This document shows positions 1 through 64,000 of a stretch of 64,000 nucleotides of DNA, one piece after another. Source of the stretch: Mustelus asterias. Lineage: Eukaryota. The translations under genes were made by a program, and so were the position numbers. How positions within the stretch are numbered: the first letter of the stretch is position 1; each line of letters starts with the position of its first letter. Location of the stretch: NCBI RefSeq assembly GCF_964213995.1, contig NC_135803.1, positions 92,628,001-92,692,000 on the forward strand, read 5' to 3'. The notes below the pieces were generated by a model. It was not told the DNA's origin. It worked only from the letters and a program-made list of their open reading frames with translations, and made no database searches.

Positions 1-360
1 GACTAATAAATCAATAAAAACTTTAAAAAGTATTTGGGAACGAACAAACAGGGAAACACAATGCCGCACAAGGTGTAGGGTAAGGATTGCATCAGGACGC
101 AAGATTACACCAGTGTAAATGTTTGAACGAATGGAGGTCGGTGCATTGCTGTAAACAAAATAGACGCATGTCTTTCAACAACTTGGACGCATATTGTTTG
201 TTTGATGTTATGATATTATGATGGTCAAAGTCTGATGAGTGTGACTCCAGCCTGCCTACTATAACACGTGGGTGGAACATGAGGAGATTCCCTCCCAGAC
301 TATATCCGGAGACACTCCCAAGACTTTGAAGTAGTGGCAGTGTTAACTCAGAATCAATGA

Positions 361-740
361 GGGCGATTTTCTGGCTGTGTTGTGCCCGGCGCAAATCGCA
401 CGGGGGCCATGCAGGATTAGAAAATCATGGAGGATGGGACTAGTGCATTAAAGCGCTGCTGAAAATCCGCCTTAATATTCTCCCAGCCCCTGTATCCGGG
501 CGTAATCTGGTTCCTGCCCAACGAGGGCAGGAGCCAGATTAGCATATTTAAATATTAGTTCAACATGACTATTCATACAAGATGATTTTTAAATTTATTA
601 CTTTCCCGTTAGAGAATTTAAATATTAATTTAAATATGCATTTCAATTTTGAGCCGGATTCTTCCTGCTCCCGGGATTCTCTGACCCTCGGGCGCAGTGG
701 GAACCCGGCACGAATTACTACTAGTCTCCAGGAACAGAGA
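361..740. mobile_element. Partial non-autonomous DNA transposon (PIF/Harbinger-like MITE)
   Basis: Begins gggcgattttc, resembling the GGGTGGAATTTT terminus at 37229. CpG-retaining body with internal hairpins (aatctggttcctgccc..gggcaggagccagatt). Right end not found. Confidence 0.4.
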
Positions 741-1396
741 CCAACAAGCCACAGTGTTAGGACATGTGACCTTATCTCTCCGCAAGATCTTCAACAAAAA
801 ATGTTTATCCAGTGGAATTCCGCTTGATCTTCAGGACTGCTAATACCTCTGCCATTATGGGATAAAAGGACTGTTTGAGACGCCATTGTCTTCGTAGGGT
901 CTCTGACTCAGCTGGAAGGTCTTGTCTATGAAATCGAAATGACCTTTGTGTAGCTCCCTTTGAAGTTGTGCTGTGCAATCCCCAGGTGGTCTGTTAGTTG
1001 CTCTACAGAAATAACAAGATGTGGCATTTCCGACACTGCAATGTGGCTTCTTTTGTTTTGGTGAGTCACAGACACTGACAGACATAGGGTCAGCCTAGAA
1101 CATACAGTGATTGGTTCTGTTCCATCACATCACATTCCTAAATCTTGAAAATAACCAGGGTGCCAAAATCAAATTGAAACCTAATTTTAACAAAATATTG
1201 CAAAGCTGAGTAAGGAGAATTTTATAGCAGGAACATTGCTTAAACGTGTAGGCTTAGTCAGAGGTTCTGCAACATGATTTTTTAATTTATTACTTTCCCG
1301 TTAAAGCATACTTTGACCCTGATTCCAACAAAATATTTTACTATAGCCGGAAGAGCTGTCCAGTTTTTAATGTTAAAAGAGTTGGCTTTGTTGCCC

Positions 1397-1656
1397 TGAT
1401 GTGGAGATGCCGGCGTTGGACTGGGGTAAACACAGTCAAGGTCTCACAACACCAGGTTAAAGTCCAACAGGTTTATTTGGTAGCAAAATCCACTAGTTTT
1501 CGGAGCGCTGCTCCTTCGCCAGATAAGTGGGAGTTATGCCCTGTTTGTGAACAGAACTCCCACTTACCTGACGAAGGAGCAGCGCTCAGAAAGCTAGTGG
1601 GTTTTGCTACCAAATAAACCTGTTGGACTTTAACCTGGTGTTGTGAGACTTCTTAC
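1397..1656. mobile_element. Fold-back Penelope-like element, family A, short copy with hammerhead motif in each arm
   Basis: Both arms match the termini of the 2-kb PLE at 61890-63900. Flanked by ctttgttgccctg (1386-1398) / ctttgttgtcctg (1656-1668). Confidence 0.9.
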
Positions 1657-1689
1657 TTTGTTGTCCTGGCCAATGCTCTGGTCAGAAGA

Positions 1690-2640
1690 AGATTGCAGAC
1701 AGATATAGATAGGTTGAGTGAGTGGGCAAAAATCTGGCAGATGAAGTATAATGTGAGAAAATGTGAACTTTGGGAGGAAGAATAAAAAAGCAGAGTATTA
1801 CTTATATGGAGAACAACTGCAGAATTCTGAGGTAGAGGGGAATCTGGGTGTTCTAGTGCATGAATCACAAAAAGTTAGTATCATAGAATCATAAAACCCA
1901 TACAGTGCAGAAGGAGGCCATTCGGCCCATCGAGTCTGCACCGACCACAATCCCATCCAGGCCCTATTCCCATAACCCCACACATTTACCCTGCTAATCC
2001 CCCTGACACTAGGGTCAATTTAGCATAGCCAATCAACCTAACCCGCACATCTTTGGACTGTGTGCAGCAAGTAATTAAAAAGGCTAATGCAATGCTGTCC
2101 TTTATGACCTGAGGAATTGAAAGTAAGAGTAAGGATGTTATGTTTCAGTGAGACCACATCTTGAATATTGTGTGCTGTTTTAGTCTCCTTATTTAAGGAA
2201 GAATGTAAATTGATACCTGAAGTGAGTGGGTTGTCTTATGAGGATAGGTTGAAGAGGCTGGGCTTGTTTCGATTAGAGTTTAGAAGAGTGAGGGATGACT
2301 TGATTGAAGTATATAAGATCCTGAATGGTTTTTGACAAGATGAACATGGAAAGGATATTTCCGCTTGTGGGTGAGTCCAGAAGAAGAGGACACTTTAAAA
2401 AAAATTAAGTGACAGCAATGAGGAGAATTGTTTCTCAGTGGGTTGTGTGACTTTGAAACTCTGCCTGAGAAGGCAGTGGTGGTGGGGTCATTAAATATTT
2501 GTTAGGAAAGGGAATCACAGGTTATTGGGAGTAGATAGGAATGCAGAACTCGAAAGGTAAACAGGTCAGCCATGATATCGAATGGCAGAGCAGGCTCGAG
2601 GGACCAACTAGCCTACTACTGCCCCAACTTTGTATTCTTG
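1690..2640 (+). mobile_element. Degenerate CR1/HER1 LINE 3' fragment, interrupted by a SINE
   Basis: Recognisable ORF2 3' motifs (gatatagataggttgagtgagtgggc, tatgaggataggttg, tttagaagagtgaggg) with many stops. Confidence 0.8.
1880..2062 (-). mobile_element. HE1-type V-SINE, 3' half
   Basis: Reverse complement of the CR1-derived tail (gactcgatgggccgaatggcctccttctgcactgta..ctatga) and the end of the V-domain. Confidence 0.9.
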
Positions 2641-3139
2641 TATGGTCCTGAGGCGGTGTGTGCAGTCTGACAAGGGCAGAGTTCTTTACCAATGGCTTTT
2701 CTGCACTAACGATGCTCACATTGTTTTCTCTTCACGCTCGGCTGCTCTTGTGACTCCATTATCCACCTTTCTATCCCTTGAACATGCCTCTTTGTCTCTA
2801 CTTGTGTCTTGGTCTAAGTGCTGGAGTTTGGTTATTATGTCTCCATTGGGCCACTTCCTTATTACCTTCTCTACCAGCTAATGGAAACAAACAGAAATGA
2901 TCTTTGTGGGAAGAAATAAAGGCATGCTTTATATTTTACATTCATGGGAAATTTTGACAAACAGTTGTAGAAGTGGCCTTTTTATTTATCCTTGCATTAA
3001 TGTGCAATGTAACCATAAAATGGCAACATTTTGGGTGAAGAAAGTTTTGATGAAAGAACCATTTTATGATAATACTTTGTGATTCAGAGTATCGCCCTAA
3101 TGTGCAAACTAGCTTTTTTTAAAATTCATAACTTCTCAA

Positions 3140-3157
3140 CTTAAATTTTGTTTCTAG
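3140..3157 (+). promoter_or_regulatory. Putative 3' splice acceptor for the ZBED-like coding exon
   Basis: Pyrimidine-rich cttaaattttgtttctAG|gca, 123 nt upstream of the ATG. A short uORF (ATG ATG TCT TTC TGA, 3212-3226) lies in the predicted 5'UTR. Confidence 0.6.
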
Positions 3158-3280
3158 GCAGCTGGGCTGTCTGGTCCAACCACAGCTGTAACTGGATTCC
3201 CTACCTGTGCGATGATGTCTTTCTGATCCTCTTGTGTGAAGCAGCCCAGAAAGAAGACACTGAGTTGCACATTAAAGGTA

Positions 3281-5254
3281 ATGGAAGGTGACAGTGACAT
3301 TGTACATTGTGGATCTTCATTCATCAAAACGGAAAGGCCTCAACTTGTGGAGAAGAACAATACCACGTCAGAAGTGTGGAGATACTTTGGCTTCCAGCCT
3401 GGTAGTGATGGTAGACCAGAAAACATTGAAACCCCAGTCTGCAAGATCTGTTTCCGTGTCATTCCAGCAAAGGCCTCAAACACGAGCAACCTTTATGCAC
3501 ATCTGAAATCTCAGCACCCTCATATTTATATAGAGGTGAAAGGCAAACCCAACCAGGCATCAACCATCCCAGCTTCATCTGGAGAGCCAAGCCGAGAGCA
3601 GAACAGCACCATGCGGGAGATCTTTCAGCGAAAAGATAAATTTGATTCCAAGCCCAGGGAGCACAGAGAGCTGACCAAAGCAGTGACATACTACGTCACC
3701 AAGGATAGGATTCCTCTGAGTACCATTTCCAAACCTGGCTTTCAGCACCTCTTGAACAAGTTCAACCCGAGGTATGAGCTGCCAAGCAAGAACTACTTTT
3801 CCAGAGTAGCAATTCCATCGCTTTATGCAGACGTTCGCAAGGTTGTTGAGAAAGAATTAAAGAGCGGTGATTGTTTTGCTGCAACTGTTGAAACATGGAC
3901 ATGTCGGAGCAATGAAATGTTCCTGACCTTTGGGGTTCAGTATGTGGACAGTGATTGGGTTCTCAAAAACCATTGCCTGCAGACTCAGTATCTGCCAGAT
4001 GAACACTCTGGTCAGAGTCTAAAGTGTGCCCTCCAAGATGTGCTGGAGGAGTGGGGACTGGACCCAACCAACCTTGTAGCCATCACTACTGACAATGGAC
4101 CTGCTATTAAACTTGCCTGTGAGCTGTTGGGCTGGAAAAGAATGAGCTGTTTCAGCCAGAATCTGCAATGTTCTCTCCAAAAGGGTCTTGAGGACTCTCG
4201 CATTGAACGAATCATTCAGCTGTGCCGTCAAATATTTTCTCAATTTTCACGAAGCTGGAGGAGGAAGCGGGATTTCTCTATAGCTCAGAGTCAGAAAGGC
4301 CTTCCAAGGAATTCACTGAAAGCAGATATTAACAACCACTGGGGGACCACTTTGGATATGTTGGAAAGGTTTTTTGAGCAGCAGGATGCTGTCAGAACTG
4401 TATTAGCTCATGACCATAAGATGTGTCGCCTTGTTCCAACGTGGCAGGACATTGATGTTCTTGAGTCAGTTATAAGTGTTTTGCGTCCTTTCCGTGAAAT
4501 GTCCGAAGCCCTGTCTTATGAAAAATTCATTTCCATTTCAGCAATAAACCCTCTTATAAAACATATATGCAACAATCTTGCAAGAGAAGAACAGGAGGAG
4601 TTAACTCTTAGTTTTCTAATGAGAATGAGAATCAAACGAGAGCTTGAAATGCGATATGGAGACCCAGACTTGGTCCATTTTCTGGAGAAAGTTACATTCA
4701 TTGATCCTCGGTTTGGTCCCACTTGCATAGACAATCTGGAAAATGTCCTGCAGCAAATTAAAGGAGAGGTACTTGCTGGAAACGTAGCTGAAGAATCATC
4801 ATTATTTCAAATTGACTTTGATGGATCAACCGTTTCTCCACTGAGCTCATGCAGCTGGTATGATCGAGATAGCCCAGGACCAAGTCAACCAAAGAAGGCC
4901 AAGCATGGAGGGGGACTTGCAAAGGTTTTTGGAAAGCAGAGTGGAGATGGAGCTGCAGACAAAATGGTGACGACTTCAGTTTCACTGCAAGAACAGCTTG
5001 ACCGAGAGTTGGATTTTTATTTCAAGGAGCCTAAGCTCTCCCTAGAGAGCTGTCCTCTTCAGTGGTGGAAAGCAACGCAGAATTGTCTGCCTTTGTTGGC
5101 AAAGCTAGCCAAAAAGTATCTCTGCATTTCTGCAATGAATGTTAATTCAGAAAGAGCGTTCAGCAATAGTAGTTTTGTACTTACCGAGTATCGAAGCAGC
5201 GTGAAACCCAAACATATGGACCAGCTGGTGTTCCTAGCTGAAAATCTCCCATGA
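3281..5254 (+). CDS. BED zinc-finger / hAT (Ac-family) transposase-derived protein, ZBED1-like, 657 aa; probably a domesticated host gene
   Basis: Uninterrupted ORF. BED finger SEVWRYFG..CKIC..NTSNLYAHLKSQH, hAT core (ITTDNG, PTWQDIDVLESV, FIDPRF), basic PKKAK, and C-terminal hATC dimerisation domain PLQWWK..LAKKYLCI..SERAFS..QLVFLAENL. The first ATG (3281) is in strong Kozak context gtaATGg; the ORF-track start at 3236 is a GTG. Confidence 0.9.
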   Translation: MEGDSDIVHCGSSFIKTERPQLVEKNNTTSEVWRYFGFQPGSDGRPENIETPVCKICFRVIPAKASNTSNLYAHLKSQHPHIYIEVKGKPNQASTIPASSGEPSREQNSTMREIFQRKDKFDSKPREHRELTKAVTYYVTKDRIPLSTISKPGFQHLLNKFNPRYELPSKNYFSRVAIPSLYADVRKVVEKELKSGDCFAATVETWTCRSNEMFLTFGVQYVDSDWVLKNHCLQTQYLPDEHSGQSLKCALQDVLEEWGLDPTNLVAITTDNGPAIKLACELLGWKRMSCFSQNLQCSLQKGLEDSRIERIIQLCRQIFSQFSRSWRRKRDFSIAQSQKGLPRNSLKADINNHWGTTLDMLERFFEQQDAVRTVLAHDHKMCRLVPTWQDIDVLESVISVLRPFREMSEALSYEKFISISAINPLIKHICNNLAREEQEELTLSFLMRMRIKRELEMRYGDPDLVHFLEKVTFIDPRFGPTCIDNLENVLQQIKGEVLAGNVAEESSLFQIDFDGSTVSPLSSCSWYDRDSPGPSQPKKAKHGGGLAKVFGKQSGDGAADKMVTTSVSLQEQLDRELDFYFKEPKLSLESCPLQWWKATQNCLPLLAKLAKKYLCISAMNVNSERAFSNSSFVLTEYRSSVKPKHMDQLVFLAENLP

Positions 5255-6228
5255 GGAAAGGCTGTTGAGATCTGTTTTAAAATTATAGAGCAGAACTGTG
5301 GCAAAAAGAATATGTTTTAAAGATCATTGAAAAATTAACTTTTTCTTGACCACCTTCAGGGTAGGTTTGAAAATGGTAGAGTGTAAGGTGGTGAACATGG
5401 GGTTGAACAGGAGTGAATCCATTTTGTCCTATCTACTTGTACAGTGGCTTGTTTGCTATTTCATGGTTCACCATGATCCATATAACTGAAATGTTCTTGC
5501 TGCTCTAGTTAGCAGGAGCTGCTTGCCCTTTCTTATCTTTCGGCCCCCTCCCTCCAGCTCAAGATTGATATCTCGTGTTTCTGTATTCTGCTTCATTAAG
5601 AACTGACAAAAGCTGCCAAGCTGAGATGTGAGCGACAAGCACCCCTGAGATATAACTAGCAGCCTCTGGTTTGGACATGCACATTGACCTGCTTGAACCA
5701 TCAGGTTGGCTCCAAGTCATAGCATCTCTGTTTTTATTCAGCTGGCCACCCAGTACATCAATCACACTGATAGAAACAAAAGTTGGCTTTTTTAAATAAT
5801 CTGCTATGTTTGCCCTTTCTGTCAATGCCTTGTGATCTGATCTGATGCATGCTCAAGTGGAAGTTCTATCAGTGTTTACAGGAATTAATCTGTGAAGTAA
5901 TTCCAGTTAATAATTTCAGTTTATGGGGAAGTGCACTTTGACAGTGCATCAGTACTACTGTATCAGGATTGGAGAACAGGCTATTTGGGGAGTTAGTACT
6001 GAATCGGTATCCCTACGAACCAAATAGATGCTTTGAACATGTTTGATACTGTAATTTAGCACTGCTTCAGCCATTAGAGACTTTCTATAGGCCATATGAT
6101 TGAGTAGGTGGAAGATGGGTGCTGGAGTATTTACATTTTTTCACACATGTTTGTGCATAAGTGTAATTGTCTGTATTTCTTGAAATGCCAACATAATGTA
6201 CATAACGTAAAAATTTATAATGGAATTC

Positions 6229-6320
6229 ATTAAAGTAAATCATTTATACAAACATTTATAATGGGAAAACAGTATGTAAACATTTCAGCTCATGGTTTGT
6301 TGATGAATCACACAAATAAA
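6229..6320 (+). terminator. Candidate polyadenylation signals ending a ~1 kb 3'UTR of the ZBED-like gene
   Basis: ATTAAA at 6229-6234 and AATAAA at 6315-6320, in an AT-rich stretch with no recognisable repeats after the stop codon. Confidence 0.4.
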
Positions 6321-6679
6321 AAAAGCATGTAATTTTTATCAGTAACTGAAATTTCTAATGTCCAAAATGTTTTAAAACATTTAAATGTTACTTTTTCACT
6401 GCTTAATTATTTAAATAAGATTATTTAAATTCATCAATTGAACTGTTTCTTGTGTCTTTTAGTACATTAGCATTTTCCTTGAAAACCTGAAAGTTAAAAC
6501 CTTAGGCTTGAATCTGATAGTTTGGCCTAAAGCAGTCAGGTGAAGGCAGATCCTTCACATAGGGCACAGGCAGTGTGTGTAGTTTCCTTGGATGCTTAAG
6601 TAACATTTAAGCTATTTAACTGAAATATATGGTCATCAACTACTTTGTTTGCATCAATGAGATGAATGTTGGTTCAGTC

Positions 6680-6862
6680 ACTGGGAGAACTACCCTATAT
6701 TTGAATAAGGCCATGGGATATCTTGCATCCACCAGAAACACCTGCCAGTGTCTCATCCAACATACAGCATTCGCTCAGTATTATGTTGGTTATGTGCTGA
6801 TGCCTGACTGGGGCTTGAACCACAACATGTTCACTCAGCAGTGAAACTACCACTGAGTCAAG
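6680..6862 (-). mobile_element. Old DeuSINE-like fragment
   Basis: Reverse complement resembles the Deu-domain segment (ggatgcaagatatcccatggcc..ttcaaa..gttctccc) also seen at 59490-59540. Confidence 0.45.
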
Positions 6863-7999
6863 TAATTAATCATATTGAAATTTTAATGCTGGCTATCTTG
6901 GACTCAGCCTCAGCAAACCTCTCCTTCAATTTGCAGTATACATTTTCTTTAGCCCGATATCTAGATAAATAATGGAGAGACCCAAGGACCACAACACACT
7001 ATTGCTGCAAACACCAGCAAATGGAATGTTTCAAATCCTGCATGTGATTCTCTTTAAAAGGTGCATTGATGATACTTTCTATAATCACATCACTCCTTCT
7101 CTAAGCAGGCTTAGTTTACTTCAACGAGCAGCTATTTGAAAGGTTAGGTCTGAGGTTGGTTTGAGTTATTTTATATCCCATCTGATTTTACTCTGCAGTG
7201 ATTACCAGAATATTCTCTGCACACAGTAATTTCATAAAGGATTATTGTTTTACTGACTCACATAATTGCCTCCACGCTATCCACTGGTTTTCTAACACCA
7301 AAGTGGGAATTGATTTCAGGGGTTGAGAGTGCCCAGACATATTTTGATCCTGAGAGATCCTTGTGAACTAGAATCAACAAGAGCGATCTTCCTGCACCCA
7401 CATACAACTTGGTCAATCAGAATTCCAATATCTGTAATTTGGATACCGTCATTTGATTTGCTTGAGTTTTCTGATGATTTTGCCTAATAACGGATTATAT
7501 TTATGCATGTCACTTCACATTGTCAAGATCTTGTTTATGACGGGAATGATTGTGAAATACTGAATGTGTTCAATGTGTTCCCCTCCTTGGGATTGTCATG
7601 GTCTGATTAATCGATTGGGTCATTTTCCTTATTGTTGTTGGCATCCCATGCTTACAAAAGCTGGAAGACTGATAATTTAGTGAAGAATATTGACACTGCC
7701 AAAGGCTCAGGTGTGTCTGGAATTTCCTTTTGGCCTGTAACTGAATTGAGAATGCTGTGTGATAGTCAGTTTTACACGTTAAAATATGTTTTTGTGCTCA
7801 CCTCAGATTGTACCAAAGGAAAAAGAGCCCTTGTAAATAGGGATGCTGGGGGAACTTTAACATTCTGCAGTGCCTGGAGTGGGGAGGGGTAAGAGAGGAC
7901 TAGAAGTCTAGGTTTCCCCTGCCTGTGGAGGTTTAATTCTACAGTGTGATTTTTCATCATTGATAGGTTGCTTACCAAGATGCTAGGACCACTGCTTTT

Positions 8000-9210
8000 T
8001 TTTCAATATATAATGACATGCATCTTGGAATATTGAGTAGAATTTGCCAATGATACCAGACTTGGAGGAGTGGCAAAGAGTGAGGATGATAGGAAGTGCC
8101 TGCAACATGACATGGATAGGCTAGCAGAATGGGCAGACAGGAATTTAATACAGAAACGAGTGAGGTGATGCATTTCGGCAGAAGCAATGTGAGAAGTCGT
8201 GGACTGAATGGCAGAACTCTGATGAATGTGCAGGAACAGAGGAAGCTGAGGGCGCATGTTCTTTGTAGGCGGCAGTACACATTGAGAGAGTGATTAGCAA
8301 AGCATATGTGATCATGGGCCCCATAAACAGAAACAATGAGTACAAAAGCAAGAAAATTATGATCACCCTATATAAAGCTCTGGTTAGGGCGCAACCACAC
8401 TTTATATCGGCACCACAATTTCGGACGATGTGAAAATCCTTGAGAGGGTGCAGAGGAGATTTACCAGAGTGGTCCCAGAGGTCTGGGGGGTGGTGGGGGG
8501 GGATTGGTTACCAGATTAGATTGGAAAGGCTGGTGTTGTTCTCCTGGGAACAAAGAAGATGGAGGGGAGATTTGATAGAGGCTGCCTCACAGCACCAGTG
8601 ACCCAGGTTCAATTCTGGCCTGATTGGATGACTGTATGGAGTTTGCACGTTCCCACGTGGATTTCCTCCGGGTGCTCTGGTTTCCTCCCATAGTCCAAAG
8701 ATGTGCGGGTTAGGTTGATTGGCCATGCTAAATTGCCCCTAAGTGTCAGGGGAATTAGCAGGGTTAATACGTGGGGTCGCGGGGATAAGGCCTGGGTGGG
8801 ATTGTTGTCAGTGCAGACTCAATGGGCCGAATGGCCTCTTCCTGCGCTGTAGATTCTATGTGTACAAGATAATTACAGGTTAGGATAAGCTTGACAAGGA
8901 AAATTTCTTCCCATTAACTGATGGCACAAGGACTTGGGGGTCACAGATTTAATGTTTCGGGCAAGACGTGGGGGGGAATGTGAAGAAGAACATTTTAAAC
9001 AGTGAGTGATCATGACCTAGAACTTACTTCCTATGAGGGTGCTGGAAGTGGTGATGATCAACAATTTCAAAGGGAAATTGGACAAGCATTTGATGGAAAT
9101 TAATTTGAAGGGCTGTGGAGACCAAGTGTGGGAGGAGGTCTGTCTAGATTACTTCACAGGAAGCTGACATGGACTCAGTGGGCCGAGTGGCTTCCTTGTG
9201 TGCTGTAAAT
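8000..9210 (+). mobile_element. Degenerate CR1 LINE 3' region with nested SINE
   Basis: aatttgccaatgataccagacttggagg (KFADDTKLGG-like), ttgagagggtgcagaggagatttaccag, and a 3' tail gggccgagtggcttccttgtgtgctgta. Confidence 0.8.
8581..8860 (+). mobile_element. HE1-type V-SINE
   Basis: V-domain tttcctccgggtgctctggtttcctcccatagtccaaagatgtgcgggttagg plus CR1 tail. Confidence 0.9.
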
Positions 9211-10067
9211 GACTCTGACTTGATGGCAGTTTGACAGGACTGTCTTCAGACAGGCAGGATACACTCCAGAGAAGATTGGATTGCGAGCAGGATCCAATCG
9301 CTGAAACTACCTGGGGTGGGAGCAGGGTGGAGCTGTTTTATCCCAGAGGGATTGATGGCAGGGGAGCTTGTGGATCCAGGCAGAGGCACTGCTGTTCTTC
9401 ACAGGTCAGCAGCAGTACCCCATTATCTCACTGCTGATTCCACGATTCCTGAGGCCCAGAACATCTAGTTTCTCCAGTTAAACTGCAGAGTAGGTGACAG
9501 CCTCATTAGCAGTTTAGAAATTCTGGCCCACCACCTGGAATGGATTTGGCAGCCCATCTTGTGTCTCGCAGGCAGCAAGTCCTGCAAGTCAACATACTTC
9601 CTGACAGCCTTCCAATTTTTGCCTATTCGAACCTTTGAAGTTCCAACTTTGGCCTGTTGTGCAATCCCACTGCAACCCCACCTTCCCATTACTTTGGTTG
9701 ATTTTACATTCTGCCTCAGCATTGTCTGTCAGTGGTTGTGGATCTTCCAGCTGTCTTTGATCTATGCTCTGGTGTTCCCTGTCTAAACTCCTCTTTGCCT
9801 TGTAAAAGTCTGTCTGAGCAAGCTGTCGACAGTTTTTCTACCTTGGGGTGAGGGTGGGTGGGGAGATTTTTTGGGACTGGCTGGCAGCAGAAAGGCTGCA
9901 TTTAATGCCCATTTCTAAATCCCTGAAAAAGTGATGGTGATTCCTCTAAACCTCTGCAACCCCTGAGGTTGTGGTGTTTTTACAACAGTTTTAGGCAGAG
10001 ATTTCTACGGCATTGATCTAAAAACGACGGAAGAGTAATGTTGATGTGTAGCCACGTCAGTGAAAAG

Positions 10068-10822
10068 TAACAGCAATATACTGTGCAGACGCTAGAAAGT
10101 CTGAAATATTAACAAATGTTGGAAAAACTCAGCAGGTGTGGCAGCATCTGTGGAGAGAGAAACAGTTAACATTTCAAGTCCAATATGATTTTTCTGTAGA
10201 GCTCTTTTGAAACAAGGAATTCAGTTCTGAAGAAGTCATATTGGACTTGAAACTTTAACTCTTTTTTTCTCTCCACAGATGCTTCCAGACCTACTAAGTT
10301 TTGTTAATTGGATCCAAGCCAGTTGGTGTAGCCGAAACCAAGATACCGAGCTTTTCCTCATTGAGAGAATTCATTGAATTGTTCAGTCTCCCACTCAACC
10401 CAGTGTCCCAGCTATCCCCTGTTTATACAGCTGAAAACAACCAGTAAATGAGAAAAAATACAGGGGTGACAGGCCCTGGTGGATCATCCCCTATTTATAC
10501 AATTTTAAATAAAACAAAAATATCAATAAATTAAACAAAAATGACAGGGGTGATGGTCCCTAGTGGGGAAGAACGTCAAAAAGAAACTCAATTAATTCAA
10601 ATTAAAATGTCATTCCAGGGGTGATGACGCCACTGTGGTGTCCACTGGTCATGGAAGGCCTGAAACGTGCCTTATTCCCTATTTATACATACTCAAAGAC
10701 AATTAATACCCCTCACCTGTTTCTTTTAGCCCTAACAATGTCATTGATATTAACAAACTGTAACAATGTCATTGACAAGAGATGAACAAGTTTTTCCAGC
10801 ACTTCCTGTTTTTATTTCCGGA
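10068..10822. mobile_element. Fold-back Penelope-like element, family B (hammerhead motif 10223-10260), split by a later insertion
   Basis: Inverted arms gcatctgtggagagagaaacagttaacatttcaagtccaatatga / tcatattggacttgaaactttaactc..ctctccacagatgc. The right arm resumes at 10791 (tttttccagcacttcctgtttttatttc). Confidence 0.75.
10303..10787 (-). mobile_element. Probable Tx1-clade LINE 3' fragment
   Basis: Minus strand 10597-10670 reads GTFQAFHDQWTPQWRHHPWNDILI*, resembling a frameshifted Tx1 ORF2 C-terminus (recognition from memory). Flanked by a 7-bp duplication aagtttt (10296-10302 / 10788-10794). Confidence 0.55.
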
Positions 10823-11214
10823 TGAAATAATTGTTGGAATACAGGTTGGAAATAATTGTGTGCCTCGGTATTCTCACTGGTAGAGATGATAGCACAGGGA
10901 GGACCTTTGTGAGCCCTTGTCCTGTAGATTATATATGCTGCAGCCATGGCGTACTGGTAGCAGCGGGGAGGAAGTGCCCTTTGAGAGCCATGGCAGGGTG
11001 CCAATCATGCGGATGATGATGTTGAGCTTCTTGAGTTGGTAGCAGCTGCACCCATCCAGGCGAATGGTAAACTTTCAATCATATTTCTAACTTGAGTCTT
11101 GTAGATGGAGATGCTGGACACAACACAGTGCATTTATGTAGCATGTTTAATGTAGTAAAATTGCCAAAAACAAGCTCACGAGGAGATCTTGGGACAGGTG
11201 ATTTTAAAAAATTA

Positions 11215-11585
11215 TTTCATGAGATATGAGTGCCTTTGGCAAGCCTAAGATTTGTTTCCCATCCCTAATTGCCTTGAACTGAGTGACTTACTGGACCATT
11301 TCAGAGGGCAGCTGAGAGTCAACCACATTGCTCTGGATCTAGAGTCACATGTAGGTCAGACCAGGTCAGGATGGCAGATTTCCTTTCCTAAAGGACATTA
11401 GTGAACCAGATGGGTTTTTATGACAATTGATGATTGTTTCATGGTCACCCTCATTAAGACCATCAATTCCAGATTTATTAATTGAACCTGAATTTTACCA
11501 GTAGCCATGGTGAGATGGATATGTACCATGCCCCCAGAGAATTAACCTAGGCCTTGGGATTCCTAGCCCAATGGCACCACCACGA
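11215..11585 (-). mobile_element. Second tRNA-derived SINE family (tail shared with the LINE 3' end at 23660-23905)
   Basis: Core gagtcaaccacattgctctggatctagagtcacatgtaggtcagacc is repeated, diverged, at 13440-13760. Its cccatccctaattgcc is the reverse complement of ggcaattagggataggc at 23831. Confidence 0.7.
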
Positions 11586-11589
11586 CATC

Positions 11590-11960
11590 AAGGCCTCTTC
11601 CCTCTTGGTAAAGGAGATAGGTTTTAGGGAGCATCTTCCTGGCAGTGAGAAAGGCAGAGAGGTTAGGGAGGGAATTCCAGGGTTTTGGGCAGCATTAGCA
11701 CAAGCAACAATAGTGGCCTGATAACACTGCAGTTTGGAGTAAACATTGAGGAGGGTTGTAGGCCTGGAGGAAGTTACAGAGATAGGGAAAGGCAAGGCCC
11801 CGAGGACTGAAAACCAGAAGGAGAACTTTAAAAAATGTGCTGTTGCCCAATCAGGAGCCAACATAGGTCAGTGAGCACAGGGGTGGTGGGCGAGTGAAAC
11901 TTGGTGCGAGTTAGGATACAGGCAGCAGAGTTTATACGCTGGGAGGCCAAGAGAGCAAGA
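11590..11960 (-). mobile_element. L2-clade LINE 3' fragment
   Basis: ggtaaaggagataggttttagggagcatctt..gagagg..agggagggaattccag; homologous to 55310-55620 and 30810-31100. Confidence 0.65.
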
Positions 11961-11972
11961 TATTTAAGGGTT

Positions 11973-12768
11973 CATAGAGTCATAGATGTTTACAGCATGG
12001 AAACAGGCCCTTCGGCCCAACTTGTCCATGCCGTCCTTTTTTTTAAAAACCCCTAGGCTAGTCCCAATTGCCCGCATTTGGCCCATATCCCTCTACACCC
12101 ATCTTACCCATGTAACTGTCTAAATGTTTTTTAAAAGTCAAAATTGTACCTGCCTCTACTACTACCTCTGGCAGCTTGTTCCAGACACTCACCACCCTCT
12201 GTGTGAAAAAATTGCCCCACTGGACACTTTTGTATCTCTCCCCTCTCACCTTAAACCTATGCCCTCTAGATTTAGACTCCCCTACCTTTGGAAAAAGATA
12301 CTGACTATCTAGCTGATCTGTGCCCCTCATTATTTTATAGACCTCTATAAGATCACACTCAGCCTTCTACGTTCCAGAGAAAAAAGTCCCAGTCCATCCA
12401 GACTCTCATAACTCAAATCATCAAGTCCCGGTAGCATCCTCGTAAATCTCTTCTGCACTCTTTCTAGTTTAATAATATCCTTTCTATAATAGGGTGACCA
12501 GAATTGCACACGTTCCAAGTGTGGCCTTACCAATGTCTTGTACAACTTCAACGAGACGTCCCAACTCCTGTATTCAATGTTCTGACCAATGAAACCAAAG
12601 CATGCTGAATGCCTTCTTCACCACTCTGTCCACCTGTGACTCCACTTTCAAGGAGCTATGAACCTGTACCCCTAGATCTCTTTGTTCTGTAACTCTCCCC
12701 AACGCCCTACCATTAACTGAGTAAGTCCTGCCCTGGTTCAATCTACCAAAATGCATCACCTCGCATTT
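11973..12768 (-). mobile_element. CR1/HER1 LINE, 5'-truncated, frameshifted
   Basis: ORF pieces LYKTLVRPHLE..QFWSPYY..LERVQKRFTRMLPG and SRGHRFKV..FFTQRVV, plus the 3' tail. Confidence 0.95.
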
Positions 12769-13439
12769 AATGTGGTTAATGATTACTGAAAAGTCTGAAG
12801 TGTAACAATAACTGAGTTAAACCTCTGCCCCTGTCTCTAACCCCTTTGCCTCTGTCTTCAACAATGCTAGAACAATGCCAGTTTGGCTGGTAGATGTGAT
12901 GAGGATCCATTTTTAAGAAGTGATTTATTGTTCATCCTTGCCTGTTCGCTGTCTTTAAAGGTTCATGTTCTCATGGATTGAGGTCCAAATTACTGCCCAT
13001 ATTCCTTCTGTAATGTCAATTCCCTTTTGAGATTGGTCATTGTGTCTGGCTGGGTAATTGTTCAAACAGCCATTTCTCCTACAAGATTGTGATTAGTGAT
13101 AAGTTGCAGGGAAGTGCTTGATGCTGTGGCCTGGTTTGCAGACAGATTTACTTTGCTGTTCTATGCTTAACCAGGTCATTGCCTCATTAACGGTAGTAGG
13201 AACTCTGATTACCTCCAAGGCCAATTACTCATTTTGACCTCAGAAATATTGATCAGGTGCTCAGAATCACCAAAGACAGACAGTTGCGCTTTGCTGGGAG
13301 CAATTTGAACTTTGTATTTTCCAAATTGGGTTCACTGCAGCCGGCTGTTTTTATCAGTGTATTTTAAATGGAGGTGCCCTTGAAATTAGATGAAACTTTG
13401 GAAACCTTTTTTCCCACAATTTGTTCCCAATTTATTCTC

Positions 13440-13762
13440 CTGATGTTGGGTGCTGGAGACAAGGCTGAGCTTCTTGCCCATCCTGATTTATTGCTTGACT
13501 GAATGGCTAGTGAGGCCACCTCGGAGGTCATTAACACTTGTTACATAGTGTGGGACTGGAGTCACATGTAAGTCAAGGCAGTGACAGCTCCCTTTCCCTG
13601 AAGGATACCAATGAGCCGGTTAGATTTTTAATAACAACCCAGCAGCCTTTGTCCTCCTTTCCTATTGCTAGCCCATGAACTACTAGATTTATTCATTCAT
13701 TTTCACAAATTGCCATGGTGGGATTTGAATTCTCAACTCTGGGCTGCTAATCCTATGCCATA
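13440..13762 (-). mobile_element. Diverged copy of the second SINE family
   Basis: Collinear with 11215-11585 (ctggagtcacatgtaagtca.., gccatggtgggatttgaa). Confidence 0.65.
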
Positions 13763-14867
13763 ATAAAACAGTCTGTGACTTGTTAAAACGGGGCTAAAAA
13801 TATCTACTGAATTGCATACAAAATAACACAACTCCAGCTTTTGATCACCCTGATGAGCCTCGATAAACAGGAAGCCTGCTGTTGATCAGGAGTGTGTAAT
13901 AAGGTGAGATCCCCACAAATGCATTTTGAAACTGCCAGTGCAGGGTGACGTAAGCATGACTGCCAGGCAGCAGAATGTTCAGCAACATCTCCCAGTAATA
14001 GCTCATGGACCGAGGTCCTTCTTGCTGGTGTGCTTGTGCTTCCAGCCCTTTTCCTTTCCAGTTTCACGCCTTTACCTCCCCTATTAGGCAATCTGCTTTC
14101 TGGGCTGTCACTGGCACTCCTGCAATGTGCCTGGAAAACAAACTGGAATGTGCTTGACATTTTATTCAGAAAGAAAGCTTCACAACATCTCATGTAACTT
14201 CATTGCAGTGTTAATGTAAGCCTACTTGTGACACTAATAAATAACATTTTTGATCTGCTTGCCCAATAAAAAACTCTCAAATCTTATGAATCCATGGTGC
14301 TCTCATAAGCCACGTTTGAACAGAATATATTTAGATGTATAGTATATTTTTTAAGTGTTCCAGTGTATTTGGGACATTTCAAATTCTGCAGTGCCTTAAA
14401 ATAGAATAAGTGCTCATTGGTTCTTCCATCAGCTGGCCATGGTTTTTGGTACAGCACTGAATTACCATGCAAGGCCATTCCATGAGCGGGTGCTTCATTT
14501 CTGGTCCGAGGGATTGCTAATGCCAGCACTGTGATGCTTGAACTCCTCCAGTCATTTCCAAGCTGATTTCTCATTGTTATTAAGGTGTAGCCAACAAGAG
14601 AGAGATTAACGCAGATTTTTAAAAAATACTTGTAGGTGATAGATAAGTATTGCTTTTTGAGCGCCTGATGGTTTTGAATTCCATCAATATAGGTGGCCGG
14701 CTTTGCCCGCCCTCTGGGAGTAAAGATGCTGCTAAAAGGTGTGGAAAAAGCAAAGCGAGTTGCAAATTGTGTTTTTGGGGAGGTGTAAATGAAAGAGCTC
14801 CCACTGTGGTGGCAGCTTAGGGTGGAACCATCTGCACTACTGTATTGAGTCCAGGCTGGCCTCTAAT

Positions 14868-14971
14868 GCACATACAAACATGCGCATGTGCAAACACACA
14901 CACACGCACGTGCACACTCGCGCGCGCGCACACACACACAGGCATGCCCACATGCATGCATGCATACACAC
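14868..14971. repeat. Alternating purine-pyrimidine microsatellite (CA/CG/TGCA)
   Basis: cacacacacacgcacgtgcacactcgcgcgcgcgcacacacacac..catgcatgcatgcatacacac. Confidence 0.9.
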
Positions 14972-15177
14972 CCTCACCCCCCACTCTGCATTGCTGGTGG
15001 TAGCTTCTTCTAACTGCTTTGGATCAGAGCTCTCACTTGTACCTCATTAGCAGTGAGGCTCATGCTGTGAAGTTGCACTTTTGTTGTTATCCTAACTTGT
15101 GTGGAATATCAGTGTCTATAAACTGTAGTACTTAAGGGGCACTCACAGCTTATTTTTCACAACAATTCAAATTATTC

Positions 15178-16187
15178 CATAGAACCATAGAATCCCTGCA
15201 GTGCAGAAGGAAGCCATTTGGCCCAGCGAGTCTGCACCAACTCTCCGAAAGAGCATCTTACGGAGGGACCTAGGTGTGCAAGTCCACAAATCCTTGAAGG
15301 TGGCAACACAGGTGGAGAAGGTGGTGAAGAAGGCATATGGTATGCTTGCCTTTATAGGACGGGGTATAGAGTATAAAAGCTGGAGTCTGATGTTGCAGCT
15401 GTATAGAATGCTGGTTAGGCCACATTTGGAGTACTGCGTCCAGTTCTGGCCACTGCACTACCAGAAGGACGTGGAGGCGTTGGAGAGAGTGCAGAGAAGG
15501 TTTACCAGGATGTTGCCTGGTATGGAGGGTTTTAGCTATGAGGAGAGATTGGGTAAACTGGGGTTGTTCTCCCTGGAAAGACAGAGAATGAGGGGAGATC
15601 TAATAGAGGTGTACAAGATTATGAAGGGGATAGATAGGGTGAATGGTGGGAAGCTTTTTCCCAGATCAGAAGTGACGTTCACGAGGGGTCACAGGCTCAA
15701 GGTGAGAGGGGCGAAGTATAACTCAGATATTAGAGGGATGTTTTTTACACAGAGGGTGGTGGGGGCCTGGAATGCGCTGCCAAGTAGGGAGGTGGAGGCA
15801 GGCACGCTGACATCGTTTAAGACTTACCTGGATAGTCACATGAGCAGCCTGGGAATGGAGAGATACAAACGATTGGTCTAGTTGGACCAAGGAGCGGCAC
15901 AGGCTTGGAGGGCCGAAGGGCCTGTTTCCTGTGCTGTACTGTTCTTTGTTCTTTGTTCTTTACCTTGCCCCCCCATCGTCCTATCCCCATGACTCCACGC
16001 ACTTACCATGGCTAATCCATCTGACCTGCACGTCCTTGGACTGTGGTAGGAAACCGAAGCACCCAGAGGATACCCACGCAGACACGGGGAGAATGTGCAA
16101 ACTCCACAGAGAAAATCACTCAACGTCAGAATTGTTGGTCCCTGGCGCTGAGGCAGCAGTGCTAACCACTGTGCCATTGTGCTGCCC
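15178..16187 (-). mobile_element. HE1-type V-SINE split in two (15178-15260 and 15961-16187) by a CR1 insertion
   Basis: The SINE tail precedes the CR1 and the tRNA-like head follows it; the halves rejoin as gagcatctta|cc. Confidence 0.85.
15261..15960 (+). mobile_element. Young 5'-truncated CR1 LINE (ORF2 C-terminus open)
   Basis: RDLGVQVH..LVRPHLEYCVQFW..RGDLIEVYKIM..TRGHRLKV..FFTQRVV, followed by a (gttcttt)n tail. Confidence 0.95.
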
Positions 16188-16409
16188 TTAATTTTTCTTT
16201 AATTTTTCTTTAATTCTTTTATTCTGAATCTATTCCATTTAACACTGTGATCATGCCACCTGATACAATGGAACTGTCCTCAGTCTGAAGATGGGACTTT
16301 ACCACCACGTAGTCCTTCTGGAGACAATGAGCAGACACATCTGCATCAGGCAGTTTGGTGATAATGAAGTCAAGTCAATTTATCTTCTTGTTGGTTCTCT
16401 CTATTGCCA

Positions 16410-17645
16410 CAGGTCCATAGATAGATTGGGAGTAAGTGTGAGATCATGCACTTTAATAGGAATTAAAAGGCAGATTATTATCTAAAAGGAGAGAGACTGC
16501 AGGTGAGTGAAGTACAGAGGGATCTAGGTGTTCTAGTGCATGAATCGCGAAAAGCTATCAGGTCCAACAAGTAGCTAATGCAAATGGCATTTTGGCCTTT
16601 ATTGCAAAGGGGTTGGAGTTTAAAAACAGGGAGGTTTTGTTGCAATTGTACAGGGTGTTCATGAGGCCTCACCTGGAATATTGCATGCAGTTTTGGTCAC
16701 CTTGCTTAAAAAGGGATATAGTAACAATGGGCATAGTAACAAACATAGGGCAGCACGGTGGCAAGCATTGCTGCCTCACAGCACCGGGTTCAATTCCAGC
16801 CTTGGGTGCCTGTTTGTGTGGAGTTTGCATGTTCTCCCTGTGTCTGCATGAGTTTCCGCCTTGAGTCTCATGGCATCAAGTCAAACATGGCCATGGAAAC
16901 CTCCTGCTGATTACCACTTGGGGCGGCACAATGGTTAGCATTGCTGCCTCTGTGCCAGGTACCCAGGTTCGATTCCCGGCTTGGGTCACTGTCTGTGTGG
17001 AGTTTACACATTCTCCCCATGGTGGACTCTCCCATAGTCCAAAGATATGCAGTGAGGTGGATTGAACATGGTAAATTGTCCCTTAGTGACCAAAGATGTG
17101 TAGGTTAGATGGATTAGCCATAGTAAATGTGTGGGGTTACGGGGATAGGGTGTGGGAGAGGGCCTGGTAACGTACTCTGTCAGAGAATCGGTGCCGACTC
17201 GATGGGCTGAATGGCCTCCTTCTGCACTGTAGGGATTCTATGATTCTAACATTGAAGTCCAAAGGAGATTCGCCAGGCTAATTCCTGGGATGGGAGGGTT
17301 GTCCTCTCAAGAGAAATTAAATAGTCTGGACCTGTATTCTTTGCAGTTTAGAAGAGTGAGGGGTGACTTTATTCAAACATACAAGGTCCCGAGAGGGCTT
17401 GACAGGGTAGATGGTGACAAGATAAAGGGCCAGTCATTTAAAACTGAAGTGCATAGAAATTTCTTCTTGCAGAGAGTGGTGAATCTCTGGAATTCTCTGC
17501 GCCAAAGCTTGTTGGGGACTGACCATTGGTATTTAAAGTGGAGATGGATAAATATTTGAAAGATTAAGGAATAGAGGACGATGGGGAAATGGCACAGAAA
17601 GGGAATTGAGGCCAGCATAAATCAGCCATGGGGCAGGCTTGAAGG
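16410..17645 (+). mobile_element. Degenerate CR1 3' region containing a rearranged SINE
   Basis: AFIAKGLEFKNREVLLQLY..RPHLEYC and RRVRGDFIQTYK pieces lie either side of the SINE. Confidence 0.85.
16748..17247 (+). mobile_element. HE1-type V-SINE with a duplicated head and 61 bp of captured flank
   Basis: Two tRNA-like heads (16748 and 16920) separated by sequence that is the reverse complement of 18186-18246. Confidence 0.85.
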
Positions 17646-17860
17646 GCCTGGTGTTCTTGAGTGTTTTTGTCCAGTTTGGTAGACGTGTACTTCAGGACTC
17701 AGCAAGCTTGCTCAGTTGTGGTACTATAAGCCGATTTTGCTGATGGACATTGCAGACCCCAACCAGAGTACATTCTGTATCGTTGGCATCCTCAGTGCTT
17801 CTTCCAAATGCTGTTCAACATGAAGGAATACTGATACCCCAGCTGAGGGAGGGCAGTAAA

Positions 17861-18185
17861 ATCATAGAATCCTACAGTGCAGAAGGAGGCCATTCGGCCC
17901 ATCAAGTCTGCATTGACCACAATCCCACCCAGGCCCTATCCTCATAACCCCATGCATTTACCCTAGCTAGTCCCCCTGACACTAAGGGGCAATTTAACAT
18001 GGCCAATCCGCCTAACCCGCACATCTTTGGAGTGTGGGAGGAAACTGGAGCCCCCAGAGGAAACCCACACAGACACGGGGAGAATGTGCAAACTCCACAC
18101 AGACAGTGACCCAAGCCGGGAATCGAACCTGGGTACCTGGCACTGAGAGGCAGCAGTGTTAACCACTGTGCTACCGTGCCGCCCC
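17861..18185 (-). mobile_element. HE1-type V-SINE, full length
   Basis: Head ggggcggcacggtagcacagtggttaacac..ggttcgattccc (A/B boxes), V-domain and CR1 tail. Confidence 0.95.
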
Positions 18186-18515
18186 AAGTGGTAATCAGCA
18201 GGAGGCTTCCATGGCCATGTTTGACTTGATGCCATGAGACTCAAGGTCCAGAGTCGATGTTGCGGTCTCCCAGGGCAGCTCGCTCCCGTCTCGATATCAC
18301 TGTGTCACTACCTGTGGTGCATCTGTCCTGCTGGTGGGACAGGACATACCCAGGAATGGTGATGGAGGATTCTAAGGGAATTGGCTATATGGTTTCAGAT
18401 GACAGTGTCAGGCTGTTGCTTGTCTAGTCTATGGGGCAGGTCTCCCAATTTAGACACAAACCCTCAGAGGTTGGTGAGGAGGACTTTGCAGGGTCTGATT
18501 GGGCTGGTTGTGTAC
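18186..18515 (-). mobile_element. LINE APE-endonuclease fragment (CR1-group)
   Basis: Minus strand encodes ITIPGYVLSHQQDR, typical of the N-terminal endonuclease region. Confidence 0.6.
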
Positions 18516-18595
18516 TAGGGTGAGACACTCCTCCTCCTTCTCTCTTTGACAACTTAGCAGAAATCAGGAGCCTGCAATGTGAGGATTGGGATGAG

Positions 18596-18922
18596 AAATC
18601 ATAGAAACCCTACAGTGCAGAAGGAGGCCATTCGGCCCATCGAGTCTGCACCGACCACAATCCCACCCAGGCCCTACCCCCACATATTTACCCGCTAATC
18701 TACGTATCTCAGGACTCTAAGGGGCAATTTTTTAACCTAGCCAATCAACCTAACCCGCACATCTTTGGACTGTGGGAGGAAACCGGAGCACCCGGAGGAA
18801 ACCCACGCAGACACGAGGAGAATGTGCAAACTCCACACAGACAGTGACCCGAGCCGGGAATCGAACCCGGGACCCTGGAGCTGTGAAGCAGCAGTGCTAA
18901 CCACTGTGCTACCGTGCCGCCC
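18596..18922 (-). mobile_element. HE1-type V-SINE, full length, young
   Basis: CpG-rich head and V-domain nearly identical to 40336-40644. Confidence 0.95.
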
Positions 18923-19226
18923 CCTTCATCTCTCCTCTGTGTTATAATGTACAAATTCTCTGCAACAATGCAATATATTATAACATGCTAGTCCTTTGAG
19001 CACTGAATTTATTGCAGGGAAACTTGAGTTTAACTCCTTGACTTGATGTGACATTTCCTGTGATCCCAGCATGTTCACAATGATTTTCAGTTTACCTCAT
19101 GTTCGTGGTGGTGTGTCAGATGGTTAGACTTCACTTTTGTGAAGGTTCAGAATTAAAAAACATTTGATTGAAAAAAAGATTGGTACAAATTAATTTGGTG
19201 AATGACAAACTTGTGCAGCTTTATCT

Positions 19227-19507
19227 TCATAGAATCATAGAGTCCCTACAGTGCAGAAGGAGGCCATTCGGTCCATCGAGTCTGCACCGACTTATCCAGG
19301 CTTACCCTGTAACCCCATGTATTTACTCCACTAATCCACCAAACCTATATATCTTGGAGCAATTTAGCCGATCTACCTAACCCGCACATTCTTTGGACTG
19401 TGGGAGGAAACCCACGCAGACACAGGGAGAACGTGCAAACTCCACACAGTCACCCAGAGCTGGAATTGAACCCGGCTCCCTGTCATGGTGAGGTAGCAGT
19501 GCTAAGC
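19227..19507 (-). mobile_element. HE1-type V-SINE
   Basis: Tail, V-domain and head all recognisable. Confidence 0.9.
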
Positions 19508-19509
19508 AT

Positions 19510-20860
19510 GACATCCTTGTTTTTGTATTCAAAGCCAAATATCCTATTGTCTTTTCTTCAGTGCTTTATCAACTTGTTCTACCATCTAAGCTTCTGAATG
19601 TGCAACCCCAGGTCTCTGTCCTTGTACACCCCAGTTCAAATCTAATGCTTTTAGATTATGCTGCTTTTGCATGCTGTTTCTCCCACATTGCATCACTTCA
19701 CATGTAGCCATGTTAAACTCCATCTGCCATGTGTGTCCATTTCTCCAATTTGTCTACAATCACCTGCTATCTTGTTCATTATTTACTACACTGCAAAGTT
19801 TTGTATTTACTGTAAACTTCAAAGTTGCACGACTCATATCCAAGTCCAGGTCATTTATATATAACAGGAAAAGCAATGATCCCTGGGGAACGTCACCGAA
19901 TACTTGCCACCACTCACATCCATTCACCAATACTCCCTGCCATCTATCTCTGGGCCAATTCTGAACCCATATTTCCATTGACCCTTCCATACCATGTGCC
20001 GGTATAATTTTTCTTTCAATGACAATGTAGTTTTCCCATATCTGATGTTAGGCTGATTGACCTGTAGTTACCCAGTTCATCTCTTTCTGAACAGGGGTGC
20101 AACATTAACAGTCCTCTAACATCAGCCCGAGATCCAAACAGGAATGAAAGATTATGGTCGGTGTCTGCAGCTCCACCAGTGCTTCCCTCAGTGAACTACG
20201 ATGCATCTCATATGGAGCGGGTCACTTGTTAGCTTTGGGAAATGTCAACCTATTTAGTACCTTCTTTCTATCTACATTCATTCTGTCCAATATCTTTAAT
20301 CCCCATTCTCTATGGCAACCTATTCATCCTGTCTTGTGAGAGTGTAAAGCACTTACTCAATACCTCAGTCATGCCTGTGCCTACTGTAGATTGCCTTTCT
20401 TGATCCTGATTGTCCCCATCATTCCTTTAACTATCCTTTTGATTTAAAAACATGGGCATTTCCTGACTTGTCTGCTGACCTTTTTCTCTCTTTGCCCTTC
20501 TTAATCCTTCAGTTTCCTTCTGCACTGTCTGCATTCTGCCTGTTTTGTGACACGATTTTTGTACTTGACATTTGTTATAAGCCTACCTTTTCTATTTTGT
20601 TTTAACCTCCAGTCCCTTTGTCACCCAAGAACTCTAGCTTTGGCTGCCCCATTCTTGCTTCTTACAGGAATATGTGTAGTTTGTACCTGCCTTATCTCGG
20701 CTGCTGGTCTGCTGTTTCTCATTCTGTGTTTCCAGCCCATCTGTGCCCGACCCCTTCTCCAATATCTGAAATTGGCTATCTCCCTGTTGGGTATTTTCAC
20801 TTTTGATTTTTCTTTGCTCTCCTGATCCCTCCCTGCCTCTCATCTGAGTTGAGATTATGA
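19510..20860 (-). mobile_element. Highly degenerate CR1 ORF2
   Basis: Minus-strand DVPQGSLLFLLYINDLD and KFTVNTKL remnants. Confidence 0.7.
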
Positions 20861-21435
20861 ATTTATCATGTGGCGAATCATATTGCTGCTTGTCTTACTG
20901 CTGTGATACAGGGCTTGTTTTAATTTTCTGTTTGACTGTCCACCCCACTTTTCCAGCATTGACACTGAAAATTTGACAGGCGTCTTATATTGGCCAGAGA
21001 TCCTTTCTCATCAGGATGTAATCTCTAATTTTATTACATTTATTGAGATCTAGAATGACTGCTGGCATCTGTTTTCTTCTGAATTGTCACTAAATGTTGT
21101 GATCTGTATTGCATCAACATCTTACTATCTTTTAAAAGTGAAATCCATGGTGGGCATTAACTTTCTCATTGGTCTGAATGTCAGAGTGTATGTTTATCTC
21201 TCTGTTGCTGAAACATATCTGGTCACCCGGAGGGAGAGAAACAGCAGACCAGCAGCGGAGATAAGGCAGGTACAAACTACACATATTCCTGTAAGAAGCA
21301 AGAATGGGGCAGCCAAAGCGAGAGTTCTTGGGTGACAAAGGGACTGGAAGTTAAAATAAAATAGAAAAGGTAGGCTGAGGGCAAATGTCAAGTACAAAAT
21401 CGTGTCACAAAACAGGCAGAATGCAGACAGTGCAG
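20520..21435. repeat. 200-bp inverted duplication (20520-20720 / 21236-21435)
   Basis: Manual alignment gives 8 substitutions and 1 indel (~95% identity), with a 515-bp spacer. Confidence 0.95.
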
Positions 21436-21589
21436 GGGGGGAGACTGAAGACACCGATTTTAACACTGAATGCCTCAATTTGGATAAAATGCCCCCCTTT
21501 TTAAAGCAAGTCCTTCTCTCGGCTATATTAATCGTTGACCCATGTTAGGTGTTCCTGCGCCATACCTGTCGCAAAGGTGAGGGGCGACT

Positions 21590-22147
21590 GGCTCCCTGAC
21601 CTCTGCCGGCCGCCTCCCTGGCCTCTGCCCGCCGGCTCCCTGACCTCTGCCGGCCGCCTCCCTGACCTCTGCCAGCCGCCTCCCTGACCTCTGCCCGCCG
21701 GCTCCCTGACCTCTGCCGGCCGCCTCCCTGACCTCTGCCGGCCGCCTCCCTGGCCTCTGCCCGCCGGCTCCCTGACCTCTGCCGGCCGCCTCCCTGACCT
21801 CTGCCCGCCGGCCCCCTGACCTCTGCCGGCCGGCTCCCTGACCTCTGCCCGCCGGCTCCCTGACCTCTGCCGGCCGCCTCCCTGGCCTCTGCCGGCCGCC
21901 TCCCTGGCCTCTGCCGGCCGGCTCCCTGGCCTCTGCCGGCCGGCTCCCTGACCTCTGCCGGCCGGCTCCCTGACCTCTGCCGGCCGACTCCCTGACCTCT
22001 GCCGGCCGGCTCCCTGACCTCTGCCGGCCGGCTCCCTGACCTCTGCCGGCCGCCTCCCTGACCTCTGCCGGCCGCCTCCCTGACCTCTGCCGGCCGCCTC
22101 CCTGACCTCTGCCGGCCGCCTCCCTGGCCGGCTCCCTGGCCTCTGCC
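21590..22147. repeat. 22-bp GC-rich minisatellite, ~25 units
   Basis: Unit CTCCCTGACCTCTGCCGGCCG(C/G) with few variants. Confidence 0.97.
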
Positions 22148-22747
22148 AGTGTTGTTCATGAACCCATCAGAAGACCTATACTTGGGATATCGGTTGCTCT
22201 TTCCTTTGAAAGATGTACCACTGGCAGTTTCAAATTCCTAAATTAAAGCTTTAATTGATGTAGATTGAGAATTTAATTAAAATGTTATGAGGCTATTGTT
22301 TCCTTTAAATTGCTTTTTAAAGTCATTAGTCATTTTTCACCATTTTATTAATGCTTAATGTATCACCAAAGAGATTGCTTGGATTGTTTCTCCTGTGACT
22401 AGGATGCCTGCGGATCGGACAACTAGAAATCTCTTAAATCTCTTGGGTAATGCTGTTCGAGGCTTGACAACCTCTGTGGGCGATATCTCTAAATCCTGTG
22501 TCTGCTCGCACTGTGTATTCAATGTAATAATTATATAAAGTTGAGATTCAGATTTAAAGTGTGATTTCCATTATCAAAGTCTTTCATTTGATTTTGACAC
22601 GAGTTCCGGAATGACTGGCAGCGGTTGTTTACTCTGAACTACCATGGAAATTTATGTGTATTACTTCAAAACCATGTTTCCTTTTAAAAAGTTTGACTAA
22701 GAACCTTTTGTGTATCTATAAAGTGTAGAACACAGATTTGCCTTTTG

Positions 22748-22871
22748 ATACATGCTTGTTACACAGGAATGGGTCTATGCCTGGTACATGTCTGTTACAC
22801 AGGTATGTGTCTGTCACACATGTATTGGCCTGTGCTTGGTACATGTCTGTTACACAGGTATGGGCCTGTGC
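22748..22871. repeat. Short degenerate tandem repeat
   Basis: Three recurrences of tacatg(t)ctgttacacagg(t/a)atg. Confidence 0.7.
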
Positions 22872-23659
22872 TTTGAGGTCAGTTAGTTATCTATCTACAG
22901 CACCTCTGTGGGAATTGCTAAAGATTTTGTTCCGTGTGCAGGTTCCAACATGAATCTTCAGACTTGGTACGTGGCTGTTGTGACGGTAATTATTTTTGTA
23001 ATACCCAGATGATGTAAGGTTCTTGGAACCAGTAAGTGTAATATGTTCTGCATGACCCTGAGCTTGTCACTCCTCTATTTTTCCCTCCATGCATTTAGCT
23101 AAATGAAACTTCAGGCAAGAAAGCTGGAAGTTTGAATTCACTAATCCTTGAAGACAGCTGTGGAGATTGTGCTACATGATTAACCTGTCCCTGTTCATTT
23201 AGTTCCAGGCTGGATGTTAAATTGCTCTGCCTGCTATTTTACAATGATTCCTGTATACAGCCTGTAAGTGGTTTCCACTTCAAGGCAGTTGCACCTCTTA
23301 AAGAGAACCTGCATTGCAGTTGTTAAAATGAGGTGGGAGTTTTTTGAAAAGTAAACCTGGGCTGTGACATTTTGAGGATTGACGGAATGTGCAAGAGAAA
23401 GCACCAAGGTTTTGTGACAATATGCTGGATGTCTTGGAGTGAGAGGTTGTAAAGAAAGATGTCCTCTAACCACAGTGGGTGGGGTGGGGCACTTGAGGCC
23501 CTGGAGACATATGCTCAGTGTGAAGATGGACCAGCGGAGGCCAATCCCAGGAGAAGTTTAATGATCTCATATCAGAGTTGTCAAGGTTCAATTTCACATG
23601 GCATCGCCTACCAACCACATCACTAGCCTCATCTACTCAAATTGCCATAACCAAAGGCT

Positions 23660-23905
23660 TGCTGTGCTTGAAAGCCTGCACACCACCATCCTGTCTTGGA
23701 AATATATCACTGTCACCTCACTGTCGGTGGGCCAAAATCCTGGAATTCCCTCCCTAACAGTACTGTGGCTGTACCTACACCACATGGACTACAGCGGTTC
23801 AAGAAGGCAGCTCACCACCATCTTCTGAAGGGCAATTAGGGATAGGCAATAAATGCTGGTCTAGCCAGTGATGCCCACATCCCATAATTGAATGAAAAGA
23901 AACAA
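23660..23905 (+). mobile_element. LINE 3' end (CR1-group family distinct from HER1)
   Basis: aatcctggaattccctccctaacag..gcggttcaagaaggcagctcaccacca..aataaatgctgg..cccacatcccat; its tail is shared with the SINEs at 11215 and 13440. Confidence 0.7.
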
Positions 23906-24249
23906 AACGTGGTGGAGCATGGGGTAGTCCAGCACTAAGCTGGCATGGGGCTTTGTGCAGTGCTTGGAGTCCATTCTTTTCAACCATGGAATGGATGCTT
24001 GCCTCATCAGCACCCACGTGGAACCCAGCAGGATCAGCATCTGCTGGCTGATTGTGCTGCAAGGCAAAACAAAGGCTCGGGTGATGGAATGGAACCTCTG
24101 ACTATTACTTTGTAAAGTCAGACTGCTGTTATCATGGTTCCAGGATACTACTCTTCACAGGAGGCTCTGAGGGCAATCCATTAATTTAGCTCCCAGTGGA
24201 TCAATAGGATTGCTGAAGTGCTGTCCTGGGAAAGTGGCAGTGACTCAAG

Positions 24250-25697
24250 GGAGCCGGAGGATTGGAGGATTGCGGATGTGGTTCCTATTTTCAAGAAGGG
24301 GAATAGGGATAGCCCTGGAAATTACCGACCAGTGAATCTAACCTCAGTGGTTGGTAAGCTGATGGAGAAGATCCTGAGGGACAAGATTTATGAGCATTTA
24401 AAGAGGTTTAGTATGCTCAAGAATACTCAGCATGGCTTTGTCAAAGGCAGATCGTGCCTTACGAGCCTGGTGGAGTTCTTCGAAAATGTGACTAAACACA
24501 TTGGCGAAGGGAAAGCGGTGGATGTGGTTTATATGGATTTTAGCAAGGCGTTCGATAAGGTCCCCCATGCAAGGCTTCTAGAAAAAGTGAGAGGGCATGG
24601 GATCCAAGGGGCTGCTGCCCTGTGGATCCACAACTGGCTTGCCCAAAGGAGGCAGAGAGTGGGTATAGATGGGTCTTTTTCTAAATGGAGGTCGGTCACC
24701 AGTGGTGTGCCCCAGGGATCTGTTCTGGGACCCTTGCTGTTTGTCATTTTCATAAATGACCTGGATGAGGAAGTGGAGGGATGGGTTGGTAAGTTTACCG
24801 ACGACACAAAGGTTGGTGGGGTTGTGGATAGTCTGGAGGGATGTCAGAAGGTACAGAGGGACATAGATAGGATGCAAGACTGGGCGGAGAAGTGGCAGAT
24901 GGACTTCAACCCAGATAAATGCGTAGTGGTCCATTTTGGCAGGTCAAATGGGATGAAGGAGTACAATATAAAGGGAAAGCCTCTTAGTACTGTAGAGGAT
25001 CAGAAGGACCTTGGGGTCCGGGTCCATAGGACTCTAAAATCGGCCCCGCAGGTGGAGGAGGTGGTTAAGAAGGCGTATGGTGTGCTGGCCTTTATCAATC
25101 GAGGGATTGAGTTTCGGGGTCCGGGGATAATGTTGCAGCTATATAAGACCCTCGTCAGACCCCACTTGGAGTACTGTGCTCAATTCTGGTCGCCTCATTA
25201 CAGGAAGGATGTGGAAAAGATTGAAAAGGTGCAGAGGCGATTTACAAGGATGTTGCCTGGATTGAGTGGCATGCCTTATGAGGATAGGCTGAGGGAGCTC
25301 GGTCTTTTCTCCTTGGAGAGACGAAGGATGAGAGGAGACCTAATAGAGGTATATAAAATGTTGAGAGGCATAGATCGGGTGGACTCTCAGAGGCTTTTTC
25401 CCAGGGTGGAAATGGCTGCCTCGAGAGGACACAGGTTTAAGGTGCTGGGAGGTAGGTACAGGGGAAATGTTAGGGGGAAGTTTTTCACACAGAGGGTGGT
25501 GGGCGAGTGGAATCGGCTGCCGTCAGTGGTGGTGGAGGCGAACTCAATAGGGTCTTTTAAGAGACTCCTGGATGAGTACATGGGACTTAATAGGATGGAG
25601 GGTTATAGGTAGGCCTAGAAGGTAGGGATATGTTCGGCCCAACTTGTGGGGCCGAAGGGCCTGTTTTGTGCTGTAGTTTTTCTATGTTTCTATGTTT
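24250..25697 (+). mobile_element. Young 5'-truncated CR1/HER1 LINE; open ~450-codon reverse-transcriptase region
   Basis: GNYRPVNLTS, QHGFVKGRSCLT, DFSKAFDKVPH, GVPQGSVLGPLLF and KFTDDTK; stop at 25612; (tttctatg)n tail. No endonuclease or ORF1. Confidence 0.97.
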
Positions 25698-25944
25698 CTC
25701 TCTCCCTGGCTGTCTGCATTGCTGCTCTCGCTCCTATCTCTCTGCAGTACCTGCCTATTTTCTGTCAGTCAGCCAGCTCGGACTGCTGAGCTCCTTGCTG
25801 AGATGGTGCAATATTCAGCCGGTCCTTCTAGACCCAGAGCTGAGCGAGGTTGCCCTGCAATCTCATCAATTGAAGGCCAACAGCCTTTCACCAGCCATGT
25901 GGCCGGCATTGGGAAAGGTCCATGTAGAAGCACCTAGGATCTAC

Positions 25945-26190
25945 AGAATTGTTATGGTGCAGAAGGAGACCATTTGGCCCATTGTGTCTGCACCAAGCCT
26001 CTGAATGAACATTTCTAGTCCCCTGTCTTTCCCCTGTATCTAATGTCCTCTTGAATGCCTCTTTTGAACCTGCCTTCACCACATTTCCAGACCGAATCCC
26101 AGACCCAAACCATTTGTGTGATTTTGTTTTTGTGCATTGCATTTTCTTCTTTTCCAATCACATTAAATTTGTGCCCTCTCACTCTTGATC
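25945..26190 (-). mobile_element. Degenerate CR1 3' end
   Basis: Minus-strand VRGHKFNV and the 3' tail. Confidence 0.65.
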
Positions 26191-28018
26191 CTTTTACGAT
26201 GATGCATGCTTCAGACTTTGTTAGTAACATAAAAGGTATTTGTGAACAAGGAAAAACTTGTACAGAGGCTAGCAGCACCCTCTGGCTGCGCTAGAGCAGC
26301 TCACCAGCTGCCCTAGTCTCTGCATGTCTTCTCGATGTCTTCTGCCTAAGAGAGGACTCCACCCCTTGGGGTGATTACCCTCTCTCGGTCCCAATTGGTC
26401 CCTCAAGCCTGGTCACCTCTTCTGCTGTGTTGCCCTTAAAGGGACAATCACCACGTACCCGCTGTTTTTTTCTCACTTCTTTTGTAAATCATTTTAAATC
26501 TGTGACAACTCGTTCTCGATCCTTTTCTGAGGGGGAGAAGTTTCTCCTTATCTACTCTGTCCACCACCATTCATGGTTGGATGTGATAGAATTGCAGAGC
26601 TTAGATCGGAACCATTGGTTGTGGGAATGCTTGGGCAGGGGTCACTAGTTGGGGGGAGTCCCAAGGACATTGGGGGGGGTTAGTGTCAGGGATTGAGGGG
26701 TCATCAGAAGGGGAAGGGAGTGGGGTGTCAGGCATGGTCTTGGGAGGGAGAGTCCCAATGGGCTTGGGGGGAGAGTCCCACAGACTTTTGGGTGGGGGAG
26801 GGGTTGGGGAGTCTTGTGAAGGGGTTGGGTGTGGGAAGATGAGTGGTTTGTATAATAGTTGGAGATGGATTTTAATTCTTTCTGGGGAATTATTTCTGTC
26901 AGATAGTCGGAAACATCCTCAGTTTGTGATTTAAATTGCATTTTCAGATGGTTCCCAGTGCAGGGCAGTTGCCCATCAGAAGTTTGAACTTCCCAGGCTA
27001 TTGTGGGCAATCCTCACCTGGAAACCTCCGGAATGGGGGTGGGGGTGAGGGTGGTGTCCTCAACGCATCTTTGGCGTAATTCTCCCACCCCCAGACATGA
27101 CACCCTGGAGCTCGGATCTTACAGGCCATGGTCAATATTTCAAAGGTAAATTCAAACCTGATCCACCTTACAATTGCACCAACTGAGTTGAAATACAAAC
27201 AACCATGACCCTTGCAGGCATGAATGAAATGACAGCATTTCCAACAAAAATACCCTCTTGTCAATAAGTGAAGCACCTGGTGGATGAGGACTTTAATCCT
27301 AAACATGAAATCCTGTTCAACCAACAGCTTCATGGAAAAGATCACTTGCCCCGATGCAGTCAGATTTTATATATTGTTTAAAATCTTTCACAAAATGTGT
27401 TTGAACCAAGTGCCCTAATTCAGGCTAAGGGCAATGGGAAAGGCTGCCCTAGGGTATTGAGGGTAATTCTGTCCAGCCTTGAGCTTGCTGTTCCATGAGG
27501 TGTATAATGACATTAGGTTTAAATCCATGCTACATTGAACGTTGCCTTCAGGAGAAACGAGACATGGAGACTTAAGTGCATTAAAGACATGAACCGTTCC
27601 CTGGCGTTAATGTGCAGAAGTAATCTGGGTGACACAGCTGTCCCTGATGCTTTCTTTTCAGAGATACTTTCCTTCATGAAATGGTTGCCAGCCCATTTTT
27701 CAACTTTTCATACTATTCGCTACTTATGGCAGAACGATATTTTTTGATGTGGCTTAAATCATTTCATAAACACCACAACTCCTGCTGCTTTTACAGAAAA
27801 AGTATAAAGCAGTCCCATTAAAACAGAATGGATGTGTTTCTGGCAATGTGTGTTACTAGCTTATTTTTAGTGAGAGTCACTAATAGATTATTTTCTCTCA
27901 GGAACCCCAGCTAGTGATAATCATCGATTCCACTAAAGTTTACCAACGAAAATTAATAGATTACATCAGTGAAACTTTATTGAACATACAGTGTTTAGAA
28001 CAATTATTCCTTAGCTGG

Positions 28019-28140
28019 AGAGTCCTGATGCCACACTCCCTGGACCACGGAAAATCAATGCCACTCAGCTCTTGGATTAGTCCTGATGCCACTCAGCTCC
28101 TGGATTAGTCCTAATCCCACTTGCCCTTTGGACCAGGGAA
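28019..28140. repeat. Short 28-bp tandem repeat
   Basis: atgccactcagctc(t/c)tggattagtcct twice, plus degenerate flanking units. Confidence 0.8.
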
Positions 28141-28690
28141 TCTTATTATCTCCCTGCCACACTCTCCTCCCCACCTCCCCCCTCCTCCAGTCTGGAAATG
28201 TTTGAAAGCCAATCTTGGATAAGCTAATCATGACTCAATAGATCTTTTTTTAGCATTGTCAGGATCTGCATCATGAACCTTGGGCCTTCAGGAGCAGGCC
28301 ACTCAATCCTTTCAGCTTGTTCCTGCATTTGGTGAGATCATTGCCGATTTATATTCTAGCTCCATCTACTGCTCTGATTCCATATTCCTCCATAGTCTTG
28401 GCCAGCGGAAATCTGTCAACAGGTTTAGAATTGTTGGTTGGGCTAACATTTACTGTGTTTGTTGAAGAGAGTTCCACACCTGTATCACCCTTTGCACATA
28501 GAGCTTTTCCTGAATGAGCTATCTCTAATTTTAATATTATATCAGTCTTTCCTAGATTTCCCCACAGGTGGCAAATGTTTCACTCCCTATTTACCTTATC
28601 AATTCCTTTGAAAATCCACAAACTTTAATCAAATCATCTTTGAACCTTGCGCATTTCAGTAGATGCAAACCTAGTTTATATGATCCCTTC

Positions 28691-29003
28691 TGCTGCTTCA
28701 CAGCTTCAGGGACCTGGGTTCGATTCCTGGCTTGGGTCACTGTCTGTGTGGAGTTTACACATTCTCCTCATGTCTGCGTGGGTTTCCTCCGGGTGCCCCG
28801 GTTTCCTCCCACAGTCCAAAGATGTGCGGGTTAGGTTGATTGGCCATGCTAAAAATTGCCCTTAGTGTCCTGAGATGCGTTGGTTAGAGGGATTAGTGGG
28901 TAAATATGTAGGAATATGGGCGTAGGGCCTGGGTGGGATTGTGGTCGGTGCAGACTCGATGGGCTGAACGGCCTCTTTCTGTACTGTAGGGTTTCTTTGA
29001 TTC
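28691..29003 (+). mobile_element. HE1-type V-SINE inside a degenerate minus-strand CR1 (28285-29145)
   Basis: V-domain plus tail; the flanks match a CR1 3' end in reverse. Confidence 0.9.
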
Positions 29004-29239
29004 TCGTAATCTAACCTGGGGCTTTGGTAACATTCTGAATCTGTGTGGCCCTCCTTCCAAAACCAAGATATCTATTTAAGGTGTGTTTCTCAGAGCTGTA
29101 CACCGTGTTCCAGATGTGGTCAAATCTGGGATTTGTTTAGTCGTTGCAAAATGTCCTGCGTTATGCTGAACTTGCCTTGACTTTTTGTTAGATCACACGT
29201 GGATACTGTGTACAGAGTCAACGTAATATTCAAAGGATA

Positions 29240-29670
29240 CAGAGGCACTTGAGAGGGATCAACAAGAATTTACAGGGATGATGTTACCAGAAATGTGAGG
29301 ATGATCAGGCAGGGTCTATTAGGCTGCAGAGTGACCTAGTAGAGGTCATCAAAATTATGAAAGGGTTTGATAATGTAGACAAACAAAAAACTAGAGGCCA
29401 TCAATATAAGGCAGTCACCAAGAAATCCAGTACCGAAGCAAGGACTTTACCCAGAGAGTGGTGAGAATGAGGAAGTCACAACCACAGGGAGTGGTTAAGG
29501 CAACTAGTATTGACGCATTTAAGGGGAAGCTGGATAAGCATGAGGGAGGTGGGGATGAAGGTTATCCTGGTAGATGGGGAAGGAGAGGAGTGGAAAGGTT
29601 TGAATGGGGCATAAGTGCTACAATGGACTTTGTTGGACCGAATGGACTGTTTCTGTGCTGTATATTCTAG
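29240..29670 (+). mobile_element. Degenerate CR1 3' end
   Basis: gtgacctagtagaggtcatcaaaattatgaaagggtttga..ctagaggccat..gcatttaaggggaagctgga. Confidence 0.75.
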
Positions 29671-29811
29671 CCCTCTATTTATAAATATTCCAATTTATCC
29701 ATTTAATATATTTTGTACATTGACTGCAGTTTAATGATCATGTACATGAGACCCCTAAATCTATTTGAACCTGACCTTTCATATAAAATTTGTTTCATGA
29801 GGATGACCTTT

Positions 29812-30145
29812 GGGCAGCACAGTGGTTAGCATTGCTGCCTCAGAGCGCCTGGAACTCTGATTCAATTTCGGCCTCGGGTGCCTGTCTATGTGCAGTTTGC
29901 ATGTTCTCCCTGTGTCGGTGTGGATTTCCTCTGGGTGCTCTGGTTTCCTCCCAACTCCAAAGATGTTACGTGAATTGGCCGTGCTAAATTGCCCCTTAGT
30001 GTCCAGTGATGTGTAGATTAGGGGGATTAATGGGGTAAATACGTAGGATTACAGAGATAGGGCCTGGATAAAATACTCTGTTGGAGAGTCGGCGCAGACT
30101 CGATGGGCCGAATGGTCTCCTTCTGTACTGTAAGGATTCTATGAT
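29812..30145 (+). mobile_element. HE1-type V-SINE
   Basis: Head gggcagcacagtggttagc, V-domain and tail. Confidence 0.9.
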
Positions 30146-30809
30146 TGCAACTTGCCTTTGTTGAATCCATCCATAACAGGTTTGCCTACTTGCTTAATCT
30201 ATCATTTTGTTGTCTTTTTGTGCTGCTGTCTACATTATTTATTTTGCCACCAGTCTGAAACTTGCATATGTGGCTATCTAATATGTTATACAAGTCATTC
30301 ATAAAAATAGGGAATAACTGAGGTCCTATTTCAGTTTTTTAATTTAAAGATAAATGATAATGCAGACATATGTGTTCAATCACATCAATTCCTTGCACTA
30401 ATACACAGGTGCACAATGAAGCAGACTGTGTTACTGCTTTTGACTGAGTTTAAGTGGAAGCTTCTTCTAAAAAATGAAGGCAAACATAAGAAGACATAAC
30501 CTCAGGCAATCTGTGAAGTGAAGGTGACATCAAAGAGGAATAAATAAATTACGATTCACTCATTTGAGCCCGAGTAGCAATATCTTTAATCTCCTTGACT
30601 TCCAGCCTTTGGTTTCTTGTTTTATTTTTCATTTTGTAAAGGTTAGATCTGTTTGTCTCCCTTATCCACTTTGTAAGTTGATGTATGGATGACAACTCAA
30701 CTGCTAGAAATGCCTCTTCAATAAAGACTAACGGAGGGAGTTGGCCATTCCTGTTTCCCCTGCGTTTAAAGTATGAGTGAAAACAACTGACAAGTGTATG
30801 GCGCTCTTC

Positions 30810-31200
30810 ACTAAAGAGAACATCTTAAAACAGAGATGGGAGAATGGGGAATGTGTTGAGTTGCAGGGCAGGGATACAGGAGAGAGCTCAAAGCTCTGTT
30901 ACCAGTGGTGGGATCTAAGGAAAGGGTAAGTGCAAAGAAGGGCAGAGTAGGAGTTTGACGGAGACATTTGGCTGGAGGAAGCTGCAGATGTAGAGTGGGG
31001 TAAGGCCATGGAGGGATTTGAGAACAAGGATTTTAAATTCAATATGTAAAGGGATAGAGAGCCAGTGTAGATGGGGGGGAATTGAGTGTGGGACAGGATA
31101 GGGAAAACTTGGTTTTGAACAAGTTGAATTTGGGAGGCCAGCTAAGAGGATTTTTCTGAAAAAGCAAATCTGCTGGTGAGTACTAAAGAGGGTGCTTGTA
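30810..31200 (-). mobile_element. L2-clade LINE ORF2 C-terminal fragment
   Basis: LHWLSIPLHIEFKILVLKSLHGLTPLYI matches the L2 LHWLP..RI.FKIL..KALHGLAP.YL motif. Confidence 0.75.
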
Positions 31201-32384
31201 GTTGAGGGGGAGCCTGGATCTCTTGCTATAGGGGTAGGACAAAGGGTTTTGATAAGATGATTTGCCACAGGGAGAAAAAAAGCTTTGGATTGTCCTTAAT
31301 GCCTGGGTGAATTTAACAGCAAAGTGAGACACTTAGCAAAATGAAACTTAAGGAAACTGAATTATGAGTTGAAGTCACTGGATGATGTAACTGGCGTCGA
31401 CCACATCATCTGCCACTGAGAAGCATGAGCACCTTGATCAATGGCCTGTCTCAGCTACTGCTCATTTTCCCACAGAAAATATTTGGAAAATAGTTGCATT
31501 TGAAGGTCAAGGCAGCAGGATGGTAGTCTAAACATACAAGAGAAAGAGGAGGAAGTCTGGGTGGTAGGTTGTGGCCTGGTATGTTTACGGACTCGACACC
31601 AGCTGGTTTCCTACTCTGTATTTTGAAGCGCTACAAAGTATTGATGACGAGGAGAACTAAAACAGTTGATATAGGAAAGAGAAACTGAGGACTCAAACAA
31701 AGCTTGAGGTTTACAGCAGATACAAGGTGACTACAGACCCTGTTTGGAAGTTCAGTTGGCTGCCTGAATGTGGAGCTGCAAGCTGACAGCATCGATATTT
31801 GGTAAGTTGACTGATGTGCCAGTCTTGAACTGAACGAAGTTGTGAACTCTCATTCTGCTGCTCTGCAGCAATACCTGACTGTCTCACTGTGTCTCCAAGT
31901 TAACAGCAGGTCAGTTATTTGTTTGCAGGTTTAAATTGCCGTCCTGGGTTGTAGGACGCTTCCTACTGAGGGCCAAACGGTGATTTGTGGGAATTAATGT
32001 TCAGACTGTTCATTCCTGGCTGCTGAGTGGAGTTGGTCCGTACAGTGTTTTCCAGGTGTACATGAGGTTGGAATGAAGTTCACTGGGAGCCTCGGAGAAG
32101 CACTATTGCAGCAACTGGGAGGTGGGATGGCCACATTTCTCATGAAAATTCTGTGCCCATTTCCGAAGCATTAATCAGGTGCCTGATCCTTCAATATGGT
32201 GAACTGAAAGCACATGCCCACACTTATTGCCATCTGTAAATGTGCCAACAAGCATGAGATGTCATGCATATGTAATGAAGGTTGTTGGAAGCTGTTTGAA
32301 CCACACTCTGCAATATTGATTAGCCATGAGGCAACTCGTACCAGCTGCATTCAATAAAATGCAGTAGACGAGCAGCCCTTAAAG

Positions 32385-32851
32385 CAGTGATGGTCAACCA
32401 AGGCTAGTGAGTGGGTCATGTGGGTGGCTCTCTTTCGTCTCAGTGGGCAGTAAGATTGAAATCAGGCTTGTTCACTAACCATGACTCCATGAATAGATTA
32501 AATACATGCTGAATATTTCATAACGAGTATCGAGAATGCTTAATCAATCATGTGTGAATAGAACTGTCATCAACCTCAATTGATAAAAACAAAATATTTT
32601 TGATTGGACGCAGAGAGAGCGCACTGCTCTCACAATCAATGTTGTGAGCAATCAGCACCCACCTCACTTCACTTGTCCTTACTTTACATGCATTTCATTT
32701 CAGTCATACTGGTAGGAAAAAAGCTATGTGGATGGAAAGTGGAAAATGGCAACTCTGCGCATGGGCAACGGTCAACAAAATGTCTCGTGAACCACACTCA
32801 GAACCCTGATGGGCCGCATGTGGCCCCTGGGCCGCAAGTTGCCAACCATTG
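32385..32851. mobile_element. Non-autonomous hAT (Charlie-like) MITE
   Basis: Imperfect TIRs cagtgatggtcaac / gttgccaaccattg, subterminal gggccgcatgtggccc..gggccgc, and degenerate 8-bp flanks ccttaaag / gtctaaag. Confidence 0.7.
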
Positions 32852-34412
32852 TCTAAAGGGACCACTGCAGGTTGTCCTCCAAATTGGTAGTTAAAAATAC
32901 TTATCTGATCTTGGCGATGGAAACAGTGAGAATGTTCCTCTCGACGCCATATTCCAACCATGTGGGTTGCTGCCAGTGCAAAATGGAGGCAGAGAGTGAA
33001 TTCCCATAGACTGCAATGTGGTGCAAGGCTGAAGTGGAGATTCAGTTCCCAAGTTAGTCACAATGCAGAGAGGTGAGTGAAATAGAGGAGTGGAGTTGAT
33101 GATATTGTAGATTGCAGTCGGGAGAGGAGTACAGCTTTCAGGTGTGCAGGTAGAGTGCAGTGTGTGGGAACAGGAGAGAGTGGGATTCGAACACATGACT
33201 GGCTGCTTCCTAATGAAAAGGAGGTACATTATCACTGATGCCATCATTCATTGACCTCTCCGTACTATTCTGAATGAAGTAGCTGCGCTGTATTTGACCA
33301 GACAAAACAAATTGCTTTCTCTCTCTCAATGTCTGACACAAAACCATTTCCTCAATAGCAATGTTGTCTGAATAAGTGGCAGTAAATTCAAAAATCAAGC
33401 TGTTTGCCTGAGCAGATTTGCTTGGAAGCAATCAATTTATTCGAGGTTAAAGGGTTGCAAATGATGCATTATTGCATTAGGAGGCGTAACATAAGTCTTC
33501 GATTTGAAAAGTGACAGATTCATATTGCTCTTGAGAACCTCTTCATCTCAATTTAGAAAAGGCCGGGAGGTTCAAACTGAAAGTTTGCAATCCTAGAGAG
33601 TTAGCTGTTTGTTTGAGGCATGATGGATGAGTGTTATCTCTAAGCTGAAAATAAAGACAGATATCAGGTCAGGTTGGGGTCACAGTACCAACCAGTTATC
33701 TGTATTAAATCACACTCCGTGTCTGTTCTTGATTGTAGCCCCCTGATTATACCCCTCCCACACCAATCTCTCCTATTCAGATTTTTATCTGATTTGAAGC
33801 ATTTTGTAGGATATTTGAGATCTTCAAAATTTAATTCCAGCTGCATTTAGAAATAGCAGCCGACCTGGATCACTTTCCAGTGATTTTAATCAACCTTTAT
33901 TTTTCATATGCTCTTCTCTACATTTGAAGAGTTAATGCGTCGTGTTCCACTGTATGATTGAAGAGCCAGTTCATCCCACTTTATAGTATACAAACTGTCG
34001 ACAGATAGTGGGTCGCATTCCCTCCCGTTCGGATAGTGGGTCACTCTCTCCCGTATGGACAGCCGACACACTTTCTAGTGTACAGTGTGTTTGAGCCACT
34101 ATCCATACCATAGATTCTGTGACCCATAGACTAACAACATAAAGGGACCTAACCCAAGAAATTATTTGAGAAATTAGGCATTTTGTTTTCTCAAATCTCA
34201 AACTAAATAAAATGAGGGCAGAGTTTTATGTAAGAAGTACTCAACTCCCCATCACTTCTGGCACCACTTCGCAAAACAAGTGATACCAGAATACAATTTG
34301 GCACCAAGATTTGACCTCTCCAACAACTCAAGCCTCAGCCCTCTTGGTTCATGTGACTTTTGGCCTCCGTTCATCGCTTTCCGTTCTATAGGATGTTCAC
34401 GAGCAGAAATTA

Positions 34413-34535
34413 TAGTCATAGAGGTTTACAGTATGGAAACAGGCCCTTCGGCCCAACTTGTCTATGCTGCCCTGTTTTATCATTAAGCTAGTCCCAATTG
34501 CTCGCGTATGGCCCATATCCCTCTATACCAATCTT
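34413..34535 (-). mobile_element. Very short CR1 3' tail
   Basis: Near-identical to 11976-12105. Confidence 0.85.
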
Positions 34536-35013
34536 GATTAAATTCATTGCTATTTCCTCTCCCTTTCTTCCTCATCAATAAAATGCTAGTGGAATGCCAG
34601 CCCAGCATCCATTTCATTGGAAGGAGGCTACTGTGAATAATTGGCCTGTGAAGCATCTCCCATCCCTATTCCTGCACAGACCAATGCCTCATTATTCTAT
34701 ACAATTCTATTTTGGAGCATTTATTCAGAGTGGCATCGCATTGGCTGGATTGGGGCCTTTGACAAAGCAGTCTTTGATACCTCCTAAGGGTGTAACCATC
34801 AGCGAGGCTTATCGGAGTAAGACTGACCATTTTGTATTGTATAGTTCCCATTGTGAGCTACACAATACAGTGGCTCATGTGGGAGAAGATTTCCTGCTGA
34901 AGTCATTTTCTGATTGAGGCATTTTCCTCTATCTTCAAATTGCCCTAAACCCATTCTATTTGGAGCTCTTAGAGTTAACATCTGGAGAATATCTAGAACT
35001 AATCTGTGGTGAG

Positions 35014-35118
35014 ATAAAAGCAAATTATCCAGGCTTGAAATGTTGGCTCTATTCTCTCTCTCCACACATCCTGTCAGACCTGCTGAGATTTGCCAGCATT
35101 TTTTGAGTTTGAGTTCAG
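35014..35118 (+). mobile_element. Penelope-like family B remnant (mostly one arm)
   Basis: Starts taaaagcaaa like 58480, then jumps to the reverse complement of 58515-58595. Confidence 0.6.
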
Positions 35119-37228
35119 GCTCGAGAGGTAAAAGGATAATATTCTTCCTAAGTGAAGCACCCAGTCTTTTAGAGAAATGTTTAATTCTTAGCTTGGCTCA
35201 CTTAGATAGAGGTAAGGTGAGAGTGACTGACTGCCCTTGATATCAAGACAGCATGTAGCTGAGTGTGGAATCAAGCAGTTCAAAGTGAACCCTGGTCTCT
35301 GATACCATGTTCTGAGCATGTAAAAGTGTGAGCAGCGATGTTTTCTAATGATGCATTAAAGGTGGGAAGGAGATATCCATATACACAGGAGAGGCAGAAG
35401 GCCTGGTAGACACATGCTGATGAAACAGTGGGAGGAAGTCATGGTGGAGGCCAACGCCTGGAGTGTTGCTCCAAGAACACACAACTGCTCAATTTACTGT
35501 CCCCTCCCTCATCATCCACCTATCAGCATTGATCTGTCCATCAGGACTCAACTCTTTCCTTCATATACTTTACACAGTTGGCACTGGTGCCAGCCTTGCA
35601 CCCACAGCTTGCATGTACTGGCAGCTATTCAACCGTGACAGCCACATCACCCAAACATATTGTAGGACACTCATTGGCTCACTTTCCATGCTGGTATCGC
35701 TGATGCCATGGCCGGGCTGGAGGGATTGATGATGTATGAATCTGCAATCCTATTCAAAAAAACACAGCCCCAACTGCCAAAGAAAAGAATTCAGCAACTA
35801 AGCTGCAATTATGATTCCCTTAAATAACACTGATAGGGTGAAAAGTTTTGATTTCACATTCCGTTTAATGCTGTGCTCAGATTTACAAGGTTAAGACAGG
35901 ATACTGGCACACTGATTGTCATAATCTGCCAACTGTGCATGCTGTTGCCATTTGGTAAGTGGACATGCATACACCCCATTACCAAGATGGTGCGCTGCAC
36001 ACTTCCCATTGGAACTATATAGGCCCATTTGGATCCCGTTTTTGGCTGTTAGGAAACCCATGTGGTGCATAGGGAATGGGTGCTACAGAGCCCAATATAG
36101 CACCCCTCCCCCTGGTACCTTAGCTGTAAACTGACGGCAGCTAAGGGCGACCCAGTATTCACCTGCCAGCAATTTCCCTCACGCTTGTGCTGGGTGACAT
36201 TTAACTGGCTTTTTCAGTTTCCTGGAACTGACGTTCAGGCCAGCGAATGCATTTCACCTTCACCCCTGCCTGTCTGATGTCCCACACAGATTACAATCAA
36301 GCCCCAGTCATTAAACTAGACATCATTCTGTGATGTCTGTTTTTATCATCACTCGTTAATCATTTAAAGTCATCTTTACTAACTGTAAATAGAAATATCT
36401 GTTTGATACTCTGTGTGCACGGCATTGCTTCACCTCATTCATACAGCCTGCACTCAAACTAATCAAATAAAAAGGGACATCGGGAGACAAGTGCAGGTTC
36501 ATTGATCTGTATCACAGACAATTAAAACTGACTGGGTTTCCATGTTTCAGTCTGTAGCTGTGCGTCACTCCTCACACACTGACATGTCCCTCCAACTCAT
36601 TTACACTTTATCCAATTAGAAGCATAATAAGTGTCACAAACACTGCGCATATATAATTTACATACTGTTTTGGAAACAACACCATCCGAATGTCTCATTA
36701 CAAGAAACCTGTCCAAGATGAAAAACGGCCCTCACCAAGTTTAAAATTACTTGAGTATCTTTAAAAAAACTCACAAGAGCCCCCATCATTTACCATTTCG
36801 AATGGCGAACAGACTGCATTTTTCCAGGAATCACATCACATCGTTTCTCCGGAATCTGAATCTTGTCTTAAACGAGACTCTTGTCTCCAATCCCGCTGTT
36901 AGGTGACGTTGGTGTGTTTTAATTATTTATTTATCAGCCTAATCTCCCCTCTCAAGTGGACATCAAAATCCCACAGCACTGATGCTAAATGAAGTCTAAC
37001 ACTCTTGGTGGGAGGAAATTTGCCTTGATCAGTAATGGCAAGCAGACAATCGTGAATCATCGGCCTGCTTTACACGAGGCACAATTGTAATCAACATGGG
37101 GACACGAGTTAGGAGCATGAGTAGACCACTCAGCTCATTGAGCCTGCTTCACCATTCAGTGTGATCATAGCTGATCTTGGGCTTCAATTCCACTTTTCTA
37201 CCCATGCTCCTTATCCCTGCAAGATACA

Positions 37229-38041
37229 GGGTGGAATTTTATGAGAATGATTGTAACTGTCCAGCTAGGGTGAAAATGGGAGAGTCCCTGATCCGTATTT
37301 TGGGCCGGTTTTCACACCCAGTCTTACATACTTCATCATTGAAAAAATGGTCTAGATTGTTCCTAGCTGCTGCAGGCATTGGGCTGGGCTTGTTTTGCCA
37401 GCCAGTCTGCAGAGGGAGTTACTGTGCATGTGCAAATCTCTGATGCTGCACATGAACAATTGCAACAGCAAGGGTTTGACAGAGAGAGGCAGCCTAAACC
37501 AACACAACCCCCCCCCCCCCCCCCGCCCAAAACCCGTATCTACAGAGCAGCAGTGGCTCCCTGATCCGATCTCATCTGCAGAGTGCGCAGCGGCCCCGGC
37601 ACTGCCCGGTGGGCATTGCTGAGGTGTCAGGCTGGCAGTGCCAAGGTGCCAGGGTGCCTCTTGCCCTCAGCCTCCCTGGAGGGCCTCAATGGCCTTCAAT
37701 CCCACTGGCGAGGCCAACACGGCTGTTCCCCATTCATGGGGAGCAGGTGTTTTCCTCGCCAGAGAGAACCTTTCCCGGCAAGACCTTAAAAGGCAAGTGA
37801 GCCTGGACGAATCAGTGCCGGGCTCACTAAACAGCTGCAAATATTCATTTAAATAAGTTTGAATAAACTATTCAGCTTCTCGCCCATTTCTAGCGAGAGG
37901 CTGACCTTGCCAGAAATCCAGTTCTCGTAAAATGGCGAGAGCCAATAAATCAGGCGTCATTCCTGATTTCTCGGCTCTCACACGATTTTACTGGCTCGCT
38001 CCGTCCATTGATGGGCAGGGCGAGCCTTTAAAATCCCAGCC
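37229..38041. mobile_element. Non-autonomous PIF/Harbinger-like DNA transposon
   Basis: TIRs GGGTGGAATTTTA / TAAAATCCCAGCC (11/13) with a 3-bp duplication ACA (37226-37228 / 38042-38044). It interrupts a CR1 3' end. Confidence 0.75.
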
Positions 38042-38044
38042 ACA

Positions 38045-38910
38045 ATCTGTCTGCCTCAGCATTAAATATATCAAATGATGGAGCATCCACAACCATCTGT
38101 AGGAGAGAATTTCAAAGATTCACAACCCTCTGAGTGAAGTAATTTCTCTGCATCTCTATCCTGAGACTCCCCCTGCCCCTTCCCGCCCACACTGTATTTT
38201 AGATTTCCCGACCAATGGAAACAATCCCACCCTATCAAACCCCCTCAGAATCTTGAATGTTTCAATGCGATCACCTCTCGTTCTTCAAAACCCCAGAGAC
38301 CTAATTTACTCAACCTCTCATCATAGGACAACCCTCCCATCACAGGGACCAATGTAGTGAGCCTTTGCTGTACTGTCTCCAGTGCAAGTGTACCCTGCCT
38401 TAAAAATGGAGACAAAACTGTGCACAGTATTCCAGATGTAGTCTTACCAAAACCTGTACAACTGTGGCAAGACCTTTTTATTCCTGTACTCCAAACCCCT
38501 TACAATAAAGGTCAACATGCTATTAGCCTTCCTAGTTGTTTGTGTAATTCTCTGTTCTTTCTCTCTCTCCTTTCTGGACAGGCGTTTGCCAATTTCCAAT
38601 CTAATGGGACTGTTCCAAAATCTAGGGAATTTTGGAAAATCATAGCTAGCACATCCACTGCAGTTATCTCTTTTAGAATGCCAGGGTGTAGGTCCGGCAG
38701 ATTTGTTAGATTTCTGTCCCTTTGGTTTCTCCAATACTTTTAGCTCAGCCAATATTAACTTCCTGACTTTTTAGCCCCCAGGTTACCATCTATTTCTGAT
38801 GTAAAACTTGTGTCTTCTAATCACACAATATTTGTTTAATGTCGCCACTGTTTCCTAATTCCTCGTGATAAATTGTCCTGCCTTGTTTCTAAGGAACCAA
38901 TACTAACTTT
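38045..38910 (-). mobile_element. Degenerate CR1 (its tail continues at 37105-37225)
   Basis: KANSMLTFIVRGLEYRNKKVLPQLY on the minus strand. Confidence 0.8.
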
Positions 38911-38911
38911 A

Positions 38912-39038
38912 GCACCCAGGGGAAACCCACGCAGACACAGGGAGAATGTGCAAACTCCGCACAGTGTCACCCAAGGCCGGAATTGAACCCGGGTCCCTGG
39001 TGCTGTGAGTAGGCAGTGCTAACCACTGTGCCACCATA
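38912..39038 (-). mobile_element. HE1-type V-SINE head fragment
   Basis: ggaaacccacgcagacac..gtgctaaccactgtgcc. Confidence 0.85.
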
Positions 39039-39319
39039 CTGATTGAATATGAAACCAGCTGCCCATCTGCTATTGGCGTCTAAGGCAAGTTTCAGCTTTG
39101 TAATGTGAGGTGTACAAAATCAAATTAATTACGTGTAACTGTGCGACAACCTGAGTACAAGAAGGAACTCAGTAATCCCCTTTTCCTTTGTGCATGTTGC
39201 ATAGCCTCAGTTGGACCTTTGTTCATTTTATCTGATGATTGGAATGTTTATGCCTAATGGAGCTGGAACAATGCACATCGACAAGTGGTCAGAACTGCTG
39301 AAGAGAGCTGATTTTTTTT

Positions 39320-39843
39320 TTGATTTGATTTGATTTTTTGTTTTCATTTGATTTATTATTGTCACATGTATTAGTATACAGTGAAAAGTATTGTTTCTTG
39401 CATGCTATACAGACAAAGCATACCATTCATAGAGAAGGAAACAAGAGAGTGCAGAATGTAGTGTTACAGTCATAGCTAGGGTGGAGAGAAAGATCAACTT
39501 AATGCAAGGTAAGTCCATTCAAAAATCTGACAGCAGCAGGGAAGAAGCTGTTCTTGAGTCAGTTGGTACGTGACCTCAGACTTTTGTATCTTTTTCCCGA
39601 CAGAAGAGGGTGGAAGAGAAAATGTCCTGGGTGCGTGGGGTCCTTAATTACGCTGGCTGCTCTTCTGAGGCAGTGGGAAGTGTAGATAGAGCCAATGGAT
39701 CGGAGGCTGGTTTGCATGATGAATTGGGCTACATTCATGACCCTTTGTAGTTTATTGCGGTCTTGGGTAGAGCAGGTGCCATACCAAGATGTGACACAAC
39801 CAGAAATAATGCTTTCTATGGTGCATCTGTAAAAGTTGGTGAA
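39320..39843 (-). mobile_element. Rex1/Babar-clade LINE 3' fragment
   Basis: TNFYRCTIESIISGCVTSWYG..IKDPTHPGH.LF..L.SGKRY, with AATAAA and a (TCAAA)n tail. Confidence 0.85.
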
Positions 39844-40335
39844 AGCTTTAGTCATTTGTGATTTGTTTTTGTTTAAGGCAGTATCCCTTTAAGGGGCTGT
39901 CCGTTTAATTTGTCCCTCAGTTTATTTGAGTTTGTTTAATTGGTTATCTGATTTGCACCAAAATAAGGTAACAAACACTGGGGCAAAAACATGGGAGAAA
40001 TCATACAGAAACACTCAAAGACAGAGGTGAAGATCAACTTGGAAGGTAATAGGTAATTCTCCCTATCATGCTTTGTGTGTTTCATTATGTTCAGGTTAGG
40101 AGGGATGAGCTGATTCCCCTCTCTGACCCACTCCTGGGTTACTCAGAGCAGCGTTTGATTTTTTAAAAAATTGCGATATTGCCAATTTGATATGTACTTA
40201 ACTGTACAGCTCAGTGTAAAAAATAGGCCCGTCAGATTCCTTGAGTTAACGAATTAGGAATTAGTGTTCTTACTGAAACTTACTCAGGTAAAGAAATATA
40301 AGTTATTCATACATTTTAAATTGTTTTATTAACGA

Positions 40336-40644
40336 GGGGCGGCACGGTAGCACAGTGGTTAGCACTGCTGCCTCACAGTGCCAGGGACCCGGGTTTGATT
40401 CCCGGCTCGGGTCACTGTCTGTGTGGAGTTTGCACATTCTTCCCGTGTCTGCGTGGGTTTCCTCCGGGTGCTCCGGTTTCCTCCCACAGTCCAAAGATGT
40501 GCAGGTTAGGTTGTTTGGCCAGGTTAAATTGCCCCTTAGTGTCAGGGTATGGGGATAGGACCTGGGTGGGATTGCGGTTGGTACAGACTCGATGGGCTGA
40601 ATGACCTCCTTCTGTACTATAGGGATTCTATGATTCTATTCTAT
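40336..40644 (+). mobile_element. HE1-type V-SINE, full length
   Basis: Head, V-domain and (ttctatga) tail. Confidence 0.95.
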
Positions 40645-41445
40645 GGCCGACTTTCGAGTAATGCAAAAAAAACACACACAAGGACACAGAAAATAAATAA
40701 AACTTTACCAAAACTTGGCCAAGTTTTCTTTAAAAAAGGGAAAAGTCAGAAAATGTATTCACGGATTGTCCGAATACTTGTTCATTTTCACATGTAACGT
40801 TTGCAATTTCACTTTCCACAGTGACTGCACGCACTCACTGAAGCAGTCATTTTGCAGCTGTGGTTGAATGATTCCCTTTTCTATTGAAGATAGTGGTGTT
40901 GAATTGGAAGCCTCCAGTAAGGACGCATGATTTGCAACAAGCCTTCCAGTAGCCTTTCAAACCAAAACCAAGTCTCAGCTTTGTTGAGCGAGGTTTCAGA
41001 CAAAGAGGGGGTAAAGCTGTTGTCCTTACTATCTTTATGGCATTCTGTTTGTTGGTTCAAATCCAGTATATTTCACACCCAAGAGCTTAGTCATGTGACC
41101 TCTCTCTGGTTTTAATCTGGGTTGATATTAATCATTGTCTCTGAGACCTTCGTCGATCCTGTTGTTTCCACAAATATAACTTAGTAGCTGTGGAGGCCAG
41201 AATCCTTTATTTAGCACAATATGTTATTTTCAGAAAGTTCAATATATATATCCAGCAGATATTACAAAATTAATATTCTATACAGCATATCTTCCTTTCA
41301 TTTTCATCTAGAACTATTTAACAATGCAGTTGGCAAAGTAAAGAATGACTGGCATACTGGCATTCAAATAATTGTGTTATTTTCATAAACTAGTGGCAAA
41401 AAGAGATGCAAGTCTTTTGAGGTGCACATAAATAATTTGTGGGAG

Positions 41446-42044
41446 TGTGCCTGTGTGGTATTGGGGAGCGAAGGTGTAGTCGGAATGTGCCTGTGTGGTA
41501 TTGGGGAGCGAAGGTGTAGTCGGAATGTGCCTGTGTGGTATTGGGGAGTGAAGGTGTAGTCGGAATGTGCCTGTGTGGTATTGGGGAGTGAAGGTGTAGT
41601 CGGAATGTGCCTGTGTGGTATTGGGGAGTGAAGGTGTAGTCGGAATGTGCCTGTGTGGTATTGGGGAGCGAAGGTGTAGTCGGAATGTGCCTGTGTGGTA
41701 TTGGGGAGTGAAGGTGTAGTCGGAATGTGCCTGTGTGGTATTGGGGAGCGAAGGTGTAGTCGGAATGTGCCTGTGTGGTATTGGGGCGCGAAGGTGTAGT
41801 AGGAATGTGCCTGTGTGGTATTGGGGAGTGTAGGTGTAGTCGGAATGTGCCTGTGTGGTATTGGGGAGTGAAGGTGTAGTCGGAATGTGCCTGTGTGGTA
41901 TTGGGGCGCGAAGGTGTAGTAGGAATGTGCCTGTGTGGTATTGGGGAGTGTAGGTGTAGTCGGAATGTGCCTGTGTGGTATTGGGGAGTGTAGGTGTAGT
42001 CGGAATGTGCCTGTGTGGTATTGGGAAGTGAAGGTGTAGTCGGA
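41446..42044. repeat. 40-bp minisatellite, ~15 near-perfect units
   Basis: Unit TTGGGGAGYGAAGGTGTAGTCGGAATGTGCCTGTGTGGTA, head-to-tail with no spacers. Confidence 0.98.
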
Positions 42045-43079
42045 CTATCCAAAATATGGTAACCCTCAAGAGTTGGAAAAGGATCAGAATGCATGGAAAA
42101 GATAGAACTACCAGTAGCTAGCTCCATGCCTGCACCTTGCACTATTGCGGAAGTAGGTCTAACGGTACAAGAGAATCCACCGAATGAATTACTCTCGTTA
42201 ACAATTTTTAATGTGGAAGAACAAAAACAATAGTGAGGAATTCTGGTGAACCATGAGGTCAGAAGAAACAGGAAGAAAGAATAACCTCTTTGAAGAGATA
42301 CTGATCATGTAAATGGGGACTATATTTTAATGACTGATTTCAACTAATTTAACACTGGGTATTAGTTAGATAAGGAGCCTGAGTTAGAACTACATGCTTC
42401 ATAACAGGATGATCTGTCAGGAAAACCATGAGATGAGAGTTGTGGTACAAGAATGAGAGTTGTGGCATTCCTTGGGTGATAGTGATCAGACACTTGAGTT
42501 TGATAAATGATCCGGAGTTTGACACAGGCAAGGGTCAGTTTCTAATTTAAAAAAAACACTTTTCAAAGATATTGGAAAAGGGATGAGTCTGAATTCATGG
42601 GAAGAATAAGAAATAATCTGAAAGTAAGTTGTGAGCACTTGTTCCAGGAGTGATGTGAAGCAAGGTCTGGTGCTGATGTTGGGGTCCCTATTGTTTCCAA
42701 TTTAGAACAATGATTTGGATTCAGAAATTGAATGAAAAGTTATGGTTGTCACTGAAAAACACTAATTTAAAGGGGCAGATGGGGAAGTTGAGTCTAAGTA
42801 GAGAACCAAGAACCTATAAAGGTAGCTGAATAAAATTGATGAGCAGGCAAACACTGGTAAATGAAATCCAGCTCAAAGTGAGGGGTATTGCAGGCTGGAA
42901 GATAAAAGAGCTGGCTGGAATACAGGCAGTATGAATAGTATTAAATAAACCAAGGGCATAGTTAAAATTGTGTGTTTAACACGCCACCCATACAGTGAAC
43001 TCATTGTGCTACTGAAATAAATAATGTAATTTAAATGGTGTAATATATCTCTAAATTACTAGTTATGTTGAAATTATAC

Positions 43080-43905
43080 AGCCAGGATTTCCCCGATATC
43101 GGCAACGGCCAATGGCGATGGGAAAAGCAGCATTGAAGATGCCGACAGCAATGGCGGCTTCACCTCCATATAATCTGGGATTGTGAAAAAAAAATCTTCA
43201 AGGTTCAGCACCCAGGACATGTCACTGGTCAGGTGGCCTCTTATTCGCCTGGCCTGCCAGCAATTTATGATGTGGAAATGCCGGCGTTGGACTGGGGTAA
43301 ACACAGTAAGAAGTCTCACAACACCAGGTTAAAGTCCAACAGGTTTATTTGGTAGCAAAAGCCACTTGCTTTTTTCCGAAAGCTAGTGGCTTTTGCTACC
43401 AAATAAACCTGTTGGACTTTAACCTGGTGTTGTCAGACTTCTTATTACCAGCAATTTAGTCAGACGAGGATTGGGGTGCAATTTTTAAAGGCAGCCCTAG
43501 TGCAGAGAGAGCAAAGCAGTTCACCCTGGAGCACCACCTCAGGGCACTGCACCTGGCACTGCCTGGGCATTACTGTGGACAGTGCCTGGGGTAGTGGCCG
43601 GGCATGACACCCCCCCGATGCACGCCTTGGGAGACCAGTCATGCTGTTCTGCTGTCGTGCCAATGTGGAGGGTTTCTCTGATTGGGAGAGGAGGGGGGGG
43701 CGGGGGGGTGATTCAGGGGCCTGCTAGTGATATGGTAATGTATTCGAATGATGCTCCCGATGTTCGGGCCCTGTCACTGAGAGGGGGAGGAGACAATCGC
43801 GCTGCACATTTCCACCGACTTAAAATGCAATTTTGCAGTTCTTGTGATATTTCCGTTTCCATCGCCGAACCTGCCTGACACAAACAGGAGTGGAAAATCC
43901 CAGCC
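43080..43905. mobile_element. Harbinger-like MITE hosting a Penelope insertion
   Basis: Right end ggaaaatcccagcc matches 38030-38041; the left end agccaggatttcc is degenerate. No clear TSD. Confidence 0.55.
43268..43447. mobile_element. Fold-back Penelope-like element, family A, shortest copy
   Basis: Near-perfect palindrome of the PLE terminus with an exact 11-bp TSD ccagcaattta (43257-43267 / 43448-43458). Confidence 0.93.
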
Positions 43906-44515
43906 ATAGAATCTATTAAGGTGCACCAGGGTCCTGAATTCAGTTGTGGTTACCATGGCAGAAGGGAAACATTGAAACCATGAAGGGGGGAGCAAGGAAA
44001 GAGCTACTTTACCCCTCTTGTTAGAGGATTGAAGATTGAGGAAAGATTAGAAAATTTGGAGTTTTCAAACTTGAAAGGATGTGACTTGGAGAGAACTTTG
44101 AAGAGATATAGGAGCTTGTAACTAGTAATAGACAACCCAAAATATTAATTCATAGCACACAGTGAAAATAGGATAAAGGGTCACAGATTCGGGTGAGGAG
44201 ATTGCATGTTTTACCTTTTTTATATTTTATTTCTTTATATCTGTAAGTTCTTCATGTAAAGGTATTCAGTCCTTGGAATAGAACTTTGAGGAAGGCATGG
44301 AAAGAAATGAATTTAGAGTTACAGGAGGTAGTTAGATGCGGGTGGGTGGTGTTGGAGTCTTTTAATTGAATACTCAGCATAGTCCCAGCTGGCCATGCAT
44401 CTCCCAGCAGCAGAGAGTGTGTACGTAACCCCAGCATGTTGCTACCCTATAGCAGTTTAGTAAAGATCTTCACCTTGCTGATGTTGTGCATGTGTCATTC
44501 CACTTTTTGATATAA

Positions 44516-44842
44516 TCATAGAATCCATAAAATCCTTACAGTACAGAAGGAGACCATTCGGCTCATCGAGTCTGCACCGACCACAATCCCAAGCCCTATT
44601 CCCACAACCCCACTGCGCTACCCTGCTAATCCCCCTGACACTAGGGTCAATTTAGCATGGCCAATGCACCTAACCAGCACATCTTTGGACTGTGGGAGGA
44701 AACTGGAGCACCCGGAGGAAACCCACGCAGACACGGGGAGAACGTGCAGACTCCGCACAGACAGTGACCTGAGGTTGGAATTGAACCAGGGACCCTGGCG
44801 TTGTGAGGCAGCAGTGCTAACGACTGTGTCACCGTGTCGCCC
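44516..44842 (-). mobile_element. HE1-type V-SINE, full length
   Basis: Tail, V-domain and head present. Confidence 0.95.
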
Positions 44843-45664
44843 TAATGTATTGGGCTCCCAACTTGGTGTGCAATAGATCCAGGTGACCTGTGGGAATTTG
44901 GGCTAACGCCATATCCTAAACCCTATATTTTTGCTTCTAGATAATTCCATATTTTCAATCCACTCAGTACATTGTCTATTACAGAAAGCTGAACCACTTG
45001 TGCTTTTCTGCTTCAAAGATCTAGCATTAGAAATGAATCTGAGAGTAACTGTGGCAGAAATTGAGTGACAGGGAGTGTAGAGGCCATGAGATGTTCAGAG
45101 TCATTCATGCGTTAGTGGACTGGATGAAGCTATCCGTTTATCATCTGTACCCTCGTTACTGTTGGAGCTTCACTGTTTTCTAAGTACATTCATTTCCTTT
45201 TTCATCACACCAGCAGAACTGGCTTTCTGTCCAAATCAGTAGAGCATTCCTTAATAACCAGATAATGGCTAGACTTCTGACAGCTACTCTCGTCCTCAAA
45301 CTTCCCTGAAATTTTACAGCAAAACTCGAGAAAACAATCTGACCGGTAGGTAGTCACATTGATTGCTCAAATAATTGATATGAATAATGAGAGATTATTT
45401 GTATTTGTTGGCTTTCTTCTACTAGTGTTACCTGGGCTTCTCGTATTGTGTTCTTCTAACTCTGTTTATTGCTTATTGTCTACTTCAGGGTCCAAGTGTT
45501 AGACATCATACTTGGACTTGTCAACCATATACATGATATCACATCCCTGTGGACAGCATTATCCACAGACCCCAATGACTCTTTAGTACGGAGTTCCTCA
45601 AACTGGTGCTTGGGAATTGGAATCAGTTGGGCGATCTCTAGTTTGAGTGCCCTGCTCCAGCTTT

Positions 45665-45920
45665 CAAAGAACAAAGAAAACTACAGCACAGAAATAGGCC
45701 CTTTGGCCCTCAAAGTCTGCACCGATCATGATACCTGCCTAAACTAAAACCGTATGCACTTACAGAGTCTGTATCCTTCCATTCCCATCCTATTCATGTA
45801 TTCATCTAGTTGCCCCTTAAATGCCGCAATCGTACCTGTTCCCATCACCTCCCAGGCAGCGCGTTCCAGACATTCACCACCCTCTGTGTAAAAACATTTC
45901 CTCCCAATTTCCCCTCTAAC
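45665..45920 (-). mobile_element. CR1 3' end fragment
   Basis: ttcaccaccctctgtgtaaaaa (FTQRVV reversed) and an aaagaacaaagaa tail. Confidence 0.85.
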
Positions 45921-46629
45921 CCTGAAAGCGATGCAGCTTCCCCAGGAATAGGCAGCCCTAAATGGCTATTTGATATGCCTAAGCCTCAATGGTGACCATT
46001 CAGGCTGCTTTATCATTATAGTCATCCATTTCCACAAGGGGCTGTTCTGCTGTCCTGCAGGATGGGGTCGGAGAAGGAGGTGGTGGGTTTTTCTTGAGCT
46101 GTTTTAGTCTCAGTGAAGTGGGGGGTGGCGGGGGAATAGTTATTTGCAGTAGTCTGTTGTTGACTTCTGCAGTGAGGCACCATCAGGTTTTTCCTGAGCT
46201 TCTACCCCGGTGCATGTAGGTCATCCATTTACATTCAGGAGGCTCTTTCATTTGCATCAAGAGAATAAGCAGATACCAAGGGAGCAGTCTTTCCCTGCTA
46301 TGCCACTTAGTGTGGCTCCAGCAATTGTAAGTGGACCTGAATCCAGTTAACCTGAGGAGGGGCTGAGTAACATTCCGGTGGGAATTGGAGATGTTCCCGG
46401 CACTGGAGTACCTGTGCAAGCCAGAAGCTTTCCTGCTGTCATTTCAAATGAATCTACATCGAGTCCTGAAGCATCTGTTCAAGAATTGCGACGCTCTGAA
46501 CAAATGAGAAAATCTCCAGATAGACTTACTTACTGAGAGGCTAAGTTCCCCCCCTTTTTGCTGTATAATATTGCAAAAAGTTTTATTATTATTGCAAAAC
46601 ATTAATTAAAAAATTGAAAAGGGGCAGGA

Positions 46630-46844
46630 TGTGGTGACATGCCCCTTTGTTTGGGAGGGTTTTAATCAGGGTCACATGATCCCATTGGGCCAATCATGGC
46701 AAAGTGACTGGTTGTCAGTTGGAGTCCAGGAGTCGTGGAGTTCAGAAACATTCCTTTCTCTGTTCTGTGTATAGTTGTTTTCCCCAATAAACCCATTGTT
46801 AGTTTATCTGCTGAGTTGGTTGTCTTTACCTCACAGCTATTACA
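46630..46844 (+). mobile_element. Possible short solo LTR
   Basis: TGT...ACA ends with internal CCAAT and AATAAA. Flanks match only 4/6 (gcagga / gccggg). Confidence 0.4.
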
Positions 46845-47459
46845 GCCGGGATATTGAGGAGATTTGGCTTTGCATAGCAAGCCTTGTTTTTTCTATTATC
46901 TAATGTCACTGTGACAGAATTAACACGGAGTAATGTGCTACTTTGCACATATAACTGATTCTGCAGGTTAATGTTGACCGTTAGGGTTTCACATCAAAGG
47001 TGACTGATAAAGCAAGATTTCAAAATAATTTTAAATGGAACTCTGTTTTAATATATAATTGATATATAAATGAGTTGACACTGATGTACTGATCAATTGT
47101 TACATCAGTAAATCGAATTATTCTGCTGTGATTTAATTATAGTATCTCCCACGGTTTTGTAGTAATCTCAGCTTTTATTGAGATCACAGTGAAAAGCTAA
47201 AGCAATCATTGGAAGTGCTAAAAAGCTACCTTGCATCAAATCATGGGTAGCCCAGGAGTGCATAACAAATGGTAACTTTACCTTGCAAGGCTGCTGCTCT
47301 TCCCATCCAATTGGACACGAGCACTATGCTACGTAGACAAGGTGGTTTCTCCCAGTGCCCACTATTGCCTTCAGGTGTCACTCCTCCTTGCTTTGGGCAC
47401 CAAGGATTTAACCTGTCCACACAGGGCAGAAAAGTGCTTTCTGAATGTAATGAGGAGAA

Positions 47460-47851
47460 ATGGGCTCGTTATGGAAAATTCACTGGTGTCAAATGGACAC
47501 CCAAGTGTTCAAAATGGCAAATGGCATATGTGAGCACATTTTGTATCAGAATTGTATGACTCACTCTCTTAGTAAAGGCATCCAGGTCCCGTGCCTGGCA
47601 CAGGGTGTTAGATACTTTGCATATGCAATTAGGGGATTTCCTTCCTAAAATTGTAAGGCACTGAATTTGAAGGTGCTGAGCTTCTGAGTTCCACGTGGTA
47701 CTGAACCAATAGCCCTTAATGGCACCACTGCAAGATGCCACTAAAATGTATTACATTTGTAAAAGATTTATGGGCTGCTCATAATGGGAAATTCACTGAT
47801 GTCAAATAGATACCCAAGTGTTCAAAATGGCAAGTGACATATGTGAGCATA
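47460..47851. repeat. ~80-bp direct duplication (47460-47538 / 47770-47851)
   Basis: aaattcactg.tgtcaaat.ga.acccaagtgttcaaaatggcaa.tg.catatgtgagca is present twice. Confidence 0.9.
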
Positions 47852-48923
47852 TGTGTTGTTCCAGGCTCCACTACAGTCCAGTAGATTGTCGTCAACCCAT
47901 GCTCAGTCCGCACTTGGTCCTTCCCTTTTCCTCAATCCACTATCTGTCTGAGGTTGACTCCCAGCGATACAGTAGCACAGAATTGATGTCTGCATCTGCA
48001 GTCTACCTTCAGTTGGGGCTCCGTGTTCTGGTGCAGGGTTTGCTTCCTGTGCCTAATGATTTCAGCCCCATCAACCTTTCAAAACAAGTGCTCTTGCAGG
48101 TTGTGAATGGCATGCCAGCCCATTAGGCCATGCCTAAGCATTGTTCATCACACAAGAATGATGTAACACTGAGCTGCTTATGGTCTCATTGTACCTTCCA
48201 CCTGTATTATTAATCACACCTCTCTTATCTATAATATCCAACTCAAAATACTTCTGGAATATTTGCAAGAATTACTTGGAGCTTTGTTTCCATGTACAGT
48301 TTTAAATTACCCAGTCAAGAGGCAACCTCTGGGCTTCTGAACAAAGTCTTACTGATTTATGAAATGACTGAAGCCCTGAGAGACCATGAAGTAATCAGAG
48401 CGATGTTCTCAGACTCAACTGCTGTAATGGACCAAGTTGTAGATGAAAGGGAATGGATAACCTTGATTTCTGTTACATCTGTGTCCTTAACGTGGCCTTT
48501 GGAGAGTGAAAGCTAATTCGGGTCCAGTGACAATAGCGACCAATAAACACTTGTACGCTGAACTCAATTAACCACCGCCAGCCTCTTAATTTCTGCAAGG
48601 TTGGACTTGCATTTTAAGAAGTTGTGAGGTTTAAAATTGCATTTTAATTAGTTTGGAGTGCCCTGTTGTGTAAGTAATTTAGTCCCACTTTGAAATCAGT
48701 AATGCACTGCTCTACTTTATCCCAGAGGAGCCTAATTCAAGTGGCCTAACGTTTGCAATGAAGGCTGGTAGTAGAAATGGACAGTTTTTAAAGTGACAGG
48801 AGCTCTTAAAATATGGTGCTGCTTAACTTTGGCTTAAATGCACTGGTGCTCAACTCCTGAGAGTTAAGGCAGGGCCATTGTTGAATTTATAAGTGCTGTT
48901 TAAGAGCTCAAAATGATGAAAGG

Positions 48924-49947
48924 TGTCGTGGTTCTGGTCAGAAACTCCAAAGTGTTTTATGGAGCCCACCTGGATCATAAGTTTTGCATCTTGAATTTGG
49001 CTAGGATAAGCATGATATGTGTTCCTCCGGGCGCTCCGGTTTCCTCCCACAGTCCAAAGATGTGCGGGTTAGGTTGATTGGCCATGCTAAAATTGCCCCT
49101 TAGTGTTCTGAGATGCGTAGGTTAGAGGGGTTAGCGGGTAAATGTGTAGGGATATGGGGGTAGGGCCTGGGTGGGATTGTGGTCGGTGCAGACTCGATGG
49201 GCCGAATGGCCTCTTTCTGCACTGAAGGGATTCTATGATTCTATGTTTCACTTCAGGTATGATTCAAATGACCCAATAGGGATCTTTAATCAAACAAAGT
49301 TGATTTAAGAATATAGTTAACACCTATAGTAAGAAAATGAGCAAGAACTCTTATCAATTACAAACAAGAAACAAAACCACTATAATGTATAACCCTTAAG
49401 AAATGTATCTAATGTGTTCCAATCAGACCAATCCCGTAGACAAAAAACCCTTTTAACAGGTTTAACACAACATAGACTAATGTTCACGTGATACTGGACT
49501 TGAGATCTTTGGATGAAGTCTGCTGTTCTCTGGATAGATTCAGAACAGTTTGAAGTCAGAACCTTCTCAAGACACCAGGGACTCGAGGTAAGCCTTTAAT
49601 AGCCAATTCTATCCTTCAGAAAGGCAAGACCTTGCTTTCAGCTAACCCGCAGAATTTCTTAAATTAGAGAGAGACTTCTTTTCAGCTTGATGTCCCTTCT
49701 AAAAACTTAAACTCAAACCTCCAGCTCCAAACTGAGAAAAAAAAACTCCTATCACCTGACCTGCCAACCAGTTTTTCTCCTAACAATGCAGAGTCATAAA
49801 AAAAACCAATAAAAATAAACAAAGCAGCAATAAATGGCTCTTGTAGACGGCACGACAACAATGAGAAAAACAAACTGAAAATGTTTGCTTACAACTGCAG
49901 AGTACATAATTTAAAAAAACACTTCTTAAAGATACACTAACGTCACA
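48924..49947 (-). mobile_element. Solo LTR (Gypsy-like) with nested SINE
   Basis: TGT...ACA termini with an exact 4-bp TSD AAGG (48920-48923 / 49948-49951). Strand and superfamily are inferred. Confidence 0.7.
49021..49244 (+). mobile_element. HE1-type V-SINE, 5'-truncated
   Basis: Starts within the V-domain; tail intact. Confidence 0.92.
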
Positions 49948-49981
49948 AAGGGCACCATTTTACTGGCACAAAATGTGCTGA

Positions 49982-50304
49982 TAGAAATTCCACAGTGCAG
50001 AAGTAGGCCATTCGACCCACCTAGGCTGCACCAACTCTCTGACAATACATCTTACCCAGGACTTCTCCCATGCCCTATCCCTGTAACCCCACACATTTAC
50101 CATGGCTAATCCATCTAATCTACATACCTTTGGACACTAAGGGGCAATTTAGCATGGCCAATCCACCTAACCTGCACATCTTTGGACTGTGGGAGGAAAC
50201 CCACTCAGTCAAGGGGAGAATGTGCAAACTCCATACAGTCACCCAAGGCTGGAATTGAACCCAGGTCCCTGCACTGTGAGGCAGCAGTGCTAACCACTGT
50301 GCCA
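49982..50304 (-). mobile_element. HE1-type V-SINE
   Basis: Tail, V-domain and head present. Confidence 0.92.
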
Positions 50305-51022
50305 TCTTTTCCTGCAGTCAACTGCTGTGATGAAGTGACCTGCATCACTGTGTCTTTCCATTTGGTGTCAGTGTTGCAAATCACTCAGCTCTTTGGGAAA
50401 CACATTTCATCAGTACAGTGACCCATTTTGAAACTGGAACTAAATAACAGTCACTTGTGCAAATGTGGGTTAAGGAGATCCAGCATGGATTGTTTTTAAG
50501 GGCAAATTGTGTCCAAATAACTTGCTTGTGTTTTTGATGAGGTAACAGAGAGAGTTGATGAGGATAATGCTGTTGATGTGGCATACATGGACTTCCAAAA
50601 AGCTTTTGATAAAGTGCTGCACAACAGACGTATGATGGAAGCTGTAACTCGTGGAATATAAGCGACAGAAGCAACATGGATACAGAATTGGCTGGAAGCA
50701 GAGAGTAGTGGTTAATGGATGTTTTTCAGAATTGAGAAAAGTTTCTAGTGGAATCCTCAAGGGTCAGTGTTGGGATCCTTGACCTTCCTGATATATATAC
50801 AACATAATATAAATGTGTATATATATATATCTATAACAACCTCGACCTTGATATACAAGGCACAATTTCAAAATCTGCAGATGACACAAAACTTGGAAGT
50901 ATTGTGAACTGTGAGGAGGATGGTGTGAAACTTCTAAGGGGCATAGACAGGTTGGGTGAACAAATGGTTGATGAAATTTTAACACCAAAGTGTGAAGTGA
51001 TTCATTTTGTTAGGAAGAGCAT

Positions 51023-51222
51023 NNNNNNNNNNNNNNNNNNNNNNNNNNNNNNNNNNNNNNNNNNNNNNNNNNNNNNNNNNNNNNNNNNNNNNNNNNNNNN
51101 NNNNNNNNNNNNNNNNNNNNNNNNNNNNNNNNNNNNNNNNNNNNNNNNNNNNNNNNNNNNNNNNNNNNNNNNNNNNNNNNNNNNNNNNNNNNNNNNNNNN
51201 NNNNNNNNNNNNNNNNNNNNNN
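51023..51222. other. Assembly gap (200 N)
   Basis: Run of N. Confidence 1.
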
Positions 51223-51648
51223 GAGAGAGCGGTTCATAGATTATGTGAAATCCTGGTCATGGAATACAAAAGCAAGGACGCTATTTAAAACTGTATTAAA
51301 CACTGGTTCAGCCTCAACTGGAGCCTAGTCCAGTTCTGGATACTACACTTTAGGAAAGTTGCTAGGAAAAGCATTTGAGAGGATATAGAAAAAATTCATG
51401 AGAGTTATGTAGAAAGATTGGAGAAGCTAGGACTATTCTCCCTGGAGAAGTGAAGATTAATGAGATTTGATTGAGGTGTTCAAAATCGTGAGGGATTTGG
51501 GCAGAGCAGATAGGGAGAAACTGTTCCCATTGGTGGAAGGACTGAGAACCAGAAGGCACAGACTTGAACTAATTTGGCAAAAGAAGCAATGGCGACACGA
51601 TGAAAAAACTATGCATGCAGTGAGTAAGGTTCTGCAGGATCTGGAAAT

Positions 51649-51902
51649 CTGAGGTCACGTACCAACCGATTCAAGAACCGCTTCTTCCCTGCTGCCAACA
51701 GACTTTCGAATGAACCTACCTCGCATTAAGTTGATCTTTCTCTACACCCTAGTTTTGACTGTAACTCTTCAGTCTATATTCTCTCCTTTCCTTCTCCCCT
51801 ATGTACTCTACGAAAGGTACGTTTTGTCTGTATAGCGCGCAAGAAACAATACTTTTCACTGTATATCAATACATGTGACAATAATAAATCAATCAAATCA
51901 AA
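51649..51902 (+). mobile_element. Rex1/Babar 3' end inserted in CR1
   Basis: Reverse complement of 39345-39580; ends aataataaatcaatcaaatcaaa. Confidence 0.85.
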
Positions 51903-52233
51903 AGGAATGCACTGCCTGTGAGTGTGGTGGAGGCGGAAGATGAACATTTTGCAGGACCATGGGGAAAAGGGCAGGAGGAAAGACTCTGGAGGAATTGCTC
52001 TTGCAGAGAGCTGGTACAGACATGATGGGCTGAACAGTCGCCAGTCATGCGCTAACCATTTTATGATGCTATGATTTTGAAGGTGCACCATTAGCTCGAA
52101 GAAGGACTATAGCTGAGGCCAAGTCCAAACAGAAATAAATACTTAATATAAAATATGCAAACATGAGTATGTACTAGAATGCTACTTAAACAATTGTTTT
52201 TTTTACAGCTGCGTAAGATTCCATGCAATATTT

Positions 52234-53008
52234 TGATGAAGTCGGAAAATATACCTCTATAGGCTGGCATGAGTCAAAATACAGTCAGGCTTTATTCTCA
52301 CAAGCTTATGGGAGAACTTGACCCCTTGAAAGCGGAAGCCAAAGTTCTCTCTGAACACAAGAAGCGTGGATATTTATACATCAGGGTTCCCAATACAAGT
52401 CATGAAACAAAGTCCAGTTAACAGTCCTTGATCATAAATTATAGTTCCTTTAACAGCTTCTGATAGTCTCTGGATCATGGTTAGAGACCATCTGGTATCC
52501 TTGGGTCATAAAGCACAATTCTTCTGGTCGTTGCAGTCAAGGTGTCACCTCTGGTCCCCTGCTCTTCCCGCAGCGTTTCCTTTGAAGTGACTGAGTGACT
52601 GAGTGCAACTGTCCCAGTGGGAGTCCTCCTTCAAACGGCCATTCTCGCACTCTACCATTTGGTCGCTGCTTCCTCTGTTTAAATCATGGACAAGCCCACG
52701 GGAAAGAAAGACTAACATCTATATTCAACTGTCTGTTTTATCAGAATGATATAAACAAGCGAGGGAACCATGAACAAATGGCTTATACTAAAAGTAAAAG
52801 ATGAAACCAACAAATGGCTTGTGCTACCAAAAGTAAAAGATGAAAGACATGAACAAATGGCTTATGCTACTACCAGGAGCAATATAAACAAAAAGGAGGC
52901 TAGCCATAAGCAAGAGTTATGTTTGTGATACATTCCCGGTACAAAGTTCAACCTTTTAGGCACAAAATACATTGAGTACAAAAAAACATTAACCCTTTCC
53001 CTTCTTCA
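52234..53008 (-). mobile_element. Solo LTR, endogenous-retrovirus-like
   Basis: Minus strand TGAAGAAG...CTTCATCA inverted ends, U3-like direct repeats (52770-52870), TATAAA (52373-52378), then AATAAA (52290-52295). No TSD recognised. Confidence 0.6.
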
Positions 53009-53019
53009 TTGATATTTAT

Positions 53020-53385
53020 TAAAGATCTGTACTTGGGCAGACAGGTCATAGTTACAAAGTTTTCAGATGAAGCTCAGAAATGTAATGAACAGTGATAGTT
53101 ACAGACTTAAGGAGGACATAGACTGCTGAAGTGGGCAGACATGAGGAAAATTAAATTTAACAGCGACAAGTATTAACTGATGCACTCTGATAGGAAGAAT
53201 AAGGAGAAGCAACATAAACAAAATGGTTTAATTTTAAAAGGGGGAAAGAAGCAGATGCCTGGGATTGTACACACAAAAACTTTGAAGATGGAAGGGCAAG
53301 TCGCAAAGGCTTTGAAGAAAGCGCATGGCATCCTTAGCTTTATAAACAGAGGCACAGGGTAAAAGCAAGGAAGTTATAAAGTAAA
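53020..53385 (+). mobile_element. Degenerate CR1 fragment
   Basis: KKAHGILSFINRG motif. Confidence 0.7.
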
Positions 53386-53389
53386 CCTT

Positions 53390-54340
53390 GCAGGAGTAGA
53401 CCACTTGGCCCACTGAACCTGCTTCATCATTAAATATGATCATAATTGATCTTGGGCTTTAACTCCACTTTCCCACCCACTCCCATCTCCCCTAATTTCC
53501 CTGTGAGACCAAAAATCTGTCTATCCCAGCTTCAATGATGGAGCATCCGCAACCCTCTGAGGTAGAAAATTCCAAAGATTCACAACCATTTGGGTAAAGA
53601 TAATACTCCTCATCTCAGTCCCAAATGATTAGCTCCTTATCCTGAAACTGTGTCTTTGTATTCTAGATTTCCCAGCTGGGGTAAACAGTATCTCTCAGTA
53701 TCTGCCCTGTCATGCCCCTGCAGAATTTGTATGTTTCATTAAGATCACTTCTCATTCTTCTAAACTCCAGAGAATATCAGGGCTATTTTTACTTAGCCCC
53801 TCGTCTTAGGACAACCTATGGCGGCACAGTGGTTAGCCTCTCAGCGCCAGGGACCCAGGTTCAATTCCGGCCTTGGGTGACCATGTGGAGTTTGCACGTT
53901 CTCCCCATGTCTGCGTGGGTTTCCTCTGGGCGCTCTGGTTTCCTCCCACGCTCCAATGATGTGTGGGTTAGGTGGATTGGCCATGTTAAATTACCCCTTA
54001 ATGTTAGGATTAGCAGTGTAAATACTTGGGAATACAGGGGTAGGGCCTGGGTGGTATTGTTGTCGGTGTAGGCTCGAAGGGCCAAATGGCTTCCTTCTGC
54101 ACCGTAGGGATTCTATGATTCTATGAACGTTGTCATCCCAGGGACGCATTTATTGAACCCAGTCAAACTTCTTCATAATTTTACAGACCTGAAGTACTTC
54201 ACTCTTCATGTTTCTCTTTTCTAGGAAGAATAACGCCAGTCTGCCCGTAAATCCTTTTCAATTTTTCCCAGTTTTTCCATATCCTTTTTTGTAACATGGA
54301 GTTCGGAGTATGTGCTCTCTGTGCTCTAAGGCAATTGGGA
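53390..54340 (-). mobile_element. Degenerate CR1 3' end containing a SINE
   Basis: Homologous to 37105-37225 and 38045-38340. Confidence 0.75.
53819..54125 (+). mobile_element. HE1-type V-SINE
   Basis: Head, V-domain and tail. Confidence 0.92.
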
Positions 54341-55229
54341 TGTGGGTGCTGAATGTAAAAGTTATAAAGGTTAAGTCGGCTGATGTCTGCTCATAGTTTA
54401 TTGGATGATTAATACAGTCTATATTCCAAACCTGATCATCATTAATATGGATGCTTCCCTCTATTCTCAGATGCAAATGCTGGAGGAACTTAAATGGAGA
54501 AGAGATGGAATGCTATTTGATAATGTTATTTGTGGAGACACTGTATTCCCTGCCTTGATTATGCTAAGGCTCCTGATTGAGACCCTTAAGAATAATTGTA
54601 TCAGGTCAAGAAAAATGAGTGCTGAAATTTCCAGTGAACAGCAAGGCTGTTGAGGGCGCTGGTAAAGACAGCTTTTTTCACATGTTAGCCACAGGCCATA
54701 TTGTCTGTGTGGGTAGAATGAAGCCCCTGTTGTACACATCAGAGGTGAGAAGGGTAGGAAATTATCTCTTTTTAATGAACAATAAGTTTAATTGCATTGG
54801 GCAGTCAGTGGGGGAGAGATTGGATTTTATCTTTCATCAGATTTACGTTTTGCTTTTGGCCCAGCCTATTCGTTGCTATCCTTTATTTTGTCCAGTGTGA
54901 ATCCATCGTTACTGCCCAAAACTGTCCAGCTTTAATGTCAGTAGTGTTTCCTTTGAGTGATCAGCCATCAATCCCCGACCAAATCCTTCCCAATGTCTCT
55001 TCGCATGCTAATACCCCATTCAAGTTTGTTCAAAAGACCCTGAAGCAAAGCCCAGGTCTACACAATATTGTTAAAATGGTGACCTACCATGGTCAGGTTC
55101 GCAACAATGCTGCCACTTGTTTTCAACAATACTCGAGCAGTCCGTTCCCTACAGGGTGACAAGTGATCAGGCTCCATTGATGTTGAGGCAGGGGTCCACC
55201 AGCATTTACTCACATATATAATGCTATCA

Positions 55230-55610
55230 ATGACAACTTGCATTGATACAGCATTTGAGATGTGTATATAATCAGACATAAACTTTGCCTGTGATGATGA
55301 TGAAGATGAAGGCGAGATTAGGACAAGTGATCAAAAGCTTGGTTAAAGAGGTAGTCACTAAGAAGCATCTTAAAGTGGAGCGGGGAGAGATATATAGACA
55401 GAGAGGTTTATGGAGGGTATTTCAGAACTTAGGGCTGGGTAGCTGATGAAATGGCCAACAATAGTGCAGTGAAGAAAGTCAGGCATACACAAGAGAATTG
55501 GAAGAATGTAGAGATCTCAGCGGATCGCTGGGCTTCAGATTTCAGAGATGGGGATGTGCGAGTCAATGGAAGAATTCGAAAAAAGGGATGAGAATTTTAA
55601 ATTTGAGATG
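55230..55610 (-). mobile_element. L2-clade LINE 3' end
   Basis: acaacttgcattgatacagca tail; homologous to 11110-11205 and 11590-11830. Confidence 0.65.
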
Positions 55611-56546
55611 CTGGAGTATATTATAAAAGACATGATAAAAGAACATTTGGAAAGCATTAATGGAATTGGACAACAAAACTCCAGTACATTTGTTAAACCC
55701 ATTATGAAAGGCAAATCATGCTTAACAAATGTACTGGAGTGTCTTGAGGATGGAACCAGTAGAATAGATAAAGGAGAATCAGTGGATGTGGTGCATTTGG
55801 ACTTTCAGAAGGCTTTTCGTAAGATCATTCATAGGGACTGCCAAGCAGAAAGAGCATTATTTAAATGGAGATGTATTGGAAAGTGTGGATGTACGAAGGG
55901 ATCTGGGTGTTCTTATACACCCAGTCAATGAAAGTGGAGAGGCAGATGCACAAGTACCTGGGAAGTCAGATGGTATGTTGGCCTTCATTGCAAGAGGATT
56001 TGAGTTCAGAAGTAGGGATGTCTTACTGCAGTTATACAGGGCCTTGGGAGACCACACCTGGAGTATCGCGTGCAGTTTTTGTCTCCTTACCTAAGAAAGG
56101 ATATACTTATCATAAAGGGAGTGCAGCGAAGGTTCACTAGGCTGATACTGGAGTTGGCGGGACTGTCCTATGAGGAGAGATTGGTTCGACTGGGCCTGTA
56201 TTCACTGGAATTTAGAAAGATAAGAGGAGATTTGATTGGGACATATAAAATTCTGAAAGGGGCGGACAGACTAAATGCAGGGAGGATGTTTTCCTTGGTT
56301 GGGGAATCTAAAACCAGGGGACACAGTTTCAGGATACGGGCAGACCATTTATGGCTGAGATAAGGAAAAAATTCTTCATTCAAAAGGTAGTGAACCTGTG
56401 GAATTCTCTACCACAGAAGGCTGTGAAGGCCAAGTCACTGAATGTATTCAAGAAAGAGATAGATTTGTTTTAGATTTTAATGGTATCATGAGTACAGGAA
56501 GAGTGCGGGTGTGCGGTGTGGCGATAAAAGATCAGCCATGGTCATT
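55611..56546 (+). mobile_element. Degenerate, internally deleted CR1
   Basis: KGKSCLTN, LDFQKAF, QRRFTRLI and KTRGHS motifs. Confidence 0.88.
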
Positions 56547-57130
56547 TTGATTTGATTTGATTTGATTTATTATTGTCACATGTATTAGCATACAGTGAAA
56601 AGTATTGTTTCTTGCGTGCTATACAGACAAAGCATACTGTTCATAGAGAAGGAAATGAGAGTCTGCAGAATGTAGTGTTACAGTCATAGCTAGGGTGTAG
56701 AGAAAGATCAACTTAATGTGAGATAGGTCCATTCAAAAGTCTGATGGTAGCAAGGAAGAAGCTGTTCTTGAGTCAGTTGGTAAATGTCCTCAGACTTTTG
56801 TGTCTTTTTCCTGACGGAAGAAGGTGGAAAAGAGTATGTGTGGGGTGCGTGGGGTCCTTGATTATGCTGGCTGCTTTTCTGAGGCAGCGGGAATTGTAGA
56901 CTGAGTCAATGGATGGGAGGCTGGTTTGAGTGATGGACTGGACTTCGTTCACAACCCTTTGTGGTTTGTTGCGGTCTTGGACAGACCAGGAGTCATACCA
57001 AGCTGTGATAAAACCAGAAATAATGCTTTCTATGGTGCATCTATAAAAGTTGGTGAGAGCCGTAGCGGACACGCCAAATTTCCTTAGTCTCCTGAGAAAG
57101 TAGAGGCATTGGTGAGCTTTATTAACTATA
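56547..57130 (-). mobile_element. Rex1/Babar-clade LINE 3' fragment
   Basis: LTNFYRCTIESIISGFITAWY..IIKDPTHP..LPSGKR, with a (TTTGA)n tail on the plus strand. Confidence 0.88.
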
Positions 57131-57159
57131 TTGTGTCAGTCTCTTGTCCCTGATTTCAT

Positions 57160-57679
57160 CATCAGGTGAGTGGGAGTTCTGTTCACAAACCGGGCATATA
57201 AAGACACAAACTCAATTTACAAAATAATGGTTGGAATGCGAGTCTTTACAGGTAATCAAGTCTTAAAGGGACTGTGTTATAGGTTGACCTGAGTGGGTTC
57301 GTGATCTGTCATCCTCCAAGTGGAGAGGATCTCCAAGAAGATCACGCATATCGACACAGACATCAAGTTTCTACAAAGATGCAAGAAAGCAGACAAGATA
57401 CCGAAAGGACTACAGATCACGAACCCACTCAGGTCAACCTATAACACAGACCCTTTAAGACTTGATTACCTGTAAAGACTCGCATTCTAACCATTATTTT
57501 GTCAGTTGAGTTTGTGTCTTTTATGCCCTGTTTGTGAACTGAACTCCCACTTACCTGATGAAGGGGCAGCGCTCCGAAAGCTAGTGGCTTGTGCTACCAA
57601 ATAAACCTGTTGGATTTTAACCTGGTGTTGTGAGACTTCTTACTGTGCTTACCCCAGTCCAACGCCGGCATCTCTACAT
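57160..57679 (+). mobile_element. Fold-back Penelope-like family A copy, internally deleted (ORF N-terminal piece fused to 3' end)
   Basis: Arms 57160-57309 / 57412-57560. 57311-57451 encodes ILQVERISKKITHIDTDIKFLQRCKKADKIPKGLQITNPLRSTYNTD. TSD cctgatttcat (57149-57159) / cctgacttcat (57680-57690). Confidence 0.88.
57551..57587 (+). ncRNA. Minimal type I hammerhead ribozyme motif (best-preserved copy)
   Basis: uuac-CUGAUGA-A-GGGGC-agc-GCUCC-GAA-AGCU-A-gugg: intact core, 5-bp helix II, palindromic AGCU helix III and short helix I. Predicted cleavage after CUA (57583). Confidence 0.75.
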
Positions 57680-58479
57680 CCTGACTTCATGGGTCAGGAG
57701 TGTCGCTTTTAAATCACTTCCATTTTTATCTAAAACACTGGTGGAGCTTCAAAATCTCCATGTTACAGAAGGTACTGTTCACTGTGGAAAAGGAAATGAT
57801 TGAGAGATTCCATCGAGTATCCAGACATCAGCTCAATAACATTTAGAAACAACACTGCAGTGGTCTGGGGTATTATGGAATGATCAGCAAGGTTAAATCC
57901 TGGTTTGTTCTGGTTGCGTGTGTTTAGGCGCTCAGACGGTTGGCAGTGCAATATGTGCACTGAGAGCTGCAGCAGAAACTCTTGTGATTTGGACATTTAC
58001 ATTTCTGAATATACGATTGAAGACTACAGGAACTGAAAATATCATTTTGCCATCATTGTATGGCTCTGTGTTCTAACCAAATAATGTGAAGTCAACTTGC
58101 CCAATCTCGACTGAGAAACATCCAAAGATTCTCTCCACTGACTAACATTCCGAGCATTTGCAGTAAACACTGAAACTTAACACAGAAAGGGACAATCCCT
58201 ATCAGAGATGATCCCAAATCGTCTTCACCAATAAATATTCAAATCATTGCAAGGCTTGACAGCATTGACCCTCCTTGCAAACCTGAATTACTTTTCCTCA
58301 CATGACTGGTGACCTTGAAATATCTTGGACAATTTGCTCTCAGCAGAAGCTCTCAGCTGCTGTGTCCTCAGGAACTTTATTGCCTCTGAGGCAGGTGGAG
58401 CAACAGTTAATTCTCTTCATAACACTCACCAACATGATTAATATTCCTGGTGCCAAATCAATAGCAACCCCAGAGCTTG

Positions 58480-58647
58480 TAAAAGCAAAATACTGCAGAT
58501 GCTGGAATATGAAACAAAAACAGAAAATGCTGGAAAATCTCAGCAGATCTGACAGTATCAGCGGAGACAGAATAGAGCCAACCTTTCACGTCTAGATGAT
58601 CCTTCGTCAGAGCAGCTGAGATTTTCCAGCATTTTCTGTTTTTGTCT
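58480..58647. mobile_element. Fold-back Penelope-like element, family B (hammerhead motif on minus strand 58577-58613)
   Basis: Inverted acaaaaacagaaaatgctggaaaatctcagc / gctgagattttccagcattttctgtttttgt. Minus strand reads gct-CTGACGA-aggatcatctagacgt-GAAA-ggttggc. Confidence 0.78.
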
Positions 58648-58774
58648 CTCCTATGTAAACTGGGCTGGTTACCATGCTATCAGGATCAATTTTCACAGAG
58701 GAATTGCTGCTTCAGTGTCCCTCTCACAGAAAGAGCTTCACTATTGGGACCTTTTCATAGAGCAAGAGGCAAGT

Positions 58775-59277
58775 TGTGATTGGAGGGGATACAGTGTGTG
58801 TGTGAGGGTGGGGAGTTGGATAGGGTACAGTGTGTATGTGAGGATGAGGATTGGATGGGGTACAGTGTGTGACAGTCAGCGTGTGGGGGTTGTGTGGAGT
58901 TGGATGGGGTGCAGTGTGTGTGTGAGAGGGTGGGGAGTTGGATGGGGTACTTTATGTGTATGTGAGGTGGGGAGTTGGCTGGGGTACAGTGTGTGTGTGA
59001 GGTGGGGAGTTAGATGGAGTTGCGTGTGTGTGTGAGAGGGTGGGGAGTTAGATGGGGTACGGTGTGTGTGGGGCGGGAGGGTGTTGATTGGGGTACAATG
59101 TATGTGTGAGAGGGGGGATTGGATGGGGTACAGTGTGTGTGAGAGGGTGGGTAGTTGGATGGGATGCAGTGTGTGAGAGGGTGACAGGTTGGATAGGGTA
59201 CAGTGTGTGTATGAGGTTAGGGAGTTAGAAAGGGTACAGTGTGTGTGAGAGGGTGGGGAGTTGGATGGGATGCAGTG
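58775..59277. repeat. Degenerate ~38-40 bp G/T-rich minisatellite
   Basis: Consensus gtgtgtgtgagagggtggggagttggatggggtaca, about 13 units. Confidence 0.92.
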
Positions 59278-59394
59278 CCCTGGGATCAATTAACCACTCC
59301 CCTCAGTATCGCCTTGCTGAATAAGATTAGATTCTACCCACTTGCTGACTTCCCCTTCCCTCCTCGTCGCAAGGTCAGTGGATCAATTATTACT

Positions 59395-59712
59395 AGAGTT
59401 CAGTACGAAATCGAGGCTGACCTTTTACTGAGTGCTGCACTGTCAGAAATGTGTTAGAATGGGATGTTCAGTGAAGACCCATCTCTCTTTGCAACTGGAT
59501 GTAAAAGTTTCCATGGCACCTTTTTGAAGAGCTGTGTCTTTCTCAGCAGTTATCCCTCAAACCACTACAAAATCAATTATCTGGTCATTATCACATTGCT
59601 CTCTGTGGTTCCTTGATGTAGGTAAATTTACTGCTGCGTTTCCTACTTTACAACAGTGATTACACTTATTGACAGTACAATGCTTTAGAATATCCTGAGG
59701 TTATGAAAGGCA
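59395..59712 (+). mobile_element. DeuSINE-like element with L2-type tail
   Basis: ctggatgtaaaagtttccatggcacc..ttatccctcaa..attatctggtcattatcacattgct..gtttcctactttacaacagtga..tcctgaggttatgaaaggca. Confidence 0.65.
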
Positions 59713-62228
59713 CCGGGTGGAATTATCCCCCCAAAAATTCTAAGTGCCGAATTTGCATAAAAACTGGAGAAAATCCCGCTGGTTTTTCTGAGCGGGATTT
59801 TCAAAATGGCCGGGTCATCAAAGTTGTATTGGGGGAACATGTGGTGAACAGTGGCCACAATTCCGTAAGGTTTCGGATACTGATGGAATAGGACGAGTGT
59901 TGTCGTAGGATTAAAGTGCTAAATTGGGGGAAGGCTAACTACAACCAGATTAGGCAGGATTTGGAGGCTCTTGTTTGGGAGAAGCTGTTTGAGGGGAAAT
60001 CCACATTTGGCATGTGAGAGTCTTTTAAGGAGCAGTTGATCGGAGTGCAGGACAGGTATGTGCCTATGAAAAGGAAGGACAGGAAAGGCAGGCTTCAGGA
60101 ACCGTAGATGACTAGGAATATTGTGAGTTTAGTCAGACAAAAAAAGGATGCATACATGAGGTTTAGGCAATTAAAAACAGATGAAGCATTTGAAGAATAC
60201 AGGGAAAGTAGAAAAGAGCTCAAACATGGAGTTAGGAGGGCAAAAGGAGGTCATGAAATGTCCTTTGCAGACAGGATTAAGGAGAATCCCAAGACATTTT
60301 ATACATATATTAGGAACAAGAGAGTAGCTAGAAAAAGAGTTGGTCAACTTAAGAACAAAGAAGGGTACTTATGTGTAGAGCCAAAGGAAATGGGTGAGAT
60401 CCTTAATGAGTAATTTGCATCAGTATTCACAAAGGAGAGGTACATGCCAATTGATGGTGTCTCAGAGGGGTGTGTAAACCCTTTAGAACAAGTCATCATT
60501 ACGAGGGACGAAGTGTTAGGTGAATTAAAAAGCATTAAGGTAGACAAATTCCCAGGGCCAGATGGCATCTATCCCAGATTACTGAGGGAGACGAGAGATG
60601 AAATTGCTGGGCCTCTAACAGAAATCTTTGTTTCTTCGTTGGCCACTGGTGAGGTCCCAGAGGATTGGAGGATAGCCAATGTTGTCCCGTTATTTAAGAA
60701 GGATAGCAAGGATAACCCGGGTAATTATAGGCCAGTGAGCTTGACGTCAGTGATAGTGAAATTGTTGGAGAAGATTTTTAGGAATAGGATCTATACACAT
60801 TTGGAACAGAATGGTCTTGTTAGCAACATACAGCATGAATTTGTACGAGGAAAGTCATGTCTCATTTAATTTAATTGAGTTTTTTGAGGAGGTGACAAAA
60901 ATGATTGACGAGAGAAGGGCTGTGGATGTGGTCTACATGGACTTTAGTAAAGCATTTGACAAAGTCCCTCATGGCAGGCTGGTGCAAAAGATTAAATCAC
61001 ATGGTATCGGGTGAACTAGATAGATGGATTCAGAACTGGTTTGGCCGTAGAAGATAGAGGGTAACGGTGGAAGGGTGTTTTTCTGAATGGAGGTCTGTAA
61101 CTAGTGGTGTTCCGCAGGGATTAGTGCTGCTGTATTACAAGCAACACCTCTGTTGTTTGTAATATATATAAATGACTTGGAAGAAAACGTAGCTGGTCTA
61201 ATTAGCAAGTTTGCAGATGATACTCAGAATGGTGGAGTTGTGGATAGTGATGAAGATTGTCAGAGAATACAGCAGGATATAGGTAGGCTGGAAAATTGAG
61301 TGGAGAAATGGCAGATGGAATTTAATCTGGACAAATGCGAGGTGATGCATTTTAGTAGATCCAATTCAGGTGGGAGCTACAAAATAAATGGCAGAACCAT
61401 CAAGAGCATAGCCACATGGAGTACAGGTCCACAGATCCTTAAAAGTGGCAGCACAGGTGGAAAAGGTGGGAATAAAACATATGTTTGCCTTCATCAGACG
61501 TGGCATCAAGTATAAAAGTTGGCAAATTATGTTACAGTTATATAAAACGTTGGTTAGGCCACATTTGGAATACTGCGTCCAATTCTGGTCATCGCACTAC
61601 CAGAAGGATGTAGAGGCTTTGGAGAGAGTGCAGAAAAGGTTTACCAGGATGTTGCCTGGTATGGAGGGTATTAGCTACGAGGAGACATTGAATAAACTGG
61701 GATTGTTCTCCCTGGAAAGACGGAGGCTGAGGGGGCGACCTGATAGAAGTTTATAAAATTATGAGGGGTATAATAACAGGTGAACAGTTGGAATATTTTT
61801 CCCAGGGCAGAAATGACAATTACAAGAGGGCACAAGTTTAAGGTGAGGGGGGAAAGGTTCAGTGGAGATGTGCGGGGGACGTTTTTTTATGATGTGGAGA
61901 TGCTGGCGTTGGACTGGGGTAAACACAGTAAGAAGTCTCACAACACCAGGTTAAAGTCCAACAGGTTTATTTGGTAGCAAAAGCCACTAGCTTTCGGAGC
62001 GCTGCTCATTCGTCAGGTAAGTGGGAGTTCTGTTCACAAACAGGGCATATAAAGACACAAACTCAATTTACAAAATAATGGTTGGAATGCGAGTCTTTAC
62101 AGGTAATCAAGTCTTAAAGGTACAGACAATGTGAGTGGAGAGAGGGTTAAGCATAGGTTAAAGAGATGTGTATTGTCTCCAGCCGGGACACTTAGTGAGA
62201 TTTTGCAAGCCCAGGCAAGTCGTGGGGG

Positions 62229-62791
62229 TTACAGATAGTGTGACAGGAACCCAAGATCCCGGTTGAGGCCGTCCTCATGTGTGTGGAACTTGGCTATCAG
62301 TTTCTGCTCAGCGACTCTGCGTTGTCGTGCGTCGTGAAGGCCGCCTTGGAGAACGCTTACCCGAAGATCAGAGGCCGAATGCCCGTAACCACTGAAGTGT
62401 TCCCCAACAGGAAGAGAACACTCTTGCCTGGTGATTGTCGAGCGGTGTTCATTCATCCGTTGTCATAGCATCTGCATGGTCTCCCCAATGTACCATGCCT
62501 CGGGACATCCTTTCCTGCAGCAAATCAGGTAGACAACGTTGGCCGAGTTACAAGAGTATGTACCGTGTAACTGGTGGATGGTGTTCTCATGTGAGATGAT
62601 GGCATCCGTGTCGATGATCCGGCACGTCTTGCAGAGGTTGCTGTGGCAGGGTTGTGTGGTGTCGTGGTCACTGTTCTCCTGAAGGCTGGGTAGTTTGCTG
62701 CGGACAATGGTCTGTTTGAGGTTGTGCGGTTGTTTGAAGGCAAGAAGTAGGGGTGTGGGGATAGCCTTGGCGAGATGTCCGTCTTCATCAA
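62229..62791 (-). pseudogene. Inverted second copy of the Penelope GIY-YIG domain
   Basis: NVVYLICC..WYIGET..(stop)..RMNEH..RRVAEQKLI..GLNRD; retains the catalytic E/N region lost from the plus-strand arm. Confidence 0.9.
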
Positions 62792-62792
62792 C

Positions 62793-63563
62793 GCCATCCC
62801 CTACAGACAAGCCCTCCGTATACACAGGATCTGTTCAGATGAGGAGGATCGCAACAGACACCTCCAGATGCTGAAAGATGCCCTCATAAGAACAGGATAT
62901 GGCGCTCGACTCATCGATCGACAGTTCCGACGCGCCACAGCGAAAAACCGCACCGACCTCCTCAGAAGACAAACACGGGACACGGCGGACAGAGTACCCT
63001 TCGTCGTCCAGTACTTCCCCGGAGCAGAGAAGCTACGACATCTTGTCCGGAGTCTTCAACATGTCATTGATGAAGATGAACATCTCGCCAAGGCCATCCC
63101 CACACCCCCACTTCTTGCCTTCAAACAACCGCACAACCTCAAACAGACCATTGTCCGCAGCAAACTACCCAGCCTTCAGGAGAACAGTGACCACGACACC
63201 ACACAACCCTGCCACAGCAACCTCTGCAAGACGTGCCGGATCATCGACACGGATGCCATCATCTCACGTGTGAACACCATCCACCAGGTACACGGTACAT
63301 ACTCTTGCAACTCGGCCAATGTTGTCGACCTGCTACGCTGCAGGAAAGGATGTCCCGAGGCATGGTACATTGGGGAGACCATGCAGATGCAACGACAACG
63401 GATGAATAAACACCTCTCGGCAATCACCAGACAAGAGTGTTTTCTTCCTGTTGGGGAACACTTCAGCTGTCACGGGCATTCGGCCTCTGATCTTCGGGTA
63501 AGCGTTCTCCAAGGCAGCCTTCACGACGCAGAGCCAAGTTCCGCTCACATGAGGACGGCCTAA
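62793..63563 (+). pseudogene. Penelope ORF C-terminus: RT thumb, Cys-rich linker, GIY-YIG endonuclease
   Basis: AIPYRQALRIHRICS..RTGY; PCHSNLCKTC; NVV(D)LLRC..C..WYIGET..RMN.H..VGEHF. 5'-truncated, with a deletion near 63530. Confidence 0.92.
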
Positions 63564-64000
63564 ACCGGGATCTTGGGTTCATGTCACACTATCTGTAACC
63601 CCCACGACTTGCCTGGGCTTGCAAAATCTCACTAAGTGTCCCGGCTGGAGACAATACACATCTCTTTAACCTGTGCTTAATGCTCTCTCCACTCACATTG
63701 TCTGTACCTTTAAGACTTGATTACCTGTAAAGACTCGCATTCCAACCATTATTTTGTAAATTGAGTTTGTGTCTTTATATGCCCTGTTTGTGAACAGAAC
63801 TCCCACTCACCTGACAAAGGAGCAGCGCTCCGAAAGCTAGTGGCTTTTGCTACCAAATAAACCTGTTGGACTTTAACCTGGTGTTGTGAGACTTCTTACA
63901 AAGTTTTTTTACACAGAGGGTGGTGGGGGCCTGGAATGCTCTGCCAAGTGAGGTGGTTGAGGCAGATACGGTAGTGACATTTAAGAGTTATCTGGATAGA

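Follow-up and report, generated by a model that had tools for sequence, protein, structure and literature searches.

The window, that is, the whole 64-kb stretch of DNA that was analyzed, carries insertions in which the 3′ end of a retroelement is joined head to head to an inverted copy of itself, with a short tail on one arm. The question raised by this locus is what kind of element leaves such insertions, and by what integration reaction two arms of the same sequence come to end at two different places.

Fold-back insertions in the window

Four fold-back insertions of one family with 11–13 bp TSDs had been described in a first-pass annotation, and all four (4/4) were found where it had placed them, each being a head-to-head inverted duplication of the element 3′ end. 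Positions within the element are numbered from 0, the last tail base, with negative numbers 5′ of it. The features, in window coordinates, are:

1386–1398, + strand: copy 1, left TSD, 13 nt, final 2 nt overlapping the element end
1397–1538, − strand: copy 1, tailed arm, about −140 to 0, tail at 1397–1434
1535–1656, + strand: copy 1, tail-less arm, −159 to −38, hammerhead-like core at 1568
1656–1668, + strand: copy 1, right TSD, 1 mismatch to the left TSD, overlapping the element end
43257–43267, + strand: copy 2, left TSD, 11 nt
43268–43372, − strand: copy 2, tailed arm, −104 to 0
43375–43444, + strand: copy 2, tail-less arm, −108 to −39, then 3 nt of filler
43448–43458, + strand: copy 2, right TSD, exact match
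57149–57159, + strand: copy 3, left TSD, 11 nt, 1 mismatch
57159–57315, − strand: copy 3, tail-less arm, truncated at about −120, ORF 5′ piece +122 to +165 fused to −233
57314–57680, + strand: copy 3, tailed arm, ORF 5′ piece +30 to +167 (57314–57451) fused to 3′ end −230 to −1, hammerhead-like core at 57555
57680–57690, + strand: copy 3, right TSD
61879–61889, + strand: copy 4, left TSD, 11 nt, 1 mismatch, 9 nt exact
61890–62797, − strand: copy 4, tailed arm, −904 to 0, tail at 61890–61927, hammerhead-like core at 62016, 3′ UTR, and the ORF end with linker CX4CxxC and GIY-YIG/CCHH endonuclease
62793–63899, + strand: copy 4, tail-less arm, −1172 to −38, with a 31-nt deletion near 63530
62793–63530, + strand: copy 4, ORF fragment, 60% identity to an 881-aa RT-EN protein
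63901–63911, + strand: copy 4, right TSD

The same 38-nt tail was present on one arm in 4/4 copies, as had been claimed, and the tail-less arm ended at −38 to −39 in copies 1, 2 and 4, in agreement with the claim that three copies stop at almost the same base; copy 3 is the exception and ends at about −120, within the ribozyme core. The further claim that only the centre varies stood as far as the centres do differ between copies, but not for the rest of the element, since copy 4 has its 31-nt deletion, both arms of copy 3 include sequence from the ORF 5′ end, and the outer junctions are spread over several nucleotides. Identity between arms was 64/66 in copy 2 and 358/368 in the outer part of copy 4.

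Identity of the element

One genomic copy that is nearly complete (L063) is laid out as pLTR, tail, ATG, ORF, pLTR in a unit of about 3 kb (pLTR 4250–4614, tail up to 4652, then ATG, ORF and pLTR to 7608), and the tail is the 38 nt immediately 5′ of the ORF start codon. L063 is a partial tandem (pLTR-tail-ORF-pLTR) in which the tail is the sequence following the 5′ pLTR. Its ORF is broken by a stop and frameshifts, and the pieces contain KSADKGG (DKG motif) and RYIDD and match Pfam RVT_1 (E 1e-9). A homologue of 881 aa (P0002), 49–60% identical, has all PLE protein parts in one ORF. The motifs of a GIY-YIG/CCHH endonuclease (VVYLICCRKGCPEAWYIGET and GEHF) were read by eye in the window frames, and the endonuclease region has 60% identity to the P0002 C-terminus; in a Pfam search of the ORF pieces and P0002 the GIY-YIG domain was not detected, and a PDB search with P0002 gave no match.

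Between RT and EN lies a linker zinc finger, PCHSNLCKTC (CX4CxxC). The Penelope/Poseidon clade is described as having no linker CX2-5CxxC and Neptune/Nematis as having it (PMC8557442, in part; papers cited as "in part" are cited for the sections drawn on here), so that by these criteria the motif excludes Penelope/Poseidon and indicates Neptune or Nematis. An assignment to Poseidon was considered and rejected, as the finger is present. Judged by these motifs, the window fold-backs are copies of an EN+ Penelope-like retroelement whose protein has a zinc finger in the linker, of the Neptune/Nematis type and not Poseidon. Neptune/Nematis elements share with it the C-terminal GIY-YIG with CCHH, the linker CX2-5CxxC, the DKG motif and a hammerhead in the pLTR (PMC8557442, in part), and the family may belong to either of the two.

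The pLTR holds a predicted type I hammerhead with a CUGANGA..GAAA core and 93% pairing in stems I and II. A compensatory C-G/U-A pair was seen in 4/14 copies, the structure having been chosen by hand and the rows being related. An Rfam scan for hammerheads returned nothing, and in an RNAalifold consensus of the leader covariation was sparse except in the ribozyme; the region of the two arm ends is accordingly assigned no structure. The family comprises at least three subfamilies. An exact 27-mer of the element occurs 178,956 times in the genome, and the density of 68 clusters per 1.2 Mb corresponds, by extrapolation, to some 200,000 insertions genome-wide.

Two arm ends and the products of insertion

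Tail-less junctions were spread over about −42 to −30 and tailed junctions over −4 to +8. The two corresponding sites, 38 nt apart, are referred to as site A (near −38) and site B (near 0, the A of the ORF start codon). Arm end-points are thus clustered near −38 and 0; random end-points, which the annotation had named as contrary to its proposal, were not seen.

For the census, twelve 100-kb stretches were picked regardless of the element (1.2 Mb), and the 67 clusters clear of edges were classified as 31 tail/tail-less palindromes, 3 aberrant inverted copies, 15 single tail-less and 14 single tailed copies, 2 fragments and 2 complex clusters. TSDs were found in 24/29 simple two-armed and 13/27 simple single-armed copies. 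Roughly every second insertion is therefore a palindrome, with a share near two thirds in the clean set (24/37), and other products occur beside it. The annotation had taken it to be the standard product; it is the commonest single one (31/67 clusters; 24/37 of those that are simple and TSD-bounded), but true single-armed insertions with TSDs exist for both end types. A majority of single-armed copies, which would have counted against that view, was not seen in the census (14 tailed and 15 tail-less of 67).

Single arms in the census used the two sites about equally (15 A, 14 B), so that a free choice at each end would give about 50% like pairs. Among the 34 inverted census clusters there were none (31 asymmetric, 3 aberrant). 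When clusters were selected by the core only, 32/34 were tail/tail-less and the remaining 2 were adjacent pairs of asymmetric insertions; this set omitted core-core places present solely in tail-selected loci, plus one listed place. Genome-wide counts were made with two-part patterns and samples. Tail/tail matches numbered 192 loci against 23,884 for tail plus opposite core, and 15 tail/tail matches that were inspected were mostly complex arrays, with about 4–5 simple true tail/tail insertions. Matches to the tail-less/tail-less pattern numbered 243 (control 86) and those to tail-less/tail 4,119 (control 10), from which the tail-less/tail-less share has a rough upper bound of about 3%. Many of the listed tail-less/tail-less matches were tailed arms with a 1-nt indel. 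The exceptions in the sample were L057, which is tail-less/tail-less and has no TSD, and L047 and L252, which have half tails. Two-armed copies thus almost always have one tailed and one tail-less arm, with A/A and B/B at most a few percent, and the proposal of two defined RNA positions, one for each target end, is supported by both the pattern counts and the census.

Target site

From 238 clusters, 118 simple two-piece tail/tail-less copies were obtained, and after removal of one duplicate 117 were analyzed. A TSD was scored in 97/117 of these and in 0/117 shuffled flank pairs, with a mode of 12–13. The flanks are symmetric (T−4 0.71, G−3 0.67, C+2 0.59, A+3 0.61, G+4 0.54), giving a target (C)TG-N16/17-CA(G) around the 12–13 bp TSD; both half-sites were present in 83/97 copies against a background of 11.7%, and in 64/83 the spacer between them was 16 or 17 nt. 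The same symmetric motif was carried by 19 single-armed TSD copies. Genome-wide, CTG lay where expected relative to the tail end in 36,681 cases compared with 13,071 in an equal control window (2.8x). Both junctions have 1–4 nt of microhomology to the RNA more often than chance, with at least 2 nt in 44% at site A and 48% at site B compared with 19% and 18% in simulations. Priming on opposite target strands, which the annotation had proposed without having noticed the symmetric target, is an inference that this symmetry supports.

No account of a symmetric CTG/CAG target or of the one-A-one-B rule was found in the literature searched; older subscription papers and Repbase/Dfam, outside that scope, may hold one. 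A second hairpin family yielded only 6 TSDs in a search for its target motif.

Perfect palindromes are unstable. It could be supposed that every combination of ends is formed and that A/A and B/B palindromes are later removed or reshaped by selection, deletion or gene conversion, and in addition to that instability the arms of a few copies are nearly identical and carry private variants, the expected outcome of conversion. We regard this as highly improbable: A/B copies are palindromes of equal length, yet the genome retains tens of thousands of them (31,331 loci of the short core-core type), and intact TSDs abut both ends in 97/117 copies.

Arms and template

In copy 3 the junction at which ORF +167 is fused to −230 is present in both arms, and its exact 24-mer occurs twice in the 3.68-Gb genome, once per arm; the search was for the exact 24-mer, which a mutated source copy would escape. 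Main subfamilies are not mixed between the arms of any copy, and rare alleles were common to both arms in 50/181 cases compared with 14/176 for an arm and its nearest other copy. Since the genome-unique junction of copy 3 sits in both arms, it is likely, as far as the sequences allow a judgment, that both arms share one template. Sharing between arms and the copy 3 junction are also compatible with arm-to-arm copying, gene conversion or two RNAs of one source locus. The partner arm was the closer match in only 24 of 106 copies; the nearest other copy was equally close in 31 and closer in 51.

The 5′ extents of the two arms were coupled, with 13/29 within 10 nt against 2.1 expected, and away from both RNA landmarks 15/29 lay within 5 nt against 3.3 expected. 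Among long copies the arm 5′ ends lay within 40 nt in 1/12 unselected copies, and coupling was seen in 7/10 of the tail-query set.

These data bear on whether two RNAs are used, one for each subunit of an asymmetric dimer or of a complex making sequential nicks, with one subunit starting at A only and the other at B only. Such a reaction would account equally well for the A+B rule and the symmetric target, would need no strand displacement, and fits both the weak coupling of long arms and the usual finding that an arm matches the nearest other copy at least as well as its partner. It would need later arm-to-arm copying to explain the genome-unique copy 3 junction in both arms, the arm ends that coincide away from both RNA landmarks (15/29) and the rare alleles common to the arms, and we consider it unlikely.

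The 5′-most arm was the tail-less one in 43 copies and the tailed one in 21; of the 33 copies in which the difference exceeded 50 nt, the tail-less arm was 5′-most in 25 (including copy 4) and the tailed arm in 8. The tendency of the A-primed arm to reach further was not significant in the census alone (11 vs 5, p 0.21) or without the long-selected set (13 vs 8 for long copies, 19 vs 12 for short). Tailed arms stalled at site A in 3/29 census copies, which, with so few copies, is a hint only.

In short arms, the furthest 5′ point peaked at −130 to −147 and at −90 to −104. The first peak coincides with a TATA-like box lying 30 nt upstream of an Inr-like site (about −132) that is present in two subfamilies and absent in the third, and the second coincides with the cut predicted for the hammerhead, at −97.

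Centres

The centres of the palindromes were near-symmetric, within 10 nt, in 53/117 copies; microhomology of at least 2 nt was present at 37/117 centres and filler of at least 5 nt, often templated, at 34/117, and blunt joins also occurred. Self-priming or endonuclease resolution has been put forward for inverted PLE copies (PMC3846280 and PMC8557442, both in part). A single priming event followed by fold-back self-priming of the cDNA, with the tail arising by endonuclease resolution or an early stop of the second strand, would yield identical arms and common junctions as in copy 3, and the near-symmetric centres and their microhomology are in line with it. If a tailed cDNA folded back, its tailed arm would have to be 5′-most, whereas the tail-less arm is longer in 25 of the 33 copies that differ by more than 50 nt, and folding back of a tail-less cDNA cannot provide the tail. 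Tail-less single-armed TSD copies (8/19), the filler at 34/117 centres and the same half-site at both ends also argue against it. We judge this route somewhat less likely again than the use of two RNAs; fold-back may still serve as a repair step after twin priming.

Proposed mechanism

We think it probable that a dimeric RT-endonuclease on one RNA primes both target strands at two fixed sites 38 nt apart. The enzyme of this EN+ PLE, likely a dimer, would nick both strands of the symmetric target, each subunit 2 nt 5′ of a CAG, leaving 12–13 nt 3′ overhangs that would prime TPRT; the symmetric flanks and the 12–13 bp TSD are what two such nicks would leave. One subunit would start at site A and the other at site B, probably on the same RNA molecule, in which case the B-primed cDNA must displace the A-primed cDNA. 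The cDNAs would thus be primed from both target ends, and as two antisense cDNAs cannot pair, host end-joining would unite them head to head, sometimes with snap-back or loop trimming. Loss of one cDNA would give a single-armed copy. Short stubs would likely result when the element's own mRNA is primed in its 5′ leader and synthesis runs off at the predicted start (TATA/Inr, about −132) or, alternatively, at the predicted hammerhead cut (−97).

Two internal starts, nicking and extension of both strands and a predicted dimer have an in vitro precedent in the Anolis Poseidon (PMC11167929, in part). Counting against copying of one RNA are the uncoupled long unselected arms (1/12) and arms that are mostly no closer than the nearest other copy; the preference of the Anolis enzyme for ATT and its priming without homology (PMC11167929, in part) likewise differ from the CTG/CAG and microhomology seen here.

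The more general proposition is that twin priming is obligate in PLEs, a dimer reading a palindromic CTG-N2-[12-13]-N2-CAG, making a staggered double-strand cut and copying one RNA twice from two fixed sites. It is offered tentatively, as falling a little short of probable. If true, the tail, the inverted arm and the pLTR geometry would all follow from one complex, and some 100,000 insertions in a single genome would bear the record of a retrotransposition mode distinct from LINE TPRT.

Comparison with published systems

In L1 twin priming, a single RNA is primed by both strands of the target, and joining by microhomology results in an inversion. The route proposed here is alike in the priming of two strands on one RNA and in the inversion. 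The arms of L1 copies, however, have no overlap and their second priming site is random, whereas here both arms hold the same 3′ end and the sites are fixed.

The element is a further member of a known PLE class and has an insertion shape already published. An inverted 5′-truncated copy with a 30–40 bp tail and a TSD has been described for PLEs (PMC3846280, PMC8557442 and PMC8969392, all in part), and how such inverted, tailed insertions arise is called an open question (PMC8557442 and PMC11167929, in part). Adineta vaga Penelope (PMC3846280 and PMC8557442, in part) is alike in having an inverted pLTR beside a direct one, a tail often at one end only, a TSD, 5′ truncation and partial tandems (L063 here). 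It differs in that its tail is optional and its TSD 8–10 bp, compared with a near-strict one tail per two-armed copy and 12–13 bp here, and the symmetric (C)TG-N16/17-CA(G) target sets the present family apart from it.

The Anolis carolinensis Poseidon PAc (PMC11167929, in part) resembles the present family in that two internal RT starts bound the tail, both strands are cut and extended, a dimer is predicted and a hammerhead lies upstream of the start sites. PAc starts within the ORF (about +111–118) and cuts ATT without homology, whereas the present family has site B at its start codon, a CTG/CAG target and 1–4 nt of microhomology; Poseidon also lacks the linker zinc finger that the present family has. 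The parts of PMC11167929 covered here give no explanation of inverted copies and no pairing of one site per strand, and those of bioRxiv 10.64898/2026.07.22.740005 do not deal with these questions.

What the family contributes is a set of measured rules; the layout of inverted arms with one tail and the idea of two start sites were already published. Rules in quantitative form (one A and one B end, a symmetric target, a 12–13 nt stagger, one template) make the mechanism directly testable in vitro, and a sequence-preferring double-nicking RT is also relevant to genome writing.

Short copies and MITEs

DNA-transposon MITEs are short and ORF-less, with terminal inverted repeats, a TSD and very high copy number. 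The short copies are likewise short and ORF-less, with inverted repeats, a TSD and high copy number; they are unlike MITEs in their unequal ends, variable centres and sizes, and retroelement origin. Centres differed from copy to copy among the 117, and sizes were continuous from 0.1 to over 3 kb, so that the single shared centre named in the annotation as the mark of a true MITE was not found. The short copies are not MITEs, their centres being made anew in each insertion, and the annotation's statement that they mimic MITEs was correct.

A non-autonomous hairpin moving as a unit is given next to no credence for the same reasons, together with the asymmetric ends, which differ by 38 nt, and arms derived from the 3′ end of an RT-endonuclease element. 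In its favor, two copies (L254 and L265) have one common non-templated centre with different TSDs, as if a hairpin were rarely re-copied or converted, and C5:62558 and L228 share an identical centre at the predicted ribozyme cut; the L254/L265 centre was found only twice in the genome. In genome annotation, tens of thousands of such hairpins could be mistaken for MITEs or DNA transposons.

Irregular copies of the main family

Positions within the Penelope-like element are counted from the last tail base (0), with positive values on the ORF side. The sampled genomic loci L254 (C1:1265494) and L265 (C1:2389436), which lie 1.1 Mb apart, carry hairpins with the same non-templated centre and different TSDs, and genome-wide no further copy of this centre was found. 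The pair is the product of one event of hairpin re-copying or conversion.

At four other loci (L244, L233, L245 and L243) the copies are complex, with a cDNA path that departs at -97, -133, -153 or -49 and jumps into the ORF start (+40 to +79), as if the reverse transcriptase had run off at the 5′ end of the RNA and rejoined it further downstream. At L234, a TSD copy stands within the arm at site A (about -38, where the tail-less arm ends) and is followed by the remaining tail and then by the TSD again, a layout that suggests two priming steps at a single target end. In two apparently single-armed copies (L213:1488 and L075:8270) the 5′ filler includes either 11 nt from the end of the tail or 6 nt that look like the site-A end; these short stretches are possible remnants of a second cDNA.

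Second fold-back family

Older copies of a second fold-back family, unrelated to the main one, are present at:

10075-10302
58480-58648

The family has a hammerhead-like motif (10228-10254), and its tail, roughly 30-33 nt long, is present on one side only; in all DNA examined, tail/tail-less copies numbered 18 versus 1 tail/tail copy. CTG/CAG was not seen around its TSDs, just six in number and 10-16 nt long.

Other repeats

20507-21450, inverted repeat unrelated to the main family (216-nt arms matching at 93.5%, 515-nt spacer)
21480-22227, tandem array, 22-bp unit
41319-42164, tandem array, 40-bp unit
58780-59280, tandem array, degenerate GT-rich unit

The inverted repeat adjoins the 22-bp array, and the rest of the window holds numerous SINE-like and LINE-like repeats.

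What the first reader, a model, noticed from the sequence alone, without database searches (positions are those of the whole stretch)
3140..6320. Apparently domesticated hAT transposase (ZBED-like) with its own pattern of catalytic-site loss
Seen: an intact 657-aa ORF with an upstream splice acceptor, a ~1 kb 3'UTR-like region with no recognisable repeats, and no visible TIRs, in a window where most other transposon ORFs are decayed or truncated. The first DDE aspartate (T.D.W) is E (TVETWT, codon 3890). The CxxH histidine is Q (CFSQ, 4157) and the RW arginine is H (NHWGT, 4337). The second D (4091), the E (5150), the BED finger and the dimerisation domain are kept. Established: ZBED genes arose by repeated independent hAT domestications and act as transcription factors or SUMO ligases. 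Inference: catalytically dead but DNA-binding. From memory it resembles fish Ac-like transposases more than human ZBED1, which has a different lesion pattern, so it may be an uncharacterised cartilaginous-fish domestication.
Basis: partly seen in the sequence, partly recalled or inferred. Interest (0 to 1): 0.7.

Follow-up and report, generated by a model that had tools for sequence, protein, structure and literature searches.

The report
Shark transposase gene nested inside TEX264
Sharks, rays and a chimaera share a highly conserved gene made from an old hAT 'jumping-gene' enzyme; in this shark it is single-copy, sits in an intron of the TEX264 gene and is spliced to a TEX264 exon, is not the known ZBED1, has altered cutting-site residues, and likely now works as a DNA-binding regulator.

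Summary
Confirmed and extended. It is single-copy here. Orthologues at 83-94% identity exist in 18 named sharks, rays and a chimaera; the next relatives are at most 45% identical and mostly keep full catalytic motifs. It is not ZBED1: the true ZBED1 lies on another contig, and an AU test rejects grouping the two (p=2e-6). New: the gene lies in coding intron 2 of TEX264 (ER-phagy receptor and p97 cofactor). A contig splices TEX264 exon 2, 69.8 kb upstream, onto 3158. The TEX264 frame runs 22 codons into the exon and stops; the transposase ATG follows 54 nt later. The pairing with TEX264 is seen in 12 of 12 species checked. The lesion 'pattern' is not fixed: the three changed columns vary among orthologues, while the BED finger and a newly gained SUMO-consensus motif are nearly invariant. 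Best reading: an independent domestication older than the shark-chimaera split, likely a catalytically dead DNA-binding regulator expressed as an alternative last exon of TEX264. How the ORF is translated is unresolved. New member of a known kind.

The parts
1..64000 (+). The whole window lies inside coding intron 2 (235.6 kb) of TEX264; the flanking TEX264 exons are outside the window (G000:C3:92561174-92561395 upstream, 92796953 onward downstream)
3146..3157 (+). Splice acceptor (pyrimidine tract + AG), joined to the TEX264 coding exon 2 donor 69,762 nt upstream
3158..6435 (+). Alternative terminal exon (at least to 6435; contigs cannot show the true end)
   Evidence: X15 contig 3156-6435, X17 3157-6431; no cover at 2834-3000 or 6508-7500 in 4 of 4 runs
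3158..3226 (+). 22 codons continuing the TEX264 frame, then TGA (3224-3226); same frame as the transposase ATG in this species
3281..5254 (+). 657-aa hAT transposase-derived ORF (P0001); G at -3 and +4 of the ATG
3323..3334 (+). psi-K-x-E SUMO-acceptor consensus (I15-K16-T17-E18); the consensus itself is recalled
   Evidence: K16 and E18 invariant in 19 of 19 orthologous rows; motif in the first 60 aa of 1 of 32 non-orthologous relatives
3368..3520 (+). BED zinc finger (C54, C57, H74, H79)
   Evidence: aa 21-85 invariant at 59 of 65 positions in 19 rows, 64 of 65 identical to the chimaera
3890..3892 (+). First catalytic Asp replaced by Glu (E204)
4091..4093 (+). Second catalytic Asp kept (D271)
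   Evidence: invariant in 19 of 19
4148..4159 (+). CxxH motif changed to CxxQ (C290, Q293)
4337..4342 (+). RW motif changed to HW (H353, W354)
4889..4903 (+). PKKAK, basic NLS-like motif in the disordered linker (inferred)
5006..5248 (+). hAT C-terminal dimerisation region with W595, W596, L606 and the catalytic Glu E624 (5150-5152)
5255..6435 (+). 3' UTR; AATAAA at 6315-6320, cover continues beyond it

Best explanation
This is a single-copy, hAT transposase-derived gene that sits in an intron of TEX264, is spliced to a TEX264 coding exon, is conserved across sharks, rays and a chimaera, and likely acts as a catalytically dead, self-associating DNA-binding regulator. Steps: (1, inferred) an Ac-family element landed in TEX264 intron 2 before the chimaera-elasmobranch split, lost its ends and became an alternative last exon driven by the host promoter; (2, shown) three active-site positions changed and now vary, while the BED finger, the dimer domains and the overall Hermes fold are held; (3, inferred) the protein is made as a stand-alone 657-aa chain from the ATG at 3281, by re-initiation after the stop at 3224 or from shorter transcripts that begin in or splice into exon 2 without the TEX264 start codon; (4, inferred) it dimerises, enters the nucleus, binds a short motif through the BED finger and is regulated by SUMO at K16, as a transcription or chromatin factor in the manner of ZBED1 and ZBED6; (5, follows from the splice) each transcript that takes this exon loses the end of the TEX264 GyrI-like domain and its LIR and SHP motifs.
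For: One DNA match in 3.68 Gb; the three other protein matches are 25-29% identical. Orthologues 83-94% identical in 18 named species, one sequence each; next relatives at most 45% in three searches. More conserved than TEX264 in 11 of 11 species pairs, e.g. 83% vs 66% to the chimaera. 18 of 31 listed substitutions to run X17 are synonymous, pN/pS about 0.2, p=1e-5. In run X1 the ORF-dominated pieces differ by 3.9-4.6% and the UTR pieces by about 9%; the one listed indel in the ORF is 3 nt. Tree: long stem, short crown matching the species order, nested among intact transposases; 12 of the 13 closest relatives keep D-W-D-C-H-R-W-E. AlphaFold model pLDDT 81, best fold match Hermes E 8e-17. Hermes H268 mutants are severely defective, and Kat1 DDE mutants abolish cleavage (PMC4763223, passages). 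W590/W591/L601 needed for ZBED1 self-association (PMC7471704, passages) have counterparts W595/W596/L606. Host; same longest-contig length for both genes in 12 of 12 species and neighbouring accession numbers in 7 of 7.
Against: No assay of any kind. D271 (19 of 19), W206, W354 and E624 (18 of 19) are kept, and D to E is conservative; one close relative (P0011) has the same D-to-E change with all else intact, so residual metal binding or nicking is not excluded. The Kat1 mutants cited are to Ala, not Glu. The only junction seen carries an upstream TEX264 ORF of 183 codons, an unfavourable setting for downstream initiation; no transcript lacking it was observed. The loose letters were shown for 1 of 4 runs (X15); X1 and X17 have 27 unshown loose letters at the same place; none of these runs is on record as RNA. 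pN/pS rests on 31 listed rows; 135 further rows of that table were not shown. The intron position in other species is inferred from adjacency, not read from their DNA.
Confidence: 0.68

Rival explanations
1. It was kept as a transposon repressor: the dead transposase binds subterminal repeats of related Ac elements or poisons their oligomers, rather than regulating host genes.
For: Whole-length conservation including the insertion and dimer domains; recognition-helix region NTSNLYxHL shared with intact relatives; Hermes BED binds subterminal repeats (PMC10368747, passages).
Against: No intact close partner found in G000: other matches are 25-29% identical (a stricter first look, so a floor). 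A near-invariant BED over about 400 My (date recalled) fits fixed host targets better than a changing parasite.
Confidence: 0.12
2. It is a SUMO E3 ligase or SUMO-pathway partner like human ZBED1, co-expressed with TEX264 because both act in SUMO-dependent DNA-protein crosslink repair.
For: Invariant psi-K-x-E gained after domestication; ZBED1 SUMOylates Mi2-alpha (PMC7471704, passages); TEX264 binds SUMO1-modified TOP1 (PMC7062751, passages). Database labels read 'E3 SUMO-protein ligase ZBED1-like'.
Against: The label is transferred by similarity and is also given to intact fish transposases. Only 29% identical to shark ZBED1 and of separate origin. The residues needed for ligase activity could not be read (paper not held). 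Nesting may be an accident of insertion.
Confidence: 0.1
3. The functional product is a membrane-anchored TEX264(1-161)-transposase fusion, made by readthrough of the single TGA at 3224 or by another splice, as in CSB-PGBD3.
For: TEX264 exon 2 and the ORF are in one frame here with one stop between; skate and basking shark records have open N-terminal extensions of 23-54 aa.
Against: The basking shark extension matches the leader in another frame (SSPERRH, 0 of 500 shuffles as high), so the frame relation appears not to be conserved. None of the 23 listed members of the four orthologue clusters carries a TEX264 N-terminus. TGA-TCC is not the vertebrate readthrough context (recalled). The start MEGD is conserved in 20 of 22 aligned rows.
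Confidence: 0.05
4. It keeps a residual or regulated nuclease activity used for a programmed DNA event, like Kat1 in yeast.
For: D271, W206, W354 invariant, E624 nearly so, and E at the first position is still acidic.
Against: The first position is Lys in the chimaera, His293 is lost in 19 of 19 and Arg353 in 19 of 19 rows; CxxH is needed for hairpin formation (PMC4763223, passages).
Confidence: 0.04
5. It is a young or mobile transposon copy, or simply the ZBED1 orthologue.
For: Database names in some species read 'ZBED1'.
Against: Single copy; conserved to the chimaera; the real ZBED1 is on contig C10, its BED matching PDB 2ct5 at E 9e-33 against 3e-7 for this protein; AU test p=2e-6.
Confidence: 0.01

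Closest known systems
ZBED1 (hDREF/TRAMP) in DHRSX intron 1
   Same: One BED finger, full transposase body, hATC domain, altered active site, nested in a host intron (PMC3606216, parts 1-2 of 4); listed as sharing promoter and 5' exons with DHRSX (PMC2568002, passages).
   Different: Separate origin, 29% identity to the shark's own ZBED1, other host gene and contig, found only in cartilaginous fishes, different set of changed residues.
ZBED6 in ZC3H11A intron 1
   Same: Single-copy domesticated hAT in a fixed host intron, near-invariant BED, transcribed from the host promoter (PMC2780926, passages).
   Different: ZBED6 has two BEDs, is placental-specific and is read from an intron-retaining transcript; this gene has one BED and is a spliced terminal exon behind a coding exon.
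PGBD3 in CSB intron 5 (3' terminal exon trap)
   Same: Transposase ORF between a splice acceptor and a poly(A) signal, spliced to an internal coding exon of a DNA-repair gene as an alternative last exon; a solitary transposase is ascribed to a cryptic promoter in the upstream exon (PMC2268245, passages).
   Different: piggyBac not hAT; CSB-PGBD3 is an open in-frame fusion, whereas here a stop separates the frames; 43 My against about 400 My (latter recalled).
Hermes and Ac-family active transposases
   Same: Domain order and fold; closest sequence relatives at 39-45%.
   Different: No terminal repeats seen, single copy, three active-site positions changed.
ZBED4/6/X/C7ORF29 clade and zebrafish 'ZBEDX' (zgc:161969)
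   Same: Domesticated Ac-family genes.
   Different: Listed loci are ALG12, ZC3H11A, LRRC61, CD96, AGGF1, EIF4G2, not TEX264. Their sequences were not knowingly in my trees; the zebrafish gene (PMC9859435, part 1 of 5) was not compared directly.

Membership tests
Domesticated hAT gene (ZBED in the broad sense) | BED finger plus hAT transposase body and hATC domain | tested here: met
Domesticated hAT gene (ZBED in the broad sense) | Single copy | tested here: met
   1 DNA match in G000; one sequence per named species
Domesticated hAT gene (ZBED in the broad sense) | Orthologues at a conserved locus | tested here: met
Domesticated hAT gene (ZBED in the broad sense) | Purifying selection | tested here: met
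   (pN/pS about 0.2 on 31 listed changes)
Domesticated hAT gene (ZBED in the broad sense) | Spliced transcript | tested here: met
   contig joined across a 69.8-kb GT-AG intron
Domesticated hAT gene (ZBED in the broad sense) | Protein made, binds DNA and regulates host genes | not testable with these tools
   inferred from conservation only
ZBED1 orthologue | One clade with ZBED1 | tested here: not met
   AU p=2e-6, quick tree, LG+G4, 30 rows; same split in the 53-row mixture-model quick tree
ZBED1 orthologue | Located in DHRSX | tested here: not met
   host is TEX264; ZBED1 is on C10; whether that copy lies in DHRSX was not checked
ZBED1 orthologue | SUMO E3 ligase activity | not testable with these tools
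   only a psi-K-x-E motif seen
ZBED2/3/4/6/X, C7ORF29, ZBED5/7-9 | Synteny with the named loci and BED number | tested here: not met
   TEX264 is not among the loci in Table 1 of PMC3606216; one BED only
Active Ac/hAT transposon | Intact D-D-E, CxxH and RW | tested here: not met
Active Ac/hAT transposon | Terminal inverted repeats, 8-bp target duplication, many copies | tested here: not met
   target duplication not sought since no ends were found
Host-transposase fusion gene (CSB-PGBD3 type) | Alternative 3' terminal exon spliced to an internal host coding exon | tested here: met
Host-transposase fusion gene (CSB-PGBD3 type) | Open in-frame fusion ORF | tested here: not met
   TGA at 3224-3226; no fusion among 23 listed cluster members

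The most novel reading that the evidence does not exclude
TEX264 in cartilaginous fishes is a two-output locus under selection as a unit: a splice choice trades the ER-phagy/p97 receptor for a functionally bicistronic mRNA that yields a truncated membrane-anchored TEX264 and, by re-initiation or readthrough of one stop, a transposase-derived SUMO-linked DNA-binding protein, tying an old transposase into DNA-protein crosslink repair or nuclear-envelope chromatin tethering.
Probability: 0.12. Interest if true: 0.8.

Novelty: new member of a known kind. Interest (0 to 1): 0.5.

Why it matters
It adds an Ac-family domestication separate from ZBED1 and outside the loci listed for named ZBED genes, found here only in cartilaginous fishes and hidden in databases under the label 'ZBED1-like' or as an isoform of TEX264. 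It is more conserved than its host gene, so it is probably an important shark and ray gene of unknown role. The layout, a transposase behind a stop codon in an alternative last exon of a DNA-repair and ER-phagy gene, poses a testable question about how such ORFs are translated. The class of event is well known, so this extends a pattern rather than overturning one.

Tried and rejected
ZBED1 orthology: rejected. Mobile copy: rejected. Bony-vertebrate orthologue: none found in two word-indexed searches; this is not proof, because those searches also missed some chondrichthyan species whose TEX264 was found, one search scored only the top 7993 candidates, and the 50%-cluster search would hide such a protein under the chimaera representative. 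Conservation of the leader and its stop at DNA level in other species: not obtained. Two chimaera TEX264 models with odd tails (P0285, P0286) were compared with the leader in three frames: best scores reached by 8, 18 and 10 of 500 shuffles, inconclusive after 15 comparisons; skate extensions gave no match above chance. A CpG scan over 264 kb found no clear promoter; the stretch read at 92458-92460 kb looks like a retroelement by eye. Pfam and PDB did not identify the upstream exon; the protein search did. The careful tree did not finish; quick trees were used. Three papers were not held, so Hermes residue roles come second-hand from PMC4763223, and the role of R318 is recalled. Literature searches showed no paper on this gene (one search listed 20 of 137, with no paper linking TEX264 to a ZBED among them; one search listed 15 of 70); scan notes 39 and 68 were empty. 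No supplements were read; large screens of transposase-derived genes may list it in tables, and most subscription journals are outside the library. No complex prediction was run.
Full report
Observation. The window holds an uninterrupted 657-aa ORF at 3281-5254 with a BED finger and the hAT C-terminal domain. An AlphaFold model built on a 66-row alignment has mean pLDDT 81 with three disordered stretches (1-18, 89-111, 502-565), and its ten best fold matches are Hermes structures.

Copy number and range. A 1020-base query finds only itself in the 3.68-Gb genome. The protein finds three further intact ORFs at 25-29% identity (a stricter first look, so a floor). The protein search gives four clusters at 82-92% and then a drop to 45% or less. 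The four clusters hold 23 sequences, from the window and 18 named sharks, rays, skates and the chimaera Callorhinchus, plus three unnamed records. A search with the C-terminal 421 aa of the chimaera protein gives the same gap, 79-84% then 43%, and so does the exhaustive search of 50% representatives. No bony-vertebrate orthologue appeared; the limits of that blank are given under Tried and rejected.

Selection. In 19 orthologous rows (P0070, P0071 and P0073 left out as broken, near-duplicate or alternative models) the BED region is invariant at 59 of 65 positions and the N-terminal dimer region at 60 of 80. The protein is more conserved than its host gene in 11 of 11 species pairs, also against the folded N-terminal part of the host alone. 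Of 31 listed substitutions between the window ORF and run X17, 18 are synonymous where about 22% of sites are, pN/pS about 0.2 (135 rows of the table were not shown).

Not ZBED1. The match on contig C10 (P0091) has a BED finger that matches the solved ZBED1 BED, PDB 2ct5, at E 9e-33 against 3e-7 for our protein. The two shark proteins are 29% identical. In two quick trees the TEX264-nested proteins form one clade on a long stem, with the chimaera branching first, inside a group of transposases and apart from ZBED1; holding them together with ZBED1 costs 115 log-likelihood units, p-AU 2e-6. Twelve of the 13 closest relatives and 24 of 32 relatives printed keep all eight motif residues.

Active site. 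The loss is old and the columns now drift: first Asp E in 18 and K in 1 of 19 rows, His Q in 17 and R in 2, Arg H, N, Q or K. D271, W206 and W354 are invariant and E624 is D in one row. Hermes H268 mutants are severely defective and Kat1 DDE-to-Ala mutants lose cleavage (PMC4763223, passages). Three changes together make transposition unlikely (inference). Against this, P0011 has the same D-to-E change with all else intact, and the shark ZBED1 has E there too, so that change alone is neither unique nor proven lethal.

Host gene. Contigs of four runs cover 3156 to about 6435 and nothing in the unique flanks. The X15 contig has 27 loose letters in front of 3156; they occur once in the genome, at the end of a 222-nt phase-0 exon 69,762 nt upstream that ends AG|GT. 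X1 and X17 also have 27 loose letters there, not shown; X16 has none. That exon is coding exon 2 of TEX264; exons 3 and 4 lie 165 and 233 kb downstream of our exon. The contig starts 30 letters before the first base that differs from TEX264 exon 3 or from the intron, as expected at a branch between alternative continuations (inference). In 12 of 12 species where both proteins were listed with a contig length the lengths agree, in 7 of 7 where both accession numbers were seen they are neighbours, the chimaera included, and in three species the two are called isoforms X1 and X2. The insertion therefore likely predates the chimaera-elasmobranch split, about 400 My ago (date recalled).

The translation problem. 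After the junction the TEX264 frame runs 22 codons and stops at 3224-3226; the transposase ATG follows 18 codons later in the same frame. The joined transcript would encode TEX264 residues 1-161 plus 22, cutting the GyrI-like domain (aa 46-174) and dropping the C-terminal SHP box and LIR (PMC7062751 and PMC8465915, passages). A readthrough fusion is conceivable, but the basking shark's N-terminal extension matches the leader in another frame, no listed orthologue carries a TEX264 N-terminus, and the start MEGD with G at -3 and +4 is conserved. I favour a stand-alone protein made by re-initiation or from transcripts without the TEX264 start. A precedent is the solitary PGBD3 ascribed to a cryptic promoter in CSB exon 5 (PMC2268245, passages). 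Several accession numbers per identical protein in many species suggest several 5' variants. None of this was observed directly.

Likely function. A near-invariant BED, kept dimer domains with the residues that ZBED1 needs for self-association and nuclear entry (PMC7471704, passages), a basic motif in the linker and a psi-K-x-E motif that is invariant in orthologues and present in 1 of 32 relatives point to a SUMO-regulated, dimeric, sequence-specific DNA-binding factor. This is inference by analogy with ZBED1 and ZBED6. Rivals are a transposon repressor, a SUMO ligase linked to TEX264's repair role, a fusion protein, and a residual nuclease.

Comparison with what is known. It works like ZBED1 and ZBED6, both nested in host introns and sharing the host promoter (PMC3606216 parts 1-2 of 4, PMC2780926 and PMC2568002 passages). 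Its exon layout resembles CSB-PGBD3 without the open fusion. It meets the testable criteria for a domesticated hAT gene and fails those for ZBED1, for the other named ZBED loci, and for an active element. Literature searches and the scan's own notes showed no description; PMC10027918 has no mention of sharks in its main text (passages) and PMC9859435 was read in part. Supplements were not read and may list the gene.

Verdict. Real, old, conserved and apparently undescribed beyond automatic labels: a new member of a known kind, with an unusual expression layout worth testing. Interest 0.5.

Noticed in passing
L003 = G000:C10:114556999-114558894 (-): The shark's true ZBED1 (P0091). It has E at the first catalytic Asp, S at the second, Q at the Glu, and keeps CxxH.
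   Followed up: partly
L004 = G000:C21:1466241-1468049 (+) and L005 = G000:C24:60389782-60391575 (-): Two more intact BED-hAT ORFs (702 and 674 codons) with altered catalytic motifs by eye and long branches, no relative above 31% among proteins held; probably further domesticated genes.
   Followed up: partly
Proteins P0099, P0105, P0107, P0108 (unnamed representatives): Full-length relatives that also lack several active-site residues; possibly independent domestications from the same transposase group.
   Followed up: no
G000:C3:92515001-92542500 and 92556001-92561000 (L012-L017): About 27 kb and 5 kb of GC- and CpG-rich sequence in TEX264 intron 1; the part read (L026:1-880) is a 23-bp tandem array ending in a SINE-like stretch just upstream of exon 2.
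   Followed up: no
G000:C3:92463892-92865090: TEX264's four coding exons span about 400 kb, with introns of 97, 236 and 68 kb.
   Followed up: partly
window 24362-25612 and 60444-60869: Partial reverse transcriptase ORFs (Pfam RVT_1); four other retroelement-like ORFs at 15342, 55548, 60108 and 62775 had no Pfam hit.
   Followed up: partly
window 21545-22159 and 41390-42127: Tandem repeats that give spurious repetitive ORFs on the minus strand.
   Followed up: no
window 3280, 3811, 4518, 6165: Run X15, 99+% identical, differs from the window at these four places; 4518 changes Y413 to S, the residue found in 21 of the 22 aligned rows, so the window may carry a private allele or an assembly error.
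   Followed up: no
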